NCBI GenBank assembly: GCA_964443625.1
Contig: CAYUDM010000008.1
Location: 4,550-68,549, forward strand
Source: an uncultured Smithella sp.
GTDB lineage: Bacteria; Desulfobacterota; Syntrophia; Syntrophales; Smithellaceae
DNA: 64,000 nt
Direction: 5' to 3'
In this document: piece by piece, positions 1 through 64,000 of the stretch
Position numbering within the stretch: the stretch's first letter is position 1
Layout: the number at the start of each line of letters is the position of its first letter
The notes under the pieces: generated by a model
What the model was told of the DNA's origin: nothing
What the model saw: the letters and a program-made list of their open reading frames with translations, nothing else
Databases searched by the model: none
Made by a program: the position numbers and the translations under genes

Positions 1-1009
1 CGCCTTTGGTACAGCGCAGGTTACAGCCGGGGAAGCAGCCGTCCATGCCCTTGTGTTCGAAAAGACGCTCGGCGTAAGTTTTGCCGCAAATCTTTTCGGC
101 TTCGGGATGCGAACCCATCTGAAAATTGTGCACAGGCAGGGATTGATAGTCGGACTTGTTCATAAACGATACGACGCCCGCCGACCCTTTCAGGTGCATC
201 TGAAGCGCCTGCGGATCAATGTCTTTAATCACGCGGTGCAATTTGTGGCCGGCCTGCTTGGCCTTCTCCCAATCCGTCGCCCCGAAGGGATTGTCGCCGG
301 AGGGGAAATCGGCCAAAACAACGATGGCCGTAATGTTTTTGTGCCGCATGATGGAGCCCAAACCGGTGCGTCCGGCCTGCTTGGTGCGGAAAAGTCCCTT
401 TCCGGATTCCGTGGGTTTGGTAGCATCGTAATAGTGGCTGTTGATGCAGCCGTAAAGGGTATGGGCCGCGCCTGCGCCCGTTGTCAAAAACGCGATGGAT
501 TTTTTTTCATAGCCTTCGCCGGTAAAGCGCGCGATCAGTGCCGCTTCGAGATCGAAAACGTCCTTGGCGCGGGGCGGATCGGCCAGATAGACTTCTTTTT
601 TGAACCCGTCGATGACAATCATGGTCTCATCACCGGCGATGCCGGTGATGTCAAGCACGTCGAACCCCGCGTATTTCAAATAGGCGCCGAAGTAGCCGCC
701 GAAATTCGACACGCCGGGAATGCCGGTGAGCGGAGAGAGAGACACGGCCATGGATTTGCCCGATCCGGGAAACTGGGGAATGCCGCACAGCGGCCCCGGC
801 GAAAAGATCAGCGGGTTTTCCGGATCGAAGGGTTTGGTTCGTGTCGAAATTTTCTGATGGAGCAGGTAAAGCCCCAGCGCCCGGCCTCCGACAAAGAAGT
901 CGCGCGGCGCCGGATCGAGCGCCGCGACGTTCATTTGCCTCGAATCGAGGTCAACGGACAGGGTCTGATGGTTATATCCGCGCAAAAGAGCGTTTTTCGT
1001 ATATTTCAT
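1..1009 (-). CDS. aldehyde:ferredoxin oxidoreductase family protein (W/Mo), N-terminal part; runs off the window start
   Basis: Not in the ORF track. Manual translation from ATG at 1009: MKYTKNALLRGYNHQTLSVDL...FVGGRALG...DPENPLIFSPGPLCG...SPLTG...SNFGGYFGAYLKYAGFD...GCFPGCNLRC, which are AOR N-domain motifs. Confidence 0.9.
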   Translation of the reverse strand, partial: MKYTKNALLRGYNHQTLSVDLDSRQMNVAALDPAPRDFFVGGRALGLYLLHQKISTRTKPFDPENPLIFSPGPLCGIPQFPGSGKSMAVSLSPLTGIPGVSNFGGYFGAYLKYAGFDVLDITGIAGDETMIVIDGFKKEVYLADPPRAKDVFDLEAALIARFTGEGYEKKSIAFLTTGAGAAHTLYGCINSHYYDATKPTESGKGLFRTKQAGRTGLGSIMRHKNITAIVVLADFPSGDNPFGATDWEKAKQAGHKLHRVIKDIDPQALQMHLKGSAGVVSFMNKSDYQSLPVHNFQMGSHPEAEKICGKTYAERLFEHKGMDGCFPGCNLRCTKG

Positions 1010-1247
1010 GCATCATCCTTAAAAAATATGTCCGGGCACGTTAAAGCAAACAGCGCTGAAAATCAATGGGAATTCGCCTTATCTGCGCCATTGTAAGCCG
1101 TTTTAAAATGTGCTATCAGGGCCATACTAAGACACTAAGACGCATAGGCAACCCGGATCAACCCGAATTGAACACCCGACGCATCCCCGACCGGCGCCGC
1201 CGTAAAGACCCGATCCGGATGGAAGCGGCAAACATGGAGACGCCCCC

Positions 1248-2132
1248 TTGAATATTCAAAAAATTCTCGAACACTTCGACATTCGACCGCTTCTGACGGC
1301 GCGCAACGGCCTGTTTATGCTTTTTGCGGCCATTGCCTTCATTTTGGCCTACACGCCGATCACGGCGCTTCGGGCGTCAGGCAGAAGCGAATATTATTCG
1401 CACATTCCGCTCATCCCCCTGGTGAGTCTCTATCTTTTGTACCTCAAACGAAAAGAAATCACGGACTGCGCGGCCTATGCCCTCCGCCTGGGCATTGCGG
1501 TTGTGGTCGTCGCTTTGGCGCTTTTTGTCTCAGGAAAACTCTGGGCAACCGGGCTGGATCAAAACAACTATTCCTCGCTGATCGCTTTTTCGTTGTTTCT
1601 TTTCGTTCATGGCGGCTTTCTTTTAACTTATGGGTTTGCGGCCTATCGCAAGGCCCTTTTCCCTTTGTGGTTTCTGCTGTTTATGATTCCCATTCCGACG
1701 GCGGCAATGGACGGCATCATTTACCTGCTTCAGGTCGGGTCAACGGAATTCACCAATCTGCTGTTTACGATTTCCGGCGTTCCTTTCATCCGCGACGGGT
1801 TTGTTTTCCATCTGCCCAACGTCAGTGTTGAAGTCGCCAAGCAATGCAGCGGCATCCGTTCGGGTCTTGCGCTTTTCATCACGGCCCTTCTGGCCGGACA
1901 CCTTTTTTTGAAAACCTGGTGGAAGGTCGCCCTTCTGGCCGCGGTCGCCATAGTCATCGCCATGTTCAAAAACGGCATCCGGATCATCACCCTGTCGCTT
2001 CTGGGCAACTATGTCGATGTGCGGATTCTGGAAAGTTCGCTGCACCGCGAGGGGGGAATTCCTTTTTTTATTGTAGCGCTGCTGCTTCTGGCGCCGGTGC
2101 TTTTTTTCTTACGGAAGACGGAAAAAAAGTAG
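1248..2132 (+). CDS. exosortase (EpsH/XrtA-like)
   Basis: Multi-TM protein with YYSHIP, VAKQCSGIRS (Cys), NGIRI (Arg) and SSLH (His); adjacent to prsK/prsR. Confidence 0.9.
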   Translation: MNIQKILEHFDIRPLLTARNGLFMLFAAIAFILAYTPITALRASGRSEYYSHIPLIPLVSLYLLYLKRKEITDCAAYALRLGIAVVVVALALFVSGKLWATGLDQNNYSSLIAFSLFLFVHGGFLLTYGFAAYRKALFPLWFLLFMIPIPTAAMDGIIYLLQVGSTEFTNLLFTISGVPFIRDGFVFHLPNVSVEVAKQCSGIRSGLALFITALLAGHLFLKTWWKVALLAAVAIVIAMFKNGIRIITLSLLGNYVDVRILESSLHREGGIPFFIVALLLLAPVLFFLRKTEKK

Positions 2133-2167
2133 AAAATCTCAACACCCTATTTCTGGTTTAACAGACG

Positions 2168-4285
2168 ATGAACTACAACGGGATTTTTGCATACGCCGTC
2201 GCTCTCGTTACAGTCGCTGTCGTGGCGGTCGCCCTGTACCGGGGCCGCAAGTCATTGGTGCAGGGGGTTTTCGCTCTGGGGCTTTTTTTATTCGCCCTGG
2301 AAGCTGCGCTTACCGGGTATGTCTATTTTTCCGCAACCCTCGACGACTTTTTGTTGCGTCAGAAAATCCGTTTCATCGTCTCATCGCTCGTGCCGTCGGT
2401 CTGGCTTTTGTTCAGCGTGAGCTTCGCCCGCACCAATTATCTTGAACAGATTTCGAAATGGAAATGGGTGCTGGGACTTTCCGTGGTCGCGCCGCTTGCC
2501 CTGACAACGGTTTTTTCCGATTCGTTTATCGCCCTGGTTCTTTCACCCCAGAACGCCTCGACCCTGTTTATCCGCATCGGCTGGGCGGGATTCGCCTGGC
2601 ACATGGTCTGGATGCTGGTTTCGATCGGCATTTTAATGAATCTGGAAAGAACGTTTCGTCATTCAACGGGACACGCCCGCTGGCAGACTAAATTCATCTT
2701 CATCGGCGCGGCGGGCATTTTCGGCATCCGTCTTTTTACGCAAAGCCAGACGGTTCTTTTCTCCGGCGTGGACACCAGCCTTTTCGTCGTCAACCTGGGC
2801 GCGCTTTTGGTGGCCGACCTGTTTATCCTGCGCGCGTTGTTCCGCGGACGCCCCATGAGCGTGGGCGTCCAACTGTCCCACCAGTTTCTCTATACATCCT
2901 TTACCATCCTGATCGTCGGCGCCTACTTCATCGCGCTGGGCGTGATCGCCTGGATCTCCATCCGCTTTGAATGGCTGCGCAATATCAATCTGATCATCTT
3001 CCTGATCTTTCTGACCATCATCGGCCTGGCGGCCGTTTTGCTCTCGGATAGGCTGCGCATGAAAAGAAAGCGTTTCATCAGCCGTCATCTGAAGCGCCCG
3101 TACTACGATTACCAGAAAATCTGGGAAAACTTCACCGAACGCACCACCTCGGTCACGAATACCGGAGATCTTTGCCGCATTATCGTCACCATGGTTTCCG
3201 AAACGATGGAAATCCTCTCGGTGAGCATCTGGCTGACCGACGAAAAGCTCGAACGGTTGACCTTCGGCGCGTCCACCGTCTTTACCGCAAAACAAGTCGA
3301 TGAACTCAACCTCTTTAAAGACGGCGGCACCGATTTGATCCGGGCCATGGCGGATCAGAATCTGCCGGTCGATCTCAAAGGCCGGGAAGACGACTGGGCC
3401 GCGGATTTGATGAGCACCTACGACGTGGAAACCCGCGAATCGCGCATCCGCTACTGCGTGCCGCTTGTCGCGGCGGGCCAGCTCATCGGCGTCATGACGC
3501 TGGGCGACAAGGTCTTCTACGAGGCGCTGACGTTTGAAGAAACGGAACTCATCAAGACCATTTCCGATCAGGCGGCTGTAAATCTTCTGCATCTTCGCCT
3601 GTCGGAAAAACTGCGCCAGACCAGGGAACTGGAAGCGTTTCAAACCATGTCGGCCTTTTTCATGCACGATCTGAAAAATCTCGCCTCCAAACTGTCGTTG
3701 GTCACACAGAATCTGCCTTTGCACATCGACAATCCGGAATTTCGCGCCGACGCGCTCAAGGCCATTTCCCAAAGCGTGGAGAAGATCAACGGCATGAGCG
3801 GCCGGCTGGCCCTGTTAAACCGCAAAATCGATCTGGTTTTAAGCGACACGCAAATCAACGACCTTCTGGACTCGGCCGTTAACGACGCCAGAAGATCCGG
3901 TCATGCCAATATCAACCCAGACCTCGACCCGGCGCTCCCGCCCGTGTCCGCCGATTCGGACCAGATGCATAAAGTCTTTGAAAATTTATTAATGAACGCC
4001 GTGGATGCGGCGGGACCGGACGGAACCATCACCGTCTCCTCGCGGCGAAAGGATCACTGGGTGGTGGCAACCGTGTCGGACAACGGCTGCGGCATGTCGC
4101 AAGGCTATATCGACAACCATCTGTTCCGCCCCTTCCAGACCACCAAGAAAAAGGGCATGGGCATCGGCCTGTATCACTGCAAGACGATTGTGGACGCGCA
4201 CGGCGGAAAATTGCAGGTGAGCAGCGAAGAAGGCAAAGGGTCCTCCTTCAATGTTCTGCTGCCGGTTGCCAACCGAAATGACTGA
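2168..4285 (+). CDS. prsK: PEP-CTERM system sensor histidine kinase
   Basis: Multi-TM N-terminus, GAF, FFMHDLKN H-box and HATPase (GMGIGLY); lies between the exosortase and a sigma54 response regulator. Confidence 0.9.
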   Translation: MNYNGIFAYAVALVTVAVVAVALYRGRKSLVQGVFALGLFLFALEAALTGYVYFSATLDDFLLRQKIRFIVSSLVPSVWLLFSVSFARTNYLEQISKWKWVLGLSVVAPLALTTVFSDSFIALVLSPQNASTLFIRIGWAGFAWHMVWMLVSIGILMNLERTFRHSTGHARWQTKFIFIGAAGIFGIRLFTQSQTVLFSGVDTSLFVVNLGALLVADLFILRALFRGRPMSVGVQLSHQFLYTSFTILIVGAYFIALGVIAWISIRFEWLRNINLIIFLIFLTIIGLAAVLLSDRLRMKRKRFISRHLKRPYYDYQKIWENFTERTTSVTNTGDLCRIIVTMVSETMEILSVSIWLTDEKLERLTFGASTVFTAKQVDELNLFKDGGTDLIRAMADQNLPVDLKGREDDWAADLMSTYDVETRESRIRYCVPLVAAGQLIGVMTLGDKVFYEALTFEETELIKTISDQAAVNLLHLRLSEKLRQTRELEAFQTMSAFFMHDLKNLASKLSLVTQNLPLHIDNPEFRADALKAISQSVEKINGMSGRLALLNRKIDLVLSDTQINDLLDSAVNDARRSGHANINPDLDPALPPVSADSDQMHKVFENLLMNAVDAAGPDGTITVSSRRKDHWVVATVSDNGCGMSQGYIDNHLFRPFQTTKKKGMGIGLYHCKTIVDAHGGKLQVSSEEGKGSSFNVLLPVANRND

Positions 4286-4304
4286 ATAACGAGAGGACAG
4301 ACCA

Positions 4305-5660
4305 TTGCGAAAACATAAACTCCTGATTGTTGAAGATGATGAGGATCTGCGCACACAGATGAAGTGGGCGCTGGCTTCCGACTATGACGTCTTTCTGGCG
4401 GAAGACCGTTCGGCCGCGGCCGCACTCATTGCCAGGGAACATCCCGCCGTGGTGACGCTCGATCTGGGTCTGCCGCCGCAGCCGGCGGGCGTCGAGGAAG
4501 GGTTTGCCGTTCTTGATGAAATCCTGAGCGACGCGCCCGACACGAAAGTCATTATCGTCACGGGACGCGGCGAACGGGACTGCGCGCTTAAAGCGGTGGA
4601 CAAAGGCGCGTACGACTATTTCTACAAACCCATTCAGATCGACGAGCTTAAAATCGTCCTCAAGCGCGCTTTTCACTTATCTGAAATCGAGCAGGAACAA
4701 AAGGCGCTCCGGCAGAAGCTGGGCGTGGATCATTTTGAAGGCATGATCGGCATCAGCCAGAAAATGCAGGATGTTTTCTCCAGCATCCGCAAAGTGTCCA
4801 CCACCGATGAGCCGGTGCTGATCACCGGTGAATCCGGCACGGGCAAGGAACTCGTCGCGCGGGCGATCCACGCGATAAGCCTTCGACGCGACGCGAAATT
4901 CATTCCCATCAACTGCGGCGCGATTCCCGAAAACCTCATCGAAAGCGAACTGTTCGGCCATGAAAAAGGCGCGTTTACCGGCGCGCATATCCAGCGCAAA
5001 GGAAAATTTGAAATGGCGCACGGCGGCACGCTGTTTTTGGATGAAATCGGCGAGCTGCCGTCGGGGCTGCAAGTCAAGCTGTTGCGCTTCCTCCAGGACG
5101 GCGTCGTCGAGCGCATCGGCGGACGCGAGCAGATCTCCATAGATGCCCGCGTGCTGGCCGCCACCAACCGCGATTTGAAAGAAGCCATGCGCACCGGCGG
5201 ATTCCGGGAAGATTTGTTTTTTCGCCTGGGTGTTATCGCCATTGCGCTTCCGCCGCTTCGTGAACGCCAGGAAGACATCCTTCTTTTGTCGAAGGTGTTT
5301 CTGGAACGCTACGCCAAAGCCAATAAAAAGAAGATCAAAGGCTTCACCCAGCAGGCACTGGACGCCATCGAGGAATATCCCTGGCCCGGCAATGTCCGCG
5401 AGCTGGAAAACCGCATCAAGCGGGCGGTTATCATGACCGACGAGAAGAAAATCAGGCCCGAAGATATGGAAATCACCCCCAGCGGCACGCCCCGCGAACG
5501 CCTGGGTCTCAAAGAGGCCCGCGACCTCCTGGAAAAAGAACTGGTTGTCAAATCCATCGCCCGCAATGAAGGCAACCTGACCCGCGCCGCCACTGAACTG
5601 GGTATCAGCCGCCCGACCCTTTACGACCTGATGCAGAAATTCGGAATCCCGAAGGAATAG
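4305..5660 (+). CDS. prsR: PEP-CTERM-box sigma54-dependent response regulator
   Basis: REC (KLLIVEDD...QMKW), AAA+ GESGTGKE and GAFTGA, Fis HTH (LGISRPTLY). Confidence 0.9.
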   Translation: MRKHKLLIVEDDEDLRTQMKWALASDYDVFLAEDRSAAAALIAREHPAVVTLDLGLPPQPAGVEEGFAVLDEILSDAPDTKVIIVTGRGERDCALKAVDKGAYDYFYKPIQIDELKIVLKRAFHLSEIEQEQKALRQKLGVDHFEGMIGISQKMQDVFSSIRKVSTTDEPVLITGESGTGKELVARAIHAISLRRDAKFIPINCGAIPENLIESELFGHEKGAFTGAHIQRKGKFEMAHGGTLFLDEIGELPSGLQVKLLRFLQDGVVERIGGREQISIDARVLAATNRDLKEAMRTGGFREDLFFRLGVIAIALPPLRERQEDILLLSKVFLERYAKANKKKIKGFTQQALDAIEEYPWPGNVRELENRIKRAVIMTDEKKIRPEDMEITPSGTPRERLGLKEARDLLEKELVVKSIARNEGNLTRAATELGISRPTLYDLMQKFGIPKE

Positions 5661-5664
5661 AAGA

Positions 5665-5705
5665 CGGTTTCAAGTTTCTAGTTAAAGGTTTAATGTTTCA
5701 AGTCA
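5665..5705. repeat. degenerate heptamer tandem repeat (GTTTCAA-like) between convergent genes
   Basis: gtttcaa gtttcta gttaaag gtttaat gtttcaa gtcaaat. Confidence 0.55.
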
Positions 5706-5756
5706 AATACCGGCGGCTGCGCGTTTTTTATCAGGACAAGCTCTCGCGAATAAACG

Positions 5757-6707
5757 CTACAGGCCGAAGAAGGTTTTGATGTTCGCCGCGGTGCAGGACA
5801 TGAGGCGGCATCTGGCCTCGCGGCTCGCCCAGGCGATGTGAGGCGTCATGAACAGTTTGTCTTGATTTTGGATTTTCAAAAGCGGGTTGTCCGCCGCAAT
5901 GGGCTCGTTTGAAAACACATCGAGCGCCGCTCCGGCCAGGCGGTTTTCGTCAAGCGCTTGCGCCAGTGCCGCTTCGTCCACAATTCCGCCACGGCCCATG
6001 TTGACCAGATAGGCCGTCGGCTTCATCAATTGCAACCGGGATGCGTCAAGCAGGTTTCGGGTTGAATCGTTTAACGGGCAGTGAATAGAAACCACATCGG
6101 CCGCGGCAAGCAGCCCCTGAAGCGGCAGATGCGGATAGCCCGCGTCCAGATTGTTTCCCGACGTTGAGGTGTAGACGACTTTCGCGCCGAAGGCCTCGGC
6201 CACCTGCGCCACACGCCGCCCGATCGTTCCCATCCCGATAATGCCGAAAGTCTTTCCGGAAAGTTCGCCAAAAGGGCGGTCCAGGTGCGTGAAGATCGGG
6301 CTTTCGGCGTAACGGCCCGAGCGGACATAGTCGTCGTAATACCGGCAGGCGTTCATGACATAAAAAAGCATGCTGAATGTGCATTGCGCCACGGATTCCG
6401 TGGAGTAGCCCGCGACATTTTTCACGGCGATGCCTTTATGCGAGGCGTAGTCGAGATCGACGTTGTTCATGCCGGTGGCGACGATGCAGATGAGTTTGAG
6501 CTCCGGGCAGGCGTCCATCACCTCGCGGTCGATCACGACTTTGTTGGTGATGACGACATCGCAACCCCGAATGCGGCCGATGCGCTCGCCCGGCGCGGTG
6601 AGATCAAAGCTCCGGTAATCGCCCAGCGCGGAGATTTCATGTAGATTATCAACATCCCCGACGCTCGCCGCGTCGAGAAAGACGATTTTCAACGTTGTCA
6701 TGTTCAT
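5757..6707 (-). CDS. D-2-hydroxyacid dehydrogenase (glycerate dehydrogenase-like)
   Basis: GIIGMGTIG, IHCPLN, NMGRG, DVFSNEP, TPHIAW; start moved to MNMTTLK at 6707. Confidence 0.9.
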   Translation of the reverse strand: MNMTTLKIVFLDAASVGDVDNLHEISALGDYRSFDLTAPGERIGRIRGCDVVITNKVVIDREVMDACPELKLICIVATGMNNVDLDYASHKGIAVKNVAGYSTESVAQCTFSMLFYVMNACRYYDDYVRSGRYAESPIFTHLDRPFGELSGKTFGIIGMGTIGRRVAQVAEAFGAKVVYTSTSGNNLDAGYPHLPLQGLLAAADVVSIHCPLNDSTRNLLDASRLQLMKPTAYLVNMGRGGIVDEAALAQALDENRLAGAALDVFSNEPIAADNPLLKIQNQDKLFMTPHIAWASREARCRLMSCTAANIKTFFGL

Positions 6708-6723
6708 GGGCTCGCCTTTTTTT

Positions 6724-7518
6724 TCATATTTCCAGGCGCATATACCACGGATAGCGCGTGACTTCTTCAAAGCCCATCTTCCGGTACAGGGGCTCCCCGT
6801 ATTTGCTGGCTTGCAAAACGATGCACCTCGCGCCGCGGCGGAAGGCTTCGTTAACAGCCAAGGACACACAAGCCCAAGCCAGGCCGCAGCCGCGCGCCTC
6901 CGGCACGGTGCCCACCCAGTAAAGGCCCGCGATGCCGTGCGAAAAAAGGGTCATCACGGCGGATACCGGGCGATTGTTTTTGAAGGCGGCAAGAAGCGCG
7001 ATGTGAGGAACGAGCAATCGCTCCGGCGAGGAGAACATTTTCTCCCCCACAACAGCCGGCATTCCGAGACTCAGGTAACTTGCCCGAACGATCTCGCGAA
7101 AATCGACCACACCGGAAACCTCTCGAATCGGACGAATCTCCACCCCGATCGGAACGGCTCTTTCAGGCAGCGGCCTTTCGAGAATCATGCCCGGAGCATC
7201 GGAAATCAGCGTCATTTTTTCACGCAGGCAGATCTTCTCGAGATTGGCGTCGGCGTGCCGGCGAAGATGGATGCTGAATGACGAACCCCGTTCGGAATAA
7301 AATGACCGGATGCGCTCGAATGTCTTCTCGGCGTCCCTGTCCGTTTCACCAGTCAGGACCATCGCCTCGCAGGTGGTGGGAAACCGGCTGAAGCTTTTCG
7401 TCAAGAGCAGATCGCCGGCCTCGACGATCTCGCCTTTTCCATTCCAGCGCGCGGTTTCACGGATGCTTTCAGCCAGACTCAGATCGCTGTGTAGAATTTT
7501 TTCTTCAGGATCCATCAT
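6724..7518 (-). CDS. GNAT family N-acetyltransferase
   Basis: C-terminal GNAT motif A VGTVPEARGCGLA, plus LQASKYGEPLYRKMGF. Confidence 0.8.
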   Translation of the reverse strand: MMDPEEKILHSDLSLAESIRETARWNGKGEIVEAGDLLLTKSFSRFPTTCEAMVLTGETDRDAEKTFERIRSFYSERGSSFSIHLRRHADANLEKICLREKMTLISDAPGMILERPLPERAVPIGVEIRPIREVSGVVDFREIVRASYLSLGMPAVVGEKMFSSPERLLVPHIALLAAFKNNRPVSAVMTLFSHGIAGLYWVGTVPEARGCGLAWACVSLAVNEAFRRGARCIVLQASKYGEPLYRKMGFEEVTRYPWYMRLEI

Positions 7519-7539
7519 CGGACAAACCGCTTTCTCAGG

Positions 7540-8919
7540 TCATCGGTTCTCAGCAACATGCTTGAGCGGCTTGACCATCTGCTCGGTCAGGATTTTCAGA
7601 AATTTCTTCCGCACCGGCGGAATCTTCGTCAAAAGCGTCATCAAAGCGTTCATGCGGCGCGCCTTGTAGTTTTTCTGCGGAAAGTCATACAGGCCGTGCT
7701 TTTTGTAGTAGCGATGATCCGACTGAAAGACAAACCGCAGCATGCCCCAAACTTCGTCGCGGAAAATTCTGCGGCCGCCGACGCCCAGAAAGGTCATGGG
7801 TGGCGCGACACTTTCGGTTACGGGGCGCACAAGTTCCCGCGCCAGATCGGCCAAAAGTGCGTCGATCTGTTGGGCATCCCCCGATTCATCCGTGATGATG
7901 CCCGCGAGGTTGCATTCCTGAAATTCTCCGTAGGCCGTGAGAATCTGCCGCAAATTGGCAAGCTGCCCCAGCGGCCCGGAAATGAGAAAAGCGATCTGTT
8001 TGCCGATGAGCGTGGGCACATGCGTGTTGAAAAACGACCGGTCGAAATACATTTTCCAGCGCGACGACAGGTAGCGGTCGAAAATCGCGCCTGCGAAGAC
8101 GACGACATCCGCCTTTTTCACCTTTTCATTATAAAAGTCGATGTATCCGTCTTTGCCCCGATACTGGCAGATGTTGTCCAGGCCGCACCGACAGCAGCCC
8201 AGGCAGCCCCCCTTGATGTCCACATCCATCAGGTTGACCACTTCCGCCGCGGAGCCGAAATGCGCGGCAAGCGCCTCGACCATCGCATCGGTGTTACCGG
8301 AGGGCGCCTGGCCGTCTTTCAGAATCAGAACTTTCTTTCCCGAGGCATTTACCCGCGCCGGGGCGGGTCCCGGCGAATAGACGAACTCCGACCGGGTCAG
8401 AGGAGGATAGACTTTTGCCACGGGAACCTTTCTGGAAACCGAGTCGATAAACCGGCTGACAAAATTCAGCCAGCGAGCCCGCTCCGGCTTTTTCATCAGA
8501 TCGTACATGGCGGGCGAATAAGCCCCCAGGTAGTTCATCCCCAGATCATCGCAGACGGCGTGGATATAGTTGTGCGCCGTGTGATCGAAAAAATGAATGG
8601 AGGTGGAAAGCGACGCCGTGTATTTACCGGCAAAGGCGTTATGACATTTTCTTTCAAAGAGAAGTTCGATGAAGCGCTTATACTGAGAGCAGACCAACAA
8701 AAAATATAAAGGAAACGACCACAACACCGCGTCGGCCTTTTTCACCGCCTCTAAAACCTCTTCAAAGGCTTTGGAATCTTTTTCGAGTTTGCGGATAGTT
8801 TGCGCGATATGGAATGTTTCAAAAGAGTGGTCCGTAAACTTCCGTGCCGCAAAACGGACGTACTGGAGCGTGACGCTTAAATCCCCCTTGGGTGAACCGT
8901 TCAAAACAACGATCTTCAT
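7540..8919 (-). CDS. tandem-domain NAD(P)H-dependent FMN reductase / iron-sulfur flavoprotein family protein
   Basis: MKIVVLNGSPKG flavodoxin-like N-domain; second domain with GNTDAM and CLGCCRC...C. Confidence 0.75.
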   Translation of the reverse strand: MKIVVLNGSPKGDLSVTLQYVRFAARKFTDHSFETFHIAQTIRKLEKDSKAFEEVLEAVKKADAVLWSFPLYFLLVCSQYKRFIELLFERKCHNAFAGKYTASLSTSIHFFDHTAHNYIHAVCDDLGMNYLGAYSPAMYDLMKKPERARWLNFVSRFIDSVSRKVPVAKVYPPLTRSEFVYSPGPAPARVNASGKKVLILKDGQAPSGNTDAMVEALAAHFGSAAEVVNLMDVDIKGGCLGCCRCGLDNICQYRGKDGYIDFYNEKVKKADVVVFAGAIFDRYLSSRWKMYFDRSFFNTHVPTLIGKQIAFLISGPLGQLANLRQILTAYGEFQECNLAGIITDESGDAQQIDALLADLARELVRPVTESVAPPMTFLGVGGRRIFRDEVWGMLRFVFQSDHRYYKKHGLYDFPQKNYKARRMNALMTLLTKIPPVRKKFLKILTEQMVKPLKHVAENR

Positions 8920-9071
8920 GAGTCCTTCCCCTTTCCCGATCAACGACGTTTATTCAAGCCGGACGCGGGTGTCACTTTCGCACGCCTGCGGCCAAAAATC
9001 AACCGTGTCTTGGGACACGTGTCTTAGGACGCATCTTGTCACAGACGGCACAATCGGATATAGCATGCCCC

Positions 9072-10175
9072 ATGACACAAACCTCACAAACGATTCGCCA
9101 TGACCTGGCACGGAAGCTTTTGACCTGGTATCGCAAAAAGCGTCGGGCTCTCCCCTGGCGCGAAACGCCCGATCCCTATGCCATCTGGATTTCCGAAGTC
9201 ATGCTTCAGCAGACGCAGGTGGACACGGTGATCCCCTACTATCTGCGATTTTTAAAAACCTTTCCGGATGTTGTATCGCTTGCCCGCGCGCCTTTGCCCA
9301 AAGTGCTCAAAACCTGGGAGAATCTGGGCTATTACTCGCGGGCCAGACATCTTCATGCCGCAGCCCGAATGATCGTTTCCGAATTCGGCGGCCGCCTGCC
9401 CGACCTTGTGGACGATCTGCGCAGGCTGCCCGGCGTGGGCGCCTACACTGCGGGCGCGATCGCCAGCATCGCCTATGGCCGGGCTGTCGCGGCGGTGGAT
9501 GGAAATGTGAAACGAGTCTTGTGCCGGATTTTTGCTGTGGACACGCCGCTTTCAAATCCGCAGACGCTCAGGCACCTGGACGAAATCGCGCAGGGACTGG
9601 TGCCCGCCAAAGCGCCGGGCGATTTCAATTCGGCGCTTATGGATCTGGGCGCGACGGTCTGCCGGCCGAAAGGCCCGTTATGCGCCGACTGTCCTTTAGC
9701 GAAACTTTGCCTGGCCCGGCAAAACGCTCGTGAAAACGCTCTGCCGGTCGTCATCCGTCGCGTAAAAACGCCGCACCGGTATGCCGCCGCCGCGGTTCTG
9801 CTTGACGGGCAGGGTCGATTGCTTATGACGCAAAGGCCGCCCGCCGGCCTTCTGGCGTCGTTTTGGAAACTGCCCGGCGGCATTCCGACGGCCAAAGCCC
9901 CTTCCTCAAAAGATATGGCGGACGACGTACGAAAGGAATTGGGCATTGAGGTTGAGGTGGGGAAAAAAATCGCGTCGGTCGATCACGTCTACACGCATTT
10001 TCGCCTGACGCTTGCAGCCTTTACGGCAAGGCGAATTTCGGGCCGGCCCCAGGCGCTGGGATGCCAGGCCTTTGCCTGGGTTAAATCCGCTGATTTGGCC
10101 CAATTGCCTCTTTCAAAAATCGACCGGCTGATCCTGGCCGCGGCCACCGGCCTGGCGAAAAAAAAGGGCCGGTAA
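9072..10175 (+). CDS. mutY: A/G-specific adenine glycosylase
   Basis: LPWR, SEVMLQQTQV, WENLGYYSRAR, HhH LPGVGAYTA, VDGNVKRV, [4Fe-4S] Cys motif, NUDIX-like C-terminus. Confidence 0.97.
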   Translation: MTQTSQTIRHDLARKLLTWYRKKRRALPWRETPDPYAIWISEVMLQQTQVDTVIPYYLRFLKTFPDVVSLARAPLPKVLKTWENLGYYSRARHLHAAARMIVSEFGGRLPDLVDDLRRLPGVGAYTAGAIASIAYGRAVAAVDGNVKRVLCRIFAVDTPLSNPQTLRHLDEIAQGLVPAKAPGDFNSALMDLGATVCRPKGPLCADCPLAKLCLARQNARENALPVVIRRVKTPHRYAAAAVLLDGQGRLLMTQRPPAGLLASFWKLPGGIPTAKAPSSKDMADDVRKELGIEVEVGKKIASVDHVYTHFRLTLAAFTARRISGRPQALGCQAFAWVKSADLAQLPLSKIDRLILAAATGLAKKKGR

Positions 10176-10187
10176 TCCGGCCCTTTT
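10162..10187. terminator. bidirectional intrinsic terminator
   Basis: aaaagggccgg-taat-ccggccctttt between convergent mutY and bfr. Confidence 0.85.
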
Positions 10188-10214
10188 CAATAGATCCTTT
10201 TTGAAGCCCCGCAA

Positions 10215-10763
10215 TTATGCAGCACCGCCTTCGCCCGCCCCCGCTACGAATCCCTTGGAAGGGGGTCCCGTGTCCGCGGGCGTTCCGGCAATCTGGGCCA
10301 GGTAGGCCGCGCCCAGTTTTTTGATGTGGTCGGACACATTGTCGAAATAGTTGAAATGGGCCTGCTCTTCGTCGGTAATGGTTTCAAAAAGTTTCATGCT
10401 GATGCTGTCGCCGTTTTCCCGGCACACCAGCAGAAACTGGTTGTAGGCGTCGATCGTGTCGTCTTCGAGTTTGGCGTCAAACGGAAACACGATGTCGAAT
10501 TTCTGGGCCTTTTGCACTTTGTCGTCCAGATCCGACGTGGGTTCGCCGCCCAGTTCCTTGATGCGTTCGGCAAACATCTCCGCGTGCCGCATCTCATCGA
10601 TGGCGATGAGTTTAACTTTGGCCGCCAGATCGCCGTAGTCCATGTCGTCAAGGTTGTAATGCTGGTTCATGTACTGATGGATCGCGTAGAGCTCCATCGA
10701 CCGGGCCTTGTTTAAAACATCAATGACTTTTTTTCTTCTTCCTTCTTTAGAATTTTGCGCCAT
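10215..10763 (-). CDS. bfr: bacterioferritin
   Basis: Ferroxidase motifs MELYAIHQY, DEMRHAE (heme-ligand Met retained) and DEEQAH. Confidence 0.85.
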   Translation of the reverse strand: MAQNSKEGRRKKVIDVLNKARSMELYAIHQYMNQHYNLDDMDYGDLAAKVKLIAIDEMRHAEMFAERIKELGGEPTSDLDDKVQKAQKFDIVFPFDAKLEDDTIDAYNQFLLVCRENGDSISMKLFETITDEEQAHFNYFDNVSDHIKKLGAAYLAQIAGTPADTGPPSKGFVAGAGEGGAA

Positions 10764-10869
10764 GCCTGTCCTCCTTCCTCAAAACGCTGGAACCTGTTTT
10801 GATCCCGCAGGGCGGATTATCGTCACGCCGCCGGGACTTTGCCAGATTTTTTCCGTATCCGCAGATTTC

Positions 10870-11637
10870 CTATTCACCTTTAAAAACCGGCGGGCGTTTT
10901 TCCAGAAACGCCGTCATGCCTTCGAAGGCGTCATGGCTTTTGCCGAGTTTTTCCGACCAGGCGCGATCGACTTTCAGCCCTTCCTGAACGCCTTTTTCCA
11001 GACCCACGGCCATGCCTTCGAGCGTGGCGCGCACAGCCAAGGGCGGACGGGCGGCCAGAGCTTTGGCAAATGCCAGCGCTTCGCTGAGCAAGTCCGTCGC
11101 GGGAACAACCTTGTCCACAAGCCCCGCGGCCAGAGCCTCGGCAGGGGACAATCTCTTGCTGAACAAAATCATGTCGAGCGCTTTGGATTTACCCACCACA
11201 AGCGGCAGCCTCTGAATTCCGCCCCAGCCCGGCGTAATGCCCAGATTGACTTCCGGACAGCCGATGAGCGCTTTGGGATTGTCGGTCATGAACCGGAAGT
11301 GGCACACGAGCGAAATCTCACAGCCGCCGCCCAGAGCATGTCCGTTGATCGCGGCGATATAGGGCTTCCCGGAGCGCTCGATTTTGTTAAGCACGTCGTT
11401 GCCGTTGGGGCCTTTGGTGATGTTGGCAAGGTCGCTCACATCCATCCCCGCGCAAAAGCCTTTTTCCCCCGCGCCGGTGATGATGATGACGCGCGTGTCT
11501 TTGCTTTGCTCCAGTTCATCGACAGCGCGGTCGAGCTCCTCACGGATGCCCAGATTCACGGAATTCATCGGCGGACGGTTGAGTGTAATCGTGGTGACAA
11601 AATCGCTTGTGGACACCAAAATATTTTCGTATCCCAT
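10870..11637 (-). CDS. enoyl-CoA hydratase/isomerase
   Basis: FCAGMD, AAINGHALGGGCE, PEVNLGITPGWGG (both catalytic Glu present). Confidence 0.93.
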   Translation of the reverse strand: MGYENILVSTSDFVTTITLNRPPMNSVNLGIREELDRAVDELEQSKDTRVIIITGAGEKGFCAGMDVSDLANITKGPNGNDVLNKIERSGKPYIAAINGHALGGGCEISLVCHFRFMTDNPKALIGCPEVNLGITPGWGGIQRLPLVVGKSKALDMILFSKRLSPAEALAAGLVDKVVPATDLLSEALAFAKALAARPPLAVRATLEGMAVGLEKGVQEGLKVDRAWSEKLGKSHDAFEGMTAFLEKRPPVFKGE

Positions 11638-11720
11638 CAGACTTCCTCCCTTCGACGTTGATGTGTTTTCGGATCTTTTTCACGAAAAACCGTGCATCGG
11701 GTTTTCCGCACCTGATTTTT

Positions 11721-13094
11721 TCAGTCTTCGGGGTGTTGATCCCCGTCGTTCTTCTCCTTGATCTTTTTATTGCGCGGCGCCTTCTTTCGCGACGCGGATT
11801 TGTCGTACGTTGAATAACGGTTTCTTCCCTGACCCTTGGCCCGATACATGGCCGCGTCGGCCTTTTTAATGAGGCTGTCAAAGTCCTCTCCATGATCGGG
11901 AAAGACAGACACGCCCACGCTTGCGGTAATGGTCACGGTCCGGTTTTCGAAGGAAAACGGCCGGCGCAGCGCGGTGACAATCTTGGCGGCCAGCTGTTCC
12001 GCGTCGTCCCGGCTTGACAGTGGCGACAGGACCAAGGCAAATTCGTCTCCTCCGTGGCGACCAACGGTGTCGGTGTCGCGAACCAGCGAGAGCAGCCGGT
12101 GCGCCACCTGATTGAGCAGCGCGTCGCCCGCCGCATGCCCCCATTGATCGTTGATGTCCTTGAAATGGTCCAGATCCAGAATCATGATCGCTACTTTCTG
12201 CCCGGAACGGATCGCTCTTTTGATGGTCATAAGCACCCGGTCGCTGAAAAGAATACGGTTGGCCAGCCCGGTCAGCGGATCGTGAAAGGCCTGGCGGCGA
12301 ATAGCTTCTTCCGCCTTGTGACGGGCGGTGATATCGCTGATGATGCCGCGGAATCCCGCAGGCCGGCAAAGCGCGTCGCATACAAGACTGACGGACAGTT
12401 CCACATGGCGGACTTCCCCGTTTTTGTGAAGGACCTCCCATTCCATCCGTTCAAGGGGTTTGCCCGTCTTGAAGACGCCGCTAAAGGCACGAAATGCGAT
12501 GGCGGCATTTTTCTTGTCCACATAGGATTTGTAGTTCATGCCCTGCATTTCGTCTGCGCTGTAGCCGAAGAGTTTCAGGTAAGGCAGATTGAAAATCAGC
12601 AAATTGCCGGCCAGATCGACTTCGTAATAGGCGTCGGCGATGCTGTCGATAATGGTCCGGGAGCGCTCCTCGCTCAGCCGCAGAGCGTCTTCGGCCTGCT
12701 TCTGGCGGGAGATATCCATCTGAATGCCCAGGGTCGCCCGACTGTCTTGATACTCAAACGGCGTCACTGTGCCGACATTCCAGGTAATCCGGCCGTTTTT
12801 CGTCACCAGGCGGTATTCATAAGGCGAGTCCGGTTCGCCGCGCAGCATCGCCCGGACGCTGGCCTCGACAAACGCGCGGTCATCGGGATGAACCAGAAAC
12901 AACGAGGGTTTCCCGACCAACTCGTCGATCCGGTAGCCGGTGTTGTCCTGAAAGCGGAGGTTCGCCCACTGAAACATCTGATTCTGAATAAGAAAAATGC
13001 CGACGGGAGATTTTTCGGCCAACGCCTTAAACAGATCCGTTGCGGCCGCGCCGTCTGCAAAGGGTCCCTTCTTGTCAGGAGTTTTATGAGCCAA
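11721..13094 (-). CDS. PAS-PAS diguanylate cyclase
   Basis: Two PAS/PAC domains, HDPLTGLANR, DLDHFK, RDTD I-site, GGDEF; start reassigned to TTG at 13094 behind a GGAGG RBS. Confidence 0.9.
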   Translation of the reverse strand: MAHKTPDKKGPFADGAAATDLFKALAEKSPVGIFLIQNQMFQWANLRFQDNTGYRIDELVGKPSLFLVHPDDRAFVEASVRAMLRGEPDSPYEYRLVTKNGRITWNVGTVTPFEYQDSRATLGIQMDISRQKQAEDALRLSEERSRTIIDSIADAYYEVDLAGNLLIFNLPYLKLFGYSADEMQGMNYKSYVDKKNAAIAFRAFSGVFKTGKPLERMEWEVLHKNGEVRHVELSVSLVCDALCRPAGFRGIISDITARHKAEEAIRRQAFHDPLTGLANRILFSDRVLMTIKRAIRSGQKVAIMILDLDHFKDINDQWGHAAGDALLNQVAHRLLSLVRDTDTVGRHGGDEFALVLSPLSSRDDAEQLAAKIVTALRRPFSFENRTVTITASVGVSVFPDHGEDFDSLIKKADAAMYRAKGQGRNRYSTYDKSASRKKAPRNKKIKEKNDGDQHPED

Positions 13095-13180
13095 AGCGCC
13101 TCCCGGGCAAAACCATGATATTTTCGACTGACCGCTGATCCGGCTGAATTTGTGTGGCCTCTCCAAAAAGATGAGTCGAG

Positions 13181-13210
13181 AGTATATTCAAGGTGCGGCG
13201 GATGTGTCAA
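13181..13210 (-). promoter_or_regulatory. sigma70-type promoter for the diguanylate cyclase
   Basis: TTGACA-N18-TATACT on the minus strand. Confidence 0.6.
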
Positions 13211-13293
13211 GTATCATTCAAAATCCCTCCGCCACGCAGACAACCTCTCGACGGACGGGCAAAACCCCTTTATCGATTCGATCCAGAAACTCA

Positions 13294-13322
13294 TTGACAT
13301 CGGCAGATCAATTTCTTATAAT
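13294..13322 (+). promoter_or_regulatory. consensus sigma70 promoter for the USP gene
   Basis: Exact TTGACA-N17-TATAAT. Confidence 0.8.
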
Positions 13323-13386
13323 CGCGCGCGGTTGAGGGAATATCTGTTCGGACAATAAAAAAATCAGAATATGGGGGATAAATTTC

Positions 13387-13782
13387 ATGAAGATACTGGT
13401 CGCATACGTCGGCGGATTGGATGTGGATAAAGCGGTTCTGGAAGTGGCAAAAGCTCACGCCAAGGCATTCGGCGCAACGTTGTACGTTGCCAGTTCGATG
13501 GAAAAGGTTTCCGAGCGTGAAAGAACCGGCCTGGAAAAAACGGAAAAACAGCTGGCCTATGTAAAAGAATCGCTTGAAGCGGAAGGCATCGCCTGTGAAA
13601 CCCATGTCCTGGTGCGCGGCTTGACACCCGGCGAAGATATCGTCGATTTCGCCAACGACAAGCAGGTTGACGAAATCATCATCGGCATTGAAAAGAAATC
13701 CAAAGTCGGGAAACTTCTTTTCGGTTCCAACGCGCAGTATATTATTCTCGAATCGTCCTGCCCGGTTGTTGCCGTTAAATAA
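13387..13782 (+). CDS. universal stress protein
   Basis: MKILVAY...D...IIIG...LLFGSNAQYIILESSCPVVAVK. Confidence 0.93.
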   Translation: MKILVAYVGGLDVDKAVLEVAKAHAKAFGATLYVASSMEKVSERERTGLEKTEKQLAYVKESLEAEGIACETHVLVRGLTPGEDIVDFANDKQVDEIIIGIEKKSKVGKLLFGSNAQYIILESSCPVVAVK

Positions 13783-13805
13783 GCAATCCGTCTCCATAAA
13801 AAATC

Positions 13806-13845
13806 AAGGCCTGCTTTCCATCGAAATGGGAAGCAGGCCTTTTTT
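13806..13845. terminator. intrinsic terminator (bidirectional)
   Basis: aaggcctgcttt-ccat-cgaa-atgg-gaagcaggcc followed by a T tract. Confidence 0.85.
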
Positions 13846-13865
13846 ATGGGTTGCCTGGTTGGATA

Positions 13866-15566
13866 CTATTTCTTTCTTTTGGCCAGTTCCTCGGCGCGCA
13901 GTTCCTTTCGCAGAACCTTGCCGACGGTCGATTTGGGCAGCTCCTTGCGGAATTCGACTTCCGAAGGCAGCTTGTAGGTGGCAAGCTTTGTCTTGCCGTA
14001 TTCAACCATCTCTTCGGCCGTCGCCGTTTCGCCTTCCTTCAAAACGAGGAACAGCTTGATATTCTCTCCGCGTTTCGGGTCGGGAATGCCGATAGCGCAG
14101 GCTTCCATCACTTTGGGATGCTCATAGTACACTTCATCGACGTCGCGCGGATAGACGTTGAACCCGCCGGTAATGATCATGTCCTTCTTGCGATCCACAA
14201 TGTAGAAGTAGCCGTCTTCGTCCATCGTGGCGATATCGCCCGTATAGCACCACCCGTCGCGCAGCAGCATGGCGGTCTCTTCGGGTTTGTTCAGATAGCC
14301 CTTGGTTACCTGAGGTCCGCGGATGATCATTTCACCCGGCTCTCCGATGGGCATATCCTTCTCGCCTTTGTCCAGATCCACGATCCGGCACTCCGTATCG
14401 GAAACGGGCAGACCGATCGACCCGATTTTCCGCACGCCGCCGAAGGGGTTGGTATGCGTCACGGGGGTCGTTTCCGTCATGCCGAATCCTTCCACGATCA
14501 CCGCGCCGGTGGCTTTTTCAAAGTCATGGATGACTTCGACAGGCAGCGGCGCACTGCCGGAGAAGAATCCCTTGAAGCAGGTCACATCGGTGTTTTTGAA
14601 ATCGGGGTGGTTGAGAATGCCGATGTACATTGTGGGAACCAAAGCCCCGAAGGTCGGCTTATACTTCTTAATGGCCTGCAAGAGGGGATCGGGCTGGGGT
14701 TTCGGAATCAGAATATCGCCCCACCCTTTGTAAACGGACAGGTTCATCGCGCAGGTCATGCCGAAGACATGGAAGAAAGGCAGCGCGCCCAAGTTATTGC
14801 CGTGAATGTTGGCAAACATTGGAAACCAGGCATCGCACTGCTGGACCTGCTTGCTGATGTTGCCGTGCGTCAAAATGACACCTTTGGAAACACCGGTCGT
14901 GCCGCCCGTATACTGATACATGGCCGTATCGTCGAAGGTCAGTTTGGCTTTCGGCGGATTGGGACCGTTTTTGGCAATGCAATCTTTCCAGTCATAGACA
15001 TCATTGGCCTGTTTTCTCGGAACGGAAGGCAGAAGGCCCTTTTTCTTTCCGACCAACGGAAATAACAGATTGACCGGGAACGGCAGATAGTCGCCGATCG
15101 AGGAGATCACGATTTGTTTGACTTTGGTTTTGGGTCGAAGATCGATCATCCGGTTGGCCAGAAGATCGATGGTGACTAAAACTTTGGACCCCGAGTCGTT
15201 GAGCTGATGCTCAAGTTCGCGGTCGGAGTAAGTGGGATTGTTGAGAACGACGATGGCGCCCAGGCGGTGAATCGCGTAGTAGGCCACCACGCACTGAATC
15301 ATGTTGGGCAGGATGATCGCAACGGCATCACCCTTTTTAATGCCGAAGCCGGCCAGACAGGTCGCGAAACGGTCGACCATCTCTTTGAGCGCCTTGTAGG
15401 ACATTTTGTAGCCCTGGAAATTGAGCGCCATCCGATCAGGATATTTACTGGCGCTTCGATCCAGAAAATCGGGCATACAAATTTCTTCGTACTGGATTTT
15501 TTCAGGAACACCTTTGTCGTAAGATTTTAACCACGGTTTTGACGCATAAGTAACTTCTCCAGCCAT
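13866..15566 (-). CDS. long-chain fatty acid--CoA ligase
   Basis: YTGGTTGVSKG, EGFGMTE, TGDIATMDEDGY, RKKDMII, PKSTVGK. Confidence 0.95.
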   Translation of the reverse strand: MAGEVTYASKPWLKSYDKGVPEKIQYEEICMPDFLDRSASKYPDRMALNFQGYKMSYKALKEMVDRFATCLAGFGIKKGDAVAIILPNMIQCVVAYYAIHRLGAIVVLNNPTYSDRELEHQLNDSGSKVLVTIDLLANRMIDLRPKTKVKQIVISSIGDYLPFPVNLLFPLVGKKKGLLPSVPRKQANDVYDWKDCIAKNGPNPPKAKLTFDDTAMYQYTGGTTGVSKGVILTHGNISKQVQQCDAWFPMFANIHGNNLGALPFFHVFGMTCAMNLSVYKGWGDILIPKPQPDPLLQAIKKYKPTFGALVPTMYIGILNHPDFKNTDVTCFKGFFSGSAPLPVEVIHDFEKATGAVIVEGFGMTETTPVTHTNPFGGVRKIGSIGLPVSDTECRIVDLDKGEKDMPIGEPGEMIIRGPQVTKGYLNKPEETAMLLRDGWCYTGDIATMDEDGYFYIVDRKKDMIITGGFNVYPRDVDEVYYEHPKVMEACAIGIPDPKRGENIKLFLVLKEGETATAEEMVEYGKTKLATYKLPSEVEFRKELPKSTVGKVLRKELRAEELAKRKK

Positions 15567-15933
15567 TGTAACTTCCCTCCTATTTTGGTTAAGTCGATGG
15601 AAATGAAGAAACTATGTCCTGCCGTACCTCATGGTAATGATGCTGCCTGTAAGATGAGCCCTCCTTTGTGAAAGTGAATTTCGACGGCGCGGATGTTGAA
15701 ATACTTCCGGCTGAACGACCGCAGCCCTTTTACCAATTTTTCCCCTGAAATTCCACAAAATTATCCTTCCGGCAGCCACATTCCCGATACAACTGTTTTT
15801 TCAAGTGTTTAAGCGAGAGATGGAGCCGCCCGAACGGATGGCGGGAGGCGAGCACCCAAACGCCAGGCGCTTGACAATCCGGCCTTTTTGGAGATAAGGA
15901 CAGGCAAAAAGTACGACCACCCACGGACATTCA

Positions 15934-16581
15934 ATGACCGCCTTTGACATTCATATTCATACCCGCCGTTATTCCGGCTGTTCATTTATTCAGTATGAAG
16001 ACATCATCGCCCAGGCTCTTGCGGCCGGTCTTTCGGGTTTTGCGCTCACCGAACACGGCATGCGCTGGCCGGATGAAGAAATTGAAATCCTCCGTCGTCA
16101 AGCCGCGGCGAGGGACCTTGTCGTCATCAACGGCCAGGAAATTCACGCCCGGGACGCCCGGGGAAAATCTGAAGGGGAATATCTGATTTTCGGAGTCCAC
16201 CGAAGCGTTACCGAAACTTTAAGCGCCCGGGAAATGGCGAAAACAGTCCATGAAGAAGGCGGCATCCTGATTGCCGCGCATCCCTATAAACTATCGCGCG
16301 GCGGCCGGTCTCATTATTACGGAGCGGGCGATCTCATCTACAGCCTCGAACTCGACGGCATCGAATATTGCCATCCCGACCACAATGAAGCGGCGATGAA
16401 GAAAGTCCGGCGCGCGATGGAGAAAACCGGACTGCCCGGCACGGGCGGCAGTGACGCGCACAAAATTCTCAACATCGGCTCGTGTGTCACAATCTTCGAT
16501 CATCCGGTGACCTGTGAAGAGGATTTCGTCCGAGAAATCCGCGCCGGACGAATCCGGGCGGAGAGAAGGAATCAGGATTGA
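15934..16581 (+). CDS. PHP domain metal-dependent phosphoesterase
   Basis: DIHIHT, LTEH, AAHPY, GGSDAH. Confidence 0.9.
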   Translation: MTAFDIHIHTRRYSGCSFIQYEDIIAQALAAGLSGFALTEHGMRWPDEEIEILRRQAAARDLVVINGQEIHARDARGKSEGEYLIFGVHRSVTETLSAREMAKTVHEEGGILIAAHPYKLSRGGRSHYYGAGDLIYSLELDGIEYCHPDHNEAAMKKVRRAMEKTGLPGTGGSDAHKILNIGSCVTIFDHPVTCEEDFVREIRAGRIRAERRNQD

Positions 16582-16807
16582 GGCTACAAGGTACAAGGCT
16601 AAAGGCTAAAGGCCAAAGGCACAAGTCCAGGGGCGATGGGTGATAGGAGGCAAAAAGCGCAGCTCGTGGATGGTGGATCGTTTGCAGGGGACGGTCGCGA
16701 CCGTTCCCTGCAAGTGTAATGTTGCTGCGCTAAACCTTTATCTTCGTGCCTTGATCCTTGATCCTTTGGCCTTTAGCCCTGCCCCTTTTGCCTTGTCCCT
16801 TGCACCT
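16581..16807. repeat. composite palindromic element: inverted AAGGCWM heptamer arrays around a 32-bp REP-like palindrome
   Basis: Left arm aaggtac/aaggcta/aaggcta/aaggcca/aaggcac; inner gcgcagc...gctgcgc; core ttgcaggggacggtcgcgaccgttccctgcaa (16682-16713); right arm gtgcctt/gatcctt/tggcctt... Confidence 0.8.
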
Positions 16808-16812
16808 GTTTT

Positions 16813-17685
16813 CTATTTCTGATGCACAAGCCGCATTCCCGGATGCTCAACGTCAAAAAAGGGAATATTGTTGCCGCCCAGGCTTCCGATAAAAGCGGTC
16901 CGGCGATCCTTTCCGCCGAAACAAATATTGGCCGGTCGCCGGATGACCGCCCCTTCGGGATCTTCGACCACGATCTGTAAGCGTCCCTGCGGATCGATAA
17001 ACCCCACGGCATTGGCAACCGGAAACGTCACCCAGAGATTTCCCGCTTCATCAAAGGCGATACCGTCGGGAAATCCCAACCGGCCCAATGTTTCGGGACC
17101 GTAAACCTCTTTGGGTCCCGCCGTATTGCCTTCGAGGATTTCAAAACGCAGCACCCGACGCTGCATGGTTTCGGCCACATAAACATATTCTTCTTTGGCA
17201 TCCACCGCCACGCCGTTGGCAAAGTAAATGCCGTCGGCAACGATTTTCGGCGCGGCGCCCGGCGCGACCACAACCAGGCAGCCGTCATCAACGGGTCTTT
17301 GCAGGGCAGCATCGACATCGGGATTGTCCGTGGAATTGGACACCCACAGCCGCCCTGCAAAATCAAAAAACGGAAAGTTGGGTGTCGGCATTTTCCGGCC
17401 CTGCGCCTCGGTTAATAGCACGGTATGCGCGCCGTCAGGTGAAACGGACTGAACTTCGCCGTTGCCGATATTGGCCACGATGCAGTTTTGCCGGGGATCA
17501 ACACAGAGGCCGTTGGGAACACCGCCGATTTTTCCGAGAAACGCCGTCGCACCGTCAGGGTCAATGTGCGCCACGCACCCGCGGGCGTCCGCTGCATAAA
17601 GGCTTCCATCATCGAGCGCCATCACGCCTTCCGGCCGGAGCAGTCCGGCGCCGACCGTTCGTACTGCGCTTAAATCAATTTTCAT
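16813..17685 (-). CDS. SMP-30/gluconolactonase/LRE family protein
   Basis: RPEGV, PNG, FANGVA, FPDGIAFDEAGNLWV, PANICFGG; start at MKIDLS. Confidence 0.9.
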   Translation of the reverse strand: MKIDLSAVRTVGAGLLRPEGVMALDDGSLYAADARGCVAHIDPDGATAFLGKIGGVPNGLCVDPRQNCIVANIGNGEVQSVSPDGAHTVLLTEAQGRKMPTPNFPFFDFAGRLWVSNSTDNPDVDAALQRPVDDGCLVVVAPGAAPKIVADGIYFANGVAVDAKEEYVYVAETMQRRVLRFEILEGNTAGPKEVYGPETLGRLGFPDGIAFDEAGNLWVTFPVANAVGFIDPQGRLQIVVEDPEGAVIRRPANICFGGKDRRTAFIGSLGGNNIPFFDVEHPGMRLVHQK

Positions 17686-17743
17686 GACCCCTCCTGAAAA
17701 AAAAATAAATAGTCGATAGTCGCGCGGCCGACAGACGCCGAAG

Positions 17744-18856
17744 CTATTCCCGTTCCTCCAGCACAACACAGTGAAGCGGCACCCCCCGATGCAGCGCTTC
17801 CAGGCACTTGTTACACGAGACGCATTTCGGTTTTTTTCGGGGATCGTGTCGCCAGGTGTTGATGAGATCCGGCTCGGCAATCAGAGGTCGGCACAAAGCG
17901 ACGAAATCCGCATGCCCACCCGCGATGATATTTTCCATCATCTCAAACGACCGGAAACCGCCCACGGCGAGAACAGGAACCTTCACACGTTTTTTGATCT
18001 CGCAGGCCCAGTTAAGGAAATATCCTTCACGCAAAGGTTTGTTGAGCCGGGTTTTATATTCCGTCCCCTCATAGCTTTCTCCCCGAACGCCGGAACTGAT
18101 CTCAAGGGCGTCATATCCGGTCTGTGCCAGCATTTTTGCCGCTTTCACGCCGTCGGTCAGCGAAAGGCCTCCGTCAAAGCCGTCCTCCACGCCCAGCTTG
18201 ATAAAGAGCGGATAGTCCTCACCCGCTTTCCGCCGCATGGCGCTATAGACTTCACGGTGCAGACGCAGCCGGTTGTCTAAAGACCCGCCCCAACGGTCGT
18301 CTCGTCGGTTGGTGAAAGGCGAAAGAAACTGGGAAAACAAATAGCCGTGTGCGCCGTGGATCTGAACCGCATCGAAACCGGCCGCGCGGGCTCTTCGCGC
18401 CGCCTGACCGAAGGCGTCCACCACGTCCATAATTTCATCTTGAGTGATTTCACGGTAGCCGCCCTTATAGTAGGGGTCCTGCGCGATCACGGAAGGCGCC
18501 ATCGGAAGCTGCTTGCGGGTTTTGACAAACCGCGCCTCACGTCCGCCGTGGTAGAGTTGAACGGCGATTTTCGCGCCGCTTTCGTGCGCCGCGCGGGTGA
18601 GCCTTTTGAGTCCATCAATCATCGTGTCATCCGCGATGGAATTCATGAAAGACGACACCTGACCTGAAGGATGGACATACATGATGGCGGAAATAATCAA
18701 TCCCACGCCGCCTTGAGCCAGCGCGGAGACGAGTTGAATCTGGCGGTCGGTAACCATCCCCGTGGCGTCCGACAGGCCATCGTAGGTGGCCGATCGGACG
18801 AACCGGTTGGGCAGATGCATCGCGGCGATTCTGCCCGGCTCATAAACACTGTCCAT
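17744..18856 (-). CDS. NADH:flavin oxidoreductase (old yellow enzyme family)
   Basis: NRFVRSAT, QLYHGG, QIHGAHGYLFSQFLSP, WGGSLDNR, C-terminal CVSCNKC. Confidence 0.92.
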   Translation of the reverse strand: MDSVYEPGRIAAMHLPNRFVRSATYDGLSDATGMVTDRQIQLVSALAQGGVGLIISAIMYVHPSGQVSSFMNSIADDTMIDGLKRLTRAAHESGAKIAVQLYHGGREARFVKTRKQLPMAPSVIAQDPYYKGGYREITQDEIMDVVDAFGQAARRARAAGFDAVQIHGAHGYLFSQFLSPFTNRRDDRWGGSLDNRLRLHREVYSAMRRKAGEDYPLFIKLGVEDGFDGGLSLTDGVKAAKMLAQTGYDALEISSGVRGESYEGTEYKTRLNKPLREGYFLNWACEIKKRVKVPVLAVGGFRSFEMMENIIAGGHADFVALCRPLIAEPDLINTWRHDPRKKPKCVSCNKCLEALHRGVPLHCVVLEERE

Positions 18857-18951
18857 GATCCCCTCTGTCGTTCTTCCTCGATGCGCGGCCATGTCCGCTT
18901 TACGCTTCAGTGCGCTCATTTACCAGATCAAGGCATTTTTATGAAGTTTTT

Positions 18952-21861
18952 TCAGACCTGTGTCATCAACTCCTTGATGCGACGGGCCAGTTCGCTCATG
19001 GAAAAAGGTTTTTGAATGAACTGCACGCCTTCTTCGAGAACGCCGTGATGGAGAATCACATTGGACGTGTAGCCGGACATGAAAAGAACCTTCAGCTCGG
19101 GACGGATGACCCTCAAACGGTCGCGCAGCTCTCTGCCGCCCATCTGAGGCATGACCACATCGGAAAGGACCAGGTCGATCGGCGCGGATCCTTTTTCACA
19201 AATCGACAAGGCTTCAACGGCGGAGGCTGCGGCAATGACCATATAGCCCATCGCCTCGAGCATATCCGTCACCATTTTAAGGACCATTTCGTCGTCTTCA
19301 ACCAGAAGAATCGTGCCGGTTCCCGGTTTGACCGGCTCGGACACGACGGGTTGAATCTCGGCGGGTCCGTCGATTTTCGGCAGGTAGATCTTAAAGGCAC
19401 TGCCTTGCCCGGGTTCGCTGTACACGCTGATGAATCCATTATTCTGCTTCACAATCCCGTAAACGGTGGCCAGCCCCAGACCGGTTCCCTTGCCGATATC
19501 CTTTGTGGTGAAAAAAGGTTCGAATACGTAAGGAAGATTGCGGTTGTCGATCCCCGTTCCGTTGTCCGTCACGGTCAAAAGCACATAGGCGCCCGGTTCG
19601 CACTCAAGATGCTGCCGGCAAAACGCTTCGTCTAAAAAGGCGTTGGACGTTTCCACCGTCAGCTTGCCCCCGGTCGGCATCGCGTCGCGGGCATTGACGG
19701 CCAGATTCATCAAGATCTGTTCGGCCTGCAGCGGATCGAATTTGATCGTCCAGAGATCGGGGGCCGGATAAAACGCAAACTCGATGTGCTCGCCGATCAG
19801 ACGGGCAATCGCTTTTTGCGCTTCCATAATCAGGCGGTTGAGGTTGACGGGGCGGGGAGAAATAATCTGCTTTCGGGAAAAGGCCAGAAGCTGAGCGGTG
19901 AGATCCCGGGAGCGTTCGGCGGCCTTTCCGATCTCCAGAATATCTCCGTAGAGCGTCTGATCCGGAGTCAGACGGAGCTTGCCCAGATCAACATACCCCA
20001 GGATCACGTTGAGCATGTTGTTGAAATCATGCGCCACGCCGCCGGCCAGGCGTCCTACGGTTTCGAGTCTTTGCATCTGAAGGAGCTGTTTTTCAAGATG
20101 CTCCTTTTCCAGGGCCGCCTTCTTTCGTTCACTGATATTTCGCCCGGCCAGCAAAATGCTCATCGGCCGGCCGGCTTCATCCCGGTTAAAGCTGGCCGTC
20201 ATCTCCAGCCATACCGTGCCGCCGTCCTTGCGGTAGATCTCAACCTCGAAAGTCCGGCTGCGATTCGGATCGACCGGCTCGCCGCTTTGCTCTTTCGACA
20301 ACTCTTCGGCTAAAATAGCGGCGGTTCGCTCGAGAGATTCGGGGGTGAGCTGCCGGTCAATCGGAATACGCATGATCTCTTCCGGCGTGTAACCGGTTAT
20401 CTTGATTTCCGAAGGACTCTGATATAGATAATTCAAGTTCATATCGAGCACGGAAATCGTATCCTGCATATTTTCCACGATCATGCGGTAGCGCCGTTCG
20501 CTTTCCCGAAGGGCCTCCTCCACTTTTTTGCGCTGTGTGATGTCCCGGCCGATGAACATGATTTCCTGCGGCCTGCCCTGATCATCCCGATTAAATGAAG
20601 CCGTGACTTCCTGCCAGATATTGTGCCCGCGCTTATGACGCATTTCCAGTTCCAGCGTCACGGAGCGATTCGGATCGACCGGCTCGCCGCTTTGCTCCCG
20701 CTCGAGTTCTCTTGCTAAAACGCCGAAGGCACGTTCAAAGGATTCGGGGGTGAGAACTTCCTGAAGCGGCAGATGCATGATTTCTTCCGGCGTGTAACCG
20801 GTGACCCGGATTTCCGAAGGACTCTGATAGGTGTAGTTGAGATTTAAATCCATCGTCCAGATCGTGTCGTGCATATTTTCCACGATCATGCGGTATCTGG
20901 CCTCGCTTTCGCGCAGGGCGTCGAGCGTTCGCTTTTTCTGCGTGACATCCCAGGTGAGAACCCTGAAGCCGCAAGCGGCGCCCGCCTCGTCGCGTTTGAG
21001 CGCGGCGTTGATTTGATAAGACCGGATCTCGCCGTTTTTGAGCATAATGTCGTGATCGAGTCGGAGGTGGGGGCGACCGGATTCATAAATGTGCCGAAAC
21101 ACCCGGTAGGCTTCTTCCGCCTCAGTGGGAAAATGATACTCCCGATAATTCAGACCGATCAATTCGTCGAGCCGGCAGTCAAACATTTTGCAGGCTGCTT
21201 CATTGGCAAATGTGATGTTTCCTTTGAGGTCGTATTCGAAATAAGCCTCCTCCATGATGTCGAGAATCGTCCGGTAGCGTTCCTCGCTTTCACGAAGCTC
21301 CCGCTCCGTGCGCTTCCGGTCCGAAATATTCCGCACGACACCGCGGAATCCCACCGGACGCCCGTCGTCATCGCACAGCAACGCCACGGACGACTCGACG
21401 TCCATCAGGCTTTGATCCTTTCGCAGGAAGCGCCATTCCAGACCCGTGACGGGATTGCCGGTCTCATAGACGCGATGGAACGCCTCGAGAACTTTGCCGG
21501 CGTTTTCCACGTCCATAAAGTTACGGAAATTGCCTCCGCGCAGGTCATCGCTTTGGTAACCAAGCTCCCGGCTGGCACGGTCGTTGAAGAAGAGAATATT
21601 CCCTTTAAGGTCGACTTCGAAATAGGATTCCTGAATACTGTCGAGAATGTTGCGGTAACGTCTTTGCCCGTCGTCGGGTTTCGGGCAGGCAACCGACCCG
21701 GAGACGCACAGGCCGATCAGATCGTTGACGGCAAGAGCCAGCGCGTCGAGTTCATCGTGGCGATCGGAAAGCTCAACCGTTGCCGTGGCGTCGCCCGTTG
21801 CAGCCCGCCGCACCGAGTCGATCATGGAGGTGATGCGTTGTTTTTGAGTTTTTGAAGTCAT
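18952..21861 (-). CDS. cytoplasmic hybrid histidine kinase (HAMP-like, 4xPAS, HisKA, HATPase, REC)
   Basis: GGVAHDFNN H-box, NLAVNARDAM, GTGLGLA, C-terminal REC (LLVEDD, SDVVMP, QKPF). Confidence 0.93.
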   Translation of the reverse strand: MTSKTQKQRITSMIDSVRRAATGDATATVELSDRHDELDALALAVNDLIGLCVSGSVACPKPDDGQRRYRNILDSIQESYFEVDLKGNILFFNDRASRELGYQSDDLRGGNFRNFMDVENAGKVLEAFHRVYETGNPVTGLEWRFLRKDQSLMDVESSVALLCDDDGRPVGFRGVVRNISDRKRTERELRESEERYRTILDIMEEAYFEYDLKGNITFANEAACKMFDCRLDELIGLNYREYHFPTEAEEAYRVFRHIYESGRPHLRLDHDIMLKNGEIRSYQINAALKRDEAGAACGFRVLTWDVTQKKRTLDALRESEARYRMIVENMHDTIWTMDLNLNYTYQSPSEIRVTGYTPEEIMHLPLQEVLTPESFERAFGVLARELEREQSGEPVDPNRSVTLELEMRHKRGHNIWQEVTASFNRDDQGRPQEIMFIGRDITQRKKVEEALRESERRYRMIVENMQDTISVLDMNLNYLYQSPSEIKITGYTPEEIMRIPIDRQLTPESLERTAAILAEELSKEQSGEPVDPNRSRTFEVEIYRKDGGTVWLEMTASFNRDEAGRPMSILLAGRNISERKKAALEKEHLEKQLLQMQRLETVGRLAGGVAHDFNNMLNVILGYVDLGKLRLTPDQTLYGDILEIGKAAERSRDLTAQLLAFSRKQIISPRPVNLNRLIMEAQKAIARLIGEHIEFAFYPAPDLWTIKFDPLQAEQILMNLAVNARDAMPTGGKLTVETSNAFLDEAFCRQHLECEPGAYVLLTVTDNGTGIDNRNLPYVFEPFFTTKDIGKGTGLGLATVYGIVKQNNGFISVYSEPGQGSAFKIYLPKIDGPAEIQPVVSEPVKPGTGTILLVEDDEMVLKMVTDMLEAMGYMVIAAASAVEALSICEKGSAPIDLVLSDVVMPQMGGRELRDRLRVIRPELKVLFMSGYTSNVILHHGVLEEGVQFIQKPFSMSELARRIKELMTQV

Positions 21862-22103
21862 TCGGTCACATCCGTCGCCGGAGTTGAGGTTTCTTGCGAC
21901 AGGAAGCACCTGAGGGCCAGGACGTCCGTGTCACTGCATCGTGTGGTTCCGGTTGATTTATAGTCCGTTCCCCGGATACTGTCAAGCCCCCAAGCTGCAG
22001 TCGGCCGCCTGAGTATGCAATATCCATTTGACAGGTCGAATGCGTCCGCCTATACTTGACCAAAAAAGCGGTCCGGCCACCGGCCGGATCCCGGAAAGAT
22101 TTC

Positions 22104-22865
22104 ATGTTCAATCGTCTGGTCAGCGTTTTATTCCTGGTTATCGTGGCGATCACCTCCATCCCTTTTTATCTGATCGCTTTGTTGATCCGCGGCGTCACTT
22201 TTCCTTTCGACCGCAAGCTCAGGGCGCTTCATCTTTTCACCTGCTTCTGGGCGTCTGTTTACACCTGGCTCATGCCGGCCTGGCACATCCGCATAGAGGG
22301 ACGGGAAAACGTCCGCCGGGACGCGGCCTACGTGGTGGTCTCCAACCATCAGTCGCAGTTGGATATCCTGGTGGCCTTCCGGCTGTTTTTCCATTTCAAA
22401 TGGGTTTCTAAAATCGAGATGTTTCGCGTTCCGCTCATCGGCTGGAACATGAGGCTCAACCGCTACATCGGGCTCAAGCGCGGCGATCGCAAAAGCGTCG
22501 AACAAATGCTCGAGGAGTGCAAAAGACGGCTCCGAGAAGGCAGCTCCATCTTCATGTTTCCCGAGGGCACCCGTTCACCCGATGGAGAGGTTAAGGCCTT
22601 TAAGCCCGGCGCCTTTCAACTGGCCCTGGAACAAAAAGCGCCCATCCTGCCCGTCGTCATCAGCGGCACCAACCGCGCGCTGCCGAAATACACGATGAAC
22701 TTCACCGGAGTAAAAAAAATCTACATCAGAATTTTCGAGGAGATTCCCTACTCGTCTTTCGCGGGTTTAAGCGTGGAGGAACTGTCCGACCGCGTTCGCG
22801 CTCTGATTATGGACAAACTGCAGGAAATGAATACCTACACGGAGCCGGATGAACAGGGCCGTTAA
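22104..22865 (+). CDS. plsC: 1-acyl-sn-glycerol-3-phosphate acyltransferase family
   Basis: NHQSQLD and FPEGTRS motifs. Confidence 0.85.
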   Translation: MFNRLVSVLFLVIVAITSIPFYLIALLIRGVTFPFDRKLRALHLFTCFWASVYTWLMPAWHIRIEGRENVRRDAAYVVVSNHQSQLDILVAFRLFFHFKWVSKIEMFRVPLIGWNMRLNRYIGLKRGDRKSVEQMLEECKRRLREGSSIFMFPEGTRSPDGEVKAFKPGAFQLALEQKAPILPVVISGTNRALPKYTMNFTGVKKIYIRIFEEIPYSSFAGLSVEELSDRVRALIMDKLQEMNTYTEPDEQGR

Positions 22866-23986
22866 CTGCTTTTCATCACCAACGCACCCAATTTTTCCTG
22901 TCGAATCTGCATCAGACGTTTTTTGAGCGATACGATCGTCACCGCATCCCGATGAAGGTCGGCGTACTCGGCAGGCGGCGCGATGCCTCTCGCTTCGAAG
23001 AAATGATCGACATTGGCCAGAAAATCGGCCGCCAGGCGCACGAAAGTCACCAAAAGCCCCATGGAGGAAGCTCTGCCGCGGTCGAGCCGCTGGGCGGCCT
23101 CGTAAGCCATCGCCCGCAGGGTTTGCAGGCTCGCGCTCAGGGTTCCGATTTCGGAAAGAAGGGTGTTGTCGGGCTCGCCGGTTTGACGGCGCACGGTTGC
23201 AACCAGCATGGACAGTTCCGCGGCCATCGCCCCCACTGCGGCTCCCATCATGACGACGTCTTCCATATCGCCGACCGGAACGACCATGTCGCGCCAGGCG
23301 CTTCCGACTTCACCGAGAATGGATCGCTTCGACACCACGCAATCCTGAAGCACGATGCCGCCGTGCGGCGAGGGTTTCAAAAAATTCATGGGCATCTGCC
23401 GGGTCACCGCCAGACCGTCGATATTGCGTGGAACGATAAAGGCGGTGAATTTCTTCTGCGCCGGCTCGGGGTCCGTCACAGCCACGACGATGAACACGCC
23501 GGCGATGGGTCCATTGGTGAGATAGGTTTTTTCGCCGTTTAGCACATAGACGCGATCTTTCTTTTCCGCCCGGGTGGCAAGCATCTTGGGATGCGCGCCC
23601 CGTCCCGGTTCGGACACGGCAAACGATAAAGTGATTTTGCCATCCGCCAACGCCCGCAGGTATTGTTTTCTCTGATTGGGAGTCCCGAAGACGCTCAGCA
23701 GATAATGGGCCAGTATCTGCTGATACAGCCATGAGACGGCCAGTCCCAGATTGAACCCGTTTTTTACAAAGACTTCGCCCGCCTGCGACAGGGCCAGATA
23801 GCCGCCGTCGACGCCGCCGTACATCTCAGTGATGCCGATTTTGAACAGCCCCGCTTCGCCCATCTTCCGCCAGATGTCGGCGGGAAAGTCCTGTCCGGTC
23901 TGCAGATCGGGACGGCCGGCGACATGCGTGGACGCGAACGCGGCAATATTCGCCAAGACTTCATCCTGGAGATTCTTCTTCATCAT
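22862..23986 (-). CDS. acyl-CoA dehydrogenase family protein (atypical C-terminus)
   Basis: FAVSEPGRGAH, LNGEKTYLTNG; the usual C-terminal GGxG and IxEG motifs are not recognisable. Confidence 0.75.
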   Translation of the reverse strand: MMKKNLQDEVLANIAAFASTHVAGRPDLQTGQDFPADIWRKMGEAGLFKIGITEMYGGVDGGYLALSQAGEVFVKNGFNLGLAVSWLYQQILAHYLLSVFGTPNQRKQYLRALADGKITLSFAVSEPGRGAHPKMLATRAEKKDRVYVLNGEKTYLTNGPIAGVFIVVAVTDPEPAQKKFTAFIVPRNIDGLAVTRQMPMNFLKPSPHGGIVLQDCVVSKRSILGEVGSAWRDMVVPVGDMEDVVMMGAAVGAMAAELSMLVATVRRQTGEPDNTLLSEIGTLSASLQTLRAMAYEAAQRLDRGRASSMGLLVTFVRLAADFLANVDHFFEARGIAPPAEYADLHRDAVTIVSLKKRLMQIRQEKLGALVMKSS

Positions 23987-23988
23987 CC

Positions 23989-25377
23989 TTATACAACCAG
24001 TTCTTCGATAAACGTCAAAAGTTGATTCACATTGCCGCACGACCGCACTTCATGGCAATGCGGCATATAGGCCTTCATTTCGCTGTCGCCGGTCCCCCAC
24101 AGATGATCCGGTTCGGGGTTGAGCCAGATCACGCGCCGGCACCGCTCCCGCATTTTACCCAGAAGGGCATCTTCGGGGTGCATATAATTTGAACGGCCGT
24201 CCCCGACGATGATCAGCGTGGTTTTGGGCGTGAGCAAGTGCATATAGTCTCTTTGAAAATGACGCAACGTCTCACCGTAATCGGTCGGCGCGGAAAAATG
24301 GATGTCCGCCTCTTCCATGATGATCCGGATGGCATCGGCGATGTCATGTTCGTCGAAAATTCCTCCCACATCCGTCAGGGCGTCCACAAACACAAAACTC
24401 TCCACGCGGTCAAAACAGTCCTGCAGCGAGTACAGAAGATTCAGCAAAAACCTCGCCGCGGCCCAGACGGAGCCTGACACATCGCACAGGGTGACGATCC
24501 GGCTCTTGCGCCGGACCTTTTTGCGGCAGCGGATATCCAAAGGTACGCCGCCAAATCGTGCCGAGGCTCTCAGCGTTTTTTTCACATCCAGCGCGCCCCG
24601 GTCGCGCACCGCGTATCGGCGGCTGATGATGTCTTTGAGTTTACGCACCAGTCTGTCGATGGCTTCGCGCATCTGTTCCAGTTCGGCCTGTGTAAAAGAC
24701 GAAAACGATCTGTCTCCGAGTTCCCGCAGATGCTGCTGATAGGTTTTCACCCGGGGCGACACGGGGACGGGCGCCTGACCTTCGAGCATCAGCAGATAGC
24801 GGGCGACGTCCAGACGCCGGCTGAAATCCGTCAGCACATCGCTTTGGTTTTGCCGGTCCAGATCGGACATGCTTTCCTGTCGGAGCAGATCAAGCGCCTG
24901 GCCGGCCTGCGTGATCTGCATCAGAATATTGAAGCGCACCGCCAGCGGTCCGAAATTAAAACGGCTGGCCGCGCCCTGCCCGTCAGAGGCCTCGTCAATC
25001 CGCTGCAGCTCCCGAAGATACTGCTGCGGTGAACCGCCGAGGAAATCGGCAACCGCGTCGAAAACGGGTGACTCATTGGAGAAACGCTTTTTGAGAATCT
25101 CCGCGGCGCGGGCGGCGGCCGCGGCCCGCTCGGGCGTCTGAACACCAAGATGCGCATCGAGCCGCATCTGATGAAAAAAAAGATCATACACCCGCTCGAA
25201 AAGCGCATCCTCCTTCACGCTTTTGGCGAAGTTCGCCTTGAGCGCGGCGCGAAATTGTCTTTCATTCAACGGATCGATCAGGCGCAACTGCTTTAAAGCA
25301 TCGAGCACTTCCGCCGTGGAAACCCGCATCCCCGAGGCCCGCAGACAAGAGGCAAACTGCCGCGTCAGCTCAAGCAT
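23989..25377 (-). CDS. VWA domain protein (CoxE-like)
   Basis: LRASGMRVS N-terminus, DVSGS MIDAS, TDYG, GDGRSN, WLNPEP. Confidence 0.9.
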   Translation of the reverse strand: MLELTRQFASCLRASGMRVSTAEVLDALKQLRLIDPLNERQFRAALKANFAKSVKEDALFERVYDLFFHQMRLDAHLGVQTPERAAAAARAAEILKKRFSNESPVFDAVADFLGGSPQQYLRELQRIDEASDGQGAASRFNFGPLAVRFNILMQITQAGQALDLLRQESMSDLDRQNQSDVLTDFSRRLDVARYLLMLEGQAPVPVSPRVKTYQQHLRELGDRSFSSFTQAELEQMREAIDRLVRKLKDIISRRYAVRDRGALDVKKTLRASARFGGVPLDIRCRKKVRRKSRIVTLCDVSGSVWAAARFLLNLLYSLQDCFDRVESFVFVDALTDVGGIFDEHDIADAIRIIMEEADIHFSAPTDYGETLRHFQRDYMHLLTPKTTLIIVGDGRSNYMHPEDALLGKMRERCRRVIWLNPEPDHLWGTGDSEMKAYMPHCHEVRSCGNVNQLLTFIEELVV

Positions 25378-25417
25378 GGCTTTGTCAATCCGGTACGCAT
25401 TCGTCTTCCTCCGCCGG

Positions 25418-26326
25418 TCAACCGGCCGTCGCGAACAGTTTACTTTTCACCTTTTCCAGATCCTGCTGATACTTGCAGACGACATTGAGCGTCGAGACGA
25501 TCATCTCCGGCGACAGATCATGCACCTGAAGGGCCAGAAGCGATTGAGCCCAGTCGAGCGTTTCGGAAATGCTGGGACTTTTTTTCAAATCCAGCTTGCG
25601 GATCTTGCCGATAGCGTCCAAAAGCGAGCCGAGCAGCGCTTCTTCAATGTCCGGTATTTTCAACCGGACGATGGCCATCTCGGTGTCCCGTTCCGGATAA
25701 TCGATGTACAGATGCACACAGCGCCTTTTCAGCGCGTCGCTCATATCCCGGTAATTATTCGACGTTAACAGCACAAAAGGAATATGCACCGCGCGGCGCG
25801 TTCCCAACTCCGGGATGGACACCTGAAAGTCGCTCAGGAGCTCCAGCAGAAACGCTTCAAATTCGGGATCGGACTTGTCCACTTCATCAAGCAGCAAGAC
25901 GACGGGTCGCTCCGAACTGATGGCCTTCAGAAGCGGCCTGGCCACGATGAAACGCTCGGAAAAGAAAGCGTCTTCCTGCGCGGCAATGGCATCGACCGCT
26001 TCGGTGAGCGTCGCGGTGGTGCAGATAATGTCATGAATGCGGTCCTTGACCATCTGCGTATAAAGAAGCTGTTTGGCGTATTCCCATTCATAGAGCGCCT
26101 TGGATTCATCAAGCCCTTCGTAGCACTGCAGGCGAATCAGCTCGCGATCAAGGCTTCTGGCCACGGCTTTGGCCAGTTCGGTCTTTCCGACCCCGGCCGG
26201 ACCTTCTACTAAAACGGGTTTTTGCGTGGCCTGGGCCAGAAACACAACAGTGGCAATTTCCTGCGAGGGTATGTAGCCTGCCCCGATCAGTTTGCGCCGT
26301 GTGTCTTCCACATCACGGTAGTCCAT
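25418..26326 (-). CDS. MoxR family AAA+ ATPase (CoxD-like)
   Basis: EGPAGVGKTE, RLQCYEG, LLLDEVDK, DALKRRC; start at MDYRD. Confidence 0.92.
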   Translation of the reverse strand: MDYRDVEDTRRKLIGAGYIPSQEIATVVFLAQATQKPVLVEGPAGVGKTELAKAVARSLDRELIRLQCYEGLDESKALYEWEYAKQLLYTQMVKDRIHDIICTTATLTEAVDAIAAQEDAFFSERFIVARPLLKAISSERPVVLLLDEVDKSDPEFEAFLLELLSDFQVSIPELGTRRAVHIPFVLLTSNNYRDMSDALKRRCVHLYIDYPERDTEMAIVRLKIPDIEEALLGSLLDAIGKIRKLDLKKSPSISETLDWAQSLLALQVHDLSPEMIVSTLNVVCKYQQDLEKVKSKLFATAG

Positions 26327-26412
26327 AGACGATGCCTTCCTTCCTTGATTTATGCCATATACCAATCGCAAAGCATTATCAAGGACGGCCATGCCCCGTG
26401 CCGGAAAAACCA

Positions 26413-26442
26413 TTGACATGATAAAAATATCCGTGCTAGGGG
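26413..26442 (+). promoter_or_regulatory. possible sigma70 promoter for the decarboxylase gamma/beta genes
   Basis: Perfect TTGACA at 26413-26418, but only a weak -10 (TG-C-TAGGGG). Confidence 0.4.
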
Positions 26443-26573
26443 CTCATGGAAGTTTAATCACTTGCTTTTTTGCATACGCCGTCACCTGATAAGCGCGGCA
26501 GTCACGCCCCCTAGCTTCACTTAACAGTTGCCCACGTTTGCACGACGCCCACGAAAGGAGGCTCCTTTTAGCG

Positions 26574-26711
26574 ATGATCGACACAGGCTTGGCTTTAAAA
26601 ATTGCCGGCGGTGGGTTCGGCGTGGTTTTCATGCTCCTGATCCTGCTTTGGTTTTCCATCTGGCTGACTAAGGTCGTCACGGAAAAAATTACAAAAATGA
26701 AGAACAACTAA
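26574..26711 (+). CDS. OadG/GcdD-like single-TM subunit of a Na+-translocating decarboxylase (45 aa)
   Basis: Below the ORF-track cutoff. MIDTGLALKIAGGGFGVVFMLLILLWFSIWLTKVVTEKITKMKNN; AGGAGG upstream; GFGVVFxxL pattern; directly precedes the beta subunit. Confidence 0.8.
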   Translation: MIDTGLALKIAGGGFGVVFMLLILLWFSIWLTKVVTEKITKMKNN

Positions 26712-26745
26712 GACAGACGGCTCAAGCGGTCTGTCTTTATTTTAT
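26711..26745 (+). terminator. terminator-like hairpin between the gamma-like and beta genes
   Basis: agacagac-g-gc-tcaa-gc-g-gtctgtct followed by ttatttta. Confidence 0.6.
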
Positions 26746-26758
26746 CGGAGGAACCCGC

Positions 26759-28102
26759 GTGTTTGGCCTTTTAGAAAGTGGATTTCAGTTTTTTACCTGG
26801 GGCAATGCCCTGATGCTGGTGATCGGCCTTGTGCTGATCTATCTCGCCATCGGAAAGAAAATGGAGCCTCTTTTGCTCTTGCCCATCGGATTTGCCATCA
26901 TGCTGGTGAATCTGCCGATGGGTGGCCTGATGGACTATGAGTACGAACTCAAGGCCACCCAACCGGGCGTGATCCAAAGCGTCGCCGTCTCAGAAGGCCG
27001 TCCGTTTGATACGGAGGCCGTTATCGTCCAGATGGATTCCGGCCCTGTCACGTCACCCGTTCACGGGCGCGTCAAAGATCTGAAAATCCGCGACGGACAG
27101 GCCGTCCAACCCGGCGACGTCATCGCCGTCATCCTGACGACTCAGCAGACCAATCAAACGGAAATCCCCACGAAACCCGTCGGACTGCTCTCCATCTTCT
27201 TCTCATTCGGCATTATGTGGCAGATTCTGCCGCCCCTCATCTTTCTGTGTTTGGGCGCGCTCACGGACTTCGGCCCCATGCTGGCCAATCCCAAAACGCT
27301 TCTTCTGGGCGCGGCGGCCCAATTCGGCGTGTACTTTGCGTTCTTTTTGTCTATTTTGGTCGGCTTTTCCCTTCCGGAGGCCGCCTCCATCGGTATCATC
27401 GGAGGCGCCGAAGGACCGACGACGATCTATGTGACGGCACAGCTGGCGCCGCATATCATCGGGGCCACGGCGGTGGCCTGTTACTCCTACATGGCTTTGG
27501 TCCCGGTTATCCTGCCGCCCGTTATCAAATTGCTGACAACAAAAAAAGAGCGGGCCATTTACATGAAACCCAAGCTTCGGGAGGTATCGAAGATTGAAAG
27601 GATTCTGTTCCCGATCGTCTCCGCCGTGGTGGTGATCATCTTCGTTCCGGCATCGGCGCCGCTGATCGGATGCTTGATGCTGGGAAACCTTTTCCGGGAA
27701 AGCGGCGTCGTCGAGCGTCTGAGCGCTACCGCCCAGACCGTTTTCATCGACGTCATGACCATCATCCTGACGCTCGCCATCGGCGGCACGATGGCAGCGG
27801 AAAATTTCCTTCAGGTCAAAACCTTGATGATTCTAGGGCTGGGAGTGGTTTCGTTTGCCAGTGCGGCGGCGGCCGGTATTCTGCTTGCAAAAATCATGAA
27901 TCTGTTTTTGAAGGAGAAAATTAATCCCATGATCGGCGCGGCGGGCGTTTCGGCAGTGCCGATGTCCGCGCGGGTGGTCCAGGTTCTGGGTCAGAAAGAA
28001 AACAAGAAAAACTTTCTGCTGATGCACGCCATGGGCCCCAATGTCGCAGGCGCGATCGGCGCGGCGATCGCAGGCGGCGTGTTCATCGGAATTCTCGGCT
28101 AA
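26759..28102 (+). CDS. Na+-translocating decarboxylase beta subunit (OadB/GcdB/MmdB family) with an inserted biotinyl-fold-like domain
   Basis: EPLLLLPIGF, TDFGP, IGIIGGA(E)GPT, YSYM, NPMIGAAGVSAVPMSAR, MHAMGPNVAG; GTG start with GGAGG RBS. Confidence 0.93.
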   Translation: MFGLLESGFQFFTWGNALMLVIGLVLIYLAIGKKMEPLLLLPIGFAIMLVNLPMGGLMDYEYELKATQPGVIQSVAVSEGRPFDTEAVIVQMDSGPVTSPVHGRVKDLKIRDGQAVQPGDVIAVILTTQQTNQTEIPTKPVGLLSIFFSFGIMWQILPPLIFLCLGALTDFGPMLANPKTLLLGAAAQFGVYFAFFLSILVGFSLPEAASIGIIGGAEGPTTIYVTAQLAPHIIGATAVACYSYMALVPVILPPVIKLLTTKKERAIYMKPKLREVSKIERILFPIVSAVVVIIFVPASAPLIGCLMLGNLFRESGVVERLSATAQTVFIDVMTIILTLAIGGTMAAENFLQVKTLMILGLGVVSFASAAAAGILLAKIMNLFLKEKINPMIGAAGVSAVPMSARVVQVLGQKENKKNFLLMHAMGPNVAGAIGAAIAGGVFIGILG

Positions 28103-28123
28103 GACAAAAGCGCTTGTGCGCCT

Positions 28124-28173
28124 TCATCAAAAAGGGGTTTGGCAACCTGTGTTTCCAAATCCCTTTTTGATGA
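28124..28173. terminator. bidirectional intrinsic terminator
   Basis: catcaaaaaggggtttgg ... ccaaatccctttttgatg, 18-bp stem with one G-U pair. Confidence 0.85.
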
Positions 28174-28197
28174 TCCGGTCCATTCCGGCACATACAG

Positions 28198-28992
28198 TCA
28201 GGGACGCAGCCGTGCCGTTAAATCCCGAATCTGGGCCAGTTGGTCGCTGATGGTTTTTCGAAGCGCCTGATTTTCCAGCGCCATGCCCGCTTCCCCCAGC
28301 ATAATGGACAGCACCCGCTCATCCTCGCGGGTAAAAACGCTTCCGTCTTGCTTGTTGGCCAGGTTCAAAACGGCAAGCACTTTGCGGTTGTTGCAGATGG
28401 GAAGGCTGATGAATGAAGGCGAACCGTATTTGGGATCGTTGGTTTTCATCGTGCGCGGATCGTGTTCGATATCCGTCACGACGAGCGATTTTCCGGTTTC
28501 AATCACTGTTCTTACAAAGGAGTGACGGCAAGATCTCCCGTCGTTGTTTTTCAAAACCAACTCCGGCCTGGCCGCGACAAACCGCAGGCCTTCCGGTTCG
28601 GTGGAATCGACGGCGAACACGGATCCGTTTTTAACTCCAACCGCCTGCATGGCCTGATCCAACACACTCCGGTAGAGGGCTTCCGCATCTGCGGCCTTGT
28701 GCACATGATCCGCCATGTCCCGGATCAAATCCATTTCCCTTTCACGCCGGCGCAGATCCTGTGACCGTTGCGCGGCCTCGCAAGCCGCTTTTTTACGGGC
28801 CAGACGATAAAGATAAATCATCCCCGCCGGAAGAGCGATATACAAAATCAACGCCACCACCCAAAAGACAGGCTGACTTTCGCCCGATATTCGGTCCATC
28901 GGACGAACACCCGCCGCCCAGGCCAATACGGGAACGAAGGCCGTCAGCACAGCCAACACGATAAATCCTGCACCGGAGTTGTTTTTGTCCAT
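28198..28992 (-). CDS. membrane-anchored GAF domain protein with no output domain
   Basis: Two hydrophobic N-terminal segments, then a GAF (SFISLPI, VLAVLNLANK, FTREDERVL). Confidence 0.75.
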   Translation of the reverse strand: MDKNNSGAGFIVLAVLTAFVPVLAWAAGVRPMDRISGESQPVFWVVALILYIALPAGMIYLYRLARKKAACEAAQRSQDLRRREREMDLIRDMADHVHKAADAEALYRSVLDQAMQAVGVKNGSVFAVDSTEPEGLRFVAARPELVLKNNDGRSCRHSFVRTVIETGKSLVVTDIEHDPRTMKTNDPKYGSPSFISLPICNNRKVLAVLNLANKQDGSVFTREDERVLSIMLGEAGMALENQALRKTISDQLAQIRDLTARLRP

Positions 28993-29203
28993 AAAAGCTC
29001 CCCCATGGAAGTGTCAAATGAGCTGCGCGAATCTGAACTCAATAAAATAAACGCTTTATGTCGTTGTAGTGGTCGTCCGAACAATGGTGGCGTCTTCTAT
29101 AATGAGGAATGATTTTTTTCAAGATGAATTTTAAAGCCCGACCCGCGCCTGTTTTAATGCGTTTCGTCTCACCCGCCAGCCGGCGGGCATCGGACTTTAT
29201 CGT

Positions 29204-31195
29204 TTAGCTATTTTCCGTTTTCTCCTCGAGGGCCTGCCTGGCCTCTTCTTTCGTCTGGAAAATATGCGGCGCCAGACGACGTCTTTTGAGCTCATCGCCC
29301 AGCTTCATGCGCAAGAAAGCGCTGGTCGTGTAGCGGGTCACATCACTGTAATATTTTGACACAACGTATTTGACCATCTTGATGTAGTCATCTTCCAACT
29401 CGGGCGCAAGAGAGAAATTATCGTAGTTGACGATGGTTTTGACGCGCTTGCCCAGCGGTGTGCAGATTTCACCGACGCGCGCGCGGATCTCCTCAATATC
29501 CTCCTTGCTGCGGACGTTGAGACCTTCGAAGTTGACATAGAAGATATTGGTCGCAGGATCATAGCTCAGGCGCTGACTGATCGGAATACTCAAAAGGTCG
29601 TCCTTGAGCCCCATTAGAACGTTCTTGAAAATCCTCGAATCCATCAACCGCAGATGCCGAATGACGGGTTTGAATTCCATCTGTTGGAGAACATCCTTTT
29701 CCAGATCGATGCCGGGCGCGATTTCAATGAGTTCCACGCCCTCCCGGGTCAATTCAAAGACACAGCGCTCCGTCACATAGTAAACTTTCTGCGACCCGCT
29801 TTGCGCGACTTTTCCGCTGAAGGTGATCTGCTCGACGTCGCGGACGATTTTTTTGAGACTGCCCTCCCGCACGATCCGAAGCTGTCCGTCTTCGAAGACC
29901 AGCTCGGTTCCGGAGGCGGTGAAGGTTCCGGCGAAGACAATCTTTCTGGCATTTTGCGAAATATCGATGAATCCGCCGCAGCCGGCAAGCTTCGGGCCGA
30001 AGCGACTGACGTTGACGTTGCCGTGCGAATCCATCTGGGCCATGCCCAGACACGCCAGGTCCAATCCTCCGCCGTCGTAGAAATCAAACTGCTGATGCAT
30101 GCTGATGAGGCAGTCCATATTCGTGGCTGTGCCGAAATTCAGACCGCCCGATGGAATACCGCCGATGGTGCCCGCCTCCGCGGTCAGCGTGATGTAATCA
30201 AAGACGCCTTCTTCATTGGCGACGTTGGCCAACCCTTCGGGCATCCCGATGCCGAGGTTGACCACCATGTTGGGGCTCAGTTCAAAAGCCGCCCGCCGTG
30301 CGATGATTTTTCGCTCGTCGAGCGGCAAAGCCTCGACCGTTGCCGTGGGAATCTTGAATTCTCCGCTGAAAGCCGGATTGTATGGCGTCGCGAACGTCTG
30401 CCAGTGGTTTTCCGGTTTTGCCACCACAACGCAATCCACTAAAATACCCGGGAGCTTCACCTGCCGGGGATTAAGCGCGTGGCGGTCGGCGATGCGCTCC
30501 ACCTGCACAATGACCAGACCGCCTGAATTTTTCGCCGCCATGGCAAGCGGCAGAATCTCCAGCGTGAGGGGCTCCTTTTCCATGGTGATGTTGCCGTCCA
30601 TGTCCGCGGTGGTCCCGCGCAGAAGCGCAACGTGAATGGGCAGAGTCTTGTAAGCCAGATACTCCTGCTCGTCGAAATGGATGAGCTCCACGAAGTCTTC
30701 CCGGGTTTGGTCATTCACCTTGCCGCCGCCCAGACGCGGATCGACATAGGTGCCCAGCCCCACGGCCGAAATCGTCCGCGGTTGATGCATGGCAATGTCG
30801 CGGTACATGTGGGTGATGACACCCTGCGGAAAATTATAGCACTCGATTTTGCCTGAAAGCGCGAGCTTCTGCAGACCGGGTGCAAGTCCCAGATGACCGG
30901 CTATCACCCGTTTCAGAAGTCCCTCGTGCGCCAGACGGGTCATGCCCCGCTGCCGGCTGTCACCGATGCCGGCGGCAAAAATCAGTGTCAGATTTTTGGG
31001 TTCGCCTGTTTGCAGAAATCGCTCCTCAAGTCCGCAGAGCAATTCTTCGGGAGAATAGCCGACAAATCCGTCAATCGCCACCGTGTCGCCGTCGCGGATC
31101 ACCCGCAGGGCGTCTTCGACAGACACCACTTTTCCGCGTTTCATGCCGGCGCGGATATCCGCGATCACCGGACTGACAATGCTTTTGCCGTTCAT
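29204..31195 (-). CDS. acyl-CoA:acetate/3-ketoacid CoA transferase (YdiF/Pct-like) with a C-terminal extension
   Basis: FAAGIGD, NFPQG, VNLGIGMPE, catalytic E in TAEAG, GGFIDISQ, TERCVF. Confidence 0.92.
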   Translation of the reverse strand: MNGKSIVSPVIADIRAGMKRGKVVSVEDALRVIRDGDTVAIDGFVGYSPEELLCGLEERFLQTGEPKNLTLIFAAGIGDSRQRGMTRLAHEGLLKRVIAGHLGLAPGLQKLALSGKIECYNFPQGVITHMYRDIAMHQPRTISAVGLGTYVDPRLGGGKVNDQTREDFVELIHFDEQEYLAYKTLPIHVALLRGTTADMDGNITMEKEPLTLEILPLAMAAKNSGGLVIVQVERIADRHALNPRQVKLPGILVDCVVVAKPENHWQTFATPYNPAFSGEFKIPTATVEALPLDERKIIARRAAFELSPNMVVNLGIGMPEGLANVANEEGVFDYITLTAEAGTIGGIPSGGLNFGTATNMDCLISMHQQFDFYDGGGLDLACLGMAQMDSHGNVNVSRFGPKLAGCGGFIDISQNARKIVFAGTFTASGTELVFEDGQLRIVREGSLKKIVRDVEQITFSGKVAQSGSQKVYYVTERCVFELTREGVELIEIAPGIDLEKDVLQQMEFKPVIRHLRLMDSRIFKNVLMGLKDDLLSIPISQRLSYDPATNIFYVNFEGLNVRSKEDIEEIRARVGEICTPLGKRVKTIVNYDNFSLAPELEDDYIKMVKYVVSKYYSDVTRYTTSAFLRMKLGDELKRRRLAPHIFQTKEEARQALEEKTENS

Positions 31196-31260
31196 CCTTC
31201 CCTCCCGGTCGCCGATCGTACCGGCGTGATAAAAGTATCCTCTAAAATGGACGATGCGTG

Positions 31261-32022
31261 TCAGCTCGTCATGGTTCCACCGTCCACATAGATCGTATTG
31301 CCTGTGATGTAGTCCGCCGCCGGCGAGGCCAGAAACAGCACCGCCCCGACCACATCATCCGGCTCAGCGATTTTGCCTTTGGGAATCACCTGACAAATCA
31401 TCTTCTCCACGTCGGGATTCGACCAGATGGGCTGGCTGAATTCCGTTCGGGTGAAGCCGGGAGCGACCGCGTTGACATTGATTCCCAGAGAGGCCCATTC
31501 TTTAGCCATACAGCGGGTCAGATGTTTGAGCGCCGCCTTGCTGCATCCGTAGGCGGCCATGCCGGCTTCCGCCTTGTCCGCGCCGACCGTGGTGATGTTG
31601 ATGATCTTGCCGCTTTTTTGTTCGATCATTTTACGCGCGACCAGGCGGCTCAACAGCCAGACGGCGCGAACGTTGGTGCTGAAGCATTTATCCCACCCGT
31701 CTTCACGCAGATCCAGAAGGCTGCGCAGGAAACTGCGGGCGGCGTTGTTGACCAGAATGTCGATCCGCCCGAACTCCCCGACGGCGGCATTGACCAGATT
31801 CTCCAGTTGCGCGGAATCGGTCAGATCGGTCGGGACGGCGAGCGCTTTGCCCCCGGCGGCGCGAATTTCATCCGCTACGGCATCAAGCTGAGCCGACGTC
31901 CGGCTGCATAGAACAATATTCGCTCCAGACGCGGCCAGGCCCAACGCGATAACACGACCGATACCGCGTCCGGCGCCCGTCACCATTGCCGTTTTCCCGG
32001 TAAAATCGAAAAGGTTTCCCAT
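31261..32022 (-). CDS. short-chain dehydrogenase/reductase
   Basis: TGAGRGIG, NNAA, YGCSK, NAVAPG. Confidence 0.92.
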   Translation of the reverse strand: MGNLFDFTGKTAMVTGAGRGIGRVIALGLAASGANIVLCSRTSAQLDAVADEIRAAGGKALAVPTDLTDSAQLENLVNAAVGEFGRIDILVNNAARSFLRSLLDLREDGWDKCFSTNVRAVWLLSRLVARKMIEQKSGKIINITTVGADKAEAGMAAYGCSKAALKHLTRCMAKEWASLGINVNAVAPGFTRTEFSQPIWSNPDVEKMICQVIPKGKIAEPDDVVGAVLFLASPAADYITGNTIYVDGGTMTS

Positions 32023-32227
32023 GATTTCAGCCTCCCAGAATATTTTGACATCTTGTTGAATGACGTTCTTTTATAATCTTTTGAAAAGACCTTTGCAAGC
32101 GGTGAATGACGCGACGCTCCTCCCTATGATTGCACAAATGACGGCAATGGAGTATGATGCCTTTCACCGACGTCGCATCAACGTCCGGAACAACGAGCCG
32201 TTGCAACCGGTTCCCCGGTCAATATAG

Positions 32228-34387
32228 ATGAAGGAGTCTCAAATCGTGTCGAACAAACATCCTCACTTCAAAAAATGGAAAGAAGCCGCCCTGAAAGAAC
32301 TCAAAGGCAGGCCTCTGGAATCCCTCGACTGGGAAACGCCGGAAGGCATTCGCGTCAAACCGATCTATACGGCTGAAGATCTGGCCGGGCTCGACACCGT
32401 CAACACGCTGTCTGGCCTTGCCCCCTATCTGCGGGGGCCGACGGCCACGATGTACGCCAACCAGCCCTGGACCGTCCGTCAGTACGCAGGCTTTGCCACA
32501 GCCAAGGAATCCAATGAGTTCTACCGCAAAAATCTGGCGGCGGGACAAACCGGCCTGTCGGTGGCCTTTGATCTGGCCACGCACCGGGGATATGACTCCG
32601 ACCATCCCCGCGTGGCGGGCGACGTAGGCAAGGCAGGCGTCGCCATCGACTCCGTCGAGGACATGAAAATTCTGTTTGACAAGATTCCACTGGACAAGGT
32701 TTCCGTTTCCATGACGATGAACGGGGCGGTTCTTCCGGTGCTGGCAGGCTACATTGTCGCCGCCGAGGAACAGGGAGTCACGCAAAAACAACTGGCCGGC
32801 ACGATTCAAAACGACATCCTCAAAGAATTTCTCACCCGCAACACCTATATATACCCCCCTCGCCCCTCCATGCGGATCGTCTCGGACATCATCGCCTACT
32901 GTTCGCAATCCATGCCGCGTTACAACACCGTCTCCATCAGCGGCTATCACATCATGGAAGCGGGCGCCGATTCCGTTTTGCAAGTCGCCTTTACACTGGC
33001 CGACGGCCGGGAATACATTCGCGCCGCCATCGACGGCGGCCTCAAGATCGACGACTTCGCGCCACGTCTGTCTTTTTTCTTCGGCGTGGGCATGAATTTT
33101 TTTATGGAAATCGCCATGCTGCGGGCGGCACGCTACCTGTGGAACGACATCGTAAGCGAATTCAAACCGGAAAATCCGCGCTCTTCGGTGCTGCGCACGC
33201 ACGTGCAAACCTCCGGTTGGAGCCTCACGGCACAGGACCCTTACAATAACATCATCCGCACGACGCTTGAAGCCCTGGCCGCCGCGCTCGGAGGGACCCA
33301 GTCGCTGCATACCAATTCCTTCGATGAAGCGGTGAGTCTTCCCACGCAGCTTTCAGCCCGGATCGCGCGCAACACGCAGATCATTCTGCAGGAGGAATCC
33401 CAGATCTGCCACGTGGTCGATCCTCTGGGCGGCTCCTACTATATCGAATCGCTGACCGCCTCGATCATCCGCGAAGCAAAAAAGATCATCGACGAAATCG
33501 AGGAACTGGGCGGCATGGCGCGCGCGATCGAAACGGGCATGCCGAAACTTCGTATTGAAGAATCCGCCGCGCGCCGTCAGGCCCGCATCGACCACGGAAA
33601 AGATGTCATCGTCGGCGTCAACAAATATAAAGTCAAAGAGGAAACGCCTATCGACGTGCTGGAGGTTTCCGCCTCCGTGCGCGACGAACAAATCGCGCGC
33701 CTCAAAGACATTCGGGGCAAACGTGACAATGCGGCCGTGCGTCAGGCGCTTTCGAAATTGACGCTCACCGCCGAAAAAGGCGGAAATCTTCTGGAAGCGA
33801 CCATCGCGGCCGTCCGGCTGCGCGCCACGGTGGGAGAAGTGTCCGACGCGCTGGAAAAGGTCTTCGGCCGTTACGCCGCCACGACGCAGATGATTTCGGG
33901 GGCCTATGCCTCGGAATACGGCGAGGACGAAGTCATCGCGGCCTTGCGCAAACGCATCGGAGAATTCATTAATAAAACCGGCCGACGTCCGCGCATGATG
34001 GTCACCAAGATGGGCCAGGACGGCCATGACCGGGGCATCAAAGTCGTCGCGACCGCTTATGCCGACTTGGGTTTTGACGTGGATATCAGCCCGATGTTTC
34101 AAACACCGGAAGAAGCGGCGAAAATGGCCATCGAAAACGACGTGCATCTTGTCGGCGCCTCGAGTCTCGCGGCGGGGCACAAAACGCTCATCCCCGAACT
34201 GATCAGCAAACTCAAGGTCATGGGTGGAGAAGACATTCTGGTCATCGCAGGCGGCGTTATTCCACCCGCCGACTACGACTTTTTGTATTCCCGCGGTGTC
34301 AAAGGCATCTTCGGCCCCGGCACGGCCATCACCGACTCGGCGGATCAGGTCTTGCAACTGCTCGAAGAAAAGTATCTCAAAGCGTGA
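32228..34387 (+). CDS. scpA: methylmalonyl-CoA mutase (single-chain, B12-binding)
   Basis: [10 protein letters not shown] (specificity Tyr), [21 protein letters not shown]12 motif. Confidence 0.97.
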
Positions 34388-34453
34388 TTCCGGTCCGACC
34401 GGAATGGACCTTCTTAAGTTTTGCGGCGCCAACAACACAACGGAGCCAGGCCT

Positions 34454-35440
34454 ATGGAGAAATTTAAAATCCGGGATTACATTCAAGGCGTTTTGGAAAA
34501 AGATCGACGAATGCTTGCCAAAACCATCACGCTTCTCGAAAGTTCGCTGCCGGAAGACCAGGAGTGGTCGCGTCGGATTCTCGACGAGCTGATGCCGCAC
34601 ACCGGCCGGGCGCTGCGCGTGGGCATCACAGGCCTTCCGGGCGCGGGCAAAAGCACGTTTATTGAAAGTTTCGGCACGCTTTTGACACAAAAAGATCGGC
34701 GTGTCGCGGTCCTGGCGGTTGATCCCAGTTCTCCGAAAACCGGCGGATCCATCCTGGCCGATAAAACCCGGATGGAAAAACTCGCCGTGAACGACCGGGC
34801 TTTTATTCGTCCGTCGCCTTCCGGCAAGACGCTGGGCGGCGTCGCCCGCAAGACCCGTGAAACCATGCTGGTGTGCGAGGCGGCCGGTTTTGACGTCGTC
34901 ATGATCGAAACTGTCGGCGTCGGCCAGTCTGAAGTGGCGGTGGCCTCGATGGTCGATTTTTTCATGGTGCTGATGATCGCGGGCGGCGGCGACGAACTTC
35001 AGGGCATTAAAAAAGGCGTTCTGGAGCTGGCCGATCTAGTCGCCGTCAACAAGGCCGACGGGGACAACGTTGAACGGGCCAAACAGGCGCAGAGGCAGTA
35101 TGAGATGGCGTTTCATCTTTTGAGTTCGCCCTCGCGCAACTGGACGCCGCCGGTCGTCACCTGCAGTTCCATCACGGGCGCCGGTCTTGAAAACATTCTA
35201 AACAATATTCATGAGCATAGAGAAAAACTGACGATCAGCGGTGAATTTCAAAAAAAACGTCAGGAACAAAACAAAGAGTGGTTCCGTTTTCTGGTGCGTG
35301 AAGGCGTCCAGGAATGGTTTTACGCAAGTTCCGCGGGCGCCATGATGCCGGAGTTGATTGAAGCGGTCGGAAACGGCGCCATGACGCCGACCACAGCCGC
35401 GTTAAAAATTCTCGAACGGCTCAAAGGCAGCACCTTTTAA
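34454..35440 (+). CDS. meaB: methylmalonyl-CoA mutase-associated GTPase
   Basis: GITGLPGAGKST, AVDPSS, GDKTRM-like ADKTRM, ETVGVGQSE, NKADG. Confidence 0.96.
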   Translation: MEKFKIRDYIQGVLEKDRRMLAKTITLLESSLPEDQEWSRRILDELMPHTGRALRVGITGLPGAGKSTFIESFGTLLTQKDRRVAVLAVDPSSPKTGGSILADKTRMEKLAVNDRAFIRPSPSGKTLGGVARKTRETMLVCEAAGFDVVMIETVGVGQSEVAVASMVDFFMVLMIAGGGDELQGIKKGVLELADLVAVNKADGDNVERAKQAQRQYEMAFHLLSSPSRNWTPPVVTCSSITGAGLENILNNIHEHREKLTISGEFQKKRQEQNKEWFRFLVREGVQEWFYASSAGAMMPELIEAVGNGAMTPTTAALKILERLKGSTF

Positions 35441-35452
35441 AAACCGGCAGGC

Positions 35453-35511
35453 GTTAGGTGTCAGGTGTGAGGAACTTGAAACTTAAAACTTGAAACCTGA
35501 AACCTAAAACA
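35453..35511. repeat. heptamer arrays in opposed orientation
   Basis: gttaggt gtcaggt gtgagga followed by acttgaa acttaaa acttgaa acctgaa acctaaa. Confidence 0.65.
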
Positions 35512-35525
35512 TAAAGAGGTCTTCC

Positions 35526-35927
35526 ATGAAAATTTTAAAAGTGGATCATATCGGCATCGCAGTCAGAAGTCTGGCCGAAAGCGCGAAACTCTACGAGCTT
35601 CTGGGAATCGAACCGGCCGGCACGGAGGACGTGACGGAGCAAAAGGTGAAGGTCGCCTTCTATCCGCTGGGCGACACGGAAATCGAACTTCTGGAATCGA
35701 CATCGCCCGACGGACCCATCGCCCGGTATATTGAAAAAAACGGCGAAGGCCTTCAGCATCTGGCGCTGCGCGTGGATAATCTGGAAGAGGCGCTTGCCGA
35801 ACTGAAAGCCAAAGGCGTGCGCCTGATCGACGAAAAACCACGCTACGGCGCGGGCGGCGCGAAGATCGCCTTTGTCCACCCTAAATCCACCGGAGGCATT
35901 CTGCTTGAATTAAGCGAGAGAACCTAA
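35526..35927 (+). CDS. mce: methylmalonyl-CoA epimerase
   Basis: [38 protein letters not shown]; follows scpA-meaB. Confidence 0.95.
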
Positions 35928-36037
35928 CGCGAAGCGCATCGTCTGCGGCTTTTGCCGGGCCGCCACAGGAATTCGTGGCGGCGCGTTTTTCTTTTGCAGA
36001 CGATCAGGACGAGCCGAAGCTCCAGTTTGCAAAATTT

Positions 36038-36658
36038 TCAGTTGCGCAAACTATCGAGAAAACGTTCCACCGCCTCGAGGTAGAGCGATTTATACTCATC
36101 CTTGACCAAAATAGTCTTTTCCAATTTTTTAAGATGGATGATGCCGTTGAAGGCGCTCCATAGAATGATGGCCTGTCTGCGGGGATCCAGCGGTTTAAAG
36201 ATCCCGGCGTCAATTCCTTCGCGTATCGCCGAGGCGAGTGTATAGATACTGGCATTGCCCTGTTCATCGATTTTCAGTTTCAAATCAGGTGAAAAGACGG
36301 TCCCGGGAGACGTCAGAAAATAGTTGATGATATCGTAATAATTTTTATGCTCCTCACTGAAGCGCAGATAGGCCCCCGCAATCGACCGTATTTTTTCATC
36401 CGGCGAACATTCGGGGCGGATGGACGCACTGATGCTTTGACGCAGCAGATCCAGCCCTTCGAGTTGAAGGGCGGCAAAAAGCTCTTCCTTGTCCTTAAAG
36501 TAAAAATAGATCGCCCCGACACTCAATTCGGAATGCTTGGCGATCTGATTGATGGACGTTGCGGCCAGACCTTTTTCCAGAAGTAGTTTTCTGGCCGTGT
36601 CGAGGATGTGTTCCTTGCGTTGCTCTTTTTCTCTTTCCCTTCGCTCCTTGGCACCCAT
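36038..36658 (-). CDS. TetR/AcrR family transcriptional regulator
   Basis: HTH TSINQIAKHSELSVGAIYFYFKDKEELF. Confidence 0.93.
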   Translation of the reverse strand: MGAKERREREKEQRKEHILDTARKLLLEKGLAATSINQIAKHSELSVGAIYFYFKDKEELFAALQLEGLDLLRQSISASIRPECSPDEKIRSIAGAYLRFSEEHKNYYDIINYFLTSPGTVFSPDLKLKIDEQGNASIYTLASAIREGIDAGIFKPLDPRRQAIILWSAFNGIIHLKKLEKTILVKDEYKSLYLEAVERFLDSLRN

Positions 36659-36752
36659 AATTCTTTACATTCCCTCAGTATCGTGATCTTCGTGATTAAA
36701 AGTTTTTGTTCCCTACCACCCAAAACCGATTAAATCAAAAAAAATATACCCT

Positions 36753-37028
36753 TCAGCGCACAGTCATCCGGTCCGGCCCTCCGTTTTGGGAAGACTCCCT
36801 GATGACGCGAACATCAAACCACGGTTTCTGCCGCTTTAAGGGACACAAGGCCGCCTTACAAAAACGGATCGGGTCCTCGGGAGGCGCTTTGATGTATTGA
36901 AAAGGCGCCTCCCGATTTTTCAAAAGCCAGGCTTCGGCTTCTGTGCGCGAATTGACGAAGCCGGCCGAATACGTTGTTCTGCCGCGGCAGTGAACAAAGC
37001 CGTATATGAGTTCATAGCGCTCACACAT
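36753..37028 (-). CDS. hypothetical protein (91 aa, 4 Cys)
   Basis: Fills the gap 12 nt after the Zn-dehydrogenase stop, on the same strand; no family recognised. Confidence 0.55.
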   Translation of the reverse strand: MCERYELIYGFVHCRGRTTYSAGFVNSRTEAEAWLLKNREAPFQYIKAPPEDPIRFCKAALCPLKRQKPWFDVRVIRESSQNGGPDRMTVR

Positions 37029-37040
37029 TCCAGCCCAACC

Positions 37041-38063
37041 CTAAAACTCCTCACCGATTTGCAAAAGCACCTTCACGGCCAGACCGGCATCGATTCTCTC
37101 CTTGTAAACAACCGGCAGACGCGACAGCGGTTCATAATCGGAGATGAGCGGCCTCGCGTCAATTTTCCCTTCGGCCATCCACTGCAGACACTGAATGTTC
37201 TCCGCATGTGTGTTGGAGTTCGATGCCGTCAGATGGATTTCCTTGAGATTGACCAAAAAAGGCGCGTCAATCGTCAGCGGCGTAAAAATCATACTGACGA
37301 TGCAGACTTCTCCGCCGTCAGCAGATAAAAGTATTGCGCGATTGATATTGTCCTTCACACCGGAACATTCAAAGATCTTCCGAAATCCTCCCGGAACAAG
37401 GGCCATCGCCTGCTCGTCCGCATCTTTTTCCAAGGGATTCAATACGTAATCCGCGCCATAGCGCAAAGCAATGTCCCGTTTGGCGGCTATCGGCTCGTAT
37501 AAAACGACCGGTCCGTATCCGAGAATTTTAAGGATGCGCACCGCGCACAGCCCGATCGGTCCGCCGCCCATCACCAGCACGGAACCCTGCGCGTCGCTTG
37601 TACAATTGATACCATGCAGTGCCGCGGCAAATGTCTCCGCGAGCGCCGCGTTTCGCGAATCGACGCCCGCGGGAATCTCGATGAGCATTTGGGGAAAAAC
37701 TTTGACGTATTCCGCAAAGCCGCCCGGCAAATCTCCGATGCCTGTGGTGCGCCGGTGAACACGGCAAAGCTGCTGCCTACCGTTTTTACAGTTCACGCAC
37801 TTCCCGCAGTAGGTGGGACGGATGCAAACCCTTGTCCCCACCGGCGGCCCGCCGGCCTTTGCGCCTTTTTCGACGATGCCGGCGCTGATTTCGTGCCCGA
37901 GGATGTAGCCCTCGGCCAGATGACCGCCCGCCACCAGAGAATGATCGGATCCGCAGAATCCCGTATTGGCGACTTTCACCAGGACTTCGTCTTCGGCTAC
38001 CGAATAGTCGGGGACGTCTTCATAAACCAATCCACTCTCTTTTCGAAACACAACAGCTTTCAT
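37041..38063 (-). CDS. Zn-dependent alcohol/polyol dehydrogenase (MDR)
   Basis: GFCGSDH, GHE, structural Zn site CGKCVNC...C, GGGPIG. Confidence 0.93.
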   Translation of the reverse strand: MKAVVFRKESGLVYEDVPDYSVAEDEVLVKVANTGFCGSDHSLVAGGHLAEGYILGHEISAGIVEKGAKAGGPPVGTRVCIRPTYCGKCVNCKNGRQQLCRVHRRTTGIGDLPGGFAEYVKVFPQMLIEIPAGVDSRNAALAETFAAALHGINCTSDAQGSVLVMGGGPIGLCAVRILKILGYGPVVLYEPIAAKRDIALRYGADYVLNPLEKDADEQAMALVPGGFRKIFECSGVKDNINRAILLSADGGEVCIVSMIFTPLTIDAPFLVNLKEIHLTASNSNTHAENIQCLQWMAEGKIDARPLISDYEPLSRLPVVYKERIDAGLAVKVLLQIGEEF

Positions 38064-38088
38064 CGTCTCCTCACCTTGTACCTTCTTT

Positions 38089-39387
38089 TCAATCCTCACA
38101 CACCAACGTAATTTTTTCCACCTTGCTTAAGTCCTTCTCGTAAAAGAAGGAGCCGGCAAAAAACATCAGAGCGGAAACCACCAGAAAAACGGGCAAAATC
38201 GACATGGCCATCTGGATGCCGTGAAGGTCGGACAATTTGCCGATCACAATGGGCGCAAGCGACGCTCCCAAAAGGTTCTGAACCACGACGCACACAGAGT
38301 AGGAAATAGCCCGCAGTCCCGGATGGATGACCTCCTGCGTGGCGGTAATGGCGGCCGGGGCGAACGCGGACGCAAGAACCCCCATCCCCAGAAGGGTAAA
38401 ATATTGCGCCTGGCCGGAAAGATACGAAATCGCGATAAAAATGACTGCGGCATTGAGCGCAGTTGTGATCGCAGGAAACAGCAGACGGGCTCTTTGCCGT
38501 TTTTTAAACCACAAATCAGCCAGCCAGCCGCCCAGCGGCAGACCGACAAGCGCCAGGATCATCAGCAGGCTGACTTTCATGCCCGCATCACTCATGGGGA
38601 TGCCTGTCGTTCGATGCAGGTACGGAGGCATCCACATAATAATGGCATTATTGACGAAGATGCAGCCGACAAACCCGAGGTTGGTAAAAATCAGGGAGGG
38701 CGTTCGCAGAAACTCCCGGACAATATCCATTTTCCCCATCTTGATTTTTACGGAAGGGTCTGCGCAGGACGCATCGGTTTTGACCAGCTCCACCGTCTTG
38801 TAATCCTTGATGAAGAAGAAAAGGATCGCGACCAGCGCGCCGGGAATCGCCACCAGGCCGAAAGCATGCCGCCAGCCCCAGTGCGTGGCGATAAAACCAC
38901 CCAGCCCCATCCCGACGGCAATGCCCAGCGGGATGGAAATGTTCCAAAGCCCCATCATGCGGGATCGCTTTTCCGGAGGGAACAATCCGGAGAGCATCGC
39001 CGTGCCTGCCGGGGCATAGCCGGCTTCGCCGATCCCGATGCAGGCGCGGGCCACGAGCAACTGGGGAAAGGTCCGGGTGAAAGCGCAGGCGGCCGTCGCC
39101 AGGCTCCAAAACAGAGCCATCACGCCCACCGTCTTTTTCCGGCTCCAGCGATCCACGATGATGGAAATGGGAAACACCAGAGCCACAATGGACCAGTAAA
39201 CGACCGACATTAAAAGTCCGGCCTGAAAGTCTGAAAGCCCCCACTCCTCTTGAATAAAAGGAGCAAGGGACGCCACAATCGTTCGATCGACGTAATCAAA
39301 GAAATACAAAAGAAACAGCAGCGCGAAAATGTAATAGGTGCTGGCCTTGGACAGTTTGTACTCCCTGGGTGCAGTTTCGTTATTCAT
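38089..39387 (-). CDS. MFS transporter (spinster/ACS-like)
   Basis: DYVDRTIV, DRWSRKK, RACIGIGEA, about 12 TM segments. Confidence 0.93.
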   Translation of the reverse strand: MNNETAPREYKLSKASTYYIFALLFLLYFFDYVDRTIVASLAPFIQEEWGLSDFQAGLLMSVVYWSIVALVFPISIIVDRWSRKKTVGVMALFWSLATAACAFTRTFPQLLVARACIGIGEAGYAPAGTAMLSGLFPPEKRSRMMGLWNISIPLGIAVGMGLGGFIATHWGWRHAFGLVAIPGALVAILFFFIKDYKTVELVKTDASCADPSVKIKMGKMDIVREFLRTPSLIFTNLGFVGCIFVNNAIIMWMPPYLHRTTGIPMSDAGMKVSLLMILALVGLPLGGWLADLWFKKRQRARLLFPAITTALNAAVIFIAISYLSGQAQYFTLLGMGVLASAFAPAAITATQEVIHPGLRAISYSVCVVVQNLLGASLAPIVIGKLSDLHGIQMAMSILPVFLVVSALMFFAGSFFYEKDLSKVEKITLVCED

Positions 39388-39461
39388 AGGAACCCCTTAT
39401 CTCGTGAGAAAAGGCGCAACTTGTCGGACCGTTCCTGAAAGCGGCAACGAGAAATTGTACC

Positions 39462-41159
39462 TTAATTACATTTGTATCCTCCCAGATTGGCCAGGGCGAC
39501 ACTGCCGGGGCTGATCACAGAGGGATCCACTTTAACATTAATACAGGCGGTTTTGCCGGAGGCAAATGCCGCTTCCAAAGCCGGAGCAATATCATCCGGT
39601 TTTTCCACGTACGCGCCGAATCCGCCCAACACCTCCACCATCTTGTGGTAATCCACCCAGCCCAACTCCGTTCCGTTGGGAATGTTGTGACCCAACCGAA
39701 GTGTCTGGCTGTGCGCGATCATCCCCCAGGACGCATCATTGGCAACAACGACCACAATGGGAAGCTTCTTGCGGATGGCCGTGTGGAATTCCATGAAATT
39801 GAAACCGGTTGCCCCATCGCCGATAATCAATAAAACACGCTGATCCGGATGTTTGAGTTTGGCCGCGTTGGCGTAGGGAATACCGACGGCCAGACATCCG
39901 TAAAGACCATAGTCGAGATAGGTGCCTCCTTTGACGACCGTCCGCGTCATACCCATCCACGTGGAGGTATCGCCGCCGTCGGCAACGACGATATCATCGG
40001 GCCGGTTCATGAATTTGTTGACTTCATGGGCCAATCGCATGGGATGCATGGGCAGGGTTTCGCATTCCCACATGGCCTTGGCATCATTCTTCCCGGCTTC
40101 ATGCGCAGCGCGCACAGTCTCCACCCAGGGCGAATACTGCGCCCAGAGCGCATCGCCGATTTTCTGTTCGTCGATCACCGCGTTGAGCTCCTTCAGGAAG
40201 GATTTGATGTCGCTGACAATCGGCAGATCGACGGTGCGGTTGCGTCCGATTTCATCCGGCGCGATATCGACCTGAATAAATTTTGCCGCAGGCGGAAAAA
40301 TGTCGCCGAAGATATAGAAAAGACTCAAACGGCCGCCCAGGAAAAGCACCAGATCGGTGGTCATGAGCGTGATCATGGCCGAGCCGGGCCGGATCGCCAG
40401 GGAGGATTCAAAGCAAAGCGGATGGGTGTCGGGAAGAACGCCGCGCCCCGCGCCGCCCGTGTAAACCGGAATACCGATCTTTTCCACGAATTCGATCATT
40501 TCTTTTTCTGCGTCCGAGTACCACAGACCGCTGCCGCCGATCACGATGGGATTTTTGGCCGCTTTCAGAAGATCAACAACCTTGCGTGTGTTTTCACGGT
40601 CGACCGGTTTGGAGTCGATCGTTGTGCTGGGCTTTCTAACCAGGCTCATGTCCACTTTGGCGTTGAGAATATTGCAGGGAAACTCCAGATAGACGGGTCC
40701 CGGCCGACCGCTCATCGCCGCTCGAAACGCCATATCGACATACTCGGGAATGCGTTCCGGCACATGGCAGACAAAGGCCTTCTTCACCATCGGTTCAATC
40801 ACGGGAAGTTGCGTCATATCCTGAAGGTCCAGCTTTTCGGTGGCCTCGGTGCCCACGCAGCCGGCAATGAGCACCACGGGCGCATTGGAAAGTCGCGCGC
40901 TGGCGATGCCGGTTAAGGCATTGGTGAAACCGGGGCCGGCCGTAACCATCGCCACCGCCGGCTTTCGGGTCATCCGGGCCGACGCTTCGGCCATGAAAAC
41001 GGCCGCCTGTTCGTGACGCACATCAAAAAGGGTGATGTTTGTTTTTTCCAGATACTGATAAATGGGCGTAATGTGCCCGCCGCTTAAGGAATAAATATAA
41101 TCCACGCCCCGGTCGACCAGGGCGTCCGCAACAAGTTTTCCGCCGATAATGTTATCCAT
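39462..41159 (-). CDS. ThDP-dependent enzyme, HACL2/ILVBL/benzaldehyde-lyase-like
   Basis: SGGHI, DVRHE, TAGPG, LQD, ADGGDT, GDG...NDASWG ThDP motif. Confidence 0.85.
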   Translation of the reverse strand: MDNIIGGKLVADALVDRGVDYIYSLSGGHITPIYQYLEKTNITLFDVRHEQAAVFMAEASARMTRKPAVAMVTAGPGFTNALTGIASARLSNAPVVLIAGCVGTEATEKLDLQDMTQLPVIEPMVKKAFVCHVPERIPEYVDMAFRAAMSGRPGPVYLEFPCNILNAKVDMSLVRKPSTTIDSKPVDRENTRKVVDLLKAAKNPIVIGGSGLWYSDAEKEMIEFVEKIGIPVYTGGAGRGVLPDTHPLCFESSLAIRPGSAMITLMTTDLVLFLGGRLSLFYIFGDIFPPAAKFIQVDIAPDEIGRNRTVDLPIVSDIKSFLKELNAVIDEQKIGDALWAQYSPWVETVRAAHEAGKNDAKAMWECETLPMHPMRLAHEVNKFMNRPDDIVVADGGDTSTWMGMTRTVVKGGTYLDYGLYGCLAVGIPYANAAKLKHPDQRVLLIIGDGATGFNFMEFHTAIRKKLPIVVVVANDASWGMIAHSQTLRLGHNIPNGTELGWVDYHKMVEVLGGFGAYVEKPDDIAPALEAAFASGKTACINVKVDPSVISPGSVALANLGGYKCN

Positions 41160-41186
41160 AATAAATCCTCCTAAAACAAATTGATT

Positions 41187-42026
41187 TTATAACTCCATAC
41201 ATTGACCGCCATCGATGTTGATCGCTTGGCCGGTCATATATTTTGACGCATCCGACGCCAGGAAAGCCACCAGGTCGCCCGCTTCGGAAGGCGCGCCGAT
41301 GTAGCCCAGCGGGATCGTCTTGCACATTTCCTTTTCGCGCTCCTCAACCGTTGTGCCAAAGAAGGATGCCTCCAGGCCGAAGCGCCACTTTTCCAGATCG
41401 GTGGCGATCTGCCCCGGACAGATGGCGTTTACCCTTATGCCGTTTCCGCCCAGTTCCTTGGCCATCGTTTTGGTCAGCATGATCACCCCCGCCTTCGCCA
41501 CCGCATAGGCGCTGTTGAAAAGCGGCGGAACTTTTCCGGCCCGGGATGCCGTATTGATGATGACGGCGGGCTTGCCCATCATCAAAGGGATGACGGCTCT
41601 TGAGATGCGGAAGACGGAAAACAGGTTCACATCGATGGTTCTGATCCAGGCCGCCTCGTCATATCCCAAAACTGTATTGGGCACGCCGAAAGACGCGCCC
41701 GCGTTATTGCACAGAATGTCGATGCGGTCGAAGGTCGCTTTGATGGTTTCCACCATGGCGCCGATGGCCTGATTGTCCGTCACGTCCACGGTCACGGCCA
41801 GAGTTTTTACGCCATAGGTCTTGGCAAGCTCCGCGGCGATGGCTTCCATTTCCCCGCTGGTGGCGGATTTCAGGGATTCGCCCGGAACCGGCGGTTGGCC
41901 CAGATCGGCAATCACGATGTTGCATCCGTTTGCGGCCAGTTTTTCGGCAATGGCGTAGCCGATGCCGGTTTTTTTGCCGGCCCCTGTCACGATGGCTGTT
42001 TTTCCTTTCAAATCACTATAAATCAT
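41187..42026 (-). CDS. short-chain dehydrogenase/reductase (likely NAD-dependent)
   Basis: [23 protein letters not shown]; start overlaps the xsc stop, RBS GAAGGAGG. Confidence 0.92.
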
Positions 42027-43779
42027 CTGCTCCTCCTTCATCATACCAACGACGATAGTCCAGGTGCGCGTACTTGGGAAGCATGCGCGTCGGCAGCGCG
42101 AGCGCATCCTTGCGGAAAGGCGGCGCCAGCTGTTTTCCGTCTACCAGGAATTCCAGCACGGTGGGTTTGCGGCTCTTGATGCAGGCAAGGAATGCCTCCC
42201 GGATATCCTGCGGACGGCTGACCTGCATGCTGTTGGCCCCCATAGCTTTCGCGACCGGCACAAAACTTTCAGGATTCGGAATATCCACGCCGACGAAGCG
42301 GTTATTGTAGAAATCGACCTGGTTTTTGGCCTCCGCGCCCCACCACATATTGCGGAAGACGCAGGCGATCACGGGCAGATTGTGCTCCACGGCCGTGCTG
42401 ACTTCGTGCAGGCTCATTCCCCAGGCGCCGTCACCGATGATGGCGACAACCGGCGACTTGGGCTTGGCAATCTGCGCGCCGAGCGCCGCCGGATAGGCAA
42501 AGCCCGTGTTGCCGAAGGTGAGCGCCGCGATATGCCGGCGGGGATGGTTGAACTTCAGATAGCTGTTGGCTGTTGAGGAAACATTGCCGATATCGGTGGT
42601 CACGATGGCGTCATCTGGAAGCGCCCGTGCGATTTCCAGCAAAACCCGGCGCGGATTCATGGGGTTTCCGTCCACCATCGCCAGATCGACAAGTTCCTTT
42701 TCCCATTTCTTCTTCTCTCGGGCCACCGCCGTCAGCCTCTTTTCATCCGGCTTGCGTTTACCGTCTTTCGCTTTCAGGCGCTTCAGAATTTCCGCGGAGG
42801 CTTCCTTGGCATCCCCGATAATGCCCACGGAAATGGGGTGCGTGCGGGCGATGTGCTTGGGATTGATATCGACCTGGATGATCTTCGCGTTTTCGGGGAA
42901 GTAGTTGATGTCATATTGCGGCAAGGTGCCGAAAACGGACAGCCTGGTGCCGATGGCCAGCATGACGTCGGCTTTCGCCAGCGTCTTCATGGCCGCCTTG
43001 GACCCCATGTAGCCGATGGGCCCGACAGAAAGGGGATGGTTGCCGTAAAACGCATCGTTGTGCAGGTAGGTCACCGCCACCGGCGCCGTCAGATGTTCGG
43101 CGATCGCTTTGACAATGTCCAGCGCGTCGGCGTCCACCACGCCCCGTCCCGAAACAATGACCGGATTTTTCGCCTGCGACAAAAGCTCGGCCGCGCGATC
43201 AAGCTGCTCAATGGCGCCGCAGCCGCGCGCATCCACCCGGTATTGTGACGGCTGCAGAATTCTTTCTTCCAGTTCACCGTAGAAATAGTCGCGGGGAATG
43301 TCATAGAGCACAGCGCCGCGGTCGGCATAGGCGATGCGGAAAGCCGTTCTCAAACAATCAGCCGCCCTCTTCGGATGAGGCACTCGGACAACGGCTTTGG
43401 TGATGGCCCGGAAAACCGACATCTGGTCGCATTCCTGAAAACCGTCCCAGCCGATCGTCGGCGTTCCGGCCGAAGGCGAGAGAATGACCAGCGGCGTATG
43501 CCCCATATTGGCGGCGGCGACCGACGTGACCATATTGGTGATGCCGGGACCGTTTTGCCCGGTGACGACGCCGCAACGCCCCGATACGCGGCAGTAGGCG
43601 TCTTCCATATGCGCGGCGCTCTGTTCGTGGCGGACGGGAATGAATTTTATTCCCGCCGTCGGAAAGAGATCCAGCATGTCCATAAAGGCCGAGCCGACGA
43701 TGCCGCAGACATGATCCACGCCTTCGGCCAGCAGGGTCTCCACAATCGCTTCACTGGGCGTCATTTTGATTTTTTTCAT
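42016..43779 (-). CDS. xsc: sulfoacetaldehyde acetyltransferase
   Basis: [84 protein letters not shown]. Confidence 0.93.
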
Positions 43780-43850
43780 TTTTAAACCTCCAATGCATTC
43801 AAACGTTAATGATCTTCACGAGAAAACGCTTCTTTTCCGAAGGAGCTTTT

Positions 43851-45056
43851 TCACGACTGATTTTGCAAAACCGACCCTGTCTCCCGGGCAATCATCTTCT
43901 CCTCGTCTGTCGGCACGACAAAAACCTTGATCTTCGATTCCGGCGCGGAGATGTCTCTTTCCGGCAAACCGGCCTTGTTTTGATCTTCATCCAGAACAAT
44001 CCCCAACCATGCCAGAAAGGCGCAGATCCGGCCACGCATCGGCGGCGAATTTTCACCGACTCCCGCCGTGAACGCCAGCGCGTCGAGTCCGCCTGCGGCC
44101 GGAATCATAGATCCCACGCCGCGCGCCACGCTGTAGGCGAAAACATTGAGTGCAAGCGTCGCTCTTTCGTTGCCTCGTGCCGCTTCCTTTTCCAAATCCC
44201 GGAAGTCCGGAGAGATGCCGGAAATTCCGAAAACACCGCTTTGCCGGTTCAGAATATCGAGGGCTCCGTCAATCGAACAATGCTCTTTTGCCATCATGTA
44301 GGACACGACCGCCGGGTCAATATCTCCCGAGCGTGTGCCCATGACCAGCCCCGAAAGGGGTGTGAACCCCATCGACGTATCCAGAGACTTGCCTGCCGCC
44401 ACGGCGCAGAGGCTCGATCCCGCCCCGAGGTGACAGGTGATGATTCGGGGCGCATGGATTTTGCCTTGCAGAAGTTCGGCGACGCGGACCGCCACGTAGC
44501 GGTGCGAGGTGCCGTGAAAACCGTAGCGGCGGACAGCATCCTCGCTGTAGTAACGGTAAGGAATCGCGTAGGTATAGGCATAAGGCGGCATAGTGGAATG
44601 GAAGGCCGTATCGAAGACCGCAACTTGCGGCACGCCGGGCATCAATTTCGTGCAGACATCGATGCCCATCAGATTCGGCGGATTGTGCAGTGGCGCAAGC
44701 GCTTTTGTTTTTTCCAGGATTGTCCGGACAGGACCATCGACGATAACGGATGACCGAAACTGTTCACCACCGTGAACGACCCGGTGTCCGACACCGGCAA
44801 TTTCACGGATGTCGGACAAGACACCGTGCTTGGGATCGGCCAGAAAAGACAACAGAACAAGGACCGCCCGCGAATGATCGGGGAGGTCCACGACGGTTTC
44901 CCCGGCTTGCCCCCCGACTGACTCATAGCGAAACCGCGCATCGGAAAGTCCGATCCGGTCGGCCTGACCCGACGCCAGAACCCGGCCTGTTTCCATCTCA
45001 AAGAGTTTGTATTTGAGTGATGAGCTGCCGCAATTTAAAACCAGAATCTTCATCAT
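43851..45056 (-). CDS. ackA: acetate kinase
   Basis: ILVLNCGSSSLKY, GHRVVHGG, APLHNP, FDTAFH, YGFHGTSH, HLGAGSS, FTAGVGEN, PTDEE. Confidence 0.97.
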   Translation of the reverse strand: MMKILVLNCGSSSLKYKLFEMETGRVLASGQADRIGLSDARFRYESVGGQAGETVVDLPDHSRAVLVLLSFLADPKHGVLSDIREIAGVGHRVVHGGEQFRSSVIVDGPVRTILEKTKALAPLHNPPNLMGIDVCTKLMPGVPQVAVFDTAFHSTMPPYAYTYAIPYRYYSEDAVRRYGFHGTSHRYVAVRVAELLQGKIHAPRIITCHLGAGSSLCAVAAGKSLDTSMGFTPLSGLVMGTRSGDIDPAVVSYMMAKEHCSIDGALDILNRQSGVFGISGISPDFRDLEKEAARGNERATLALNVFAYSVARGVGSMIPAAGGLDALAFTAGVGENSPPMRGRICAFLAWLGIVLDEDQNKAGLPERDISAPESKIKVFVVPTDEEKMIARETGSVLQNQS

Positions 45057-45063
45057 GAAAGCC

Positions 45064-46764
45064 TCAATCCAGATCTTCTTTCTCCGGCCACAAATACATG
45101 CCGCCTTCCAGGGTGCGGACATCCGGAAAACCCGCCGCATCCAACACGCGTTGAGCGGAAAACCCTCTCAGCCCGAGAAGACAGACACAGACAATCTTTT
45201 TGTCTTTGGGCAGTTCAGAGAGTCTCGAACGCAGTTCATCAAGCGGAATATTAATCACTTTGGGACTGCTGATGTGAGCGCGCCGAAATTCCCGATCCGA
45301 TCGAACGTCCACCATCAAGACATCGTCGTCATGATCCAGAAGCTCTCTGGCCGCGAGCGCCGTTATCGGTTTCATCAAGCCGGCTGTGACATTTTCCGCA
45401 ACATGAAGCGCCGTGATGAAAACATCCACCGCCTGCGAAAAAGGCGGCGCATAGGCCATATCCAGAGAAGCGATATCCTGAATGGTCGCGCCAAGCCGTA
45501 TGGCGGTCGCGGCCACATCGATACGGCGGACGATATCGCCCTTCCCCACGGCCTGCATTCCCAGAAGCTTGTGAGTGCCGTTTTCCAGGACCAGTTTCAA
45601 TCCCAGAATCTGGCTGTCGGGGTAATAATGGGCCTTATCAAATCCGCATACGGACAGCGCAAAGGCATCGAGGCCCTCTCGCTTTGCCTGCATCTCCGTA
45701 ACACCGGTGGCGCCGACAGAGTAATCAAAGGCCTTGCAGATGAAGGTGCCCTGCACACCGGGAAACTCCGAAGGAATGCCGCAGATGTTGTCGGCAATCA
45801 CCCTGCCGTGTTTGTTGGCGGTGGAGCCCAGCGGAATGTAACAAGGCTTGCCCGTCATGATATGCGTGCTTTCCACCAGGTCTCCGCCGGCATAAATATC
45901 CGGATCGCCGGTCTGCAAACGGGCATTGACCCGAAGCGCGCGAGTTTCGCCCAGGTCCAAACCCGCGGCCACAGCCATCTCCGTATTGGGCTGCAAACCG
46001 GCGGCGACAAGAACAAGGTCGGCGGAATATTCGTTCGTTCGGGTCATAACGCGGCCGATCTTTCCGCTTTGTCCCGCAAAGGAGAGGATCTCAGCGTTCA
46101 ATTCACATTCCACGAGGTTTTCAAAGAAATGCTCCCGGATCATCGCCGAGATTTCATAGTCGAGCATTCCCGGAAAAAGCTGCCCTTCACGTTCCAGAAG
46201 CGTCACGTCCCATTTTCTGGCGCGCAGGGCTTCTGCCATCTCCACTCCGATAAAGCCTCCACCGACGATCACGGCGGCGCCGGGCTTGCGCTTTTCGATC
46301 TCGCTCGCCAGGGCATTGGCATCTTCCATGCGGGTCAGATGGTATATCCCTTTTAAATCCGATCCCGGAATCGGAGGCATCTTAGGCCTTGCGCCCATCG
46401 CGAGCACCAGAGCATCATATTCAAATGAGAGCAATTCCCCTGTGACCATGTTCGTCGCACCGACCGTGCGATGTTTCCGGTCGATGGAGAGAACCCTGAT
46501 CTGCGTGCAAATGGTCGTATCCTTGAGATCCTTAAAATACTGGACGTCGCGAATCCGGCCATACGTGGTTTTCATCAGATCGTCCCGCTCGCGGATTTTT
46601 CCTTCCAGATAGTACGGCATGCCGCAGGCGGCATAGGATATAAACCGGCTCTGGTCCAAAATGGTAACCGCATAGTCGGGACGCAGGCGTTTGATGCGCG
46701 AGGCGGCTTTCGCGCCGCAGGCGGATGCTCCGATGATCAGAATTTGCTTTGAATCATTCATCAT
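45064..46764 (-). CDS. CoA-disulfide/persulfide reductase-rhodanese flavoprotein (CoADR-RHD/Npsr-like)
   Basis: IIGASACG FAD site, SYAACGMPY redox Cys, GGGFIGVE NADH site, YAPPF, C-terminal rhodanese DVRS...CLLGLRG. Confidence 0.88.
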   Translation of the reverse strand: MMNDSKQILIIGASACGAKAASRIKRLRPDYAVTILDQSRFISYAACGMPYYLEGKIRERDDLMKTTYGRIRDVQYFKDLKDTTICTQIRVLSIDRKHRTVGATNMVTGELLSFEYDALVLAMGARPKMPPIPGSDLKGIYHLTRMEDANALASEIEKRKPGAAVIVGGGFIGVEMAEALRARKWDVTLLEREGQLFPGMLDYEISAMIREHFFENLVECELNAEILSFAGQSGKIGRVMTRTNEYSADLVLVAAGLQPNTEMAVAAGLDLGETRALRVNARLQTGDPDIYAGGDLVESTHIMTGKPCYIPLGSTANKHGRVIADNICGIPSEFPGVQGTFICKAFDYSVGATGVTEMQAKREGLDAFALSVCGFDKAHYYPDSQILGLKLVLENGTHKLLGMQAVGKGDIVRRIDVAATAIRLGATIQDIASLDMAYAPPFSQAVDVFITALHVAENVTAGLMKPITALAARELLDHDDDVLMVDVRSDREFRRAHISSPKVINIPLDELRSRLSELPKDKKIVCVCLLGLRGFSAQRVLDAAGFPDVRTLEGGMYLWPEKEDLD

Positions 46765-47945
46765 TTTATGCCTTTGTTTTCGCACCTGACGTTGTCTACA
46801 TCCTTGCGGACGGCGACAAAAATCCGGTACAGTAAGGTCAGAATCAAAAGTCCCACCGCCCAGATGCCCAGTGTGATGGCGATTTCCGGTCCCGTCGGGT
46901 GATATTCGGAAATGGCTTCCAGCGGCGATGGAATAAACCCGGTAATGACCAGACCCAGGCCCTTTTCAATCCAGAGCGAGACAAAGACGGCGACGCAGGC
47001 CAGAGCCAGCCACCCTTCATTATGCCGGATCTTTGGAATAACCAGCATGAGCAGCGCAGCAAACGCCAGCAAGGCAGAGGCCCACATCCAGGGGACCAGG
47101 TTGTCATAGCCGTGCAGGCCGGCAAACAAATAGATGAAGTGAGCCTCATGCTCCGGCAGACCGCTGTAAAAGACCGTGAAGATTTCCACCCCGACGAAAA
47201 AGATACTGATGGCCAGCGCGTAGGCGACGATTTTCGATAACGTCCGGATCGCTTTTTGACCCGCGTCGAAACGGCCGAGATACTTCAGAATCAGGCAAAT
47301 CAGAATCAATAGCGCCGGGCCCGAGGCAAACGCGGAGGCCAGAAACCGAGGCGCCATGATGGCGGTGAGCCAGAAGCTCCGCCCCGGAAGGCCTGCATAG
47401 ATGAAGGCTGTTACCGTATGGATGCTGATCGCCCAGGGAATCGACAGGTAGATGATCGGCTTGACCCAGGAAGGCGGCGGGATTTCTTTTTTTGTACAGG
47501 ACAAAACAACCCAGCCGGTGATCAGATTGATCAACAAATACCCCGACAGGACCACCATATCCCAAAAAAGAATGGATGCCGGCTGCGGATGCAGAAGCAC
47601 GTTCATCACACGGGAGGGCTGGCCCAGATCAACAACAACAAACAGGATGCACATCACAACGGCGGCGACGGCGAGAAACTCGCCCAGGACGGTGATCCTG
47701 CCGAATGCCTTGTAGTCGTGCAGGTAGTAGGGCAAAACCAGCATCACGGCCGAGGCGGCCACGCCGACCAGAAAGGTGAACTGGGCGATGTAGAGTCCCC
47801 AGGAAACATCCCGGCTCATCCCCGTGATTCCCAGGCCGTAGTCCAGCTGCTGAAGATAAAAGAAGAAACCGGTTGCGGCAAGTCCCAGCAGAAAGGCGAT
47901 CCAGACCCAGTAAACGCGGCTGCCTTTTAAGGCTTTTTCCAGCAT
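46761..47945 (-). CDS. dsrP: DsrP (NrfD/PsrC family membrane subunit)
   Basis: GITGMSRDVSWGLYIAQFTFLVGVAASA, DLGQP, SILFWD, SIHTVTAF, PRFLASAF. Confidence 0.95.
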   Translation of the reverse strand: MLEKALKGSRVYWVWIAFLLGLAATGFFFYLQQLDYGLGITGMSRDVSWGLYIAQFTFLVGVAASAVMLVLPYYLHDYKAFGRITVLGEFLAVAAVVMCILFVVVDLGQPSRVMNVLLHPQPASILFWDMVVLSGYLLINLITGWVVLSCTKKEIPPPSWVKPIIYLSIPWAISIHTVTAFIYAGLPGRSFWLTAIMAPRFLASAFASGPALLILICLILKYLGRFDAGQKAIRTLSKIVAYALAISIFFVGVEIFTVFYSGLPEHEAHFIYLFAGLHGYDNLVPWMWASALLAFAALLMLVIPKIRHNEGWLALACVAVFVSLWIEKGLGLVITGFIPSPLEAISEYHPTGPEIAITLGIWAVGLLILTLLYRIFVAVRKDVDNVRCENKGIK

Positions 47946-47952
47946 GGCATCC

Positions 47953-48729
47953 TCACAGGATATAATAGATCTGCGGCGCGGTGCCTAAGTGGGGCCGCCT
48001 TCGCAGGTTAAAACGTGTTTCCAGAAGTTTGCGGATTTCCGAGCTCGGATCCTCCAGATCACCGAACACGATGGCTTTGTGTTTGCAAGCCAGGACACAG
48101 GCCGGAAGCTGTCCTTTGGCCAGCCGCTCTTCACAGAAGTTGCACTTCTCCACGACGCCTCTGGCGCGTGTCGGAAAGTCCGGATGGAGCTTCGCGATAA
48201 ACGGGCGCGGGTCGCGGAAATTCATGCTCCGCGCGCCGTAGGGACAGGCGGCCATGCAAAGCCGGCAGCCGATGCAGCGGTGGTAATCCATCATGACGAT
48301 GCCGTCTTGCCGTTTAAACGTCGCCTGCGTCGGGCAGACCCGGACACAGGGAGGATTTTCGCACTGATTGCACAAAACGGGAATTCTGAGATTCTGAATC
48401 GCTTTTCCCTGGTAGGGGTGATCCTCCGCCGGAAAAACGGAAGAAAAAGGCTCGGTCCAGATCCACTTGACTTCATCTTTGGGATTGCTGAAGTCGGGGA
48501 CATTATGCACCGCGTGGCAGGCGGTGATGCAGTCGGTGCAGTCGGTGCTGCATCGGGACATATCAATCGCCATGGCCCAACGCTTGGCCGAAAGCGAGTT
48601 GACGGACAAAGAAGTCTGCCCCGGAATCGGGAAGTTTTCGCCCGCCCGGGCCGGAAGAAGGGGGAACGTGATCAACGTCAAGGCGGACGCTCCGGCAATT
48701 TTCAAAAAGTCTCTGCGGTTCGTCGTCAT
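47953..48729 (-). CDS. dsrO: DsrO, Tat-exported 4Fe-4S protein
   Basis: RRDFLK Tat motif, CxxCxxxC clusters, CIGCRLCMAACP, VEKCNFC. Confidence 0.95.
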   Translation of the reverse strand: MTTNRRDFLKIAGASALTLITFPLLPARAGENFPIPGQTSLSVNSLSAKRWAMAIDMSRCSTDCTDCITACHAVHNVPDFSNPKDEVKWIWTEPFSSVFPAEDHPYQGKAIQNLRIPVLCNQCENPPCVRVCPTQATFKRQDGIVMMDYHRCIGCRLCMAACPYGARSMNFRDPRPFIAKLHPDFPTRARGVVEKCNFCEERLAKGQLPACVLACKHKAIVFGDLEDPSSEIRKLLETRFNLRRRPHLGTAPQIYYIL

Positions 48730-49136
48730 TTTTTCACCTCTTCCGGAACAAGATGACAGCTATAGCAGGTGGGTTTGGCGCCCACGTAATCATGACAGCG
48801 GTCGCAGAATTGTTCCTTGTTGCTGTGGCAGCGAAGGCAGGAATGGGTCAGGCTTTTTTCGAACTTGCGGCCGTCTTTCGCGGTGTACTGGCGTTTGCCT
48901 TCTCGAACGGCCTCATCGCGCCAGCCCTTGAGCATCTTCATATGATCCGTGCGCATCACGGCCGTATCTTCGACGCATTTTTTGTCCTGCATTGACTGAA
49001 TAACGGGCGTATCCAGACTGAGCACAGGCGCCGGCGCTGATTGAATCGCGCCGTACCAGAAGGGAAAAGTAGCCCCGAGAAGGAAGATTCCCAAACCCAG
49101 AAGAATTAAACCCCATTTATATTGTTTCATCTTCAC
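48726..49136 (-). CDS. dsrJ: DsrJ triheme cytochrome c
   Basis: N-terminal TM, CVE...MRTDHM, CLRCH, CDRCH, CYSCH. Confidence 0.95.
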   Translation of the reverse strand: MKMKQYKWGLILLGLGIFLLGATFPFWYGAIQSAPAPVLSLDTPVIQSMQDKKCVEDTAVMRTDHMKMLKGWRDEAVREGKRQYTAKDGRKFEKSLTHSCLRCHSNKEQFCDRCHDYVGAKPTCYSCHLVPEEVKK

Positions 49137-49160
49137 ACGTTCCGTAATATGTTTACGTTC

Positions 49161-49291
49161 AGCTATGAGCTATGAGCTGCGAGCTGCACCCCATTCACCC
49201 TCCCCCTGCCCCTCCCATCAAGGGAGGGGAGGTGATTCAATTATTCGTGCTATTCCCTCTCCCCACGTGGGAGAGGGTCAGGATGAGGGGG
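49161..49291. repeat. heptamer array plus an inverted pair of CCCTC(T)CCC-N5-GGGAG(A)GGG REP-like hairpins
   Basis: agctatg x2, agctgcg, agctgca (49161-49188); unit A 49189-49230; unit B 49253-49291 in the opposite orientation. Confidence 0.8.
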
Positions 49292-50888
49292 CTGATATCT
49301 CCTCGCCTCTCAAATCCGTCGTCCTTTCCTTCTCGCCTCTCATCACCAGGGCATTGCCGACCAGTTCATGAACGCCCATGACCGAGACGCCCGGCACCCA
49401 GTAGTCCATGAGCGTCGAAAGCGTCGCCCGATCGATGGCGCAGATGCAGCCCAGCCGGTTGACGCTGTGCTTTTTCACGACGTCACGCACGGCCATGGCT
49501 CTGGGCATCCCGCCACGCATCCGCATTTCCAGATTCTCATCGTTGCCCAATCCCGCGCCCGCGCCGCAGCAGAAGGTTTTTTCGCGGATCGTGTCTTCCG
49601 CCATTTCATAAAAATTCCGGCAAGTGTTTTCAATGATGTATCGCGGCTCTTCAAGCAGGCCCATGGCTCGCGCCGGGTTGCATGAATCATGAAACGTCAG
49701 TCTGACATGATTGTTACGCCGCGGGTCGAGTTTTAATTTGCCGTTCCGGATCAGGTCGGCTGTGAACTCGACGATATGCACCATTTTGGTGGAGCGCGCA
49801 TTTTCAAACCGCGTGCCGGTAATCGGCGAAAGCGGTTCGGAAAGGAAATCCGCCGGCCCGTTCATCGTATCCATGTATTGATGGATCACCCGCCACATGT
49901 GCCCGCATTCGCCGCCCAGAATCCATTTGACGCCCAGGCGTTTGGCTTCGGCGTAAATCTTGGCGTTGAGCCTTTTGATCATCTCATGCGAGGTAAAAAG
50001 GCCGAAGTTGCCGCCTTCCGAGGCATACGTGCTGAAGGTATAATTGAGGCCGATTTCATGGAAGAGCATCAGGTAGCCCATGCAGGTGTATGTGCCGGGA
50101 TCGGCGAAATAATCGGCCGACGGCGTGACAAACAAGATATCCGCGCCTTTTTTGTTGATCGGAACGTCCACGCGAACACCGGTGCTCTCTTCGATGTCGT
50201 CGGCCAGAAATTCCAGCATGTCCTTCATGCCGCCGGGCTGAATGCCCAGATGGTTGCCGGTCCGGAAACAGTTGGCTGCGGGTTCGAGTACCCAGTTGAT
50301 GTTACATCCCACCAGATTTAAAAGCTCGCGGCCGATCATGGTAATTTCCGCCTGGTCGATGCCGTAGGGGCAGAAAACAGAGCAGCGGCGGCATTCCGTG
50401 CACTGATAAAAATAGTAAAACCATTCCTTGAGAACATCCTCGGTCAGATCGCGCGCGCCGGCTAATGTTCCGAAGCATCGTCCCGCCGTCGTGAAATAGC
50501 GACGGTACACCGAGCGGATCAGCTCGGCGCGCAAGACCGGCATGTTTTTGGGATCGCCGGAACCGATATAGAAGTGACATTTGTCCGCGCAGGCGCCGCA
50601 ACGCACGCAGATATCCATAAACAGGCGGAAGGAGCGGTATTTTTCCAATCGTTCTTTCATGCCGTCCAGAATGATCTGTTTCCAGTTTTCCGGCAGCTTC
50701 CAGTCGGGATCGGTCGGCTGCCAGGCCCGCGGGTTGGGCATCTCCAGAGTCGTCACATTCTTTGCGGCGGCTGGGTAACTCCAGGTACCCGGACGGAAAT
50801 CAACGGGGGTTTTCATCCAGTCCGTTCCGGGAGGTGTATATTTGATATTGAGGAGTTCATCCGGTTTGGGAATCTTGGCAAAAGACAT
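49278..50888 (-). CDS. dsrK: DsrK (HdrD-like catalytic subunit)
   Basis: CVRCGACADKCH, CTECRRCSVFCPYGID, GGECGH, FHDSCN, CCGAGAG, CAIDRATL. Confidence 0.96.
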   Translation of the reverse strand: MSFAKIPKPDELLNIKYTPPGTDWMKTPVDFRPGTWSYPAAAKNVTTLEMPNPRAWQPTDPDWKLPENWKQIILDGMKERLEKYRSFRLFMDICVRCGACADKCHFYIGSGDPKNMPVLRAELIRSVYRRYFTTAGRCFGTLAGARDLTEDVLKEWFYYFYQCTECRRCSVFCPYGIDQAEITMIGRELLNLVGCNINWVLEPAANCFRTGNHLGIQPGGMKDMLEFLADDIEESTGVRVDVPINKKGADILFVTPSADYFADPGTYTCMGYLMLFHEIGLNYTFSTYASEGGNFGLFTSHEMIKRLNAKIYAEAKRLGVKWILGGECGHMWRVIHQYMDTMNGPADFLSEPLSPITGTRFENARSTKMVHIVEFTADLIRNGKLKLDPRRNNHVRLTFHDSCNPARAMGLLEEPRYIIENTCRNFYEMAEDTIREKTFCCGAGAGLGNDENLEMRMRGGMPRAMAVRDVVKKHSVNRLGCICAIDRATLSTLMDYWVPGVSVMGVHELVGNALVMRGEKERTTDLRGEEISAPSS

Positions 50889-50890
50889 GG

Positions 50891-51892
50891 CTACTCCTTC
50901 TCCACCGGCAGACCGGCCGCTTTCATTTTATCGCGGAATTCGTCTTCATATTCTTCATAGGTATGCACCTTCACGGGGCCGTTCCATGGATTGATGTGTC
51001 TTTGGCTGCGGTTGTTATTGATCATGTTGCGCGTGGGGCTCAAAAAGATGCCGCCCCAATGCATCAGTTTGCTCCACGGCAGCCAGACCATCAGCGTGAA
51101 GATCAAACATAAGTGCATATACAGGAAAGCGCCCGCTTCTTCGGGAACAACCGGCGTCAACGTCACCCAGCCGATCACCAGGGTTTTTACGGCATGCAGA
51201 TCGACGGCAAAGAAGTGCCTCATCATAAGTCCCGTTCCGGCAATTCCCGCAATCAAAAACAGGGCGAAATAATCGGTAAATAAAGAAATGTAACGCACCT
51301 GCGGCCCAACGACTCTTCGCAGGAGCAGAAAGGTCAATCCCGCCAGAAGCGCCGCGTCGCTTAAGTAAAGCGCCGGAGTGCCGATTTCCAGAAAACCGTC
51401 CAGCGAGGAAAGTCCGTTGATAAAAGGCGCGATGGGTTCCGTGAAAAAGCGCAGATGCCGAAGTGCTACGATAAGGAGCGATCCGTGAAACATCAGGCCG
51501 AAAAACCACAGCCATTTGGCGCTGCCGAACACCTGGCGACCATCGATCATCTGCACATCGGAATTACGAAAAAGCGACCGGAACAGGAAAATCTCGCCGG
51601 CCATTCTTCCGATAACACTCACCTTGCAGCAGGGATTTTCGAGCGGATTGTTTTGAATCCAGGGCAGGCTTTTTTGCTGGCCGCAGGTGGTCGGAATGCG
51701 GAAAGGAACCGGGGCCTTTGCCCATTTTACAACCCGGTACACAAAGCCGAACAGGAAAAGAACAAATACGGCATACGGGACAATCATCGCCAGAAGATAG
51801 CTTCCCGCAGGATTAGCCGAGATGGCCGCGGCCAGAAGGGCAATACCGAAAACCAGAATGAGGGGCAACAGTACCTTCATAAAGAATCTCAC
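50891..51892 (-). CDS. dsrM: DsrM (NarI-like diheme b membrane subunit)
   Basis: PVPFRIPTTCGQQKSLPWI, E.FLFRSLFRN, FHGSL...LRHLR, PWSKLMH...FLSPTRN. Confidence 0.96.
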   Translation of the reverse strand: MRFFMKVLLPLILVFGIALLAAAISANPAGSYLLAMIVPYAVFVLFLFGFVYRVVKWAKAPVPFRIPTTCGQQKSLPWIQNNPLENPCCKVSVIGRMAGEIFLFRSLFRNSDVQMIDGRQVFGSAKWLWFFGLMFHGSLLIVALRHLRFFTEPIAPFINGLSSLDGFLEIGTPALYLSDAALLAGLTFLLLRRVVGPQVRYISLFTDYFALFLIAGIAGTGLMMRHFFAVDLHAVKTLVIGWVTLTPVVPEEAGAFLYMHLCLIFTLMVWLPWSKLMHWGGIFLSPTRNMINNNRSQRHINPWNGPVKVHTYEEYEDEFRDKMKAAGLPVEKE

Positions 51893-53514
51893 TTATCCGA
51901 TAGGTCTTCCCACGACGGTTCTTCACCGAAGCGGATCATCGGTTTTTGCATGCCTTCGAGAGCATTGACGATCAACTCGACCAGTCCGCCGTAATGCAGG
52001 TTGCTTCGTGCTTCTGCGTCGTAATAGTGAATCAGATCACGGATCGCTCCCTTGCAGTTCGAGCAGGGGGCGCAGACGTATTTGGGCGTATCTTGCGGTT
52101 CGTTCTCAAAAGCTTTTAGAATCTGCAGAAACTTTTTGCGCGAGCTGACCAGGTTTCGCCAGTCGGTGAAATTATATCCCGACATGATGGCAAAGCCCGA
52201 TCCGCCGCCGCAGCAATAGTTATGAACGCCGTGCGGCGTCATTTCCCGGAAGCGCGGCGCGATTTTTCTTAAAATTCTTCTTTGCGGTTCGACAATGCCC
52301 ATTGAGCGCACGACATTGCAGGGATCATGCAGCGTGACGGGGAAATTGTTCTTCCGTGGATCGAATTTCAATCGGCCGCTCAGAACGATATTTTCCAGTG
52401 TGACCAGCGCCGACTCCCGCGGAATGTTCAGATCGCCCGTCAACAGCCGGTCGGCAATGACCGTCAGCGCCTTATGCGCGTGCCCGCACTCGCCGATCAC
52501 GATTTTTTTCACTTTGAGCCTGCGGGCAATGTCCGCATGTTTGACGGCAACGCGCGAGAATTGCACATCGTCGTACCACAGGCCGTAATTGACGGCATCA
52601 TAACCCACCGCTTCAGAAGACAAGGTCCACGAAAGGCCGGCCGCCTGGAAGAGAATCGCAAAAGCGCCTACGCTTTCCGGCCAGGCCAGCATTTCACCGG
52701 CATTGTGCAAAAGCAGAATATCCGCCCCTTCGACGTCCCAGGGAATCTCGACCGGATAGCCGGTAATTTCTTCCATCTCTTCCCTGATAAACTCAATGCT
52801 GTCTTTTGCCGCCGGAGGAGTCATCCCTGTTGAAGAACCGGACTTCAGATGCAAAACGGTACCCTTCTCATGGAGTTCTTTCGGAGCGATGCCCATTTCC
52901 TGCGAAAACAGTTTGCGGATTTCATGGTTGATCAGTCCGTTATCCACCCCGATGGGGCAGACCGAAGCGCAACGACGGCAAAGGGAGCAGCGGTAAGACA
53001 ACTCCGCCAAGCGCGCGATGGTTGTCCAGTTCAAATCGATATCGTAGCCCAGCCGGGCTGTAATTTTTCCGCCCGGTTTGAGATATTTTTTATAAATGCG
53101 GCGCAGGACTTCCGAACGAAAGACCGGCCGGTAAATCTCCTGACGTCCACTCATCTCAAAGACAGGACAAGCATCCGAACAGGTCTGGCATCGGGCGCAA
53201 TGCTCCATGGACAAAAGCAGAGGCTGCAAAAACGTCCAGTTGTTCTCTTTTTCGAAAAGCTTCTTCAGGCCGGAAAGGAAACGCAACACCAGTGCTTCCT
53301 CTTCCTCACGGCTGGCGGGCTTCGGAATGCCGATGGCGACGGTGTCATCAAGCGATGCTTCGATATTTTTTATTTTCTCGGCTTTGAGCGGCGCAGGCCC
53401 CCTGCCATTGAAATCTTCATACGGCGGAGGCAGAGGTGCAAGGTCTCCAGGCTCGATGCGGCTCAAGCGATCGGTCGCAGCGGCAATGTCGGACGGTTTC
53501 AGGAGGGGTTTCAT
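51889..53514 (-). CDS. second DsrK-like Fe-S/CCG protein (DsrK2)
   Basis: CARCQTCSDACP, CSLCRRCASVCP, GECGH, HDPCN, CCGGGSG, CAPCSNC. Confidence 0.85.
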   Translation of the reverse strand: MKPLLKPSDIAAATDRLSRIEPGDLAPLPPPYEDFNGRGPAPLKAEKIKNIEASLDDTVAIGIPKPASREEEEALVLRFLSGLKKLFEKENNWTFLQPLLLSMEHCARCQTCSDACPVFEMSGRQEIYRPVFRSEVLRRIYKKYLKPGGKITARLGYDIDLNWTTIARLAELSYRCSLCRRCASVCPIGVDNGLINHEIRKLFSQEMGIAPKELHEKGTVLHLKSGSSTGMTPPAAKDSIEFIREEMEEITGYPVEIPWDVEGADILLLHNAGEMLAWPESVGAFAILFQAAGLSWTLSSEAVGYDAVNYGLWYDDVQFSRVAVKHADIARRLKVKKIVIGECGHAHKALTVIADRLLTGDLNIPRESALVTLENIVLSGRLKFDPRKNNFPVTLHDPCNVVRSMGIVEPQRRILRKIAPRFREMTPHGVHNYCCGGGSGFAIMSGYNFTDWRNLVSSRKKFLQILKAFENEPQDTPKYVCAPCSNCKGAIRDLIHYYDAEARSNLHYGGLVELIVNALEGMQKPMIRFGEEPSWEDLSDK

Positions 53515-54467
53515 TTGACCTCCCTGGGCGTTGACGATGCAATGTCCTTCCAGGATTTACGCCCGTCCGCTTCGATGTGTTTGGCCTGCCACGTCGGACG
53601 ATAATTCAAATTCGTCAGCACAGCCGCCTCAATGTCATTGCCGCGCCGACTGGGCCTGTCGTCCCACTTGACCTGATGGTAAAGAAAATATTTCATAAAC
53701 ATGTGTGACATGTGGGTCAGCGGAATATAGGCGGCCAGCAGCGATCCGAGAAGAATCGTCAGCACACCGTAAAGCGTTTGCCCCGGCTGGTAACCGGACG
53801 CAAAGCTTCCCGCTGTCAAAAGGCCTGTGACGTAGGACGAGGCCGCATCAAAGGAAGGATCGGCCAGGGCCGCGGTTAGCAGTCCGCAGACAAAAAATGC
53901 CAGAAACAAGACGAGGTTGATATAATCCGCAGGCGTGGCATAGAGCTTCATCTCCCGGTCGACCAGGCGCGTAAACAGCAGGCCGAGCGAGCCGAAAAAG
54001 CCCGCGGCAAGTCCGATCCAGCCGCAGATGAAAGCAAGTCCGCCAAGCGCTGTTTTCAGAACGCTGCCTTCGGCAAAGATCGAAGGACCCCATACGGTCA
54101 AGCCGGCCGAAATCAGAAACAGGGCAAAGGTTGCCAGCACCAGATACAGCCCCAGGTGAAACGGAAAAGAAACCCACCAGAGTTTTTTGTTTTCTTTCCA
54201 AAGGCCTCTCAAAAGCAAGATTTCCGGCGCCATATATTTGAACTCATTTGCCCGGGATGTTTCATGAGAAGACTTCCACCAGTCCGGCTCTTCCAGGTAG
54301 GAGCCCCCGTAGGCCGCCTTGGCGGCCGTCTCATGCTGAACCGGATAAACCTCCCAACGAACATGCACAGGAAGCTTTAACTGTCTTACGACACGCCAGG
54401 CAACAGCCGCCGCAAAGACGATCAGGCAAACGTAGGTAAAAATATAAAATCCCATAAACAACACCAC
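53511..54467 (-). CDS. second DsrM-like NarI-family membrane protein (DsrM2)
   Basis: PVHVRWEVYPVQHE...GGSYLEE..WW, FPFHLG, YIPLTHMSHMF. Confidence 0.85.
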   Translation of the reverse strand: MVLFMGFYIFTYVCLIVFAAAVAWRVVRQLKLPVHVRWEVYPVQHETAAKAAYGGSYLEEPDWWKSSHETSRANEFKYMAPEILLLRGLWKENKKLWWVSFPFHLGLYLVLATFALFLISAGLTVWGPSIFAEGSVLKTALGGLAFICGWIGLAAGFFGSLGLLFTRLVDREMKLYATPADYINLVLFLAFFVCGLLTAALADPSFDAASSYVTGLLTAGSFASGYQPGQTLYGVLTILLGSLLAAYIPLTHMSHMFMKYFLYHQVKWDDRPSRRGNDIEAAVLTNLNYRPTWQAKHIEADGRKSWKDIASSTPREVK

Positions 54468-54586
54468 TACTTATTTCCATGGTGACGCCGCCGACAAAAC
54501 GACAGCGATAAATTGATACCCTAGCTAGAGCATCCGAGGCCACAAGACCGCTTAATCCCTGCCAGAAGCTGCTTCCACCACCTTCT

Positions 54587-54710
54587 ATTTCTTTTCCAAA
54601 TCAAGATGATACCGCGGCGGCAAGGAGGAGGCGCCGAAGGCGTATTATTAATACGTCGAGGACGCCGACGACGCTGCCAACAAAGGTAGCGCTTGATTTC
54701 GGAAAGAAAT
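54587..54710. repeat. 124-bp palindromic MITE/REP-like element
   Basis: 19-bp terminal inverted repeats (17/19 match: atttcttttccaaatcaag and cttgatttcggaaagaaat) with a nested internal stem ggcgtatta-t-taatacgtc. Confidence 0.7.
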
Positions 54711-55030
54711 CACACGCAGCCGGTCGGCTTGGATAATCCCGCCAGTTTGCAGGCCCCTTTGGCCGGACCGGTTGGAAAAAGCTCATAGAGTTTTTTCATA
54801 TCGATTTTCAAATCTTTGCAAATCTTTCGGATCATGGGCGCAATGCCGAACTGCTGGAAGTAATCCCGCAGATAGTTGATCACGCGCCAGTGCTCTTCCG
54901 TCAGGTCCCCCTCGATGTCTTCAGCGGACGCGTAAGCATTGGCAAATTCTTCGTTCCATTGGTCGAGATCCTGCAGGAACCCGTCTTCATCCACTTCATA
55001 CGTTTTACCGGCTAATTCGATTTGCGGCAT
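54710..55030 (-). CDS. dsrC: DsrC sulfur carrier
   Basis: VDEDGFL, LTEEHW, ELFPTGPAKGACKLAGLSKPTGCV with both C-terminal Cys (Cx10C). Confidence 0.97.
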   Translation of the reverse strand: MPQIELAGKTYEVDEDGFLQDLDQWNEEFANAYASAEDIEGDLTEEHWRVINYLRDYFQQFGIAPMIRKICKDLKIDMKKLYELFPTGPAKGACKLAGLSKPTGCV

Positions 55031-55064
55031 ACCTTATAACCTCCTGATTGATTCAATTTCCTTT

Positions 55065-56528
55065 TCATAATGATCTCCTGCTCTTGCCTGAAGTGCTCAC
55101 CGGAAGATCCCGGTTTGACAAAGCAGACTGATTTGTTTTCGATCGGCGGTAGGCATCAGCGGCGCTTACGAGCGCCCCGGCCCACTCGGGGGTTCCCAGG
55201 GCGTGCAGATGCGTAAAGCCCGCCAGAATATTATTTTTGCTCATGCCGTCGCGGCCGTTACCGATGCCTGTTCCGCGCAGAACATAGTAAGCGGTTTGAA
55301 TATCTTCATCGCCCGATGAAAAAATTCGGCAGTAATGAAACTCATGGCCGGTTAACGTCTGGCCGATGGGGAAGAAAGGGTTCTCCCGATCCACAACCAC
55401 GGTGGTGTAGCCGTGACCCTGAGGCTTATTTTCCAGGCGGAATGTTACGGGCAAGGCGCCGGCCATTGGATAGCGTTTGTCGCCGATCACCAGGGTTTCG
55501 CCCAGATAGATAAATCCTCCGCATTCGGCGTAAATCGGCAACCCGGCTTCCGCTGCGTCTTTGAGGGAACGACGAAAGGCTTCGTTTGCGGCCAGCTTCT
55601 CCGCCTGCGTTTCAGGAAATCCCCCGCCGATGTACAAGGCATCGACCGGCGGCAGGGCTTTTTCGGAAAGCGCGCTGATTTCGACGATCTTCGCCCCGCG
55701 GTCGGACAGGGCGAGAATATTGTCCGAATAATAAAATTGAAACGCCGCGTCTTTGAGGACACCGATTCGAACAGGTTCCGAAACCGTACGGCGCGAGCGG
55801 GGCGAATCGGGAAACGCGTCGATCGTCCAGGCCGGCGCGCCTTTGGCGACCTCAAGCAATCCGGCAACGTCCAGATAATCCTGGGCAATGGACTGCGCTT
55901 TTAGAAGCGCCTGCTCCATGCCGTCGTGTTCCTCGGGGGGAATCAGGCCCAGATGGCGCTGCATAAAAGGCAGGTCCGGCAGACGCGGCACAACCCCGAA
56001 AACAGGAAGGCCTGTTGATTCTTCGATGGCCCGGCGGATCACGGACGCATGGCGATTGCCGCTCACCCGGCTTAAGATCACGCCTTGAACGTTGACCGCG
56101 GAATCGAGATGAAGGCAACCCAGCACCATGGCCGCCGCCGTCCGCGTGACCTTGTCGCAGTCGACCACCAGGATCACAGGGGCAGCTAGCAGCTTGGCCA
56201 GTTCGGCCGTGCTGAAATCTCCCGTGGCGTTCACGCCGTCAAATAGACCGCGATTGCCTTCAATGAGCGAAATATCCGCGTGCGCACAGTGGCGCGCAAA
56301 AGACCGGGCCACCTGATCGGCGCCCATGAGGTATGTGTCCAGGTTGGAACAGGGACCGGATGCCGCCCGGGACAACCAGGCGGCGTCAATATAATCCGGT
56401 CCCTTTTTGAAAGGGGCGATTGTCAGACCCAGACGGCGCCAGGCAGCAATCAAGGCCACCGAGAGGGTTGTCTTTCCCGCTCCGCCTCGCAGGGCGGCCA
56501 TCACTAAACGCGGACATGATCGATTCAT
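55065..56528 (-). CDS. dsrN: DsrN siroheme amidase (cobyrinate a,c-diamide synthase family)
   Basis: GGAGKT, FKKGPDYID, IEGNRGLFDG, ERHLGL-like QRHLGL, AECGG, GHEFHY; position directly after dsrD. Confidence 0.92.
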   Translation of the reverse strand: MNRSCPRLVMAALRGGAGKTTLSVALIAAWRRLGLTIAPFKKGPDYIDAAWLSRAASGPCSNLDTYLMGADQVARSFARHCAHADISLIEGNRGLFDGVNATGDFSTAELAKLLAAPVILVVDCDKVTRTAAAMVLGCLHLDSAVNVQGVILSRVSGNRHASVIRRAIEESTGLPVFGVVPRLPDLPFMQRHLGLIPPEEHDGMEQALLKAQSIAQDYLDVAGLLEVAKGAPAWTIDAFPDSPRSRRTVSEPVRIGVLKDAAFQFYYSDNILALSDRGAKIVEISALSEKALPPVDALYIGGGFPETQAEKLAANEAFRRSLKDAAEAGLPIYAECGGFIYLGETLVIGDKRYPMAGALPVTFRLENKPQGHGYTTVVVDRENPFFPIGQTLTGHEFHYCRIFSSGDEDIQTAYYVLRGTGIGNGRDGMSKNNILAGFTHLHALGTPEWAGALVSAADAYRRSKTNQSALSNRDLPVSTSGKSRRSL

Positions 56529-56555
56529 ATCTTTCTACCTGATATCGTGCGACTC

Positions 56556-56780
56556 TTACTCTTTCGGAAAATACTCGGCCAGGATCAGATAGGTCGAACT
56601 TCCGCTGGACCAGTATTTCAGAACTTCTTCATCGAGAAGTTCTTTCACAACATTCTGAATGGCATGGCGATCCTCACCCGGAAGCCACTTCGTGACGTCC
56701 CGGATGTAGAACATTTTCTTGTCGCCCTTTGATTTTTCCCGAAACAACTCTGTGATTTTCGCTTTCAGATCGTCGCTCAT
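56556..56780 (-). CDS. dsrD: DsrD
   Basis: 74 aa, MFYIRD...YWSSGSSTY; 4 nt downstream of dsrB. Confidence 0.92.
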   Translation of the reverse strand: MSDDLKAKITELFREKSKGDKKMFYIRDVTKWLPGEDRHAIQNVVKELLDEEVLKYWSSGSSTYLILAEYFPKE

Positions 56781-56784
56781 TTTT

Positions 56785-57846
56785 TTACCTCCACTTAAAC
56801 TGCGCGGATGTCCGGAAAGTTTCCGTGGCCAGATCAAAGTCATCGATATGCTGGTCGGTAAAGGGAATTCCCGTCAGGGAGAAGAAGCGTTCCCAGCCGA
56901 CGCGCTCGATCCATTCGCCCACGCGTTCATGCTTTTTTGCGTGGCTTGCGTACACTTCAATGATGTTCTTGACGGCGTCGACCACTTCCGGCCAGCGCGG
57001 CGGATTGTTGGGCAGAAACGGAATCGCCAGTTTGGAAAACATTGGCTTGCTGCGGGCGTTGGAAACTTTTCCGCCCACCCAGATGGAAATTCCGTCGTTG
57101 TCCGGATCGGCAATCGGCATCGCCGGACAAACGGTGTAGCAGTTGCCGCAGTACATGCATTTCTCGTCATTGACGGTCAGCGTTTTATTTTTCATATCGC
57201 CGCGGATGGCGCCCGTCGGACACGAGGCCACCGTTGAGGGGATTTCACAGACATTGGGCACGCGGGAGTTATCGGTCTTTGGCACTGTCCGGTGAATGCC
57301 CAGAATGGCGATGTCCGAGCAATGCACCGCGCCGCACATGTTCAGACAGCAGGCGAGCGCAATCCGGACATGCGCGGGAAGTTTGGCTTCCACGAAGTGT
57401 TCGTAAATTTCGTCCATCAAGGCTTTGACCGGGCCGGAGGCGTCGGTGGCGGGCGTGTGGCAGTGGACCCAGCCTTGCGTGTGGACGATGTTGGAAATGG
57501 AGTGCCCTGTGCCGCCCACGGGATAGCCGCGTTTTGTCAACTCGGCAATCAGCGGTTCGAGTTGTTCCTTGTCGTCCAGCAGAAATTCGATGTTGTGGCG
57601 GCTGGTGAATCGCAGAAAGCCTTCGCAGTATTTTTCCGCGATGTCGCAGATCTCGCGGATGTGATCCGTCGAAACCAGGCGTGGAGAGCCGGCGCGCACG
57701 CTGTAGAGCGCTTCTCCCGATTCGCCCACGTGCATCAGGACGCCGGGTTTTACAATCTCATGATACATCCATTTGCCGTAATTTCGCTCGATCACGGGCG
57801 GCAGCATGGTCTTATAGTTGGGGGGTCCGATATCCGTTTTTGCCAT
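56785..57846 (-). CDS. dsrB: dissimilatory sulfite reductase beta subunit
   Basis: [50 protein letters not shown]. Confidence 0.98.
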
Positions 57847-57847
57847 T

Positions 57848-59035
57848 TTACTTTTCCTCCTTCTTGAGATCTTCGGGCCAGAAGAAGACATAGGGGTTGG
57901 TTCTGGGCGCTTTGACCATCTGCGGCACCGCGGGCAGGCCGACCGCTTTCAAAAAGACCCGCATCCCCAGGCGCTGAATCAGCTCACCCAGACGTTCACG
58001 CGATTTTCCGAACTCATCCCACCAATCCTGAATGCGTTCGATCAGATCTTTCAATTCATCATAAGGCGGTTCGAGTTTCATAAACGGCACAACCACCCAG
58101 GACAGAAGCGCCCCTTTCACAATCGGCGCTTTGCCGCCCACGAGAATGGACGCGCCGGTTTCTTTCCCCGGCCGCAGGGCTTTGGGCATGACGTTGATGC
58201 AGTGCATGCAGCGTGTGCAGTCTTCGTCGTAGATTTTGAGTTCTTTGCCGTTCCATTCCATGCAGCGTGTCGGGCACAGATCACAGACTTCCTTTTGGAT
58301 GTTGATGTTTTCCGCGTAGGCTAGCACTTCATCGGCATTGATCCGGATGGCGTCTTTCCAGGTGCCGATAATCGACAAATCGGATCGGGCAATCGATGCG
58401 ACACAATCATTGGCGCAGGCGGAAATCTTGATTTTGAATTTGTAGGGGAACATCGGGCGATGCATCTGATCCTGATAGGTCATGGTGAGATTGTAGCAAA
58501 GATCGAGGCTGTCGACACAGGCCCACTCGCAGCGCGCAGGGCCGACGCAGGCACTCGGCGTGCGCAGCGCCGAACCGGAACCGCCCAGATCGAAGCCGGC
58601 GTCCGACAGATCGTTGAAACAGGGCTGGAGATGCTCCGTGGTGGTTCCCAACAAAATGGCATCCCCTGTCGACCCGTGCATATTGGTGAGCCCGCTTCCA
58701 TGTTTGTCCCATATCTCGCACAGCTTGCGCAACGCGTCTGTTTTGTAAAACCATCCCGCGGGATGATTAACCCGCATGGTATGGAACGCCTGGACATTCG
58801 GGAATAGATCGGGGCGATCAGAATAGCGGCCGATGACGCCGGAACCGTAGCCCTTGACGCCGACTATGCCTCCATGTTTCCAGTGGCCGATTTTATCCTT
58901 GTAGGATAGTTCCAGCTGATGCAAAAGATCTTTGGCCATCGGATTCTTTCGGGCAGCCTCTTTCATGTCTTTGACGAAGCTCGGCCATTGGCCTTTTTCC
59001 AGTTCGTCTAATAAGGGAGTATCGAATTGCCCCAT
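57848..59035 (-). CDS. dsrA: dissimilatory sulfite reductase alpha subunit
   Basis: [59 protein letters not shown]. Confidence 0.98.
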
Positions 59036-59113
59036 CTTTTCCTCCTTGTTCGTTAACTATTTTTGTTTCTCAGGAGTATGTCTCCCAAAAACTGAATACC
59101 ATTCGTTAAGTGA

Positions 59114-59156
59114 ATGCTACTCTTTTCGTAATATGATGTCAATAGATTTTATCTAT
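59114..59156 (-). promoter_or_regulatory. sigma70 promoter of dsrA with an abutting palindrome
   Basis: TTGACA (59142-59137)-N17-TAGCAT (59119-59114); ATAGAT-TTT-ATCTAT at 59142-59156. Confidence 0.7.
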
Positions 59157-59357
59157 AATATATTCATATACATAAGTGCTCTGAATGGGTTTCACATAGT
59201 GATTCGTATTTCAATGTCAAATTTCAGATGATCCGGAGAGCTTACTTTTCAAAGCAATGAATACGGTACGGCAAAAAAATTATTTCTGGCAATGAAAAAC
59301 GGATTCATTATAGAAACATCCCATGGCCCCGCGCGGTCATGGGAAGGATATTTCGAT

Positions 59358-60644
59358 ATGTCTGACGTGCAATCCGCCGATTGCAAGCCCTGCGCTCTGC
59401 TGTGGGATGAATCTTATTTGTGGGGACTGATGGCCTGGAAGGCCCTGCGGCAGTCGGATCTACCCTTTGATCTTGTCCGTTCCGAAGAGATCCGGGCGGG
59501 CGCGCTATCATCTTACGCAATGATTTTTGTTCCCGGTGGATGGGCCGCCGCCAAAGTGTCCGCGTTGGGAAAAGCAGGGCTTACCGAAATTCGACGCTTT
59601 GTTCAAGACGGCGGAAGCTATCTGGGCATTTGCGGCGGCGCGGGACTGGCCACAGACTCTCATCTTGGGCTTCTACCGGTTTACCGCACACCCAACCTCG
59701 ATCGGGTTCCCAGCTTCAGCGGCCCGATCCGTCTTACGCTTTCCGATAATCCGTTCTGGAACACTGTCCCGAAACCTGGCTTTCATGCGTGGTGGCCCCC
59801 GCAGTTGGATGCAACGATCGAAAAAGATTTTCGCATTCTGGCCCGTTATGATGAAGCCCTGCCTCAGGCCATGAGTGCGGATATCCTCGTGGCGGACGGA
59901 CGTAAAACGGGCTGGGCCAAGCTGGAAAAAGCCTACGGAATTTTACTCGATCCCGACCGGCTCAAAGGCGAACCGGCGGTTGTGGAAGGGCTCTACGGCC
60001 GTGGAAAAGTTGTTTTGTCGCTTTTGCATTTCGACACACCAAATGACCCCAATAGTGCGCGCGTGTTGAAAAATCTGTGGCGCTATCTGATCGATGAAGC
60101 GCATTGCACCCTACGCATCAATCCGCCGTCTTCGGCGGATGTTCCTTGCGGAACTAATATTTTTCCGTTTGCAGATATACTTGATGACATCGCCAGGACA
60201 GTGTCTCACTTGATCGCCGAGGGCGAACGGCGTCATTTCTGGCGTCGTCGCAACGAACTGCTGCTGCAATGGCGTCGCGGCATAAGGGGCATGGAATATT
60301 CAACACTTTGCGCCATGACCCAAGACATCGCACAACGACTTTCCGTCCATAACGAATCATTCAAATCGCCTGCCTGGCCGGATCAGGCGCATCTGAAACA
60401 GAGTCTGGAACAGATAGGAAAACGATTGCATGAGTTTGCCGACGAATCAATACCGCTTCTGCGCCTAGAGCATGCCTTTGTAACCGACGCAGATGCGACG
60501 CGAGAGCCTTGCCGGGACGAAAAGATCAATCGTCTGCGCGAAGTATTATTCGGCGCATCAAGACAGTTCGGCGGAAAATTCAAAATCTTAATCGACGCCC
60601 TTGACTACCTGCTGTACCGACTGCTGAAATCGGATTCGCTGTAA
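59358..60644 (+). CDS. BPL-N / class I glutamine amidotransferase-like domain protein
   Basis: IFVPGG...FVQDGGSYLGICGGA nucleophile-elbow motif, LSLLHFD; start uncertain (59292 or 59358). Confidence 0.7.
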   Translation: MSDVQSADCKPCALLWDESYLWGLMAWKALRQSDLPFDLVRSEEIRAGALSSYAMIFVPGGWAAAKVSALGKAGLTEIRRFVQDGGSYLGICGGAGLATDSHLGLLPVYRTPNLDRVPSFSGPIRLTLSDNPFWNTVPKPGFHAWWPPQLDATIEKDFRILARYDEALPQAMSADILVADGRKTGWAKLEKAYGILLDPDRLKGEPAVVEGLYGRGKVVLSLLHFDTPNDPNSARVLKNLWRYLIDEAHCTLRINPPSSADVPCGTNIFPFADILDDIARTVSHLIAEGERRHFWRRRNELLLQWRRGIRGMEYSTLCAMTQDIAQRLSVHNESFKSPAWPDQAHLKQSLEQIGKRLHEFADESIPLLRLEHAFVTDADATREPCRDEKINRLREVLFGASRQFGGKFKILIDALDYLLYRLLKSDSL

Positions 60645-61059
60645 GAAATCTAATCCGGGCAACAGCCTTTTTGCAGCACGAGTCTCTAAGACGCTGCTTC
60701 TAAAAAAATACAGTGCATATCCCTCCGAAATGCGAACAGCGCTCCGGCACGAAAAAAGACATCGTTTTTGGATCCCGTAATCTATAAAAAATCACATGTA
60801 ATATAATATCCGTTGCTTACGCATCCATGACCCTTCTGAATCCAGGCAACGACATTATAAAATGAATACTATTATAATTTATAATATATATTTTTATATG
60901 AGACATATTTTGCTTGCGTCACGGCCCGCCTTGATTTATAGGGGTATCTCCAAGTAGCGATAAAACGTAGTAATTACAGAAAAACATCGCCTCGGGAAAA
61001 AGACATATTGACGAAAAACGAGAATTTTCAGCCCATTTGAAAGGTAAAAAAAGGCATCC

Positions 61060-61476
61060 ATGAGCTATTTCATATCTGAGTTGTGCAATGGTTGCGGAGT
61101 CTGCTCAAAGATCTGTCCGGTCGCAGCAATTTCCGGTGAAAAGAAGCAACGCCATCTGATCAGCGAAACGCTGTGCATTGAGTGCGGCGCCTGCGGAAGG
61201 GTTTGTTCAACATCGGCGGTTCTGGATGACAGGGGCCATACGGTTCAGAAATTAAAGAAATCGGAATGGCCACGGCCGCTTATCAACAAAGAGAGATGCA
61301 CGGCGTGCGAAAACTGTGTGGCGGTCTGTCCGACCTCCGCGCTGGCGATGGCGGACGAGGCACTGCCGCTTGCGGAAAACTACGCGGTTTTAGCGCTGCC
61401 GAACAAATGCGTCTCTTGTGGCTGGTGCAAAGACAACTGTCTGTTCGACGCGATTATTCTGGGGAGCGCATTATGA
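61060..61476 (+). CDS. polyferredoxin (4x CxxCxxCxxxC)
   Basis: CNGCGVCSKICP, CIECGACGRVC, CTACENCVAVCP, CVSCGWCKDNC. Confidence 0.93.
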   Translation: MSYFISELCNGCGVCSKICPVAAISGEKKQRHLISETLCIECGACGRVCSTSAVLDDRGHTVQKLKKSEWPRPLINKERCTACENCVAVCPTSALAMADEALPLAENYAVLALPNKCVSCGWCKDNCLFDAIILGSAL

Positions 61477-63347
61477 AAGAGATTCTCGGGACGAGCAATA
61501 AATTTCTGGATATCGATCTCACCAATCAAACCTGGAAGGTCCATCAGGCGTCAAAAGAGGATCTGAAAAATTATCTGGGCGGTAAAGGTCTGGGCCTTAA
61601 AATATTCTATGACCGGTTAAAAGACAAGCTGGCGGAGGTCGATCCGCTGGGCCCGGAGAATCTGCTGATCTTCGCCAACGGCGTGCTGCTCACCACCGGA
61701 GCCCCTTGTTCTGCGCGCTTTGAAGTCATCACCAAATCGCCTTTGACCGGCTATATGGTGGCCTCGTCATGCGGCGGACCTTTCGGCGAAGCCTGCAAAA
61801 CCGCGGGCTGGGACGGTGTGATTCTTTCAGGCCGCGCCGAAAAACCGGTGGTGATACGCTTTGACGACAAGGAAGTCTTCTTTGAGGATGCAGGCGATCT
61901 GTGGGGGGCGGGAACCCATCAAACACAGGACCGTTTACACATGACGCCAAAGGAAGGGGCGGCGGTGATCGGCCCGGCGGGAGAAAATAAAGTCCTGTAT
62001 GCCAATATTTGTTCCGGACACCGCTTTGTCGGCCGCGGCGGCATCGGCGCTGTGATGGGCGCTAAAAATCTCAAAGCCATCGTGGCCCGGGGCAAGGCAT
62101 ACAAATGCGTGCCGGTCAATCGCGAGAAATTCGACAAGACGGTAAGAAAAGCCCAAAAGCACATCCTGCGGAGCCCTTTCACGAAAGGCTATAAGGCATA
62201 CGGAACCAACATGAACACGCGCTACGGCATCGCAAGCGGATTCTCGCCGGTGCGGAATTTCCGCGACCGCTTCAGCCCCAAAACCGAAGCCATCACGGGA
62301 GAAGCCATGGCGGCGAAATACAAAACGAGGCACTCTACCTGCCGCTATTGCTCGATTTTATGCGGTCATAAGGGAATGTATCCGGACGGGCAGATGCGCC
62401 AGATTCCCGAGTACGAGACCATGGGACTCTTCGGCAGCAATATCGAAAATTACGACACGGATAAAATCGCCGTCTGGAACGACATCATGAACGAGATGGG
62501 CATGGATACGATCTCGGCGGGAGGAACGATCGCCTGGGCTATGGAAGCCGGAGAGAAAGGTCTGCGCAAGACGGACCTGTCTTTTGCCAATCACGACAAC
62601 ATCGGCCGCATTCTGGAAGACATCGCCTACCGGCGCCGTGAAGGCGCGGAACTGGCGGACGGGTCGAAGCGTTTGAGTGAAAAATACGGCGGCAAAGAAT
62701 TTGCCATCCACACCAAAGGCCTGGAAATTGCCGCCTATGATCCAAGAGCGTGCTGGGGGCACGGACTATCCTATGCCGTCCACAACAAAGGCGGCTGCCA
62801 TCTGGGCTCCTATCTGGTGTCGCTGGAGGTGCTCATGGGGTATATGCCGCCTATGACCACACTGGGCAAGGCCTCCTGGGTGGTCTTTTGCGAAGACATC
62901 TTCGCCGGCATCAACTCACTCCAGACCTGCCTGTTTACCGCATTGTCCATCATGACGGAGCCTTTGGTTCCCAAGTATCTGCCCAAAGCCGCATTGAATG
63001 TGGCGACGATTTTGAGTCCCAAAATGTCTCAGATGTTGATGAACTGGAGTGTTTACTCCGACTTCTTTTCCGCGATTACAGGCATTCCCATGAACCAGTG
63101 GCAGTTCAAGAGGGCGGGCGAACGCATCAACAAGCTGGAACGTTATATGAATGTAAAAATGGGGCAGAAGCCCGCTGAAGACACACTTCCGGAGAGATTC
63201 ACAAAAGAGGCGATCACAAAATATCCGGTGGCGTCCGCCGTGCCGATAGGCCCCATGGTCAAGACATACTATCGGATCAGAAAATATAACCCGTTAACCG
63301 CCGGACCGTCTGCGGAAAATCTAAAAAAGCTGGGGGTGGAAATCTGA
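61473..63347 (+). CDS. aldehyde:ferredoxin oxidoreductase family protein
   Basis: YLGGKGLG, DPLGPEN, KSPLTG, GRGGIGAVMGAKNLKAI, CRYCSILC, PEYET, GMDTIS, GGCH; ATGA overlap with the ferredoxin. Confidence 0.95.
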   Translation: MKEILGTSNKFLDIDLTNQTWKVHQASKEDLKNYLGGKGLGLKIFYDRLKDKLAEVDPLGPENLLIFANGVLLTTGAPCSARFEVITKSPLTGYMVASSCGGPFGEACKTAGWDGVILSGRAEKPVVIRFDDKEVFFEDAGDLWGAGTHQTQDRLHMTPKEGAAVIGPAGENKVLYANICSGHRFVGRGGIGAVMGAKNLKAIVARGKAYKCVPVNREKFDKTVRKAQKHILRSPFTKGYKAYGTNMNTRYGIASGFSPVRNFRDRFSPKTEAITGEAMAAKYKTRHSTCRYCSILCGHKGMYPDGQMRQIPEYETMGLFGSNIENYDTDKIAVWNDIMNEMGMDTISAGGTIAWAMEAGEKGLRKTDLSFANHDNIGRILEDIAYRRREGAELADGSKRLSEKYGGKEFAIHTKGLEIAAYDPRACWGHGLSYAVHNKGGCHLGSYLVSLEVLMGYMPPMTTLGKASWVVFCEDIFAGINSLQTCLFTALSIMTEPLVPKYLPKAALNVATILSPKMSQMLMNWSVYSDFFSAITGIPMNQWQFKRAGERINKLERYMNVKMGQKPAEDTLPERFTKEAITKYPVASAVPIGPMVKTYYRIRKYNPLTAGPSAENLKKLGVEI

Positions 63348-63373
63348 TCGGACGGCCCGCCGGTGGTTTGAAA

Positions 63374-63411
63374 TGACGAAACCCCGGATATTTTTTTGCC
63401 GGGCTTCGTCG
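63374..63411. terminator. imperfect hairpin between convergent genes
   Basis: gacgaaaccccgg ... ccgggcttcgtc. Confidence 0.5.
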
Positions 63412-63425
63412 TGATTGTTTTCTTT

Positions 63426-64000
63426 TTACACTGTCGCATCCGCCTCACGCTTTCGCCAGCGGGCCTTTACTCGTTCCGTCCAGGCAATGATGATCATATA
63501 GAGAATCGGAATGACAATGACGGCCAACGCGGTAGAGGCAAACAGCCCTCCCATGACGGCACGCGCCATGGGCGCCCAGGTTTCTCCGCCTTCGCCCAGG
63601 CCCAAAGCCAGCGGAAACATCGCCAGCACTGTGGTCAGGCCGGTCATCAGCACCGGGCGCAGGCGCAGTTTCGCGGCTTTCACAACAGCTTCTTCCAAGG
63701 CCATTCCATCGGCCCGCAATTGATTCATGAAATCGACCATAATAATGCCGTTATTGACGACAATGCCGGTGAGCATCACCATTCCGATAAGCGCCGTCAC
63801 GCTGATAATCGTGCCGGTAAGAAAAAGCGATCCGGCAACGCCGATGACCGAAAGCGGAACGGCCGTCATAATCACAAACGGATGCACAAGGGATTCAAAA
63901 ACCGCCGCCATCACCATGTAAACCACCGCAAAAGCGATCAGAATCGCTATGCCGAGGTACAGGAAGGATTCCTGCATGTCTTCAGCCGCGCCGCCCACTT
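63426..64000 (-). CDS. RND efflux permease (AcrB/AcrD/AcrF family), C-terminal part; runs off the window end
   Basis: FES..HP..I...VPLS..G, GIVVNNGI, RLRPVLMT.LTT...M.PLALG.GEG.E.WAPMA. Confidence 0.92.
   Translation of the reverse strand, partial: VGGAAEDMQESFLYLGIAILIAFAVVYMVMAAVFESLVHPFVIMTAVPLSVIGVAGSLFLTGTIISVTALIGMVMLTGIVVNNGIIMVDFMNQLRADGMALEEAVVKAAKLRLRPVLMTGLTTVLAMFPLALGLGEGGETWAPMARAVMGGLFASTALAVIVIPILYMIIIAWTERVKARWRKREADATV

Follow-up and report, generated by a model that had tools for sequence, protein, structure and literature searches.

The minus strand of the window (the whole 64,000-nt stretch of DNA analysed, from an uncultured Smithella sp.) carries, running from 59035 to 36038, the 21 consecutive co-oriented genes from dsrA to TetR that had been claimed for it, recovered here by ORF calling in the order dsrABDNC, dsrM2K2, dsrMKJOP, flavoprotein, ackA, xsc, SDR, ThDP2, MFS, Zn-ADH, small ORF and TetR (Table 1). 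Gene identities were assigned by comparing NCBIfam bit scores with the curated cut-offs and by Pfam domains; DsrA, B, M, K, J, O, P and Xsc all score above equivalog cut-offs and AckA likewise above its own, which bears out the identities first given to the dsr set, ackA and xsc. The overlaps reported earlier are also present: 4 nt each at dsrM2/dsrK2, dsrK2/dsrM and dsrJ/dsrO in the ORF-call coordinates, an ATGA at 46764-46761 in which the flavoprotein start overlaps the dsrP stop codon, and 11 nt between the xsc stop and the SDR start. The called starts are too long for the flavoprotein, ackA, SDR, Zn-ADH, dsrB and dsrD, shorter ones being indicated by relatives and alignments; that of dsrB probably lies near 57846 (353 aa in relatives) and that of dsrD near 56780 (74-78 aa in relatives). 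GC content shows no break at the dsr/xsc junction, and the host, as assumed in the original prediction, is by sequence one of the Smithellaceae/Syntrophales, with Xsc 95% identical to Smithellaceae genomes (94-95% to Smithellaceae Xsc) and a flank common to its nearest relative, L007.

Table 1. Genes, spacers and putative control sites of the block, all on the minus strand, in the direction of reading
Feature	Position	Assignment	Evidence
Promoter-like site	59142-59114	TTGACA-17-TAGCAT, upstream of dsrA	Promoter scan, 10/12 matches
Operator-like palindrome	59116-59100	CATTCACTTAACGAATG, after the promoter-like site; combined element 59100..59142	
dsrA	57848..59035	Dissimilatory sulfite reductase alpha subunit	TIGR02064, 564 bits vs 393 cut-off; NIR_SIR
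dsrB	56785..57891		TIGR02066, 528 bits vs 342
dsrD	56556..56843	Marker of reductive-type Dsr	PF08679, E = 6e-15
dsrN-like	55065..56528	Sirohaem (cobyrinate-type) a,c-diamide synthase, CobB-like	CbiA + GATase_3
dsrC	54710..55030		PF04358, E = 2e-38
dsrC-dsrM2 spacer	54468..54709	242 nt; long imperfect hairpin	Folding z = -2.1
dsrM2	53511..54467	Divergent NarI/DsrM-like membrane cytochrome b	Pfam Nitrate_red_gam only
dsrK2	51889..53514	Divergent DsrK/HdrD-like CCG iron-sulfur protein	Fer4_8 + CCG domains
dsrM	50891..51892		NF038037, 457 bits vs 300
dsrK	49278..50888		NF045796, 746 bits vs 400
dsrK-dsrJ spacer	49137..49277	141 nt; two perfect GC-rich hairpins, 9-bp and 8-bp	Folding z = -4.0
dsrJ	48726..49136	Triheme cytochrome c	NF038038, 154 bits vs 100; three CXXCH motifs
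dsrO	47953..48729		NF045797, 312 bits vs 200
dsrP	46761..47945		NF045798, 485 bits vs 350
Flavoprotein	45064..46764	CoADR-rhodanese; NADH persulfide reductase / CoA-persulfide reductase type	Pyr_redox_2 + Rhodanese
ackA	43851..45056	Acetate kinase	PF00871, E = 5e-138, full length; TIGR00016, 459 bits vs 293
ackA-xsc spacer	43780..43850	71 nt; weak hairpin + T-run, palindromic site, GGAGG ribosome-binding site	
xsc	42016..43779	Sulfoacetaldehyde acetyltransferase	TIGR03457, 853 bits vs 676
SDR	41187..42026	Classical SDR dehydrogenase	adh_short_C2
ThDP2	39462..41159	Second ThDP enzyme, POX/ALS-type, single-chain	Domain and profile searches
MFS	38089..39387	Transporter, anion:cation symporter type, galactonate-transporter-like	MFS_1, E = 7e-58
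Zn-ADH	37041..38063	Zn-dependent alcohol dehydrogenase, threonine/sorbitol-DH-like	Domain, profile and structure searches
Small ORF	36753..37028	Conserved 91-aa ORF	53-76% identical copies, same position in relatives
TetR	36038..36658	TetR-family regulator, last gene of the block	TetR_N, E = 2e-16

Residues expected of the main enzymes are in place: DsrA carries the Cx5C...Cx3C siroheme/FeS motif, DsrC both conserved C-terminal cysteines (ACKLAGLSKPTGCV), and Xsc the GDG...N ThDP motif together with the C2-alpha Glu in NMWWGAE (residue role, PMC13327070). The dsrN-like protein reaches 426 bits against PRK01077 (cut-off 254). Of the extra pair, DsrM2 found no match in the NCBIfam profile search and DsrK2 scores 336 bits with NF045796, below the cut-off of 400. 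The flavoprotein, which retains Cys54 and Cys535 and whose best solved-structure match is 6pfz (E = 2e-149; also 3nta, 3icr and 8a56), occurs in only 8 Syntrophales-type loci. The ATG of ackA lies 7 nt past the flavoprotein stop, and in L005, a relative without the flavoprotein, ackA overlaps dsrP.

Downstream of xsc, the SDR has gluconate-5-DH, FabG and 3-hydroxybutyrate DH as its nearest solved structures and, where it adjoins xsc in the loci compared, is always paired with ThDP2. The latter, which the original prediction does not mention, is the block's most unusual part: its nearest matches are 2-hydroxyacyl-CoA lyase, oxalyl-CoA decarboxylase and benzaldehyde lyase (HACL/OXC/BAL-like), and in profile and structure searches it stays below every family cut-off and falls in no characterised family. 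The MFS protein (TIGR00893 178 bits, below that family's cut-off), presumed to be the sulfonate importer, gives way in L040 and L056 to an SBF-family transporter; variant loci also carry TauE, a PF03601 (YeiH-type) protein and DASS and SBF transporters, which are typical of sulfonate clusters. The small ORF has no Pfam or NCBIfam match, and a TetR gene stands at the same position in at least 17 loci.

The survey for xsc near dsrAB in other genomes, suggested by the original prediction, found dsrK to dsrP directly upstream of xsc in 27 of the 32 Syntrophales-type Xsc loci whose upstream sequence exceeded 4.5 kb, or 28 of 33 with L047 added, the 28 including two chromosome-scale assemblies of 4.8 and 5.2 Mb, and found dsrMKJOP directly upstream of xsc in none of 30 Firmicutes/Bacillus Xsc loci. 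The full architecture is present in 17 loci, and the tether from dsrP to xsc is kept across about 28 species-level genomes, whether the two genes are adjacent or separated by ackA, by the flavoprotein, by both or by a different gene. The genes flanking the block differ among genomes, except in L007, and the linkage persists where dsrM identity has fallen to 56-79% and the flanks have changed, which therefore suggests selection on adjacency itself. By these comparisons the block is clade-conserved in Smithellaceae and related Syntrophales. Five Syntrophales-type loci (L031, L033, L040, L043 and L056) have xsc-SDR-ThDP2 with no dsr within 10 kb, so that the linkage is frequent, not obligatory, and more distant Syntrophales (L005, L041-L048) have dsr-ackA-xsc without the SDR/ThDP2 module, so that the feeder pathway is not uniform.

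It is scarcely credible that the junction arose as a chimera during assembly or that the Dsr system is of the oxidative (rDsr) type; within the limits of sequence data, both ideas are refuted. The chimera reading fails because the block is conserved in many independent assemblies, the same junction recurring in dozens of them, chromosome-scale records included, with the continuous GC content noted above; an oxidative Dsr is contradicted by the presence of DsrD, and dsrEFH and dsrL are not in the block.

The larger gaps, previously described as 242 and 141 nt with a palindromic insert in each, have exactly those lengths and both contain hairpins, the arms in the shorter being CCCTCTCCC/GGGAGAGGG and CCCCTCCC/GGGAGGGG. 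As their lengths vary widely among relatives (5-103 nt for dsrC-dsrM2; -19 to 268 nt for dsrK-dsrJ), both are, on this comparison, variable inserts and not conserved signals. The promoter-like site and palindrome before dsrA recur in the same layout in the relative L087, with perfect 6-bp arms, and are a lead only, since the whole-window count is not above chance. Between ackA and xsc, where most relatives have about 60-95 nt, a hairpin plus T-run stays at the same place in most relatives, the hairpin itself differing in sequence, and a palindromic site (CATTAACGTTTGAATG, 43811-43796) lies immediately 5' to the xsc ribosome-binding site; hairpin, T-run and palindrome could represent termination or attenuation plus a separate xsc promoter, and the sulfonate module may for this reason be under its own control.

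The hairpin plus T-run and the palindromic site of this spacer, conserved in position, the promoter-like site of the dsr operon's own and the five loci with xsc-SDR-ThDP2 apart from dsr are what might be expected if dsr and xsc were adjoining but separately transcribed and regulated units, with dsr serving general respiration of sulfite, thiosulfate or further inorganic sulfur compounds and the TetR-controlled xsc module an optional sulfite source. We regard such an arrangement as rather unlikely, given that xsc begins only 10-57 nt after dsrP in L018, L020 and L037, that the dsrP stop codon is overlapped by ackA or the flavoprotein, and that the linkage outlasts the divergence described above. 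The dsr-xsc block is instead predicted to be co-transcribed, and its earlier description as self-contained is likewise a prediction.

None of the window ORFs scanned with Pfam is sat, aprAB, qmo, pta or a glycyl-radical enzyme, in agreement with the original prediction. Only 64 kb of genome was examined, and sat, aprAB and qmo could lie elsewhere in a canonical sulfate reducer with an incidental xsc neighbourhood; this is very improbable in view of the Syntrophales genomes with dsrAB, in which sat/aprAB/qmoABC are scored 0 in 17/17 and dsrD 1 in 17/17, dsrT, present in most sulfate reducers on the same table page, also being 0 in 17/17 (PMC10591310 Table S1). Two of these genomes, PHBD01 and UBA2251, match L044 and L046, which carry dsr-ackA-xsc, and an independent report describes a Smithellaceae population with dsrABD and without other key sulfate-reduction genes (PMC10504345). 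Because sat/aprAB/qmoABC are absent in 17/17, the earlier reading of dsrAB here as a sulfite/sulfonate marker, not a sulfate-reduction marker, is well founded. The block would thus explain dsrAB in Smithella-type syntrophs, which are supposed non-sulfate-reducers. We know of no cultured Smithella or Syntrophus that respires sulfonates.

Taken together, the genes of this locus are likely to form a block for organosulfonate respiration in Smithellaceae and their relatives among the Syntrophales. The MFS permease would import a hydroxylated sulfonate, which the SDR, with Zn-ADH as accessory, and ThDP2 (its reaction being predicted from sequence) would turn into sulfoacetaldehyde; Xsc would convert this with phosphate to acetyl-phosphate and sulfite, AckA would form acetate and ATP from acetyl-phosphate, and reductive-type DsrAB/DsrD with DsrC would reduce sulfite to sulfide in the cytoplasm, DsrC being re-reduced by DsrK of DsrMKJOP and possibly also by the extra DsrM2K2 pair. 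The persulfide-reductase-like flavoprotein, found in some genomes only, would be an accessory, probably for persulfide or polysulfide by-products. Our best guess for the substrate is a C3 sulfonate: sulfolactate, which would pass through decarboxylation of sulfopyruvate, or else DHPS, the conversion of which to acetate + CO2 + H2S + H2O would be redox-balanced on paper. That balance, the substrate-level ATP from AckA and the fermentation of taurine via Xsc by Desulfonispora, as cited in PMC10507020, could also suit a block serving mainly sulfonate fermentation and a carbon and energy pathway, with Dsr chiefly a means of removing toxic sulfite and excess reducing equivalents and not of conserving energy through respiration. 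We consider this improbable, as the full DsrMKJOP membrane complex and an extra DsrMK pair are retained, the energy-coupling part of the pathway; it also overlaps with respiration and does not exclude it.

Respiration of organosulfonates by Xsc, AckA and DsrAB-DsrC has been shown experimentally in Taurinivorans muris LT0009, which lacks sat/qmo (PMC10507020), and the original description of the locus as a candidate new system was therefore too strong. The chemistry proposed here from the genes is that of its Tpa-Ald-Xsc-AckA and DsrAB-DsrC route from sulfoacetaldehyde onward, and sat and qmo are likewise missing from this window and from related Syntrophales genomes. The block differs in having SDR, ThDP2, MFS and Zn-ADH as feeder, without taurine aminotransferase, alanine dehydrogenase or TRAP transporter, in its host, of the syntroph lineage Syntrophales and not the Desulfovibrionaceae, and in the physical continuity of xsc/ackA with dsrMKJOP, an arrangement that PMC10507020 does not describe. 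This clade-wide fusion of an xsc module with a dsr operon appears to be undescribed, as does its presence in textbook syntrophs. The IslAB pathways of Bilophila wadsworthia and Desulfovibrio also use an organosulfonate as sulfite donor for Dsr respiration; unlike them, the block has no glycyl-radical enzyme or activase, and desulfonation would be performed by the oxygen-insensitive, ThDP-dependent Xsc, giving acetyl-phosphate, not acetaldehyde.

Aerobes degrade sulfolactate and DHPS through SlcD or SlcC/ComC, ComDE, Xsc and Pta, and through HpsO/HpsP/HpsU/HpsN. A dehydrogenase and a ThDP enzyme before Xsc would mirror the steps sulfolactate to sulfopyruvate to sulfoacetaldehyde, and SDR, Zn-ADH and MFS mirror HpsO, HpsP and HpsU (PMC11382572, PMC11131964). 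However, ThDP2 is a single-chain POX/ALS-type enzyme and not ComDE, HpsN, SuyAB and Pta are absent here, the SDR showed in the solved-structure search no specific closeness to any known sulfonate dehydrogenase, HpsO included, and the match of Zn-ADH to DsHpsP (8WWD; PMC11131964) is only moderate and partial (E = 6.5e-26). Firmicutes clusters (tauABC-ald-tpa-xsc in Desulforamulus ruminis; xsc-3HCDH-MFS-ThDP-SCP2-ZnADH-AFOR in Desulfosporosinus) have Xsc 73-82% identical to that of the block, but none of them adjoins dsr genes. The non-taurine feeder module of SDR, HACL/OXC/BAL-like ThDP enzyme and transporter also appears to be undescribed; it recurs beside xsc in Desulfosporosinus, where xsc has beside it MFS, a dehydrogenase and a ThDP2-like enzyme, the last being 37-39% identical to ThDP2 and having the ELQD and NDxxWGMI motifs in common with it.

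The originally predicted run of 21 co-oriented genes and the identities given to them were upheld by ORF calling, which places all 21 on the minus strand, and by the Pfam and NCBIfam matches listed in the table. When the sequence is read directly, dsrP and the gene of the CoADR-rhodanese flavoprotein have ATGA in common, 7 nt separate the latter from ackA, and xsc overlaps the SDR gene by 11 nt; the 71 nt between ackA and xsc include a strong GGAGG site. The two larger gaps measure 242 and 141 nt and hold inverted repeats, as claimed, and are regarded as variable inserts because their lengths differ widely across relatives. A consensus palindrome built from the hairpins of the 141-nt gap gave no further copies window-wide, with a query that missed the gap copies too, and scans of the whole window returned no Rfam family and no tRNA. 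The small ORF next to the TetR gene is present at that position in all full-architecture loci.

Features of the dsr-xsc block, its surroundings and related loci (L numbers: Xsc or dsr loci in public assemblies; scores as bits/NCBIfam cut-off)
Feature	Sequence	Coordinates (strand)	Match or content
Block, dsrA to TetR	window	59035-36038 (-)	21 ORFs
DsrA	window		TIGR02064, 564/393
DsrB	window		528/342
DsrD	window		PF08679
DsrN-like	window		a,c-diamide synthase (Pfam/NCBIfam naming)
DsrC	window		PF04358
DsrM2, DsrK2 (divergent pair)	window		DsrM2 Pfam only; DsrK2 336, below 400
DsrM, DsrK, DsrJ, DsrO, DsrP	window		457/300, 746/400, 154/100, 312/200, 485/350
CoADR-rhodanese flavoprotein	window	45064-46764 (-)	Pyr_redox_2 and C-terminal Rhodanese (Pfam)
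AckA	window		459/293
Xsc	window		TIGR03457 853/676.4 (equivalog, whole protein); NF005713 849/620
SDR	window	41187-42026 (-)	downstream of xsc
ThDP2	window	39462-41159 (-)	downstream of xsc; 565 aa
MFS transporter, Zn-ADH	window		downstream of xsc
91-aa ORF	window	36753-37028 (-)	between Zn-ADH and TetR; contains cysteine; no family match
TetR regulator	window		last gene
Promoter-like site and operator-like palindrome upstream of dsrA	window	59100-59142	CATTCACTTAACGAATG
Corresponding site	L087	~9900-9960	CATTCAATTACTGAATG
Related site 5' of xsc	window	43796-43811	CATTAACGTTTGAATG
ackA-xsc spacer	window	43812-43850	hairpin, T-run
450-aa ORF	window	59292-60644 (+)	no known function
AFOR	window	61266-63347 (+)	2.2 kb upstream of dsrA, opposite strand
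Flank beyond TetR gene	window	32228-35927 (+)	methylmalonyl-CoA mutase, MeaB, glyoxalase-type epimerase
Exosortase and two-component genes	window	1248-5660 (+)	exosortase (EpsH), 7TM-GAF histidine kinase, sigma-54-dependent response regulator
Membrane protein	window	26759-28102 (+)	oxaloacetate decarboxylase beta-subunit-like
PF03601 gene	L087	8017-9462	just upstream of dsrA
PF03601 gene	L089	7194-8297	just upstream of dsrA
Insertion in dsr operon, dsrC to dsrM2K2-like pair	L089	14585-20402	Macro-domain protein, DsrK-like/response-regulator receiver fusion, PAS histidine kinase, stand-alone receiver
xsc locus, no dsr link	L040	4708-16294	DASS transporter - PF03601 - ackA - xsc - SDR - ThDP2 - SBF transporter - SDR
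xsc locus, no dsr link	L056	8738-15410	ackA - xsc - SDR - ThDP2 - SBF transporter
xsc locus, no dsr link	L031	8426-15857	TauE - xsc - ... - ThDP2 - MFS
Desulfosporosinus xsc locus	L060	4536-14187	xsc - 3-hydroxyacyl-CoA-dehydrogenase-family protein - MFS - ThDP2-like - SCP2; Zn-ADH and AFOR further downstream
Desulfosporosinus xsc locus	L080	6337-15984	same five-gene order; AFOR upstream of xsc

Conservation was assessed by an Xsc scan of one genome per GTDB species and by tblastn, in matrix form, of each of the 21 block proteins against the resulting loci, 45 of which, having Xsc of at least 83% identity, were defined as Syntrophales-type. All Xsc homologues at 85-95% identity belong to genomes of Smithella, Smithellaceae or Syntrophales, and Firmicutes homologues follow at about 80%. 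The gene order in public assemblies is dsrC-M2K2-MKJOP-(flavoprotein)-(ackA)-xsc-SDR-ThDP2-MFS-ADH-small ORF-TetR, complete in 17 loci, and dsrK to dsrP lie immediately upstream of xsc in 27 of the 32 Syntrophales-type loci with more than 4.5 kb of upstream sequence (28 of 33 if L047, with Xsc of 82.x% identity, is added), compared with none of 30 Firmicutes/Bacillus-type loci having dsr genes near xsc. The linked set includes two chromosome-scale records of 4.8 and 5.2 Mb (OY820932.1 and OY821638.1), and a more distant Syntrophales genome keeps the arrangement from dsr through dsrP-ackA-xsc with different genes downstream.

The distance between dsrP and xsc falls into discrete classes: 10-57 nt with no gene between, about 1.28 kb with ackA, about 1.76 kb with the flavoprotein gene, about 2.57 kb with another gene and ackA, and about 2.95 kb with the flavoprotein gene and ackA, the last being the window's own class. 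Whichever insert lies between, xsc is thus anchored to the dsrMKJOP 3' end. The flanking genes vary by genome; only L007, the closest relative, has the window's epimerase/MeaB/mutase flank, at 92-96% identity. That the junction is an assembly chimera is ruled out by the dsrP-xsc linkage being kept with varying inserts and changing flanks across genomes, and this same persistence argues for selection on the adjacency of xsc to dsrP itself.

The standard marker for sulfate reducers is dsrAB. The 'orphan' dsrAB of Syntrophales (uncultured DsrAB lineage 6), found widely in digesters, peat, aquifers and the sediments of lakes, is often counted as sulfate reduction, and the Smithellaceae and related Syntrophales themselves are regarded as obligate syntrophs. 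In the window, DsrA and DsrB equivalogs occur together with DsrD, the combination that marks reductive bacterial-type Dsr. DsrA has the Cx5C...Cx3C motif, DsrC two C-terminal cysteines spaced by 10 residues (...ACKLAGLSKPTGCV) and DsrJ three CXXCH motifs, and DsrMKJOP is complete, all five subunits exceeding their equivalog cut-offs. Pfam scans of ORFs in the 64-kb window detected no sat, aprAB or qmoABC, the genes of canonical sulfate reduction, and no Pfam domains of a glycyl-radical enzyme or radical-SAM activase of the IslAB type; the originally claimed absence of sat, apr, qmo, pta and a glycyl-radical gene from the window thus agrees with the domain scans. In Table S1 of Diao et al. 2023, 17 of 17 Syntrophales genomes score 0 for sat, aprA, aprB, qmoA, qmoB and qmoC and 1 for dsrA, dsrB and dsrD (PMC10591310). 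By assembly-derived name, PHBD01 and UBA2251 in that table correspond to L044 and L046, both of them loci with dsr-ackA-xsc. In the same review, 'uncultured DsrAB family lineage 6' is placed in Syntrophales and xsc goes unmentioned (PMC10591310); elsewhere Syntrophales dsrAB are still placed under sulfate reduction (PMC12740246) or flagged as an unexplained partial pathway (PMC10504345), and a dsr synteny study makes no mention of xsc, sulfoacetaldehyde, sulfonates or acetate kinase (PMC10504309). Within the library searched, our literature search found nothing linking Smithella or Syntrophales with sulfoacetaldehyde, or Smithella, Smithellaceae or Syntrophales with organosulfonates, sulfolactate or isethionate; an earlier mention may exist elsewhere.

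By cut-offs and motifs, the Xsc of the block is predicted to be a sulfoacetaldehyde acetyltransferase. It contains VRHEQ with the cofactor-activating Glu and the ThDP-binding GDG...N motif (GDGAWG...RNMWWGAE), and its C2-alpha Glu, assigned by motif following a published position rule (PMC13327070), lies 6 residues past the Mg-binding Asn and is equivalent to E510 of Q84H41. The block would work like the Xsc/Dsr sulfonate respiration of Taurinivorans muris LT0009, which is without sat and qmoAB, degrades taurine via Tpa-Ald-Xsc, gains ATP via AckA and respires the sulfite by DsrAB-DsrC (PMC10507020). The original prediction of a dsr operon joined to an Xsc/AckA module for sulfonate respiration stands largely in substance, but its novelty was overstated, since the Xsc/AckA/Dsr core was already established in T. 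muris (PMC10507020). The block differs from T. muris, and from the classical tauABC-ald-tpa-xsc cluster of Desulforamulus ruminis (L006), in that no taurine-pyruvate aminotransferase or alanine dehydrogenase was found in it by Pfam or NCBIfam; its route is therefore not the taurine one.

In the feeder module, the SDR and the second ThDP enzyme of the block (ThDP2) are invariant partners of xsc in Smithellaceae; ThDP2 also accompanies xsc in three Syntrophales loci without a dsr link (L040, L056 and L031), among which a TauE-type exporter, a PF03601 protein and, replacing the MFS transporter, a DASS or an SBF transporter occur. Sulfite or sulfate exporters of the TauE/SafE and YeiH/TauZ types typically accompany sulfonate clusters as accessory proteins. 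Genes of PF03601, a YeiH-type, putative sulfate/sulfite exporter family, lie upstream of dsrA in L087-L089, and the counterpart of this position in the window is the 450-aa ORF. The AFOR gene of the window was rejected as a part of the system, not being conserved there in L087-L089; certain xsc clusters of Firmicutes (L049, L060, L080) do include or adjoin an AFOR gene.

ThDP2 is a single-chain, three-domain protein of the POX/ALS type whose closest matches among solved structures are 2-hydroxyacyl-CoA lyase/synthase and oxalyl-CoA decarboxylase (E ~1e-83), followed by benzaldehyde lyase (1e-75). Assignment to either of the two CoA-linked enzymes was nevertheless rejected, as ThDP2 scores under every NCBIfam cut-off (HACL 345/600, OXC 305/557 and PRK05858 409/587 bits) and has Met at the C2-alpha position (NDASWGM vs NMWWGAE in Xsc) in place of the protonating Glu common to Xsc and the actinobacterial lyase. 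Its single chain likewise sets it apart in architecture from the two-subunit ComD/ComE sulfopyruvate decarboxylase. A homologue search returned only Syntrophales proteins of at least 76% identity, unnamed or called 'acetolactate synthase', which do not inform function, and a literature search for residues settling CoA-dependence yielded nothing usable. ThDP2-like enzymes of 37-39% identity, sharing its ELQD and NDxxWGMI motifs and ending in a short C-terminus, are encoded in Desulfosporosinus and in a Bacillota genome, in the latter a few genes upstream of xsc. The Desulfosporosinus loci have the look of a sulfonate cluster that parallels the block in Firmicutes and is so far undescribed, and with the matching sets of these loci the combination of dehydrogenase, transporter, ThDP2-type enzyme and Xsc recurs in two phyla.

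Two routes to sulfoacetaldehyde are chemically sensible. In one, a non-orthologous version of the SlcC/ComDE route, the SDR would turn sulfolactate into sulfopyruvate, which ThDP2 would convert into sulfoacetaldehyde and CO2. In the other, DHPS would be oxidised to sulfolactaldehyde and then cleaved by a ThDP-lyase or oxidised further, with the SDR and Zn-ADH acting like HpsO and HpsP and the MFS protein like the importer HpsU, the families to which these DHPS-route proteins belong (PMC11382572, PMC11131964). The block has members of all three families but no histidinol-dehydrogenase-like HpsN. DsHpsP (8WWD) is only a moderate match of the Zn-ADH (E = 6.5e-26, residues 12-224); the SDR is a generic classical one, and its identification as an HpsO orthologue is unsupported, with RpHpsO (8WWF) absent from its best 60 solved-structure matches. 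Homology is thus equally silent between sulfolactate and DHPS. By our own arithmetic, the block would be redox-neutral with DHPS as its substrate (C3H7O5S- -> acetate + CO2 + H2S + H2O). That the substrate is a C3 sulfonate of some kind has, in our estimate, about an even chance of being correct.

The flavoprotein carries the active-site cysteine in SYAAC54 and the rhodanese cysteine in C535LLGLR, matches the structures 6pfz (E = 2e-149), 3nta (1.5e-99) and 8a56 (6e-89), and stays below the cut-offs of plain CoADR equivalogs; with these CoADR-RHD features it is predicted to be of the NADH persulfide reductase/CoA-persulfide reductase type. As only 8 Syntrophales-type loci have one, it is not considered essential to the unit.

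Upstream of dsrA, the promoter-like site TTGACA-17-TAGCAT is followed by an operator-like palindrome, and L087 has TTGACA-17-TACCAT followed by the corresponding palindrome despite diverged flanks. A related site just 5' of the xsc ribosome-binding site is kept in the nearest relatives. The motif common to the dsrA and xsc sites, CATTCA-N4/5-TGAATG, might serve both places as a repressor site, with the TetR from the end of the block as one candidate; its window-wide counts are not above chance, which makes it a lead only, and terminator and promoter scans of the window were not above shuffled expectation. The ackA-xsc spacer contains a hairpin and then a T-run in most relatives (L003-L048), kept in position and variable in sequence; the L022-L028 group, whose spacer measures 22 nt, lacks it. 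This element, which could act in attenuation, termination or processing, is the chief reason why co-transcription of dsr and xsc stays putative.

Taken together, we consider the general mechanism, sulfonate respiration through Xsc, AckA and Dsr, to be probable. Its new aspects are the physical fusion with the dsr operon, conserved clade-wide, the presence in Syntrophales syntrophs, whose dsrAB had no explanation, and a non-taurine feeder module around an uncharacterised ThDP enzyme. A more tentative proposal, which we hold to be possible and somewhat doubtful, is that Smithellaceae and related Syntrophales are facultative organosulfonate respirers with a dedicated super-operon, in which ThDP2, as a new kind of ThDP enzyme, opens an undescribed route from a C3 sulfonate to sulfoacetaldehyde; ThDP2 would then decarboxylate sulfopyruvate as a single-chain enzyme, desulfonate it as a POX-like enzyme, or act as a sulfolactaldehyde lyase. 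The conserved Xsc/AckA link suggests organosulfonates as an internal electron sink in these syntrophs. If so, they would be less dependent on methanogenic partners, electrons would be diverted from methane to sulfide in low-sulfate habitats, and surveys based on dsrAB would need re-reading. The xsc-linked ThDP2 family is a candidate new enzyme and a defined target for sulfonate biochemistry.

The genes directly beyond the TetR gene fit a propionate-metabolising Smithellaceae host. Elsewhere in the window, the exosortase and two-component genes are unrelated to the block, and the oxaloacetate decarboxylase-like membrane protein contains a short biotin/lipoyl-like match.

Follow-up and report, generated by a model that had tools for sequence, protein, structure and literature searches.

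Probable entry of a three-carbon sulfonate into Xsc by way of an uncharacterised ThDP-dependent C-C-cleaving enzyme, encoded in a gene block joined to a complete dsr locus of an uncultured Smithella sp.

The window, i.e. the whole stretch of 64,000 nucleotides analysed here, contains a co-oriented array of genes on the minus strand, in the order dsrABDNC, dsrMK-like, dsrMKJOP, CoADR-rhodanese, ackA, xsc, SDR, ThDP enzyme, MFS, Zn-ADH, a small ORF and TetR. The genes are tightly packed on this single strand after dsrABDNC-MK-MKJOP, and the xsc-SDR-ThDP-MFS-ZnADH block is the continuation of a complete dsr locus. The content, order and coordinates of these five genes agree with the initial annotation. 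The features of the array are as follows.

51889..59035, minus strand: dsrA, dsrB, dsrD, dsrN, dsrC and a second DsrMK-like pair (family matches)
46761..51892, minus strand: dsrMKJOP electron-transfer complex (family matches all above cut-off)
45064..46785, minus strand: CoA-disulfide-reductase-like flavoprotein with C-terminal rhodanese, between dsrP and ackA (Pyr_redox_2 + Rhodanese)
43851..45053, minus strand: ackA, acetate kinase, about 400 aa (from the translation; PF00871 in orthologous loci)
42016..43779, minus strand: xsc, sulfoacetaldehyde acetyltransferase, 587 aa (TIGR03457, PRK07525, three TPP_enzyme domains)
41187..42026, minus strand: classical SDR, 279 aa (PF13561/PF00106)
39462..41159, minus strand: orphan ThDP enzyme, 565 aa, of the BAL/AcHACL-like branch (all three TPP_enzyme domains)
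38089..39387, minus strand: MFS transporter of the anion:cation symporter type, 432 aa (PF07690, TIGR00893)
37041..38063, minus strand: Zn-dependent medium-chain dehydrogenase, threonine-dehydrogenase-like, 340 aa (PF08240 (ADH_N) + PF00107 (ADH_zinc_N))
36753..37028, minus strand: conserved small ORF without a family, 82-91 aa
36038..36658, minus strand: TetR-family regulator, 206 aa, last gene of the operon (PF00440 + PF13305)

The dsr genes were identified by family matches for DsrA (564 bits), DsrB (528 bits), DsrC (118 bits), DsrM (456 bits), DsrK (746 bits), DsrJ (154 bits), DsrO (312 bits) and DsrP (485 bits). The segment 51889..59035 also gives DsrD and Nitrate_red_gam matches, a CobB-type amidase at the DsrN position (426 bits) and a second DsrK-like protein (336 bits, below cut-off). 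The window Xsc is a true sulfoacetaldehyde acetyltransferase, with 853 bits to TIGR03457 (cut-off 676.4) and 848.7 bits to PRK07525 (cut-off 620). The SDR gene begins at an ATG 11 nt ahead of the xsc stop codon, and the two genes thus overlap by 11 nt, in the window as well as in locus L001, in keeping with the overlap first noticed in the initial annotation. Directly upstream of xsc in the window is ackA, a gene found in 29 of 54 loci, whose product would take the acetyl phosphate produced by Xsc. Neither this ackA gene nor the dsr context had been recorded in the initial annotation.

The larger ORFs of the window (greedy set, at least 90 aa, leaving out a few such as 10708-11661, 13291-13797 and the end fragment 63396-64001) include no aminotransferase, taurine aminotransferase included, and no ComDE-like or SauST-like gene, as had been claimed. 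An AMP-binding acyl-CoA ligase at 13866-15566 is unrelated. The sole CoA-transferase of the window (29204-31195) is 5 kb from the block, in a neighbourhood common only to the closest relative, L010.

In all of the loci with 1 kb or more of upstream sequence (71 of 71), the SDR gene directly precedes the ThDP gene, and the pair is never split. The initial annotation had asked whether the block is conserved beside xsc; xsc is found within the locus in 34 of 54 (two frameshifted copies included), in three gene orders (ackA-xsc-SDR-ThDP, xsc-ackA-SDR-ThDP and SDR-xsc-ThDP). The module occurs in two phyla, in Syntrophales and in Spirochaetota/Leptospirales; the Leptospirales Xsc is about 50% identical to that of the window and is still a true Xsc (770 bits). 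About 37% of the loci with enough flank have no xsc within 10 kb. In L048, ackA is followed directly by the SDR gene with no space for xsc, and in five loci without a nearby xsc the order SDR-ThDP-MFS-(ZnADH)-TetR is followed immediately by dsrABNC. Minimal loci, such as L026 and L039, have SDR-ThDP-MFS-TetR. Elsewhere, non-homologous equivalents take over, an SBF-family carrier for the MFS gene and a second SDR (PRK06181-type) for the Zn-ADH gene, and the SDR-ThDP pair is retained. The ThDP enzyme itself is at least 76% identical across more than 120 protein clusters. Because the arrangement recurs in dozens of independent MAGs of two phyla with rearranged gene order, it is far beyond chance. 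However, 'type D' orthologues (67-68% identical) lie beside an HgdC-like activase and an AbfD-like enzyme without xsc and dsr; therefore, the SDR-ThDP pair is not confined to Xsc-linked chemistry. The surroundings of more remote relatives, at 46-51% identity, are not sulfur-related: P0121 with genes for a B12 mutase, MeaB and thiolases, P0122 with an SDR only, and P0123 with AbfD-like, thiolase/DUF35, cyclase and amidohydrolase genes.

The ThDP enzyme scores below every NCBIfam cut-off, including those of the ALS, OXC, HACL and Xsc families. An identity as acetolactate synthase was rejected, the scores to TIGR00118 (308 bits, cut-off 538) and AlsS (233 bits, cut-off 551) being far under the cut-offs; a likeness to HACL2/ILVBL and BAL had been proposed on the basis of its motifs. 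These motifs are present and invariant in 32 aligned orthologues (GGHI 27-30, LQD 112-114, DGGDT 394-398 and ND..WG 474-479, the last reading NDASWG in the window). Within NCBIfam the enzyme scores highest to the mycobacterial HACL-like PRK05858 (409 bits, cut-off 587) and an actinobacterial HACL (345 bits, cut-off 600), HACL/S structures are among the top sequence and fold matches, and the enzyme aligns with ApbHACS at 282 bits and collinearly with BAL at 258 bits. Its invariant His29, Glu50, Thr73, Leu112 and Gln113 are the same in BAL, and His29, Thr73, Leu112 and Gln113 correspond to His44, Thr88, Leu127 and Gln128 of AcHACL (PMC8760513). By sequence, the enzyme belongs to the BAL/AcHACL-like branch with a Gly-His, Thr, Leu-Gln catalytic set. 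Where the pocket of BAL is aromatic, the enzyme has small polar residues (W163C, Y397S, L398T, F484S).

The residues that bind CoA in AcHACL are absent. All seven contacts (Q255, R273, S274, R362, R417, D561, K564) are changed, to G, A, M, G, G, G and A. R273 and R417, which are equivalent to the acyl-CoA arginines R260 and R400 of ApbHACS (PMC11271303), become Ala261 and Gly403; BAL likewise lacks both. AcHACL Glu493 is replaced by Ile481, and no basic/aromatic cluster like the C-terminal R/K/Q/W set of HACL/S (PMC11271303) is apparent in the unaligned tail. Across 80 loci, the conserved neighbours include neither a CoA ligase nor a CoA transferase or formyl-CoA transferase (frc). The enzyme is thus predicted to be CoA-independent, and may act as a lyase, as a hydrolase of 1,2-dicarbonyls or as a decarboxylase of 2-oxoacids. 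The pocket of the xsc-linked enzymes has Ser/Ala399, Thr400 and Tyr417, versus Gln, Val/Ile and Ser in type D. None of the mappable pocket positions of the ThDP enzyme carries a conserved Arg or Lys that could hold a sulfonate; in the window Xsc, two of these positions are Arg and Lys.

The SDR, of the same length in its relatives, reaches no NCBIfam cut-off; its best family matches include 3-hydroxybutyrate dehydrogenases (about 165-173 bits). It carries an insertion of about 28 aa after beta2, the conserved motifs S-R-A-G-K, Y-x3-K and W-R-F, and three conserved basic residues near the catalytic Ser and in the substrate loop. The Zn-ADH, with best PDB matches of about 120-131 bits, is regarded as an accessory second dehydrogenase, and the MFS protein (TIGR00893, 178.5 bits, below cut-off) is the presumed substrate importer. 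As pointed out in the initial annotation, these three resemble, at the Pfam-family level only, the SDR HpsO (PF13561), the Zn-ADH HpsP (PF00107-PF08240) and the MFS carrier HpsU, of which HpsO and HpsP are DHPS-2-dehydrogenases, both acting at C2 of 2,3-dihydroxypropanesulfonate (DHPS) (PMC11382572).

Taken together, the gene set probably feeds a three-carbon sulfonate into Xsc through the ThDP enzyme. Our leading explanation, held tentatively and at somewhat less than an even chance, is that the five genes handle the carbon in an operon for organosulfonate respiration, which is joined to the dsr locus. From the gene set we infer a substrate, a site of oxidation, a C-C cleavage and a C1 product. 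The MFS (or SBF) carrier would import a C3 hydroxysulfonate, most likely DHPS; the invariant SDR would oxidise its C2 hydroxyl, and the Zn-ADH (elsewhere the second SDR) would take the other enantiomer as in HpsO/HpsP, both giving the achiral ketone 3-sulfo-hydroxyacetone. The ThDP enzyme, as a CoA-independent BAL relative, would add to the C2 carbonyl and, with the conserved His29/Gln113, cut the C1-C2 bond. C1 would then leave as formaldehyde; prior oxidation of C1 to the aldehyde would make the product formate instead. Protonation of the ThDP-bound two-carbon fragment would yield sulfoacetaldehyde, which Xsc would convert to acetyl phosphate and sulfite, with AckA yielding ATP and DsrAB/DsrC/DsrMKJOP reducing sulfite to sulfide. 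The overall reaction, DHPS to acetate + CO2 + H2S + H2O, is balanced in atoms, charge and electrons. If true, hydrogen sulfide would be formed from organic sulfonates by a new anaerobic route; no published description of this cluster was found in the literature.

The DHPS route is favoured by the genuine Xsc with adjoining ackA and the single-strand packing after the dsr genes, by the invariable SDR-ThDP pairing and the xsc linkage over three gene orders and two phyla, by the five xsc-less loci in which dsrABNC follows the module, and by the retention of the pair when transporter and second dehydrogenase are swapped. The BAL-type catalytic residues with a small polar pocket and replaced CoA arginines, the lack of a conserved CoA-activating neighbour and the parallel with HpsO/HpsP/HpsU point the same way. 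Against it, free formaldehyde is toxic and the block has no conserved gene for dealing with it, the mapped ThDP pocket has no conserved sulfonate-binding Arg/Lys, and some loci (L048 and the others without xsc within 10 kb, and type D) show no xsc nearby. In addition, all loci come from MAGs, none from a cultured organism; the Hps likeness is at family level, and the AF2 model of the ThDP enzyme is unreliable exactly in the active-site loops.

The main alternative, though rather unlikely, starts from 3-sulfolactate: the SDR would oxidise one enantiomer and the second dehydrogenase the other, and the ThDP enzyme would decarboxylate the resulting 3-sulfopyruvate to CO2 and sulfoacetaldehyde for Xsc. 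This would follow by non-homologous enzymes the SlcD/ComDE/Xsc logic established in Roseobacters, but known sulfolactate dehydrogenases are not of the SDR and Zn-ADH families, to which HpsO and HpsP belong (PMC11382572). The CO2 is harmless, one dehydrogenase plus the ThDP enzyme would be enough, in line with the minimal loci, and the basic residues of the SDR would suit a dianion; yet many loci have an SBF (BASS-type) carrier in place of the MFS, and such carriers suit monoanions better. Moreover, sulfolactate supplies only two of the six electrons for reduction of its own sulfite. The type D context with its AbfD-like enzyme can be read as 2-oxoglutarate to succinate semialdehyde to 4-hydroxybutyrate, which would make the family one of omega-anionic 2-oxoacid decarboxylases; however, the characterised Gly-His enzymes compared (BAL, formolase, AcHACL) are all C-C lyases or ligases, none a decarboxylase.

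It is less probable still that the SDR and/or Zn-ADH oxidise isethionate directly to sulfoacetaldehyde for Xsc, with the ThDP enzyme auxiliary or different in role, e.g. in handling an aldehyde by-product. Direct oxidation of isethionate is the simpler alternative put forward in the initial annotation, and the accessory dehydrogenase may act in this way. Isethionate is a beta-hydroxysulfonate, which fits the 3-hydroxybutyrate dehydrogenase matches of the SDR, and Xsc, AckA and Dsr alone would be complete, as in Taurinivorans muris after taurine deamination (PMC10507020). Nevertheless, this leaves unexplained the strict SDR-ThDP coupling, its persistence while the neighbours change, and the strong selection on the ThDP enzyme.

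Improbable too is a module for the breakdown of a substrate without a sulfonate group (a vicinal diol, an acyloin or a diketone) that shares only regulation or ancestry with xsc and dsr. The xsc-less third or so of the loci, the relatives P0121, P0122 and P0123 and the absence of an obvious sulfonate-binding Arg or Lys would fit it; however, the xsc linkage persists with divergent Xsc, dsrAB often adjoins where xsc does not, the xsc and SDR genes overlap, and the pocket difference from type D is in line with the xsc-linked enzymes having a substrate of their own.

The sulfolactyl-CoA option of the initial annotation, in which sulfolactate would be activated and cleaved to formyl-CoA and sulfoacetaldehyde, is very improbable despite the HACL matches and the PYR-domain catalytic residues common with AcHACL, because the acyl-CoA arginines are missing and the neighbourhood holds no conserved CoA ligase or transferase, and because those matches score well under their cut-offs. 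Thus, of that overall interpretation the xsc-linked block, the non-ALS BAL/AcHACL-like ThDP enzyme and the Hps-like trio stand, and the HACL-type reaction is not supported.

Among the remaining genes, the small ORF has no Pfam or NCBIfam match and is kept in 22 loci. The CoADR-rhodanese protein scores 405 bits to TIGR03385 (below the cut-off of 579), with its gene in five loci, and the TetR gene is found in 39 of the 65 loci whose downstream sequence extends for 3 kb or more.

The five genes between 37041 and 43779 all lie on the minus strand, and their ORFs and profile matches bear out the gene content given in the initial annotation, namely xsc, an SDR, a second ThDP enzyme, an MFS carrier and a Zn-ADH. 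The array continues into ackA and a dsr locus, which that annotation did not describe; its genes are co-oriented and either 8-94 nt apart or overlapping, the start codon of the SDR lying 11 nt ahead of the xsc stop. The features are as follows.

36753-37028, minus strand, ORF of 82-91 aa between the Zn-ADH and TetR genes, conserved in 22 loci
37041-38063, minus strand, Zn-ADH, threonine-dehydrogenase-like
38089-39387, minus strand, MFS carrier of the anion:cation symporter type
39462-41159, minus strand, second ThDP enzyme, three domains, 565 aa
41187-42026, minus strand, classical SDR, 279 aa
42016-43779, minus strand, xsc, sulfoacetaldehyde acetyltransferase (TIGR03457, 853 bits against a cut-off of 676.4)
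43851-45053, minus strand, acetate kinase gene ackA, directly upstream of xsc
45064-46785, minus strand, CoA-disulfide-reductase-like flavoprotein with a C-terminal rhodanese domain, between dsrP and ackA
46761-59035, minus strand, dsr locus: dsrA, dsrB, dsrD, dsrN, dsrC, a DsrMK-like pair and dsrMKJOP

The TIGR03457 match spans residues 5-570 of the 587 aa of Xsc and passes the equivalog cut-off, and therefore 42016-43779 encodes a true Xsc. The products of dsrA, dsrB, dsrC and dsrMKJOP all exceed the curated cut-offs, DsrD was detected too, and the dsr locus of the window is a complete dissimilatory sulfite reductase system. Consensus scans across the array gave no convincing internal terminator, and promoter-like sites are rarer there than in shuffled sequence. 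A TetR regulator is encoded downstream of the Zn-ADH, beyond the 82-91-aa ORF; the latter holds several conserved Cys, and its comparison with Pfam and NCBIfam gave no match. As the initial annotation had stated, no aminotransferase, ComDE or SauST is encoded among the larger ORFs scanned across the window. The GC content is even throughout (0.52-0.59), and base composition shows no sign of a recent horizontal transfer of the block.

Other genes lie within or beside the array. The CoA-disulfide-reductase/rhodanese gene was found in only five related loci and is thus optional. Between dsrC and dsrMKJOP (51889-54467, minus strand) lie a second DsrK-like protein, below the cut-off at 336 bits, and a membrane partner of the Nitrate_red_gam type. 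Within 28198-35927, genes for a fused methylmalonyl-CoA mutase (719 aa), MeaB and a glyoxalase-fold epimerase converge on the operon, and beyond them an SDR and a 663-aa CoA-transferase are encoded on the minus strand. These genes were rejected as pathway members because only the closest relative, locus L010, has the same neighbourhood; they probably serve propionate metabolism. An aldehyde:ferredoxin oxidoreductase (AOR) at 61266-63347 (plus strand), about 2 kb beyond dsrA, was likewise considered as a conserved sink for C1 units or aldehydes, and it shows no conservation with the module.

For the ThDP protein, over 120 protein clusters reach at least 76% identity, nearly all of exactly 565 aa. 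A scan of one genome per species yielded 80 loci (ThDP identity 67-93%), whose ORFs were called and compared with the window proteins. All are MAGs of uncultured Smithellaceae/Syntrophaceae/Syntrophales or Spirochaetota/Leptospirales; the SDR, Zn-ADH and ThDP genes are also found on a complete Smithellaceae chromosome, OY821638.1. In all 71 loci with at least 1 kb of upstream sequence, the SDR gene immediately precedes the ThDP gene. The block is also conserved beside xsc, as the proposal in the initial annotation implied: among the 54 loci whose upstream sequence reaches 4.5 kb or more, xsc is present in 34 (frameshifted in two, L018 and L049) and is not within reach in 20. Three gene orders occur (ackA-xsc-SDR-ThDP, xsc-ackA-SDR-ThDP and SDR-xsc-ThDP), and the Leptospirales Xsc, about 50% identical to that of the window, still scores above the Xsc cut-off (770 bits). 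The carrier and the second dehydrogenase are exchanged between loci, being MFS and Zn-ADH in some and an SBF-family carrier and a second SDR in others. In five loci without a nearby xsc (L026, L039, L041, L042 and L044), SDR-ThDP-MFS-(ZnADH)-TetR is followed immediately by dsrA, dsrB, dsrN and dsrC. At the core is an SDR-ThDP pair accompanied by a carrier, TetR and, in most cases, a second dehydrogenase; it is repeatedly tied to Xsc/AckA and Dsr, and this linkage is the main evidence that the substrate is a sulfonate.

Individual loci show further variation. The broken xsc copies (L018, 7781-9106; L049, 7391-9131) extend over two or three frames, reflecting either assembly error or a pseudogene. 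In L048 (PHBK01, 7906-11695) dsrMKJOP-ackA runs directly into SDR-ThDP, leaving no room for xsc. An AOR gene directly follows the ThDP gene in L056 (5649-7451); its product is 30% identical to the window AOR, and the arrangement hints that an aldehyde product is oxidised in that locus. In L061, from a Leptospiraceae MAG, thiC (thiamine pyrimidine synthase; 3994-5286) lies just upstream of an SDR-xsc-ThDP block, consistent with an operon holding two ThDP enzymes. Four loci (L077, 7156-14069; L080, L083 and L084), which we call type D, carry ThDP orthologues that are 67-68% identical, with neither xsc nor dsr. Their operon reads SDR, HgdC-like acyl-CoA dehydratase activase (TIGR00241, 284 bits), SDR, ThDP, AbfD-like protein and SDR, with a TRAP transporter divergent upstream. 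The AbfD-like protein is 4-hydroxybutyryl-CoA-dehydratase-like, belongs to the HpaB family and has the CxxxC and H..C motifs; an activase beside such an enzyme without HgdAB is unusual.

The motifs that the initial annotation had read in the ThDP enzyme (GGHI at 27-30, LQD at 112-114, DGGDT at 394-398 and an NDASWG-type motif at 474-479) are present and invariant in 32 aligned orthologues. In profile searches the enzyme falls below every curated family cut-off (score/cut-off in bits): mycobacterial HACL-like PRK05858, 409/587; actinobacterial HACL NF058623, 345/600; and the OXC models PRK09259, 305/557, and TIGR03254, 288/739. Nor is it an Xsc (TIGR03457, only 246/676), in keeping with the closer likeness to HACL2/ILVBL and BAL noted at the outset. 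Acetolactate synthase was rejected, with TIGR00118 at 308/538, TIGR02418 (AlsS) at 233/551 and every PRK model of that enzyme far under its cut-off; no small-subunit or ilv/bud genes were found near the ThDP gene in the orthologous loci. The ComDE sulfopyruvate decarboxylase is a two-subunit or fused PYR and PP protein with no middle domain, and the presence of TPP_enzyme_N, _M and _C within 565 aa excludes the ThDP enzyme from membership of that family, but not from its activity.

Among characterised families, HACL, HACL-S and OXC (AcHACL, 7PT1; ApbHACS, 8VZA) give the top sequence and profile scores, and they share the fold and the three-domain architecture. The best matches among solved structures are an alphaproteobacterial HACL/S (282 bits) and benzaldehyde lyase (BAL) of Pseudomonas fluorescens (PDB 2AG0, the parent of the engineered formolase; 258 bits). 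With BAL, the alignment runs collinearly through residues 3-557 at about 31-32% identity, and the motifs ADG..T..W and N(N/D).SWG are common to both. BAL Glu50, His29, Thr73 and Leu112-Gln113 are kept and are invariant in 71 orthologues; the last four correspond to AcHACL His44, Thr88, Leu127 and Gln128, so that the Gly-His / Thr / Leu-Gln catalytic half-site is common to AcHACL as well (for the roles of these residues see PMC8760513 and PMC13327070). On the PP-domain side, the aromatic pocket of BAL has become small and polar (Trp163 to Cys162, Tyr397 to Ser399, Leu398 to Thr, His415 to Tyr417 and Phe484 to Ser484), Ala480 of BAL is replaced by Met, and AcHACL Glu493 by Ile481. The type D pocket differs at three positions (Ser399 to Gln, Thr400 to Val/Ile and Tyr417 to Ser). 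No conserved Arg or Lys was found in the mapped pocket, whereas the window Xsc has both at the equivalent positions. Candidates for a sulfonate-binding site are Lys109, Arg488, His491, Lys563 and the pocket Ser/Thr/Tyr residues at 398-400, 417 and 484. The C-terminal tail differs from that of BAL and is invariant (SPGSVALANLGGYK), and the gene context is sulfonate/sulfite metabolism rather than benzoin metabolism. At this identity the enzyme would at best be BAL-like in action, and it is not a benzoin lyase orthologue. HACL/S, BAL, formolase and AcHACL match its AF2 model about equally (TM 0.73-0.78), with unreliable active-site loops: mean pLDDT is 71.8, falling below 50 in loops 103-115, 396-422, 481-498 and 549-565. 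A PDB search with the cluster representative P0139 again placed HACL/S on top.

We recovered the AcHACL sequence through a PDB alignment (query P0178, another cluster representative) and aligned it with the window ThDP enzyme, BAL and ApbHACS. The acyl-CoA-binding arginines R273 and R417 of AcHACL (PMC8760513), equivalent to R260 and R400 of ApbHACS (PMC11271303), are absent from the ThDP enzyme as from BAL: the window enzyme, like all orthologues shown, has Ala261 and Gly403, and BAL has Phe and Ser. The other five CoA contacts of AcHACL (Q255, S274, R362, D561 and K564) are G, M, G, G and A. Neither CoA ligases nor CoA or formyl-CoA transferases are among the neighbour families common to at least three of 81 loci, and the window CoA-transferase (29204-31195) has the same neighbourhood only in L010. 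With its CoA contacts replaced and no CoA-activating neighbours, the ThDP enzyme is probably CoA-independent, an orphan member of the BAL/AcHACL-like branch that lacks the CoA-binding residues, Glu493 and CoA-activating or formyl-CoA partner genes of HACL, HACL-S and OXC.

HpsO and HpsP are the two DHPS-2-dehydrogenases of Cupriavidus pinatubonensis and HpsU is its DHPS carrier; they belong to PF13561, PF08240 + PF00107 and the MFS, respectively (PMC11382572). The window SDR (PF13561), Zn-ADH (PF08240 + PF00107) and MFS carrier fall into the same Pfam families, a likeness at family level. A tblastn search for close HpsP and HpsO relatives in a plasmid collection that does not hold the C. pinatubonensis megaplasmid NC_007336 gave only generic matches of about 33% identity, and none of the loci contained an hpsN-like gene. 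With the SDR and Zn-ADH as queries, the PDB returned no sulfonate dehydrogenase, all matches being generic (FabG, gluconate-5-DH, 3-hydroxybutyrate-DH, threonine-DH-like). An anionic substrate for the SDR would agree with its conserved basic residues, which lie beside the catalytic Ser (S-R-A-G-K) and within the substrate loop (W-R-F). The 3-hydroxybutyrate dehydrogenases among its family matches would be consistent with a hydroxyl beta to a sulfonate as the site of oxidation. The SDR, in which about 28 aa are inserted behind the second beta strand (residues ~41-70), also aligns over its full length with the model of the mycofactocin-coupled SDR subfamily (181 bits, cut-off 300), a subfamily in which the insertion is associated with non-exchangeable NAD.

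We tentatively favour, at a little short of even confidence, a sulfonate-respiration operon in which DHPS is oxidised to its C2 ketone and cleaved by the ThDP enzyme without CoA to sulfoacetaldehyde for Xsc, AckA and Dsr; all chemical steps ahead of Xsc are what we infer. DHPS would be imported, and the SDR and the accessory dehydrogenase would oxidise its two enantiomers at C2, both giving achiral 3-sulfo-hydroxyacetone. The ThDP enzyme would attack the carbonyl of this ketone, with His29 assisting C1-C2 cleavage. C1 would be released as formaldehyde, or as formate if it is oxidised first (compare the chemistry of cyclohexane-1,2-dione hydrolase), the two-carbon fragment would leave as sulfoacetaldehyde, and Xsc, AckA and Dsr would finish the conversion. 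Atoms, charge and electrons all balance in the overall reaction of DHPS to acetate, CO2, H2S and H2O. The conserved genes of the block include none for handling formaldehyde. A further claim, possible but somewhat unlikely, is that the enzyme is the founding member of a natural family of aliphatic C-C lyases that work without CoA, and that it splits DHPS-derived 3-sulfo-hydroxyacetone (or sulfolactaldehyde) to give sulfoacetaldehyde and release C1 as a free unit.

The same genes could instead oxidise sulfolactate to sulfopyruvate, with the ThDP enzyme as decarboxylase, following SlcD-ComDE-Xsc logic with non-homologous parts. A single dehydrogenase would then suffice and the CO2 released would be harmless; the type D enzyme beside an AbfD-like protein could be read as converting 2-oxoglutarate to succinate semialdehyde, a reading under which the family would be decarboxylases. 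However, the characterised Gly-His enzymes in this comparison act as lyases, the dehydrogenases belong to the families of HpsO/HpsP and not to those of known sulfolactate dehydrogenases, and an SBF carrier better fits a monoanion; we consider this route unlikely, though the likeliest of the alternatives. Direct oxidation of isethionate, with some other job for the ThDP enzyme, leaves the invariable SDR-ThDP pairing unexplained and appears improbable. A non-sulfonate module that merely neighbours xsc is a poorer candidate still, since the linkage to xsc persists through rearrangements and across phyla and dsrAB adjoins the module where xsc is missing. The sulfolactyl-CoA lyase entertained in the initial annotation is very improbable, as CoA-binding residues and CoA-activating partner genes are absent.

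The favoured DHPS route resembles the HpsU/HpsO/HpsP(/HpsN) and SlcD-ComDE-Xsc system of C. pinatubonensis and the Roseobacter group in its MFS importer, in desulfonation by Xsc and in acetyl phosphate as the carbon product (PMC11382572). In contrast to that system, the window lacks HpsN, SlcD/SlcC/ComC, ComDE and SuyAB; one three-domain BAL-like ThDP enzyme would stand in for the three to four steps that lead from DHPS via sulfolactate and sulfopyruvate to sulfoacetaldehyde, AckA is found instead of Pta, and the host is an anaerobe whose operon is fused to dsr genes. In the strict anaerobe Taurinivorans muris, Xsc likewise cleaves sulfoacetaldehyde and Dsr respires the sulfite, but sulfoacetaldehyde arises from taurine via an aminotransferase (PMC10507020), in place of which the window has the SDR-ThDP pair.

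Full-text literature searches gave no description of this cluster, no route besides ComDE by which a ThDP enzyme turns a C3 sulfonate into sulfoacetaldehyde and no report of Xsc in Smithella-like bacteria or Syntrophales, and names of the proposed ketone intermediate returned nothing relevant. The endpoint (Xsc/AckA/Dsr) is familiar, as are the dehydrogenases that probably provide the entry; what is unfamiliar is the ThDP enzyme connecting them, together with its fusion to a dsr locus in Syntrophales and Spirochaetota. DHPS, sulfolactate and isethionate rank among the most abundant organosulfur compounds, and their anaerobic breakdown, by known routes through SuyAB or oxygen-sensitive glycyl-radical enzymes, yields hydrogen sulfide in sediments, groundwater, digesters and guts. 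If the proposal is true, ThDP-based C-C cleavage feeding sulfoacetaldehyde directly to Xsc would be a new pathway variant, the fourth anaerobic DHPS pathway beside SuyAB, HpsG and HpsF/HpfG, and would allow radical-free, oxygen-independent and redox-balanced respiration of DHPS to H2S in uncultured Syntrophales and Spirochaetota. It would also give a function to a large, highly conserved, unnamed protein family everywhere annotated 'acetolactate synthase', and suggest that complete dsr loci in 'syntrophic' Smithellaceae/Syntrophaceae and some Spirochaetota respire sulfonate-derived sulfite. For biocatalysis, the enzyme would be of interest as a natural small-aliphatic acyloin lyase/ligase, the counterpart of engineered formolase and glycolaldehyde-synthase chemistry.

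In an exhaustive search of 1.84 billion cluster representatives the ThDP family is isolated, its next relatives being 51%, 46% and 46% identical and all others at most 43%. Beside the relative P0122 an SDR is again directly upstream, and downstream of P0123 come genes for an AbfD-like enzyme, for a thiolase together with a DUF35 protein, and for a cyclase and an amidohydrolase. Around P0121 (51%; L088, 1-9710), the closest of the 50%-cluster representatives, are a B12-binding mutase subunit and MeaB, two thiolases, DUF35 and an acyl-CoA dehydrogenase. From these contexts, the wider clade appears devoted to making or breaking C-C bonds beside a carbonyl in strict anaerobes. The P0121 gene set matches the published acetone-induced genes of Desulfococcus biacutus and Desulfosarcina cetonica, where a ThDP enzyme (DebiaDRAFT_04566 in D. 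biacutus) is thought to couple acetone with a C1 unit (PMC4103992, PMC7888143). The D. biacutus set also has, like the window module, a threonine-dehydrogenase-like Zn-ADH and an SDR, and both systems occur in sulfate/sulfite-reducing Deltaproteobacteria; unlike the acetone set, the conserved module has no mutase, the one near it in the window being common only to L010. Judged from context only, P0121 may be the orthologue of the acetone enzyme, and the nearest relatives of the family may bear on ThDP-dependent acetone activation in sulfate reducers. The reaction of the acetone ThDP enzyme itself has been proposed, not proven. P0121 lacks both acyl-CoA arginines and has Pro-Gly-Glu-Ser in place of Ser-Gly-Gly-His (Ser at His29), residues that may bear on the failure of formyl-CoA as C1 donor in published extracts.

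Follow-up and report, generated by a model that had tools for sequence, protein, structure and literature searches.

In the 64,000-nucleotide stretch of DNA analyzed here (the window), from an uncultured Smithella sp., a gene for a flavoprotein with a rhodanese domain lies between genes for sulfite respiration (dsrMKJOP) and genes for sulfonate cleavage (ackA-xsc). This arrangement raises the question of what such an enzyme might contribute where sulfite is both generated and respired, or whether its position is an accident. We consider it reasonably likely that the gene encodes an accessory, NADH-specific and FAD/CoA-dependent persulfide or polysulfide reductase that is coexpressed with sulfite respiration and serves an auxiliary role.

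The host genome is 100% complete as judged by marker genes. It contains no aprA match above noise and no pta gene, and the organism is therefore a sulfite respirer rather than a sulfate respirer. Because pta is absent, acetyl phosphate from Xsc is expected to be converted to acetate and ATP via AckA. A 2026 comparative study reported that roughly half of the sister genus UBA8904, but no member of Smithella proper, has dsrAB (PMC13685792). The former figure agrees with our count for the genus, in which 27 of 46 genomes are DsrP-positive.

The gene and its neighbors

The gene (protein P0001) is a 566-amino-acid open reading frame whose translation is free of stops (Table 1). From position 46764 downward, the minus strand reads ATGATGAAT. 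The ATG start codon (46764-46762) overlaps the TGA stop codon of dsrP (46763-46761), so that the ATGA overlap spans 46761-46764. A second candidate ATG (46761-46759) likewise overlaps the dsrP stop codon (TGATG), and orthologues carry one Met fewer at the N terminus; thus, the overlap with dsrP exists whichever start is used. At the other end, the stop codon (TGA, 45066-45064) is separated by 7 nt from the ATG of ackA (45056-45054), and a GAGG sequence is present five bases upstream of that ATG. No promoter or terminator was found at the junction with dsrP or with ackA, and neither junction has space for one. Base composition gives no sign of foreign origin (GC 0.53-0.56 across the gene versus 0.54-0.60 in the flanks).

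Direct reading of the DNA therefore confirms the close coupling to dsrP and ackA that had been proposed from a sequence-only reading of this locus. The identities assigned there to dsrP, ackA, and xsc also hold, as all three proteins pass the cut-offs of their NCBIfam models. The DsrC translation ends ...CKLAGLSKPTGCV. Beyond xsc, the same string continues with genes for an SDR, a ThDP enzyme, an MFS transporter, a Zn-dehydrogenase, and a TetR regulator. The flavoprotein gene is predicted to form one transcript with the upstream dsrMKJOP and the downstream ackA-xsc genes, and its translation is probably coupled to theirs. Given this predicted cotranscription, the enzyme would be made whenever sulfonate-derived sulfite is respired to sulfide.

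Table 1. Positions in the window of the genes of the dsr-xsc string and of functional motifs in the flavoprotein gene
Feature	Position	Strand	Remarks
dsrA	57848-59035	-	
dsrB	56785-57891	-	
dsrD	about 56556-56843	-	
dsrN	55065-56528	-	
dsrC	54710-55030	-	PF04358, 130 bits; both C-terminal cysteines present
Second dsrM/K-like pair	53511-54467 and 51889-53514	-	
dsrM	50891-51892	-	
dsrK	49278-50888	-	
dsrJ	48726-49136	-	
dsrO	47953-48729	-	
dsrP	46761-47945	-	Last gene of dsrMKJOP; NCBIfam DsrP equivalog NF045798, 484.8 bits (cut-off 350)
Flavoprotein gene	45064-46764	-	Pfam, PDB, and fold matches
Cys47 codon	46624-46626	-	Flavin-side redox Cys in SYAACG (residues 43-48); aligns with AfNpsr Cys42
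Lid loop TTYGRIR (residues 66-72)	46549-46569	-	Aligns with AfNpsr TTYGAVR (residues 60-66)
NAD(H) Rossmann fingerprint GGGFIGVE (168-175)...LLERE (189-193)	46186-46263	-	Glu191 aligns with AfNpsr Glu183
Rhodanese domain (PF00581)	45088-45348	-	Residues 473-559, E = 4.9e-14
Rhodanese active-site loop CLLGLRG (528-534)	45163-45183	-	Cys528 codon 45181-45183; aligns with AfNpsr Cys519
ackA	43851-45056	-	TIGR00016 (AckA), 458.7 bits (cut-off 293.4)
xsc	42016-43779	-	Sulfoacetaldehyde acetyltransferase, sulfite source; TIGR03457, 853 bits (cut-off 676.4)

Family, fold, and catalytic residues of the protein

In addition to the C-terminal rhodanese domain, Pfam searches identify Pyr_redox_2 (PF07992) at residues 7-299 (E = 2.3e-54) and Pyr_redox_dim (PF02852) at residues 343-446 (E = 9.7e-17). 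The protein has the two-Rossmann FAD/NAD(P)H fold and the dimerization domain of CoA-disulfide reductase (CoADR)-rhodanese and Npsr enzymes. Its best NCBIfam matches are models for CoA-disulfide reductase, although the scores of TIGR03385 (405.6 bits) and NF007123 (354.3 bits) fall well under the respective cut-offs of 578.8 and 458, and the protein is not recognized as an equivalog of that enzyme. The best full-length PDB match is instead AfNpsr (NoxA-3) of Archaeoglobus fulgidus (6pfz, E = 2e-149), followed by Bacillus anthracis CoADR-RHD, Shewanella Npsr, and Enterococcus faecalis CoAPR at 32-35% identity. An AF2 model built with 34 homologues (pLDDT 92) matches 6pfz in Foldseek with 43% identity, TM scores of 0.93/0.97, and an rmsd of 1.5 Å.

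The residues expected to carry out catalysis are retained. Cys47, the single redox cysteine, is invariant among 34 aligned homologues, as are Cys528 and Arg533 of the rhodanese loop in the homologue alignment and Glu191 in alignment A1. The lid loop is largely retained in aligned homologues of at least 51% identity and is replaced in the group at 38-46%. The protein therefore carries both marks of the AfNpsr-like branch, which are a TTYGxxR lid and an NADH-selecting Glu where the second NAD strand ends. All three motifs picked out in the initial reading (SYAACG, GGGFIGVE...LLERE, and CLLGLRG) were located in the translation, and its proposal of an NADH-type Npsr/CoADR-rhodanese architecture is borne out by Pfam, by PDB sequence and fold matches, and by the residue alignment. 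Among the 10 cysteines (positions 16, 47, 86, 220, 308, 328, 343, 373, 526, and 528) there is no CxxCxxC or other Fe-S motif; no Fe-S domain was detected in the Pfam search, and the fold is of the CoADR type. The protein thus differs from DsrL, the NAD(P)H:acceptor oxidoreductase of dsr systems, which is an Fe-S flavoprotein with Cys clusters for [4Fe-4S] centers.

AfNpsr reduces Cys-, GSH-, and CoA-persulfide as well as polysulfide with a kcat/Km of about 1e4 M-1 s-1, uses only NADH, and leaves CoA-disulfide, glutathione disulfide (GSSG), and cystine unreduced (PMC7969121). The rejection of disulfides has been blamed on a lid loop that closes over bound CoA, and Glu183 has been proposed to exclude NADPH (PMC7969121). 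Given this substrate range and the correspondence of residues and lid, the protein is, as judged from its sequence, best called an NADH-type persulfide reductase of the Archaeoglobus Npsr branch, which is a known kind of enzyme, rather than a CoA-disulfide reductase. The host also encodes a 38%-identical CoADR-rhodanese protein, which is common across the family, and two paralogues that have no rhodanese domain. The gene at the dsr-xsc junction is an additional, specialized copy beside the other CoADR-type paralogues of its host.

Conserved position and optional distribution

Among 116 genomes of the family, 14 carry an orthologue at the threshold of at least 68% identity. In 10 species genomes besides the host's own (G086, G099, G090, G077, G096, G078, G018, G030, G084, and G112), the gene immediately follows dsrP, with both on one contig and one strand, while in G081 a contig break falls between the two. 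At least seven metagenome contigs have the same order (L088-L092 and L177/L178; partly L094), and the loci in which dsrP is followed by this gene comprise L001, L002, L006, L088-L092, L174, L175, and L177 overall. Throughout these genomes and contigs, the two genes overlap or lie within about 80 nt of each other. In the 9 related loci with a readable junction, a count that leaves out L091, the two genes share an ATGA-type overlap or are separated by no more than 9 nt, and this tight coupling has persisted among orthologues whose identity has fallen to 67-76%. These observations rule out that the arrangement is unique to the host genome, which the sequence-only reading had named as an outcome that would count against its interpretation.

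That reading also suggested a check of co-occurrence with dsrP and xsc. Within the family, DsrP is found in 14 of 14 orthologue-bearing genomes (compared to 40 of 116 overall) and Xsc in 12 of 14, although these counts are only descriptive because the genomes are kin. The association does not extend to the sampled relatives outside the clade. In a FastTree phylogeny, whose deep branches are unsure and whose outgroup rows are long, the dsrP-linked copies form one clade (support 98) together with a few stand-alone Smithellaceae copies. The next branches are sister clades at 62-71% identity in contexts unrelated to sulfur metabolism, and copies at 51-56% and at 44-46% identity likewise have contexts without such a link. 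In the 10 contexts read for relatives at 44-71% identity, no dsr linkage was found, and all of these genes stand alone among housekeeping genes. None of the 29 best nonfamily matches (39-45% identity) in 400 genomes of the phylum has dsrP within 1.5 kb, and no dsr linkage was found in about 145 loci at 34-41% identity, mostly from Bacillota. The stand-alone relatives indicate that the subfamily has a general function independent of Dsr, and that a widespread enzyme was recruited by this clade into the dsr-xsc string.

The gene is not present wherever the dsr-xsc arrangement occurs, as 19 genomes of the family have dsrP-(ackA)-xsc without it. In three of these (G003, G073, and G092), dsrP leads directly to xsc across only about 80-115 nt. 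In the others, ackA alone occupies the interval (G102, G111, G074, G026, G101, G098, G071, G080, G075, G050, G097, G093, G012, G015, G008, and G100). Five of these 19 intervals were confirmed by tblastn. The remaining dsrP-xsc intervals in the family hold either the flavoprotein gene with ackA or the flavoprotein gene alone, the latter in G078 and, on the side toward xsc, in G081 (where dsrP is on another contig). Several dsr-xsc genomes, including the near-complete G097 and G098, contain no CoADR-rhodanese match at E <= 1e-100. In G071 and G080, dsrP-ackA-xsc is intact, and the orthologue is located in an unrelated neighborhood.

The longer dsrP-ackA spacers of three loci from one genus (L168-L170) hold no remnants of the gene detectable by tblastn (E <= 10). 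They do contain a strong promoter-like sequence (TTGACA-17-TACCAT), and the dsr and xsc modules are therefore likely to be separate units in that genus. In the lineage of the host, the gene occupies precisely the boundary between these two modules. Given its conserved placement but its absence from many relatives, the gene appears to be an optional aid to sulfite respiration rather than a core step.

Proposed role and relation to known enzymes

By analogy with characterized enzymes, we infer a reaction in which Cys528 on the surface of the rhodanese domain would take up sulfane sulfur. Candidate donors may include polysulfide, low-molecular-weight persulfides such as CoA-SSH, and possibly thiosulfate. 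A tightly bound CoA would then ferry the sulfur to the flavin-side Cys47, after which NADH would reduce the resulting mixed disulfide and H2S would be released. The NAD+ would be regenerated from the NADH of the sulfonate-pathway dehydrogenases. In the cell, the enzyme would likely be auxiliary, clearing the reactive sulfane sulfur that forms when high fluxes bring sulfite, sulfide, and thiols together, and the CoA pool would thereby be protected. Because CoA-persulfide poisons acyl-CoA enzymes and these compounds would meet at high flux, a coexpressed persulfide reductase would protect the thiol pool. The enzyme may thus handle sulfane-sulfur by-products of sulfite respiration, which would tie NADH to sulfide formation.

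It is rather improbable that the protein is a general CoA-disulfide reductase for thiol-redox housekeeping whose location behind dsrP is an accident of operon fusion. Such a function would fit the best NCBIfam matches and the stand-alone, housekeeping contexts of the close sister clades, and an accident would fit a position right at the boundary between modules that, in other genera, have promoters of their own. However, the NCBIfam scores are well short of the cut-offs, AfNpsr is inactive on CoA-disulfide, the protein retains the restrictive lid loop of that enzyme, three other CoADR-type paralogues are already present in the genome, and the tight dsrP coupling has been preserved despite the divergence of the orthologues. 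The rejection of CoA-disulfide, GSSG, and cystine by AfNpsr, together with the retained lid, also speaks against the earlier suggestion of CoM-disulfide reduction. That the enzyme reduces a sulfonate-bearing disulfide (e.g. CoM-S-S-CoM) for the xsc pathway, or acts as an NADH oxidase in oxygen defense, is very unlikely in our view. Although the gene adjoins the sulfonate module, AfNpsr-type enzymes reject disulfides (PMC7969121) and most xsc modules of the family lack the gene. Similarly, AfNpsr has NADH oxidase activity in air, but this activity is gone when the assay is anoxic (PMC7969121).

Rhodanese domains are, by definition, thiosulfate sulfurtransferases. The protein, which has such a domain and is predicted to be coexpressed with both the sulfite producer Xsc and the sulfite consumer Dsr, might therefore be an NADH:thiosulfate reductase, a possibility to which we assign only a small chance. 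Its rhodanese Cys would take the sulfane sulfur of thiosulfate, sulfite would return to DsrAB, and the persulfide would be reduced to H2S with NADH; the thiosulfate would come from DsrAB as a leak product, or from sulfite plus persulfide. CoA-stimulated thiosulfate reductase activity is reported for a related NAD(P)H polysulfide reductase from Thermotoga maritima (PMC9431562), which makes a thiosulfate-salvage role conceivable. However, use of thiosulfate is unreported for the characterized rhodanese-bearing members in the literature cited here, and no sequence feature of the protein discriminates among sulfane donors. It is very unlikely that the enzyme delivers electrons from NADH to the Dsr pathway itself, whether by replacing DsrL or by reducing DsrC trisulfide or persulfide. 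The coupling to dsrP, the presence of dsrC in the same string, the occurrence of Dsr in all orthologue-bearing genomes, and a report of such a gene in the dsr cluster of another lineage (PMC7306483) would agree with this function, but the protein lacks the Fe-S cluster motifs of DsrL, and 19 dsr-xsc arrangements of the family that are otherwise equivalent lack the gene, in several cases with no CoADR-rhodanese match (E <= 1e-100) elsewhere in the genome. Moreover, DsrMKJOP itself is the established DsrC-trisulfide reductase (PMC10861901). Reductive-type dsr sets do not regularly include DsrL (PMC10504309), and hence there is no "missing" DsrL in the host for which a stand-in, as initially supposed, would be needed.

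Among known enzymes, E. faecalis CoAPR (8a56) has the same architecture as the Smithella protein at 32-33% identity. CoAPR has been proven to clear CoA-SSH, a compound that is produced under sulfide stress and that inhibits acyl-CoA enzymes (PMC9405070). It is therefore a suitable model for the protective function that we propose. CoAPR is under the control of the persulfide sensor CstR and belongs to a cst-like operon, whereas the Smithella gene is linked to respiration genes instead. Npsr from Shewanella loihica PV-4 (3nta) and CoADR-RHD from B. anthracis (3icr) share the two-domain fold and both cysteines, and their structures gave rise to the proposed swinging-CoA mechanism (PMC7969121, PMC9405070). 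However, these two proteins are only 34-35% identical to the Smithella protein, and both lack the lid loop and thus have a more open CoA pocket. They are also reported to lack the NADH oxidase activity and the strict NADH preference of AfNpsr (PMC7969121).

A comparable gene arrangement has been described in the Firmicute Calderihabitans maritimus, in which the dsr cluster includes a COG0446+COG0607 oxidoreductase (KKC1_RS04170) that is down-regulated along with all dsr genes (log2 -5.1) (PMC7306483). By its description, this protein is likewise of the CoADR type with a rhodanese domain, although it belongs to a different phylum, its gene is located between dsrC and dsrN, and its function was not discussed by the authors. 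A large dsr synteny study makes no mention of such a CoADR-rhodanese gene (PMC10504309). We tentatively raise the idea, which we think unlikely, that Npsr-type reductases have been recruited repeatedly and independently, in Smithellaceae and in other phyla (cf. PMC7306483), as a soluble sixth partner of DsrMKJOP. These enzymes would catalyze an NADH-linked side reaction of dissimilatory sulfite reduction that has so far been overlooked, in which sulfane sulfur leaking from DsrC/DsrAB, or thiosulfate, is reduced back into the main path. If this link is true across phyla, an accessory step would be added to a pathway that is usually drawn as complete; if the link fails, the Smithella protein would be an ordinary flavoprotein for detoxification whose gene happened to end up at the seam of an operon.

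The closest counterpart remains AfNpsr, which resembles the Smithella protein in full-length architecture, in the redox and rhodanese cysteines, in the NADH-selecting Glu, and in the TTYG lid loop, a feature otherwise peculiar to AfNpsr. Their hosts are also alike in that both respire sulfite and do not live by sulfur respiration. The Smithella protein differs in being bacterial and presumably mesophilic, and in its rhodanese loop (CLLGLRG compared to CAIGLRS in AfNpsr). Moreover, its gene is embedded in a dsr-xsc string with a start codon that overlaps dsrP, whereas the genomic context of the AfNpsr gene was not discussed in the original report (PMC7969121). The discoverers of AfNpsr regarded a persulfide reductase in a sulfate reducer as a puzzle (PMC7969121). 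The Smithella gene, which is coupled both to dsrMKJOP and to a sulfonate pathway that generates sulfite, offers a testable frame for that puzzle.

Energy metabolism and gene context in Smithellaceae

In the whole host genome (G000, completeness rating 100%), no aprA candidate rose above noise and pta was not found. The organism looks like a respirer of sulfite or organosulfonates, and it appears to obtain ATP from acetyl phosphate, the product of Xsc, through AckA only. Next to xsc, the Pfam match of the SDR ORF begins only at residue 36; its real start probably lies downstream of the first ATG.

Coordinates of the features discussed
Feature	Location	Remarks
Overlap of SDR ORF and xsc 3′ end	window 42016-42107	92 nt; SDR called from first ATG (42107)
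Rhodanese-less CoADR/Nox-type paralogue	G000:C38:1462-2766 (locus L084)	own genome, outside window; 35% identity to target protein
Housekeeping CoADR-rhodanese paralogue	G000:C9:60872-62557 (locus L082)	own genome; family-wide; 38% identity to target protein
CoADR-rhodanese gene, then shorter CoADR-type paralogue	L207:1501-4567; L215:1498-4630	tandem
Target locus of genome G018	L174:3114-4975	dsrP, target, then the two genes named in the text
dsrP-ackA spacers	L168:1261-1700; L169:1211-1669; L170:1225-1595	one genus of family

Paralogues of the CoADR-rhodanese gene

The housekeeping paralogue is preceded by a SLAC1/TehA-type anion channel gene and followed by a peroxiredoxin gene that is apparently split into two ORFs. 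In the rhodanese-less paralogue, an in-frame TGA occupies precisely the place of the catalytic cysteine (VAFAA*PMPYY vs SYAACGMPYY); this protein is probably a selenocysteine enzyme. Tandem CoADR-type pairs occur in two other genomes of the phylum.

Linkage of ackA-xsc to dsr

In G018, for which no xsc was found, DJ-1/PfpI and metallo-beta-lactamase-fold genes take the place of ackA-xsc downstream of the target gene. Elsewhere, in one genus of the family, a spacer of 370-460 nt lies between dsrP and ackA at all three loci (L168, L169 and L170), and a promoter-like element, TTGACA-17-TACCAT, is conserved within it. The ackA-xsc module is a separate transcription unit in this genus, unlike in the window, where it is joined to dsr via the target gene.
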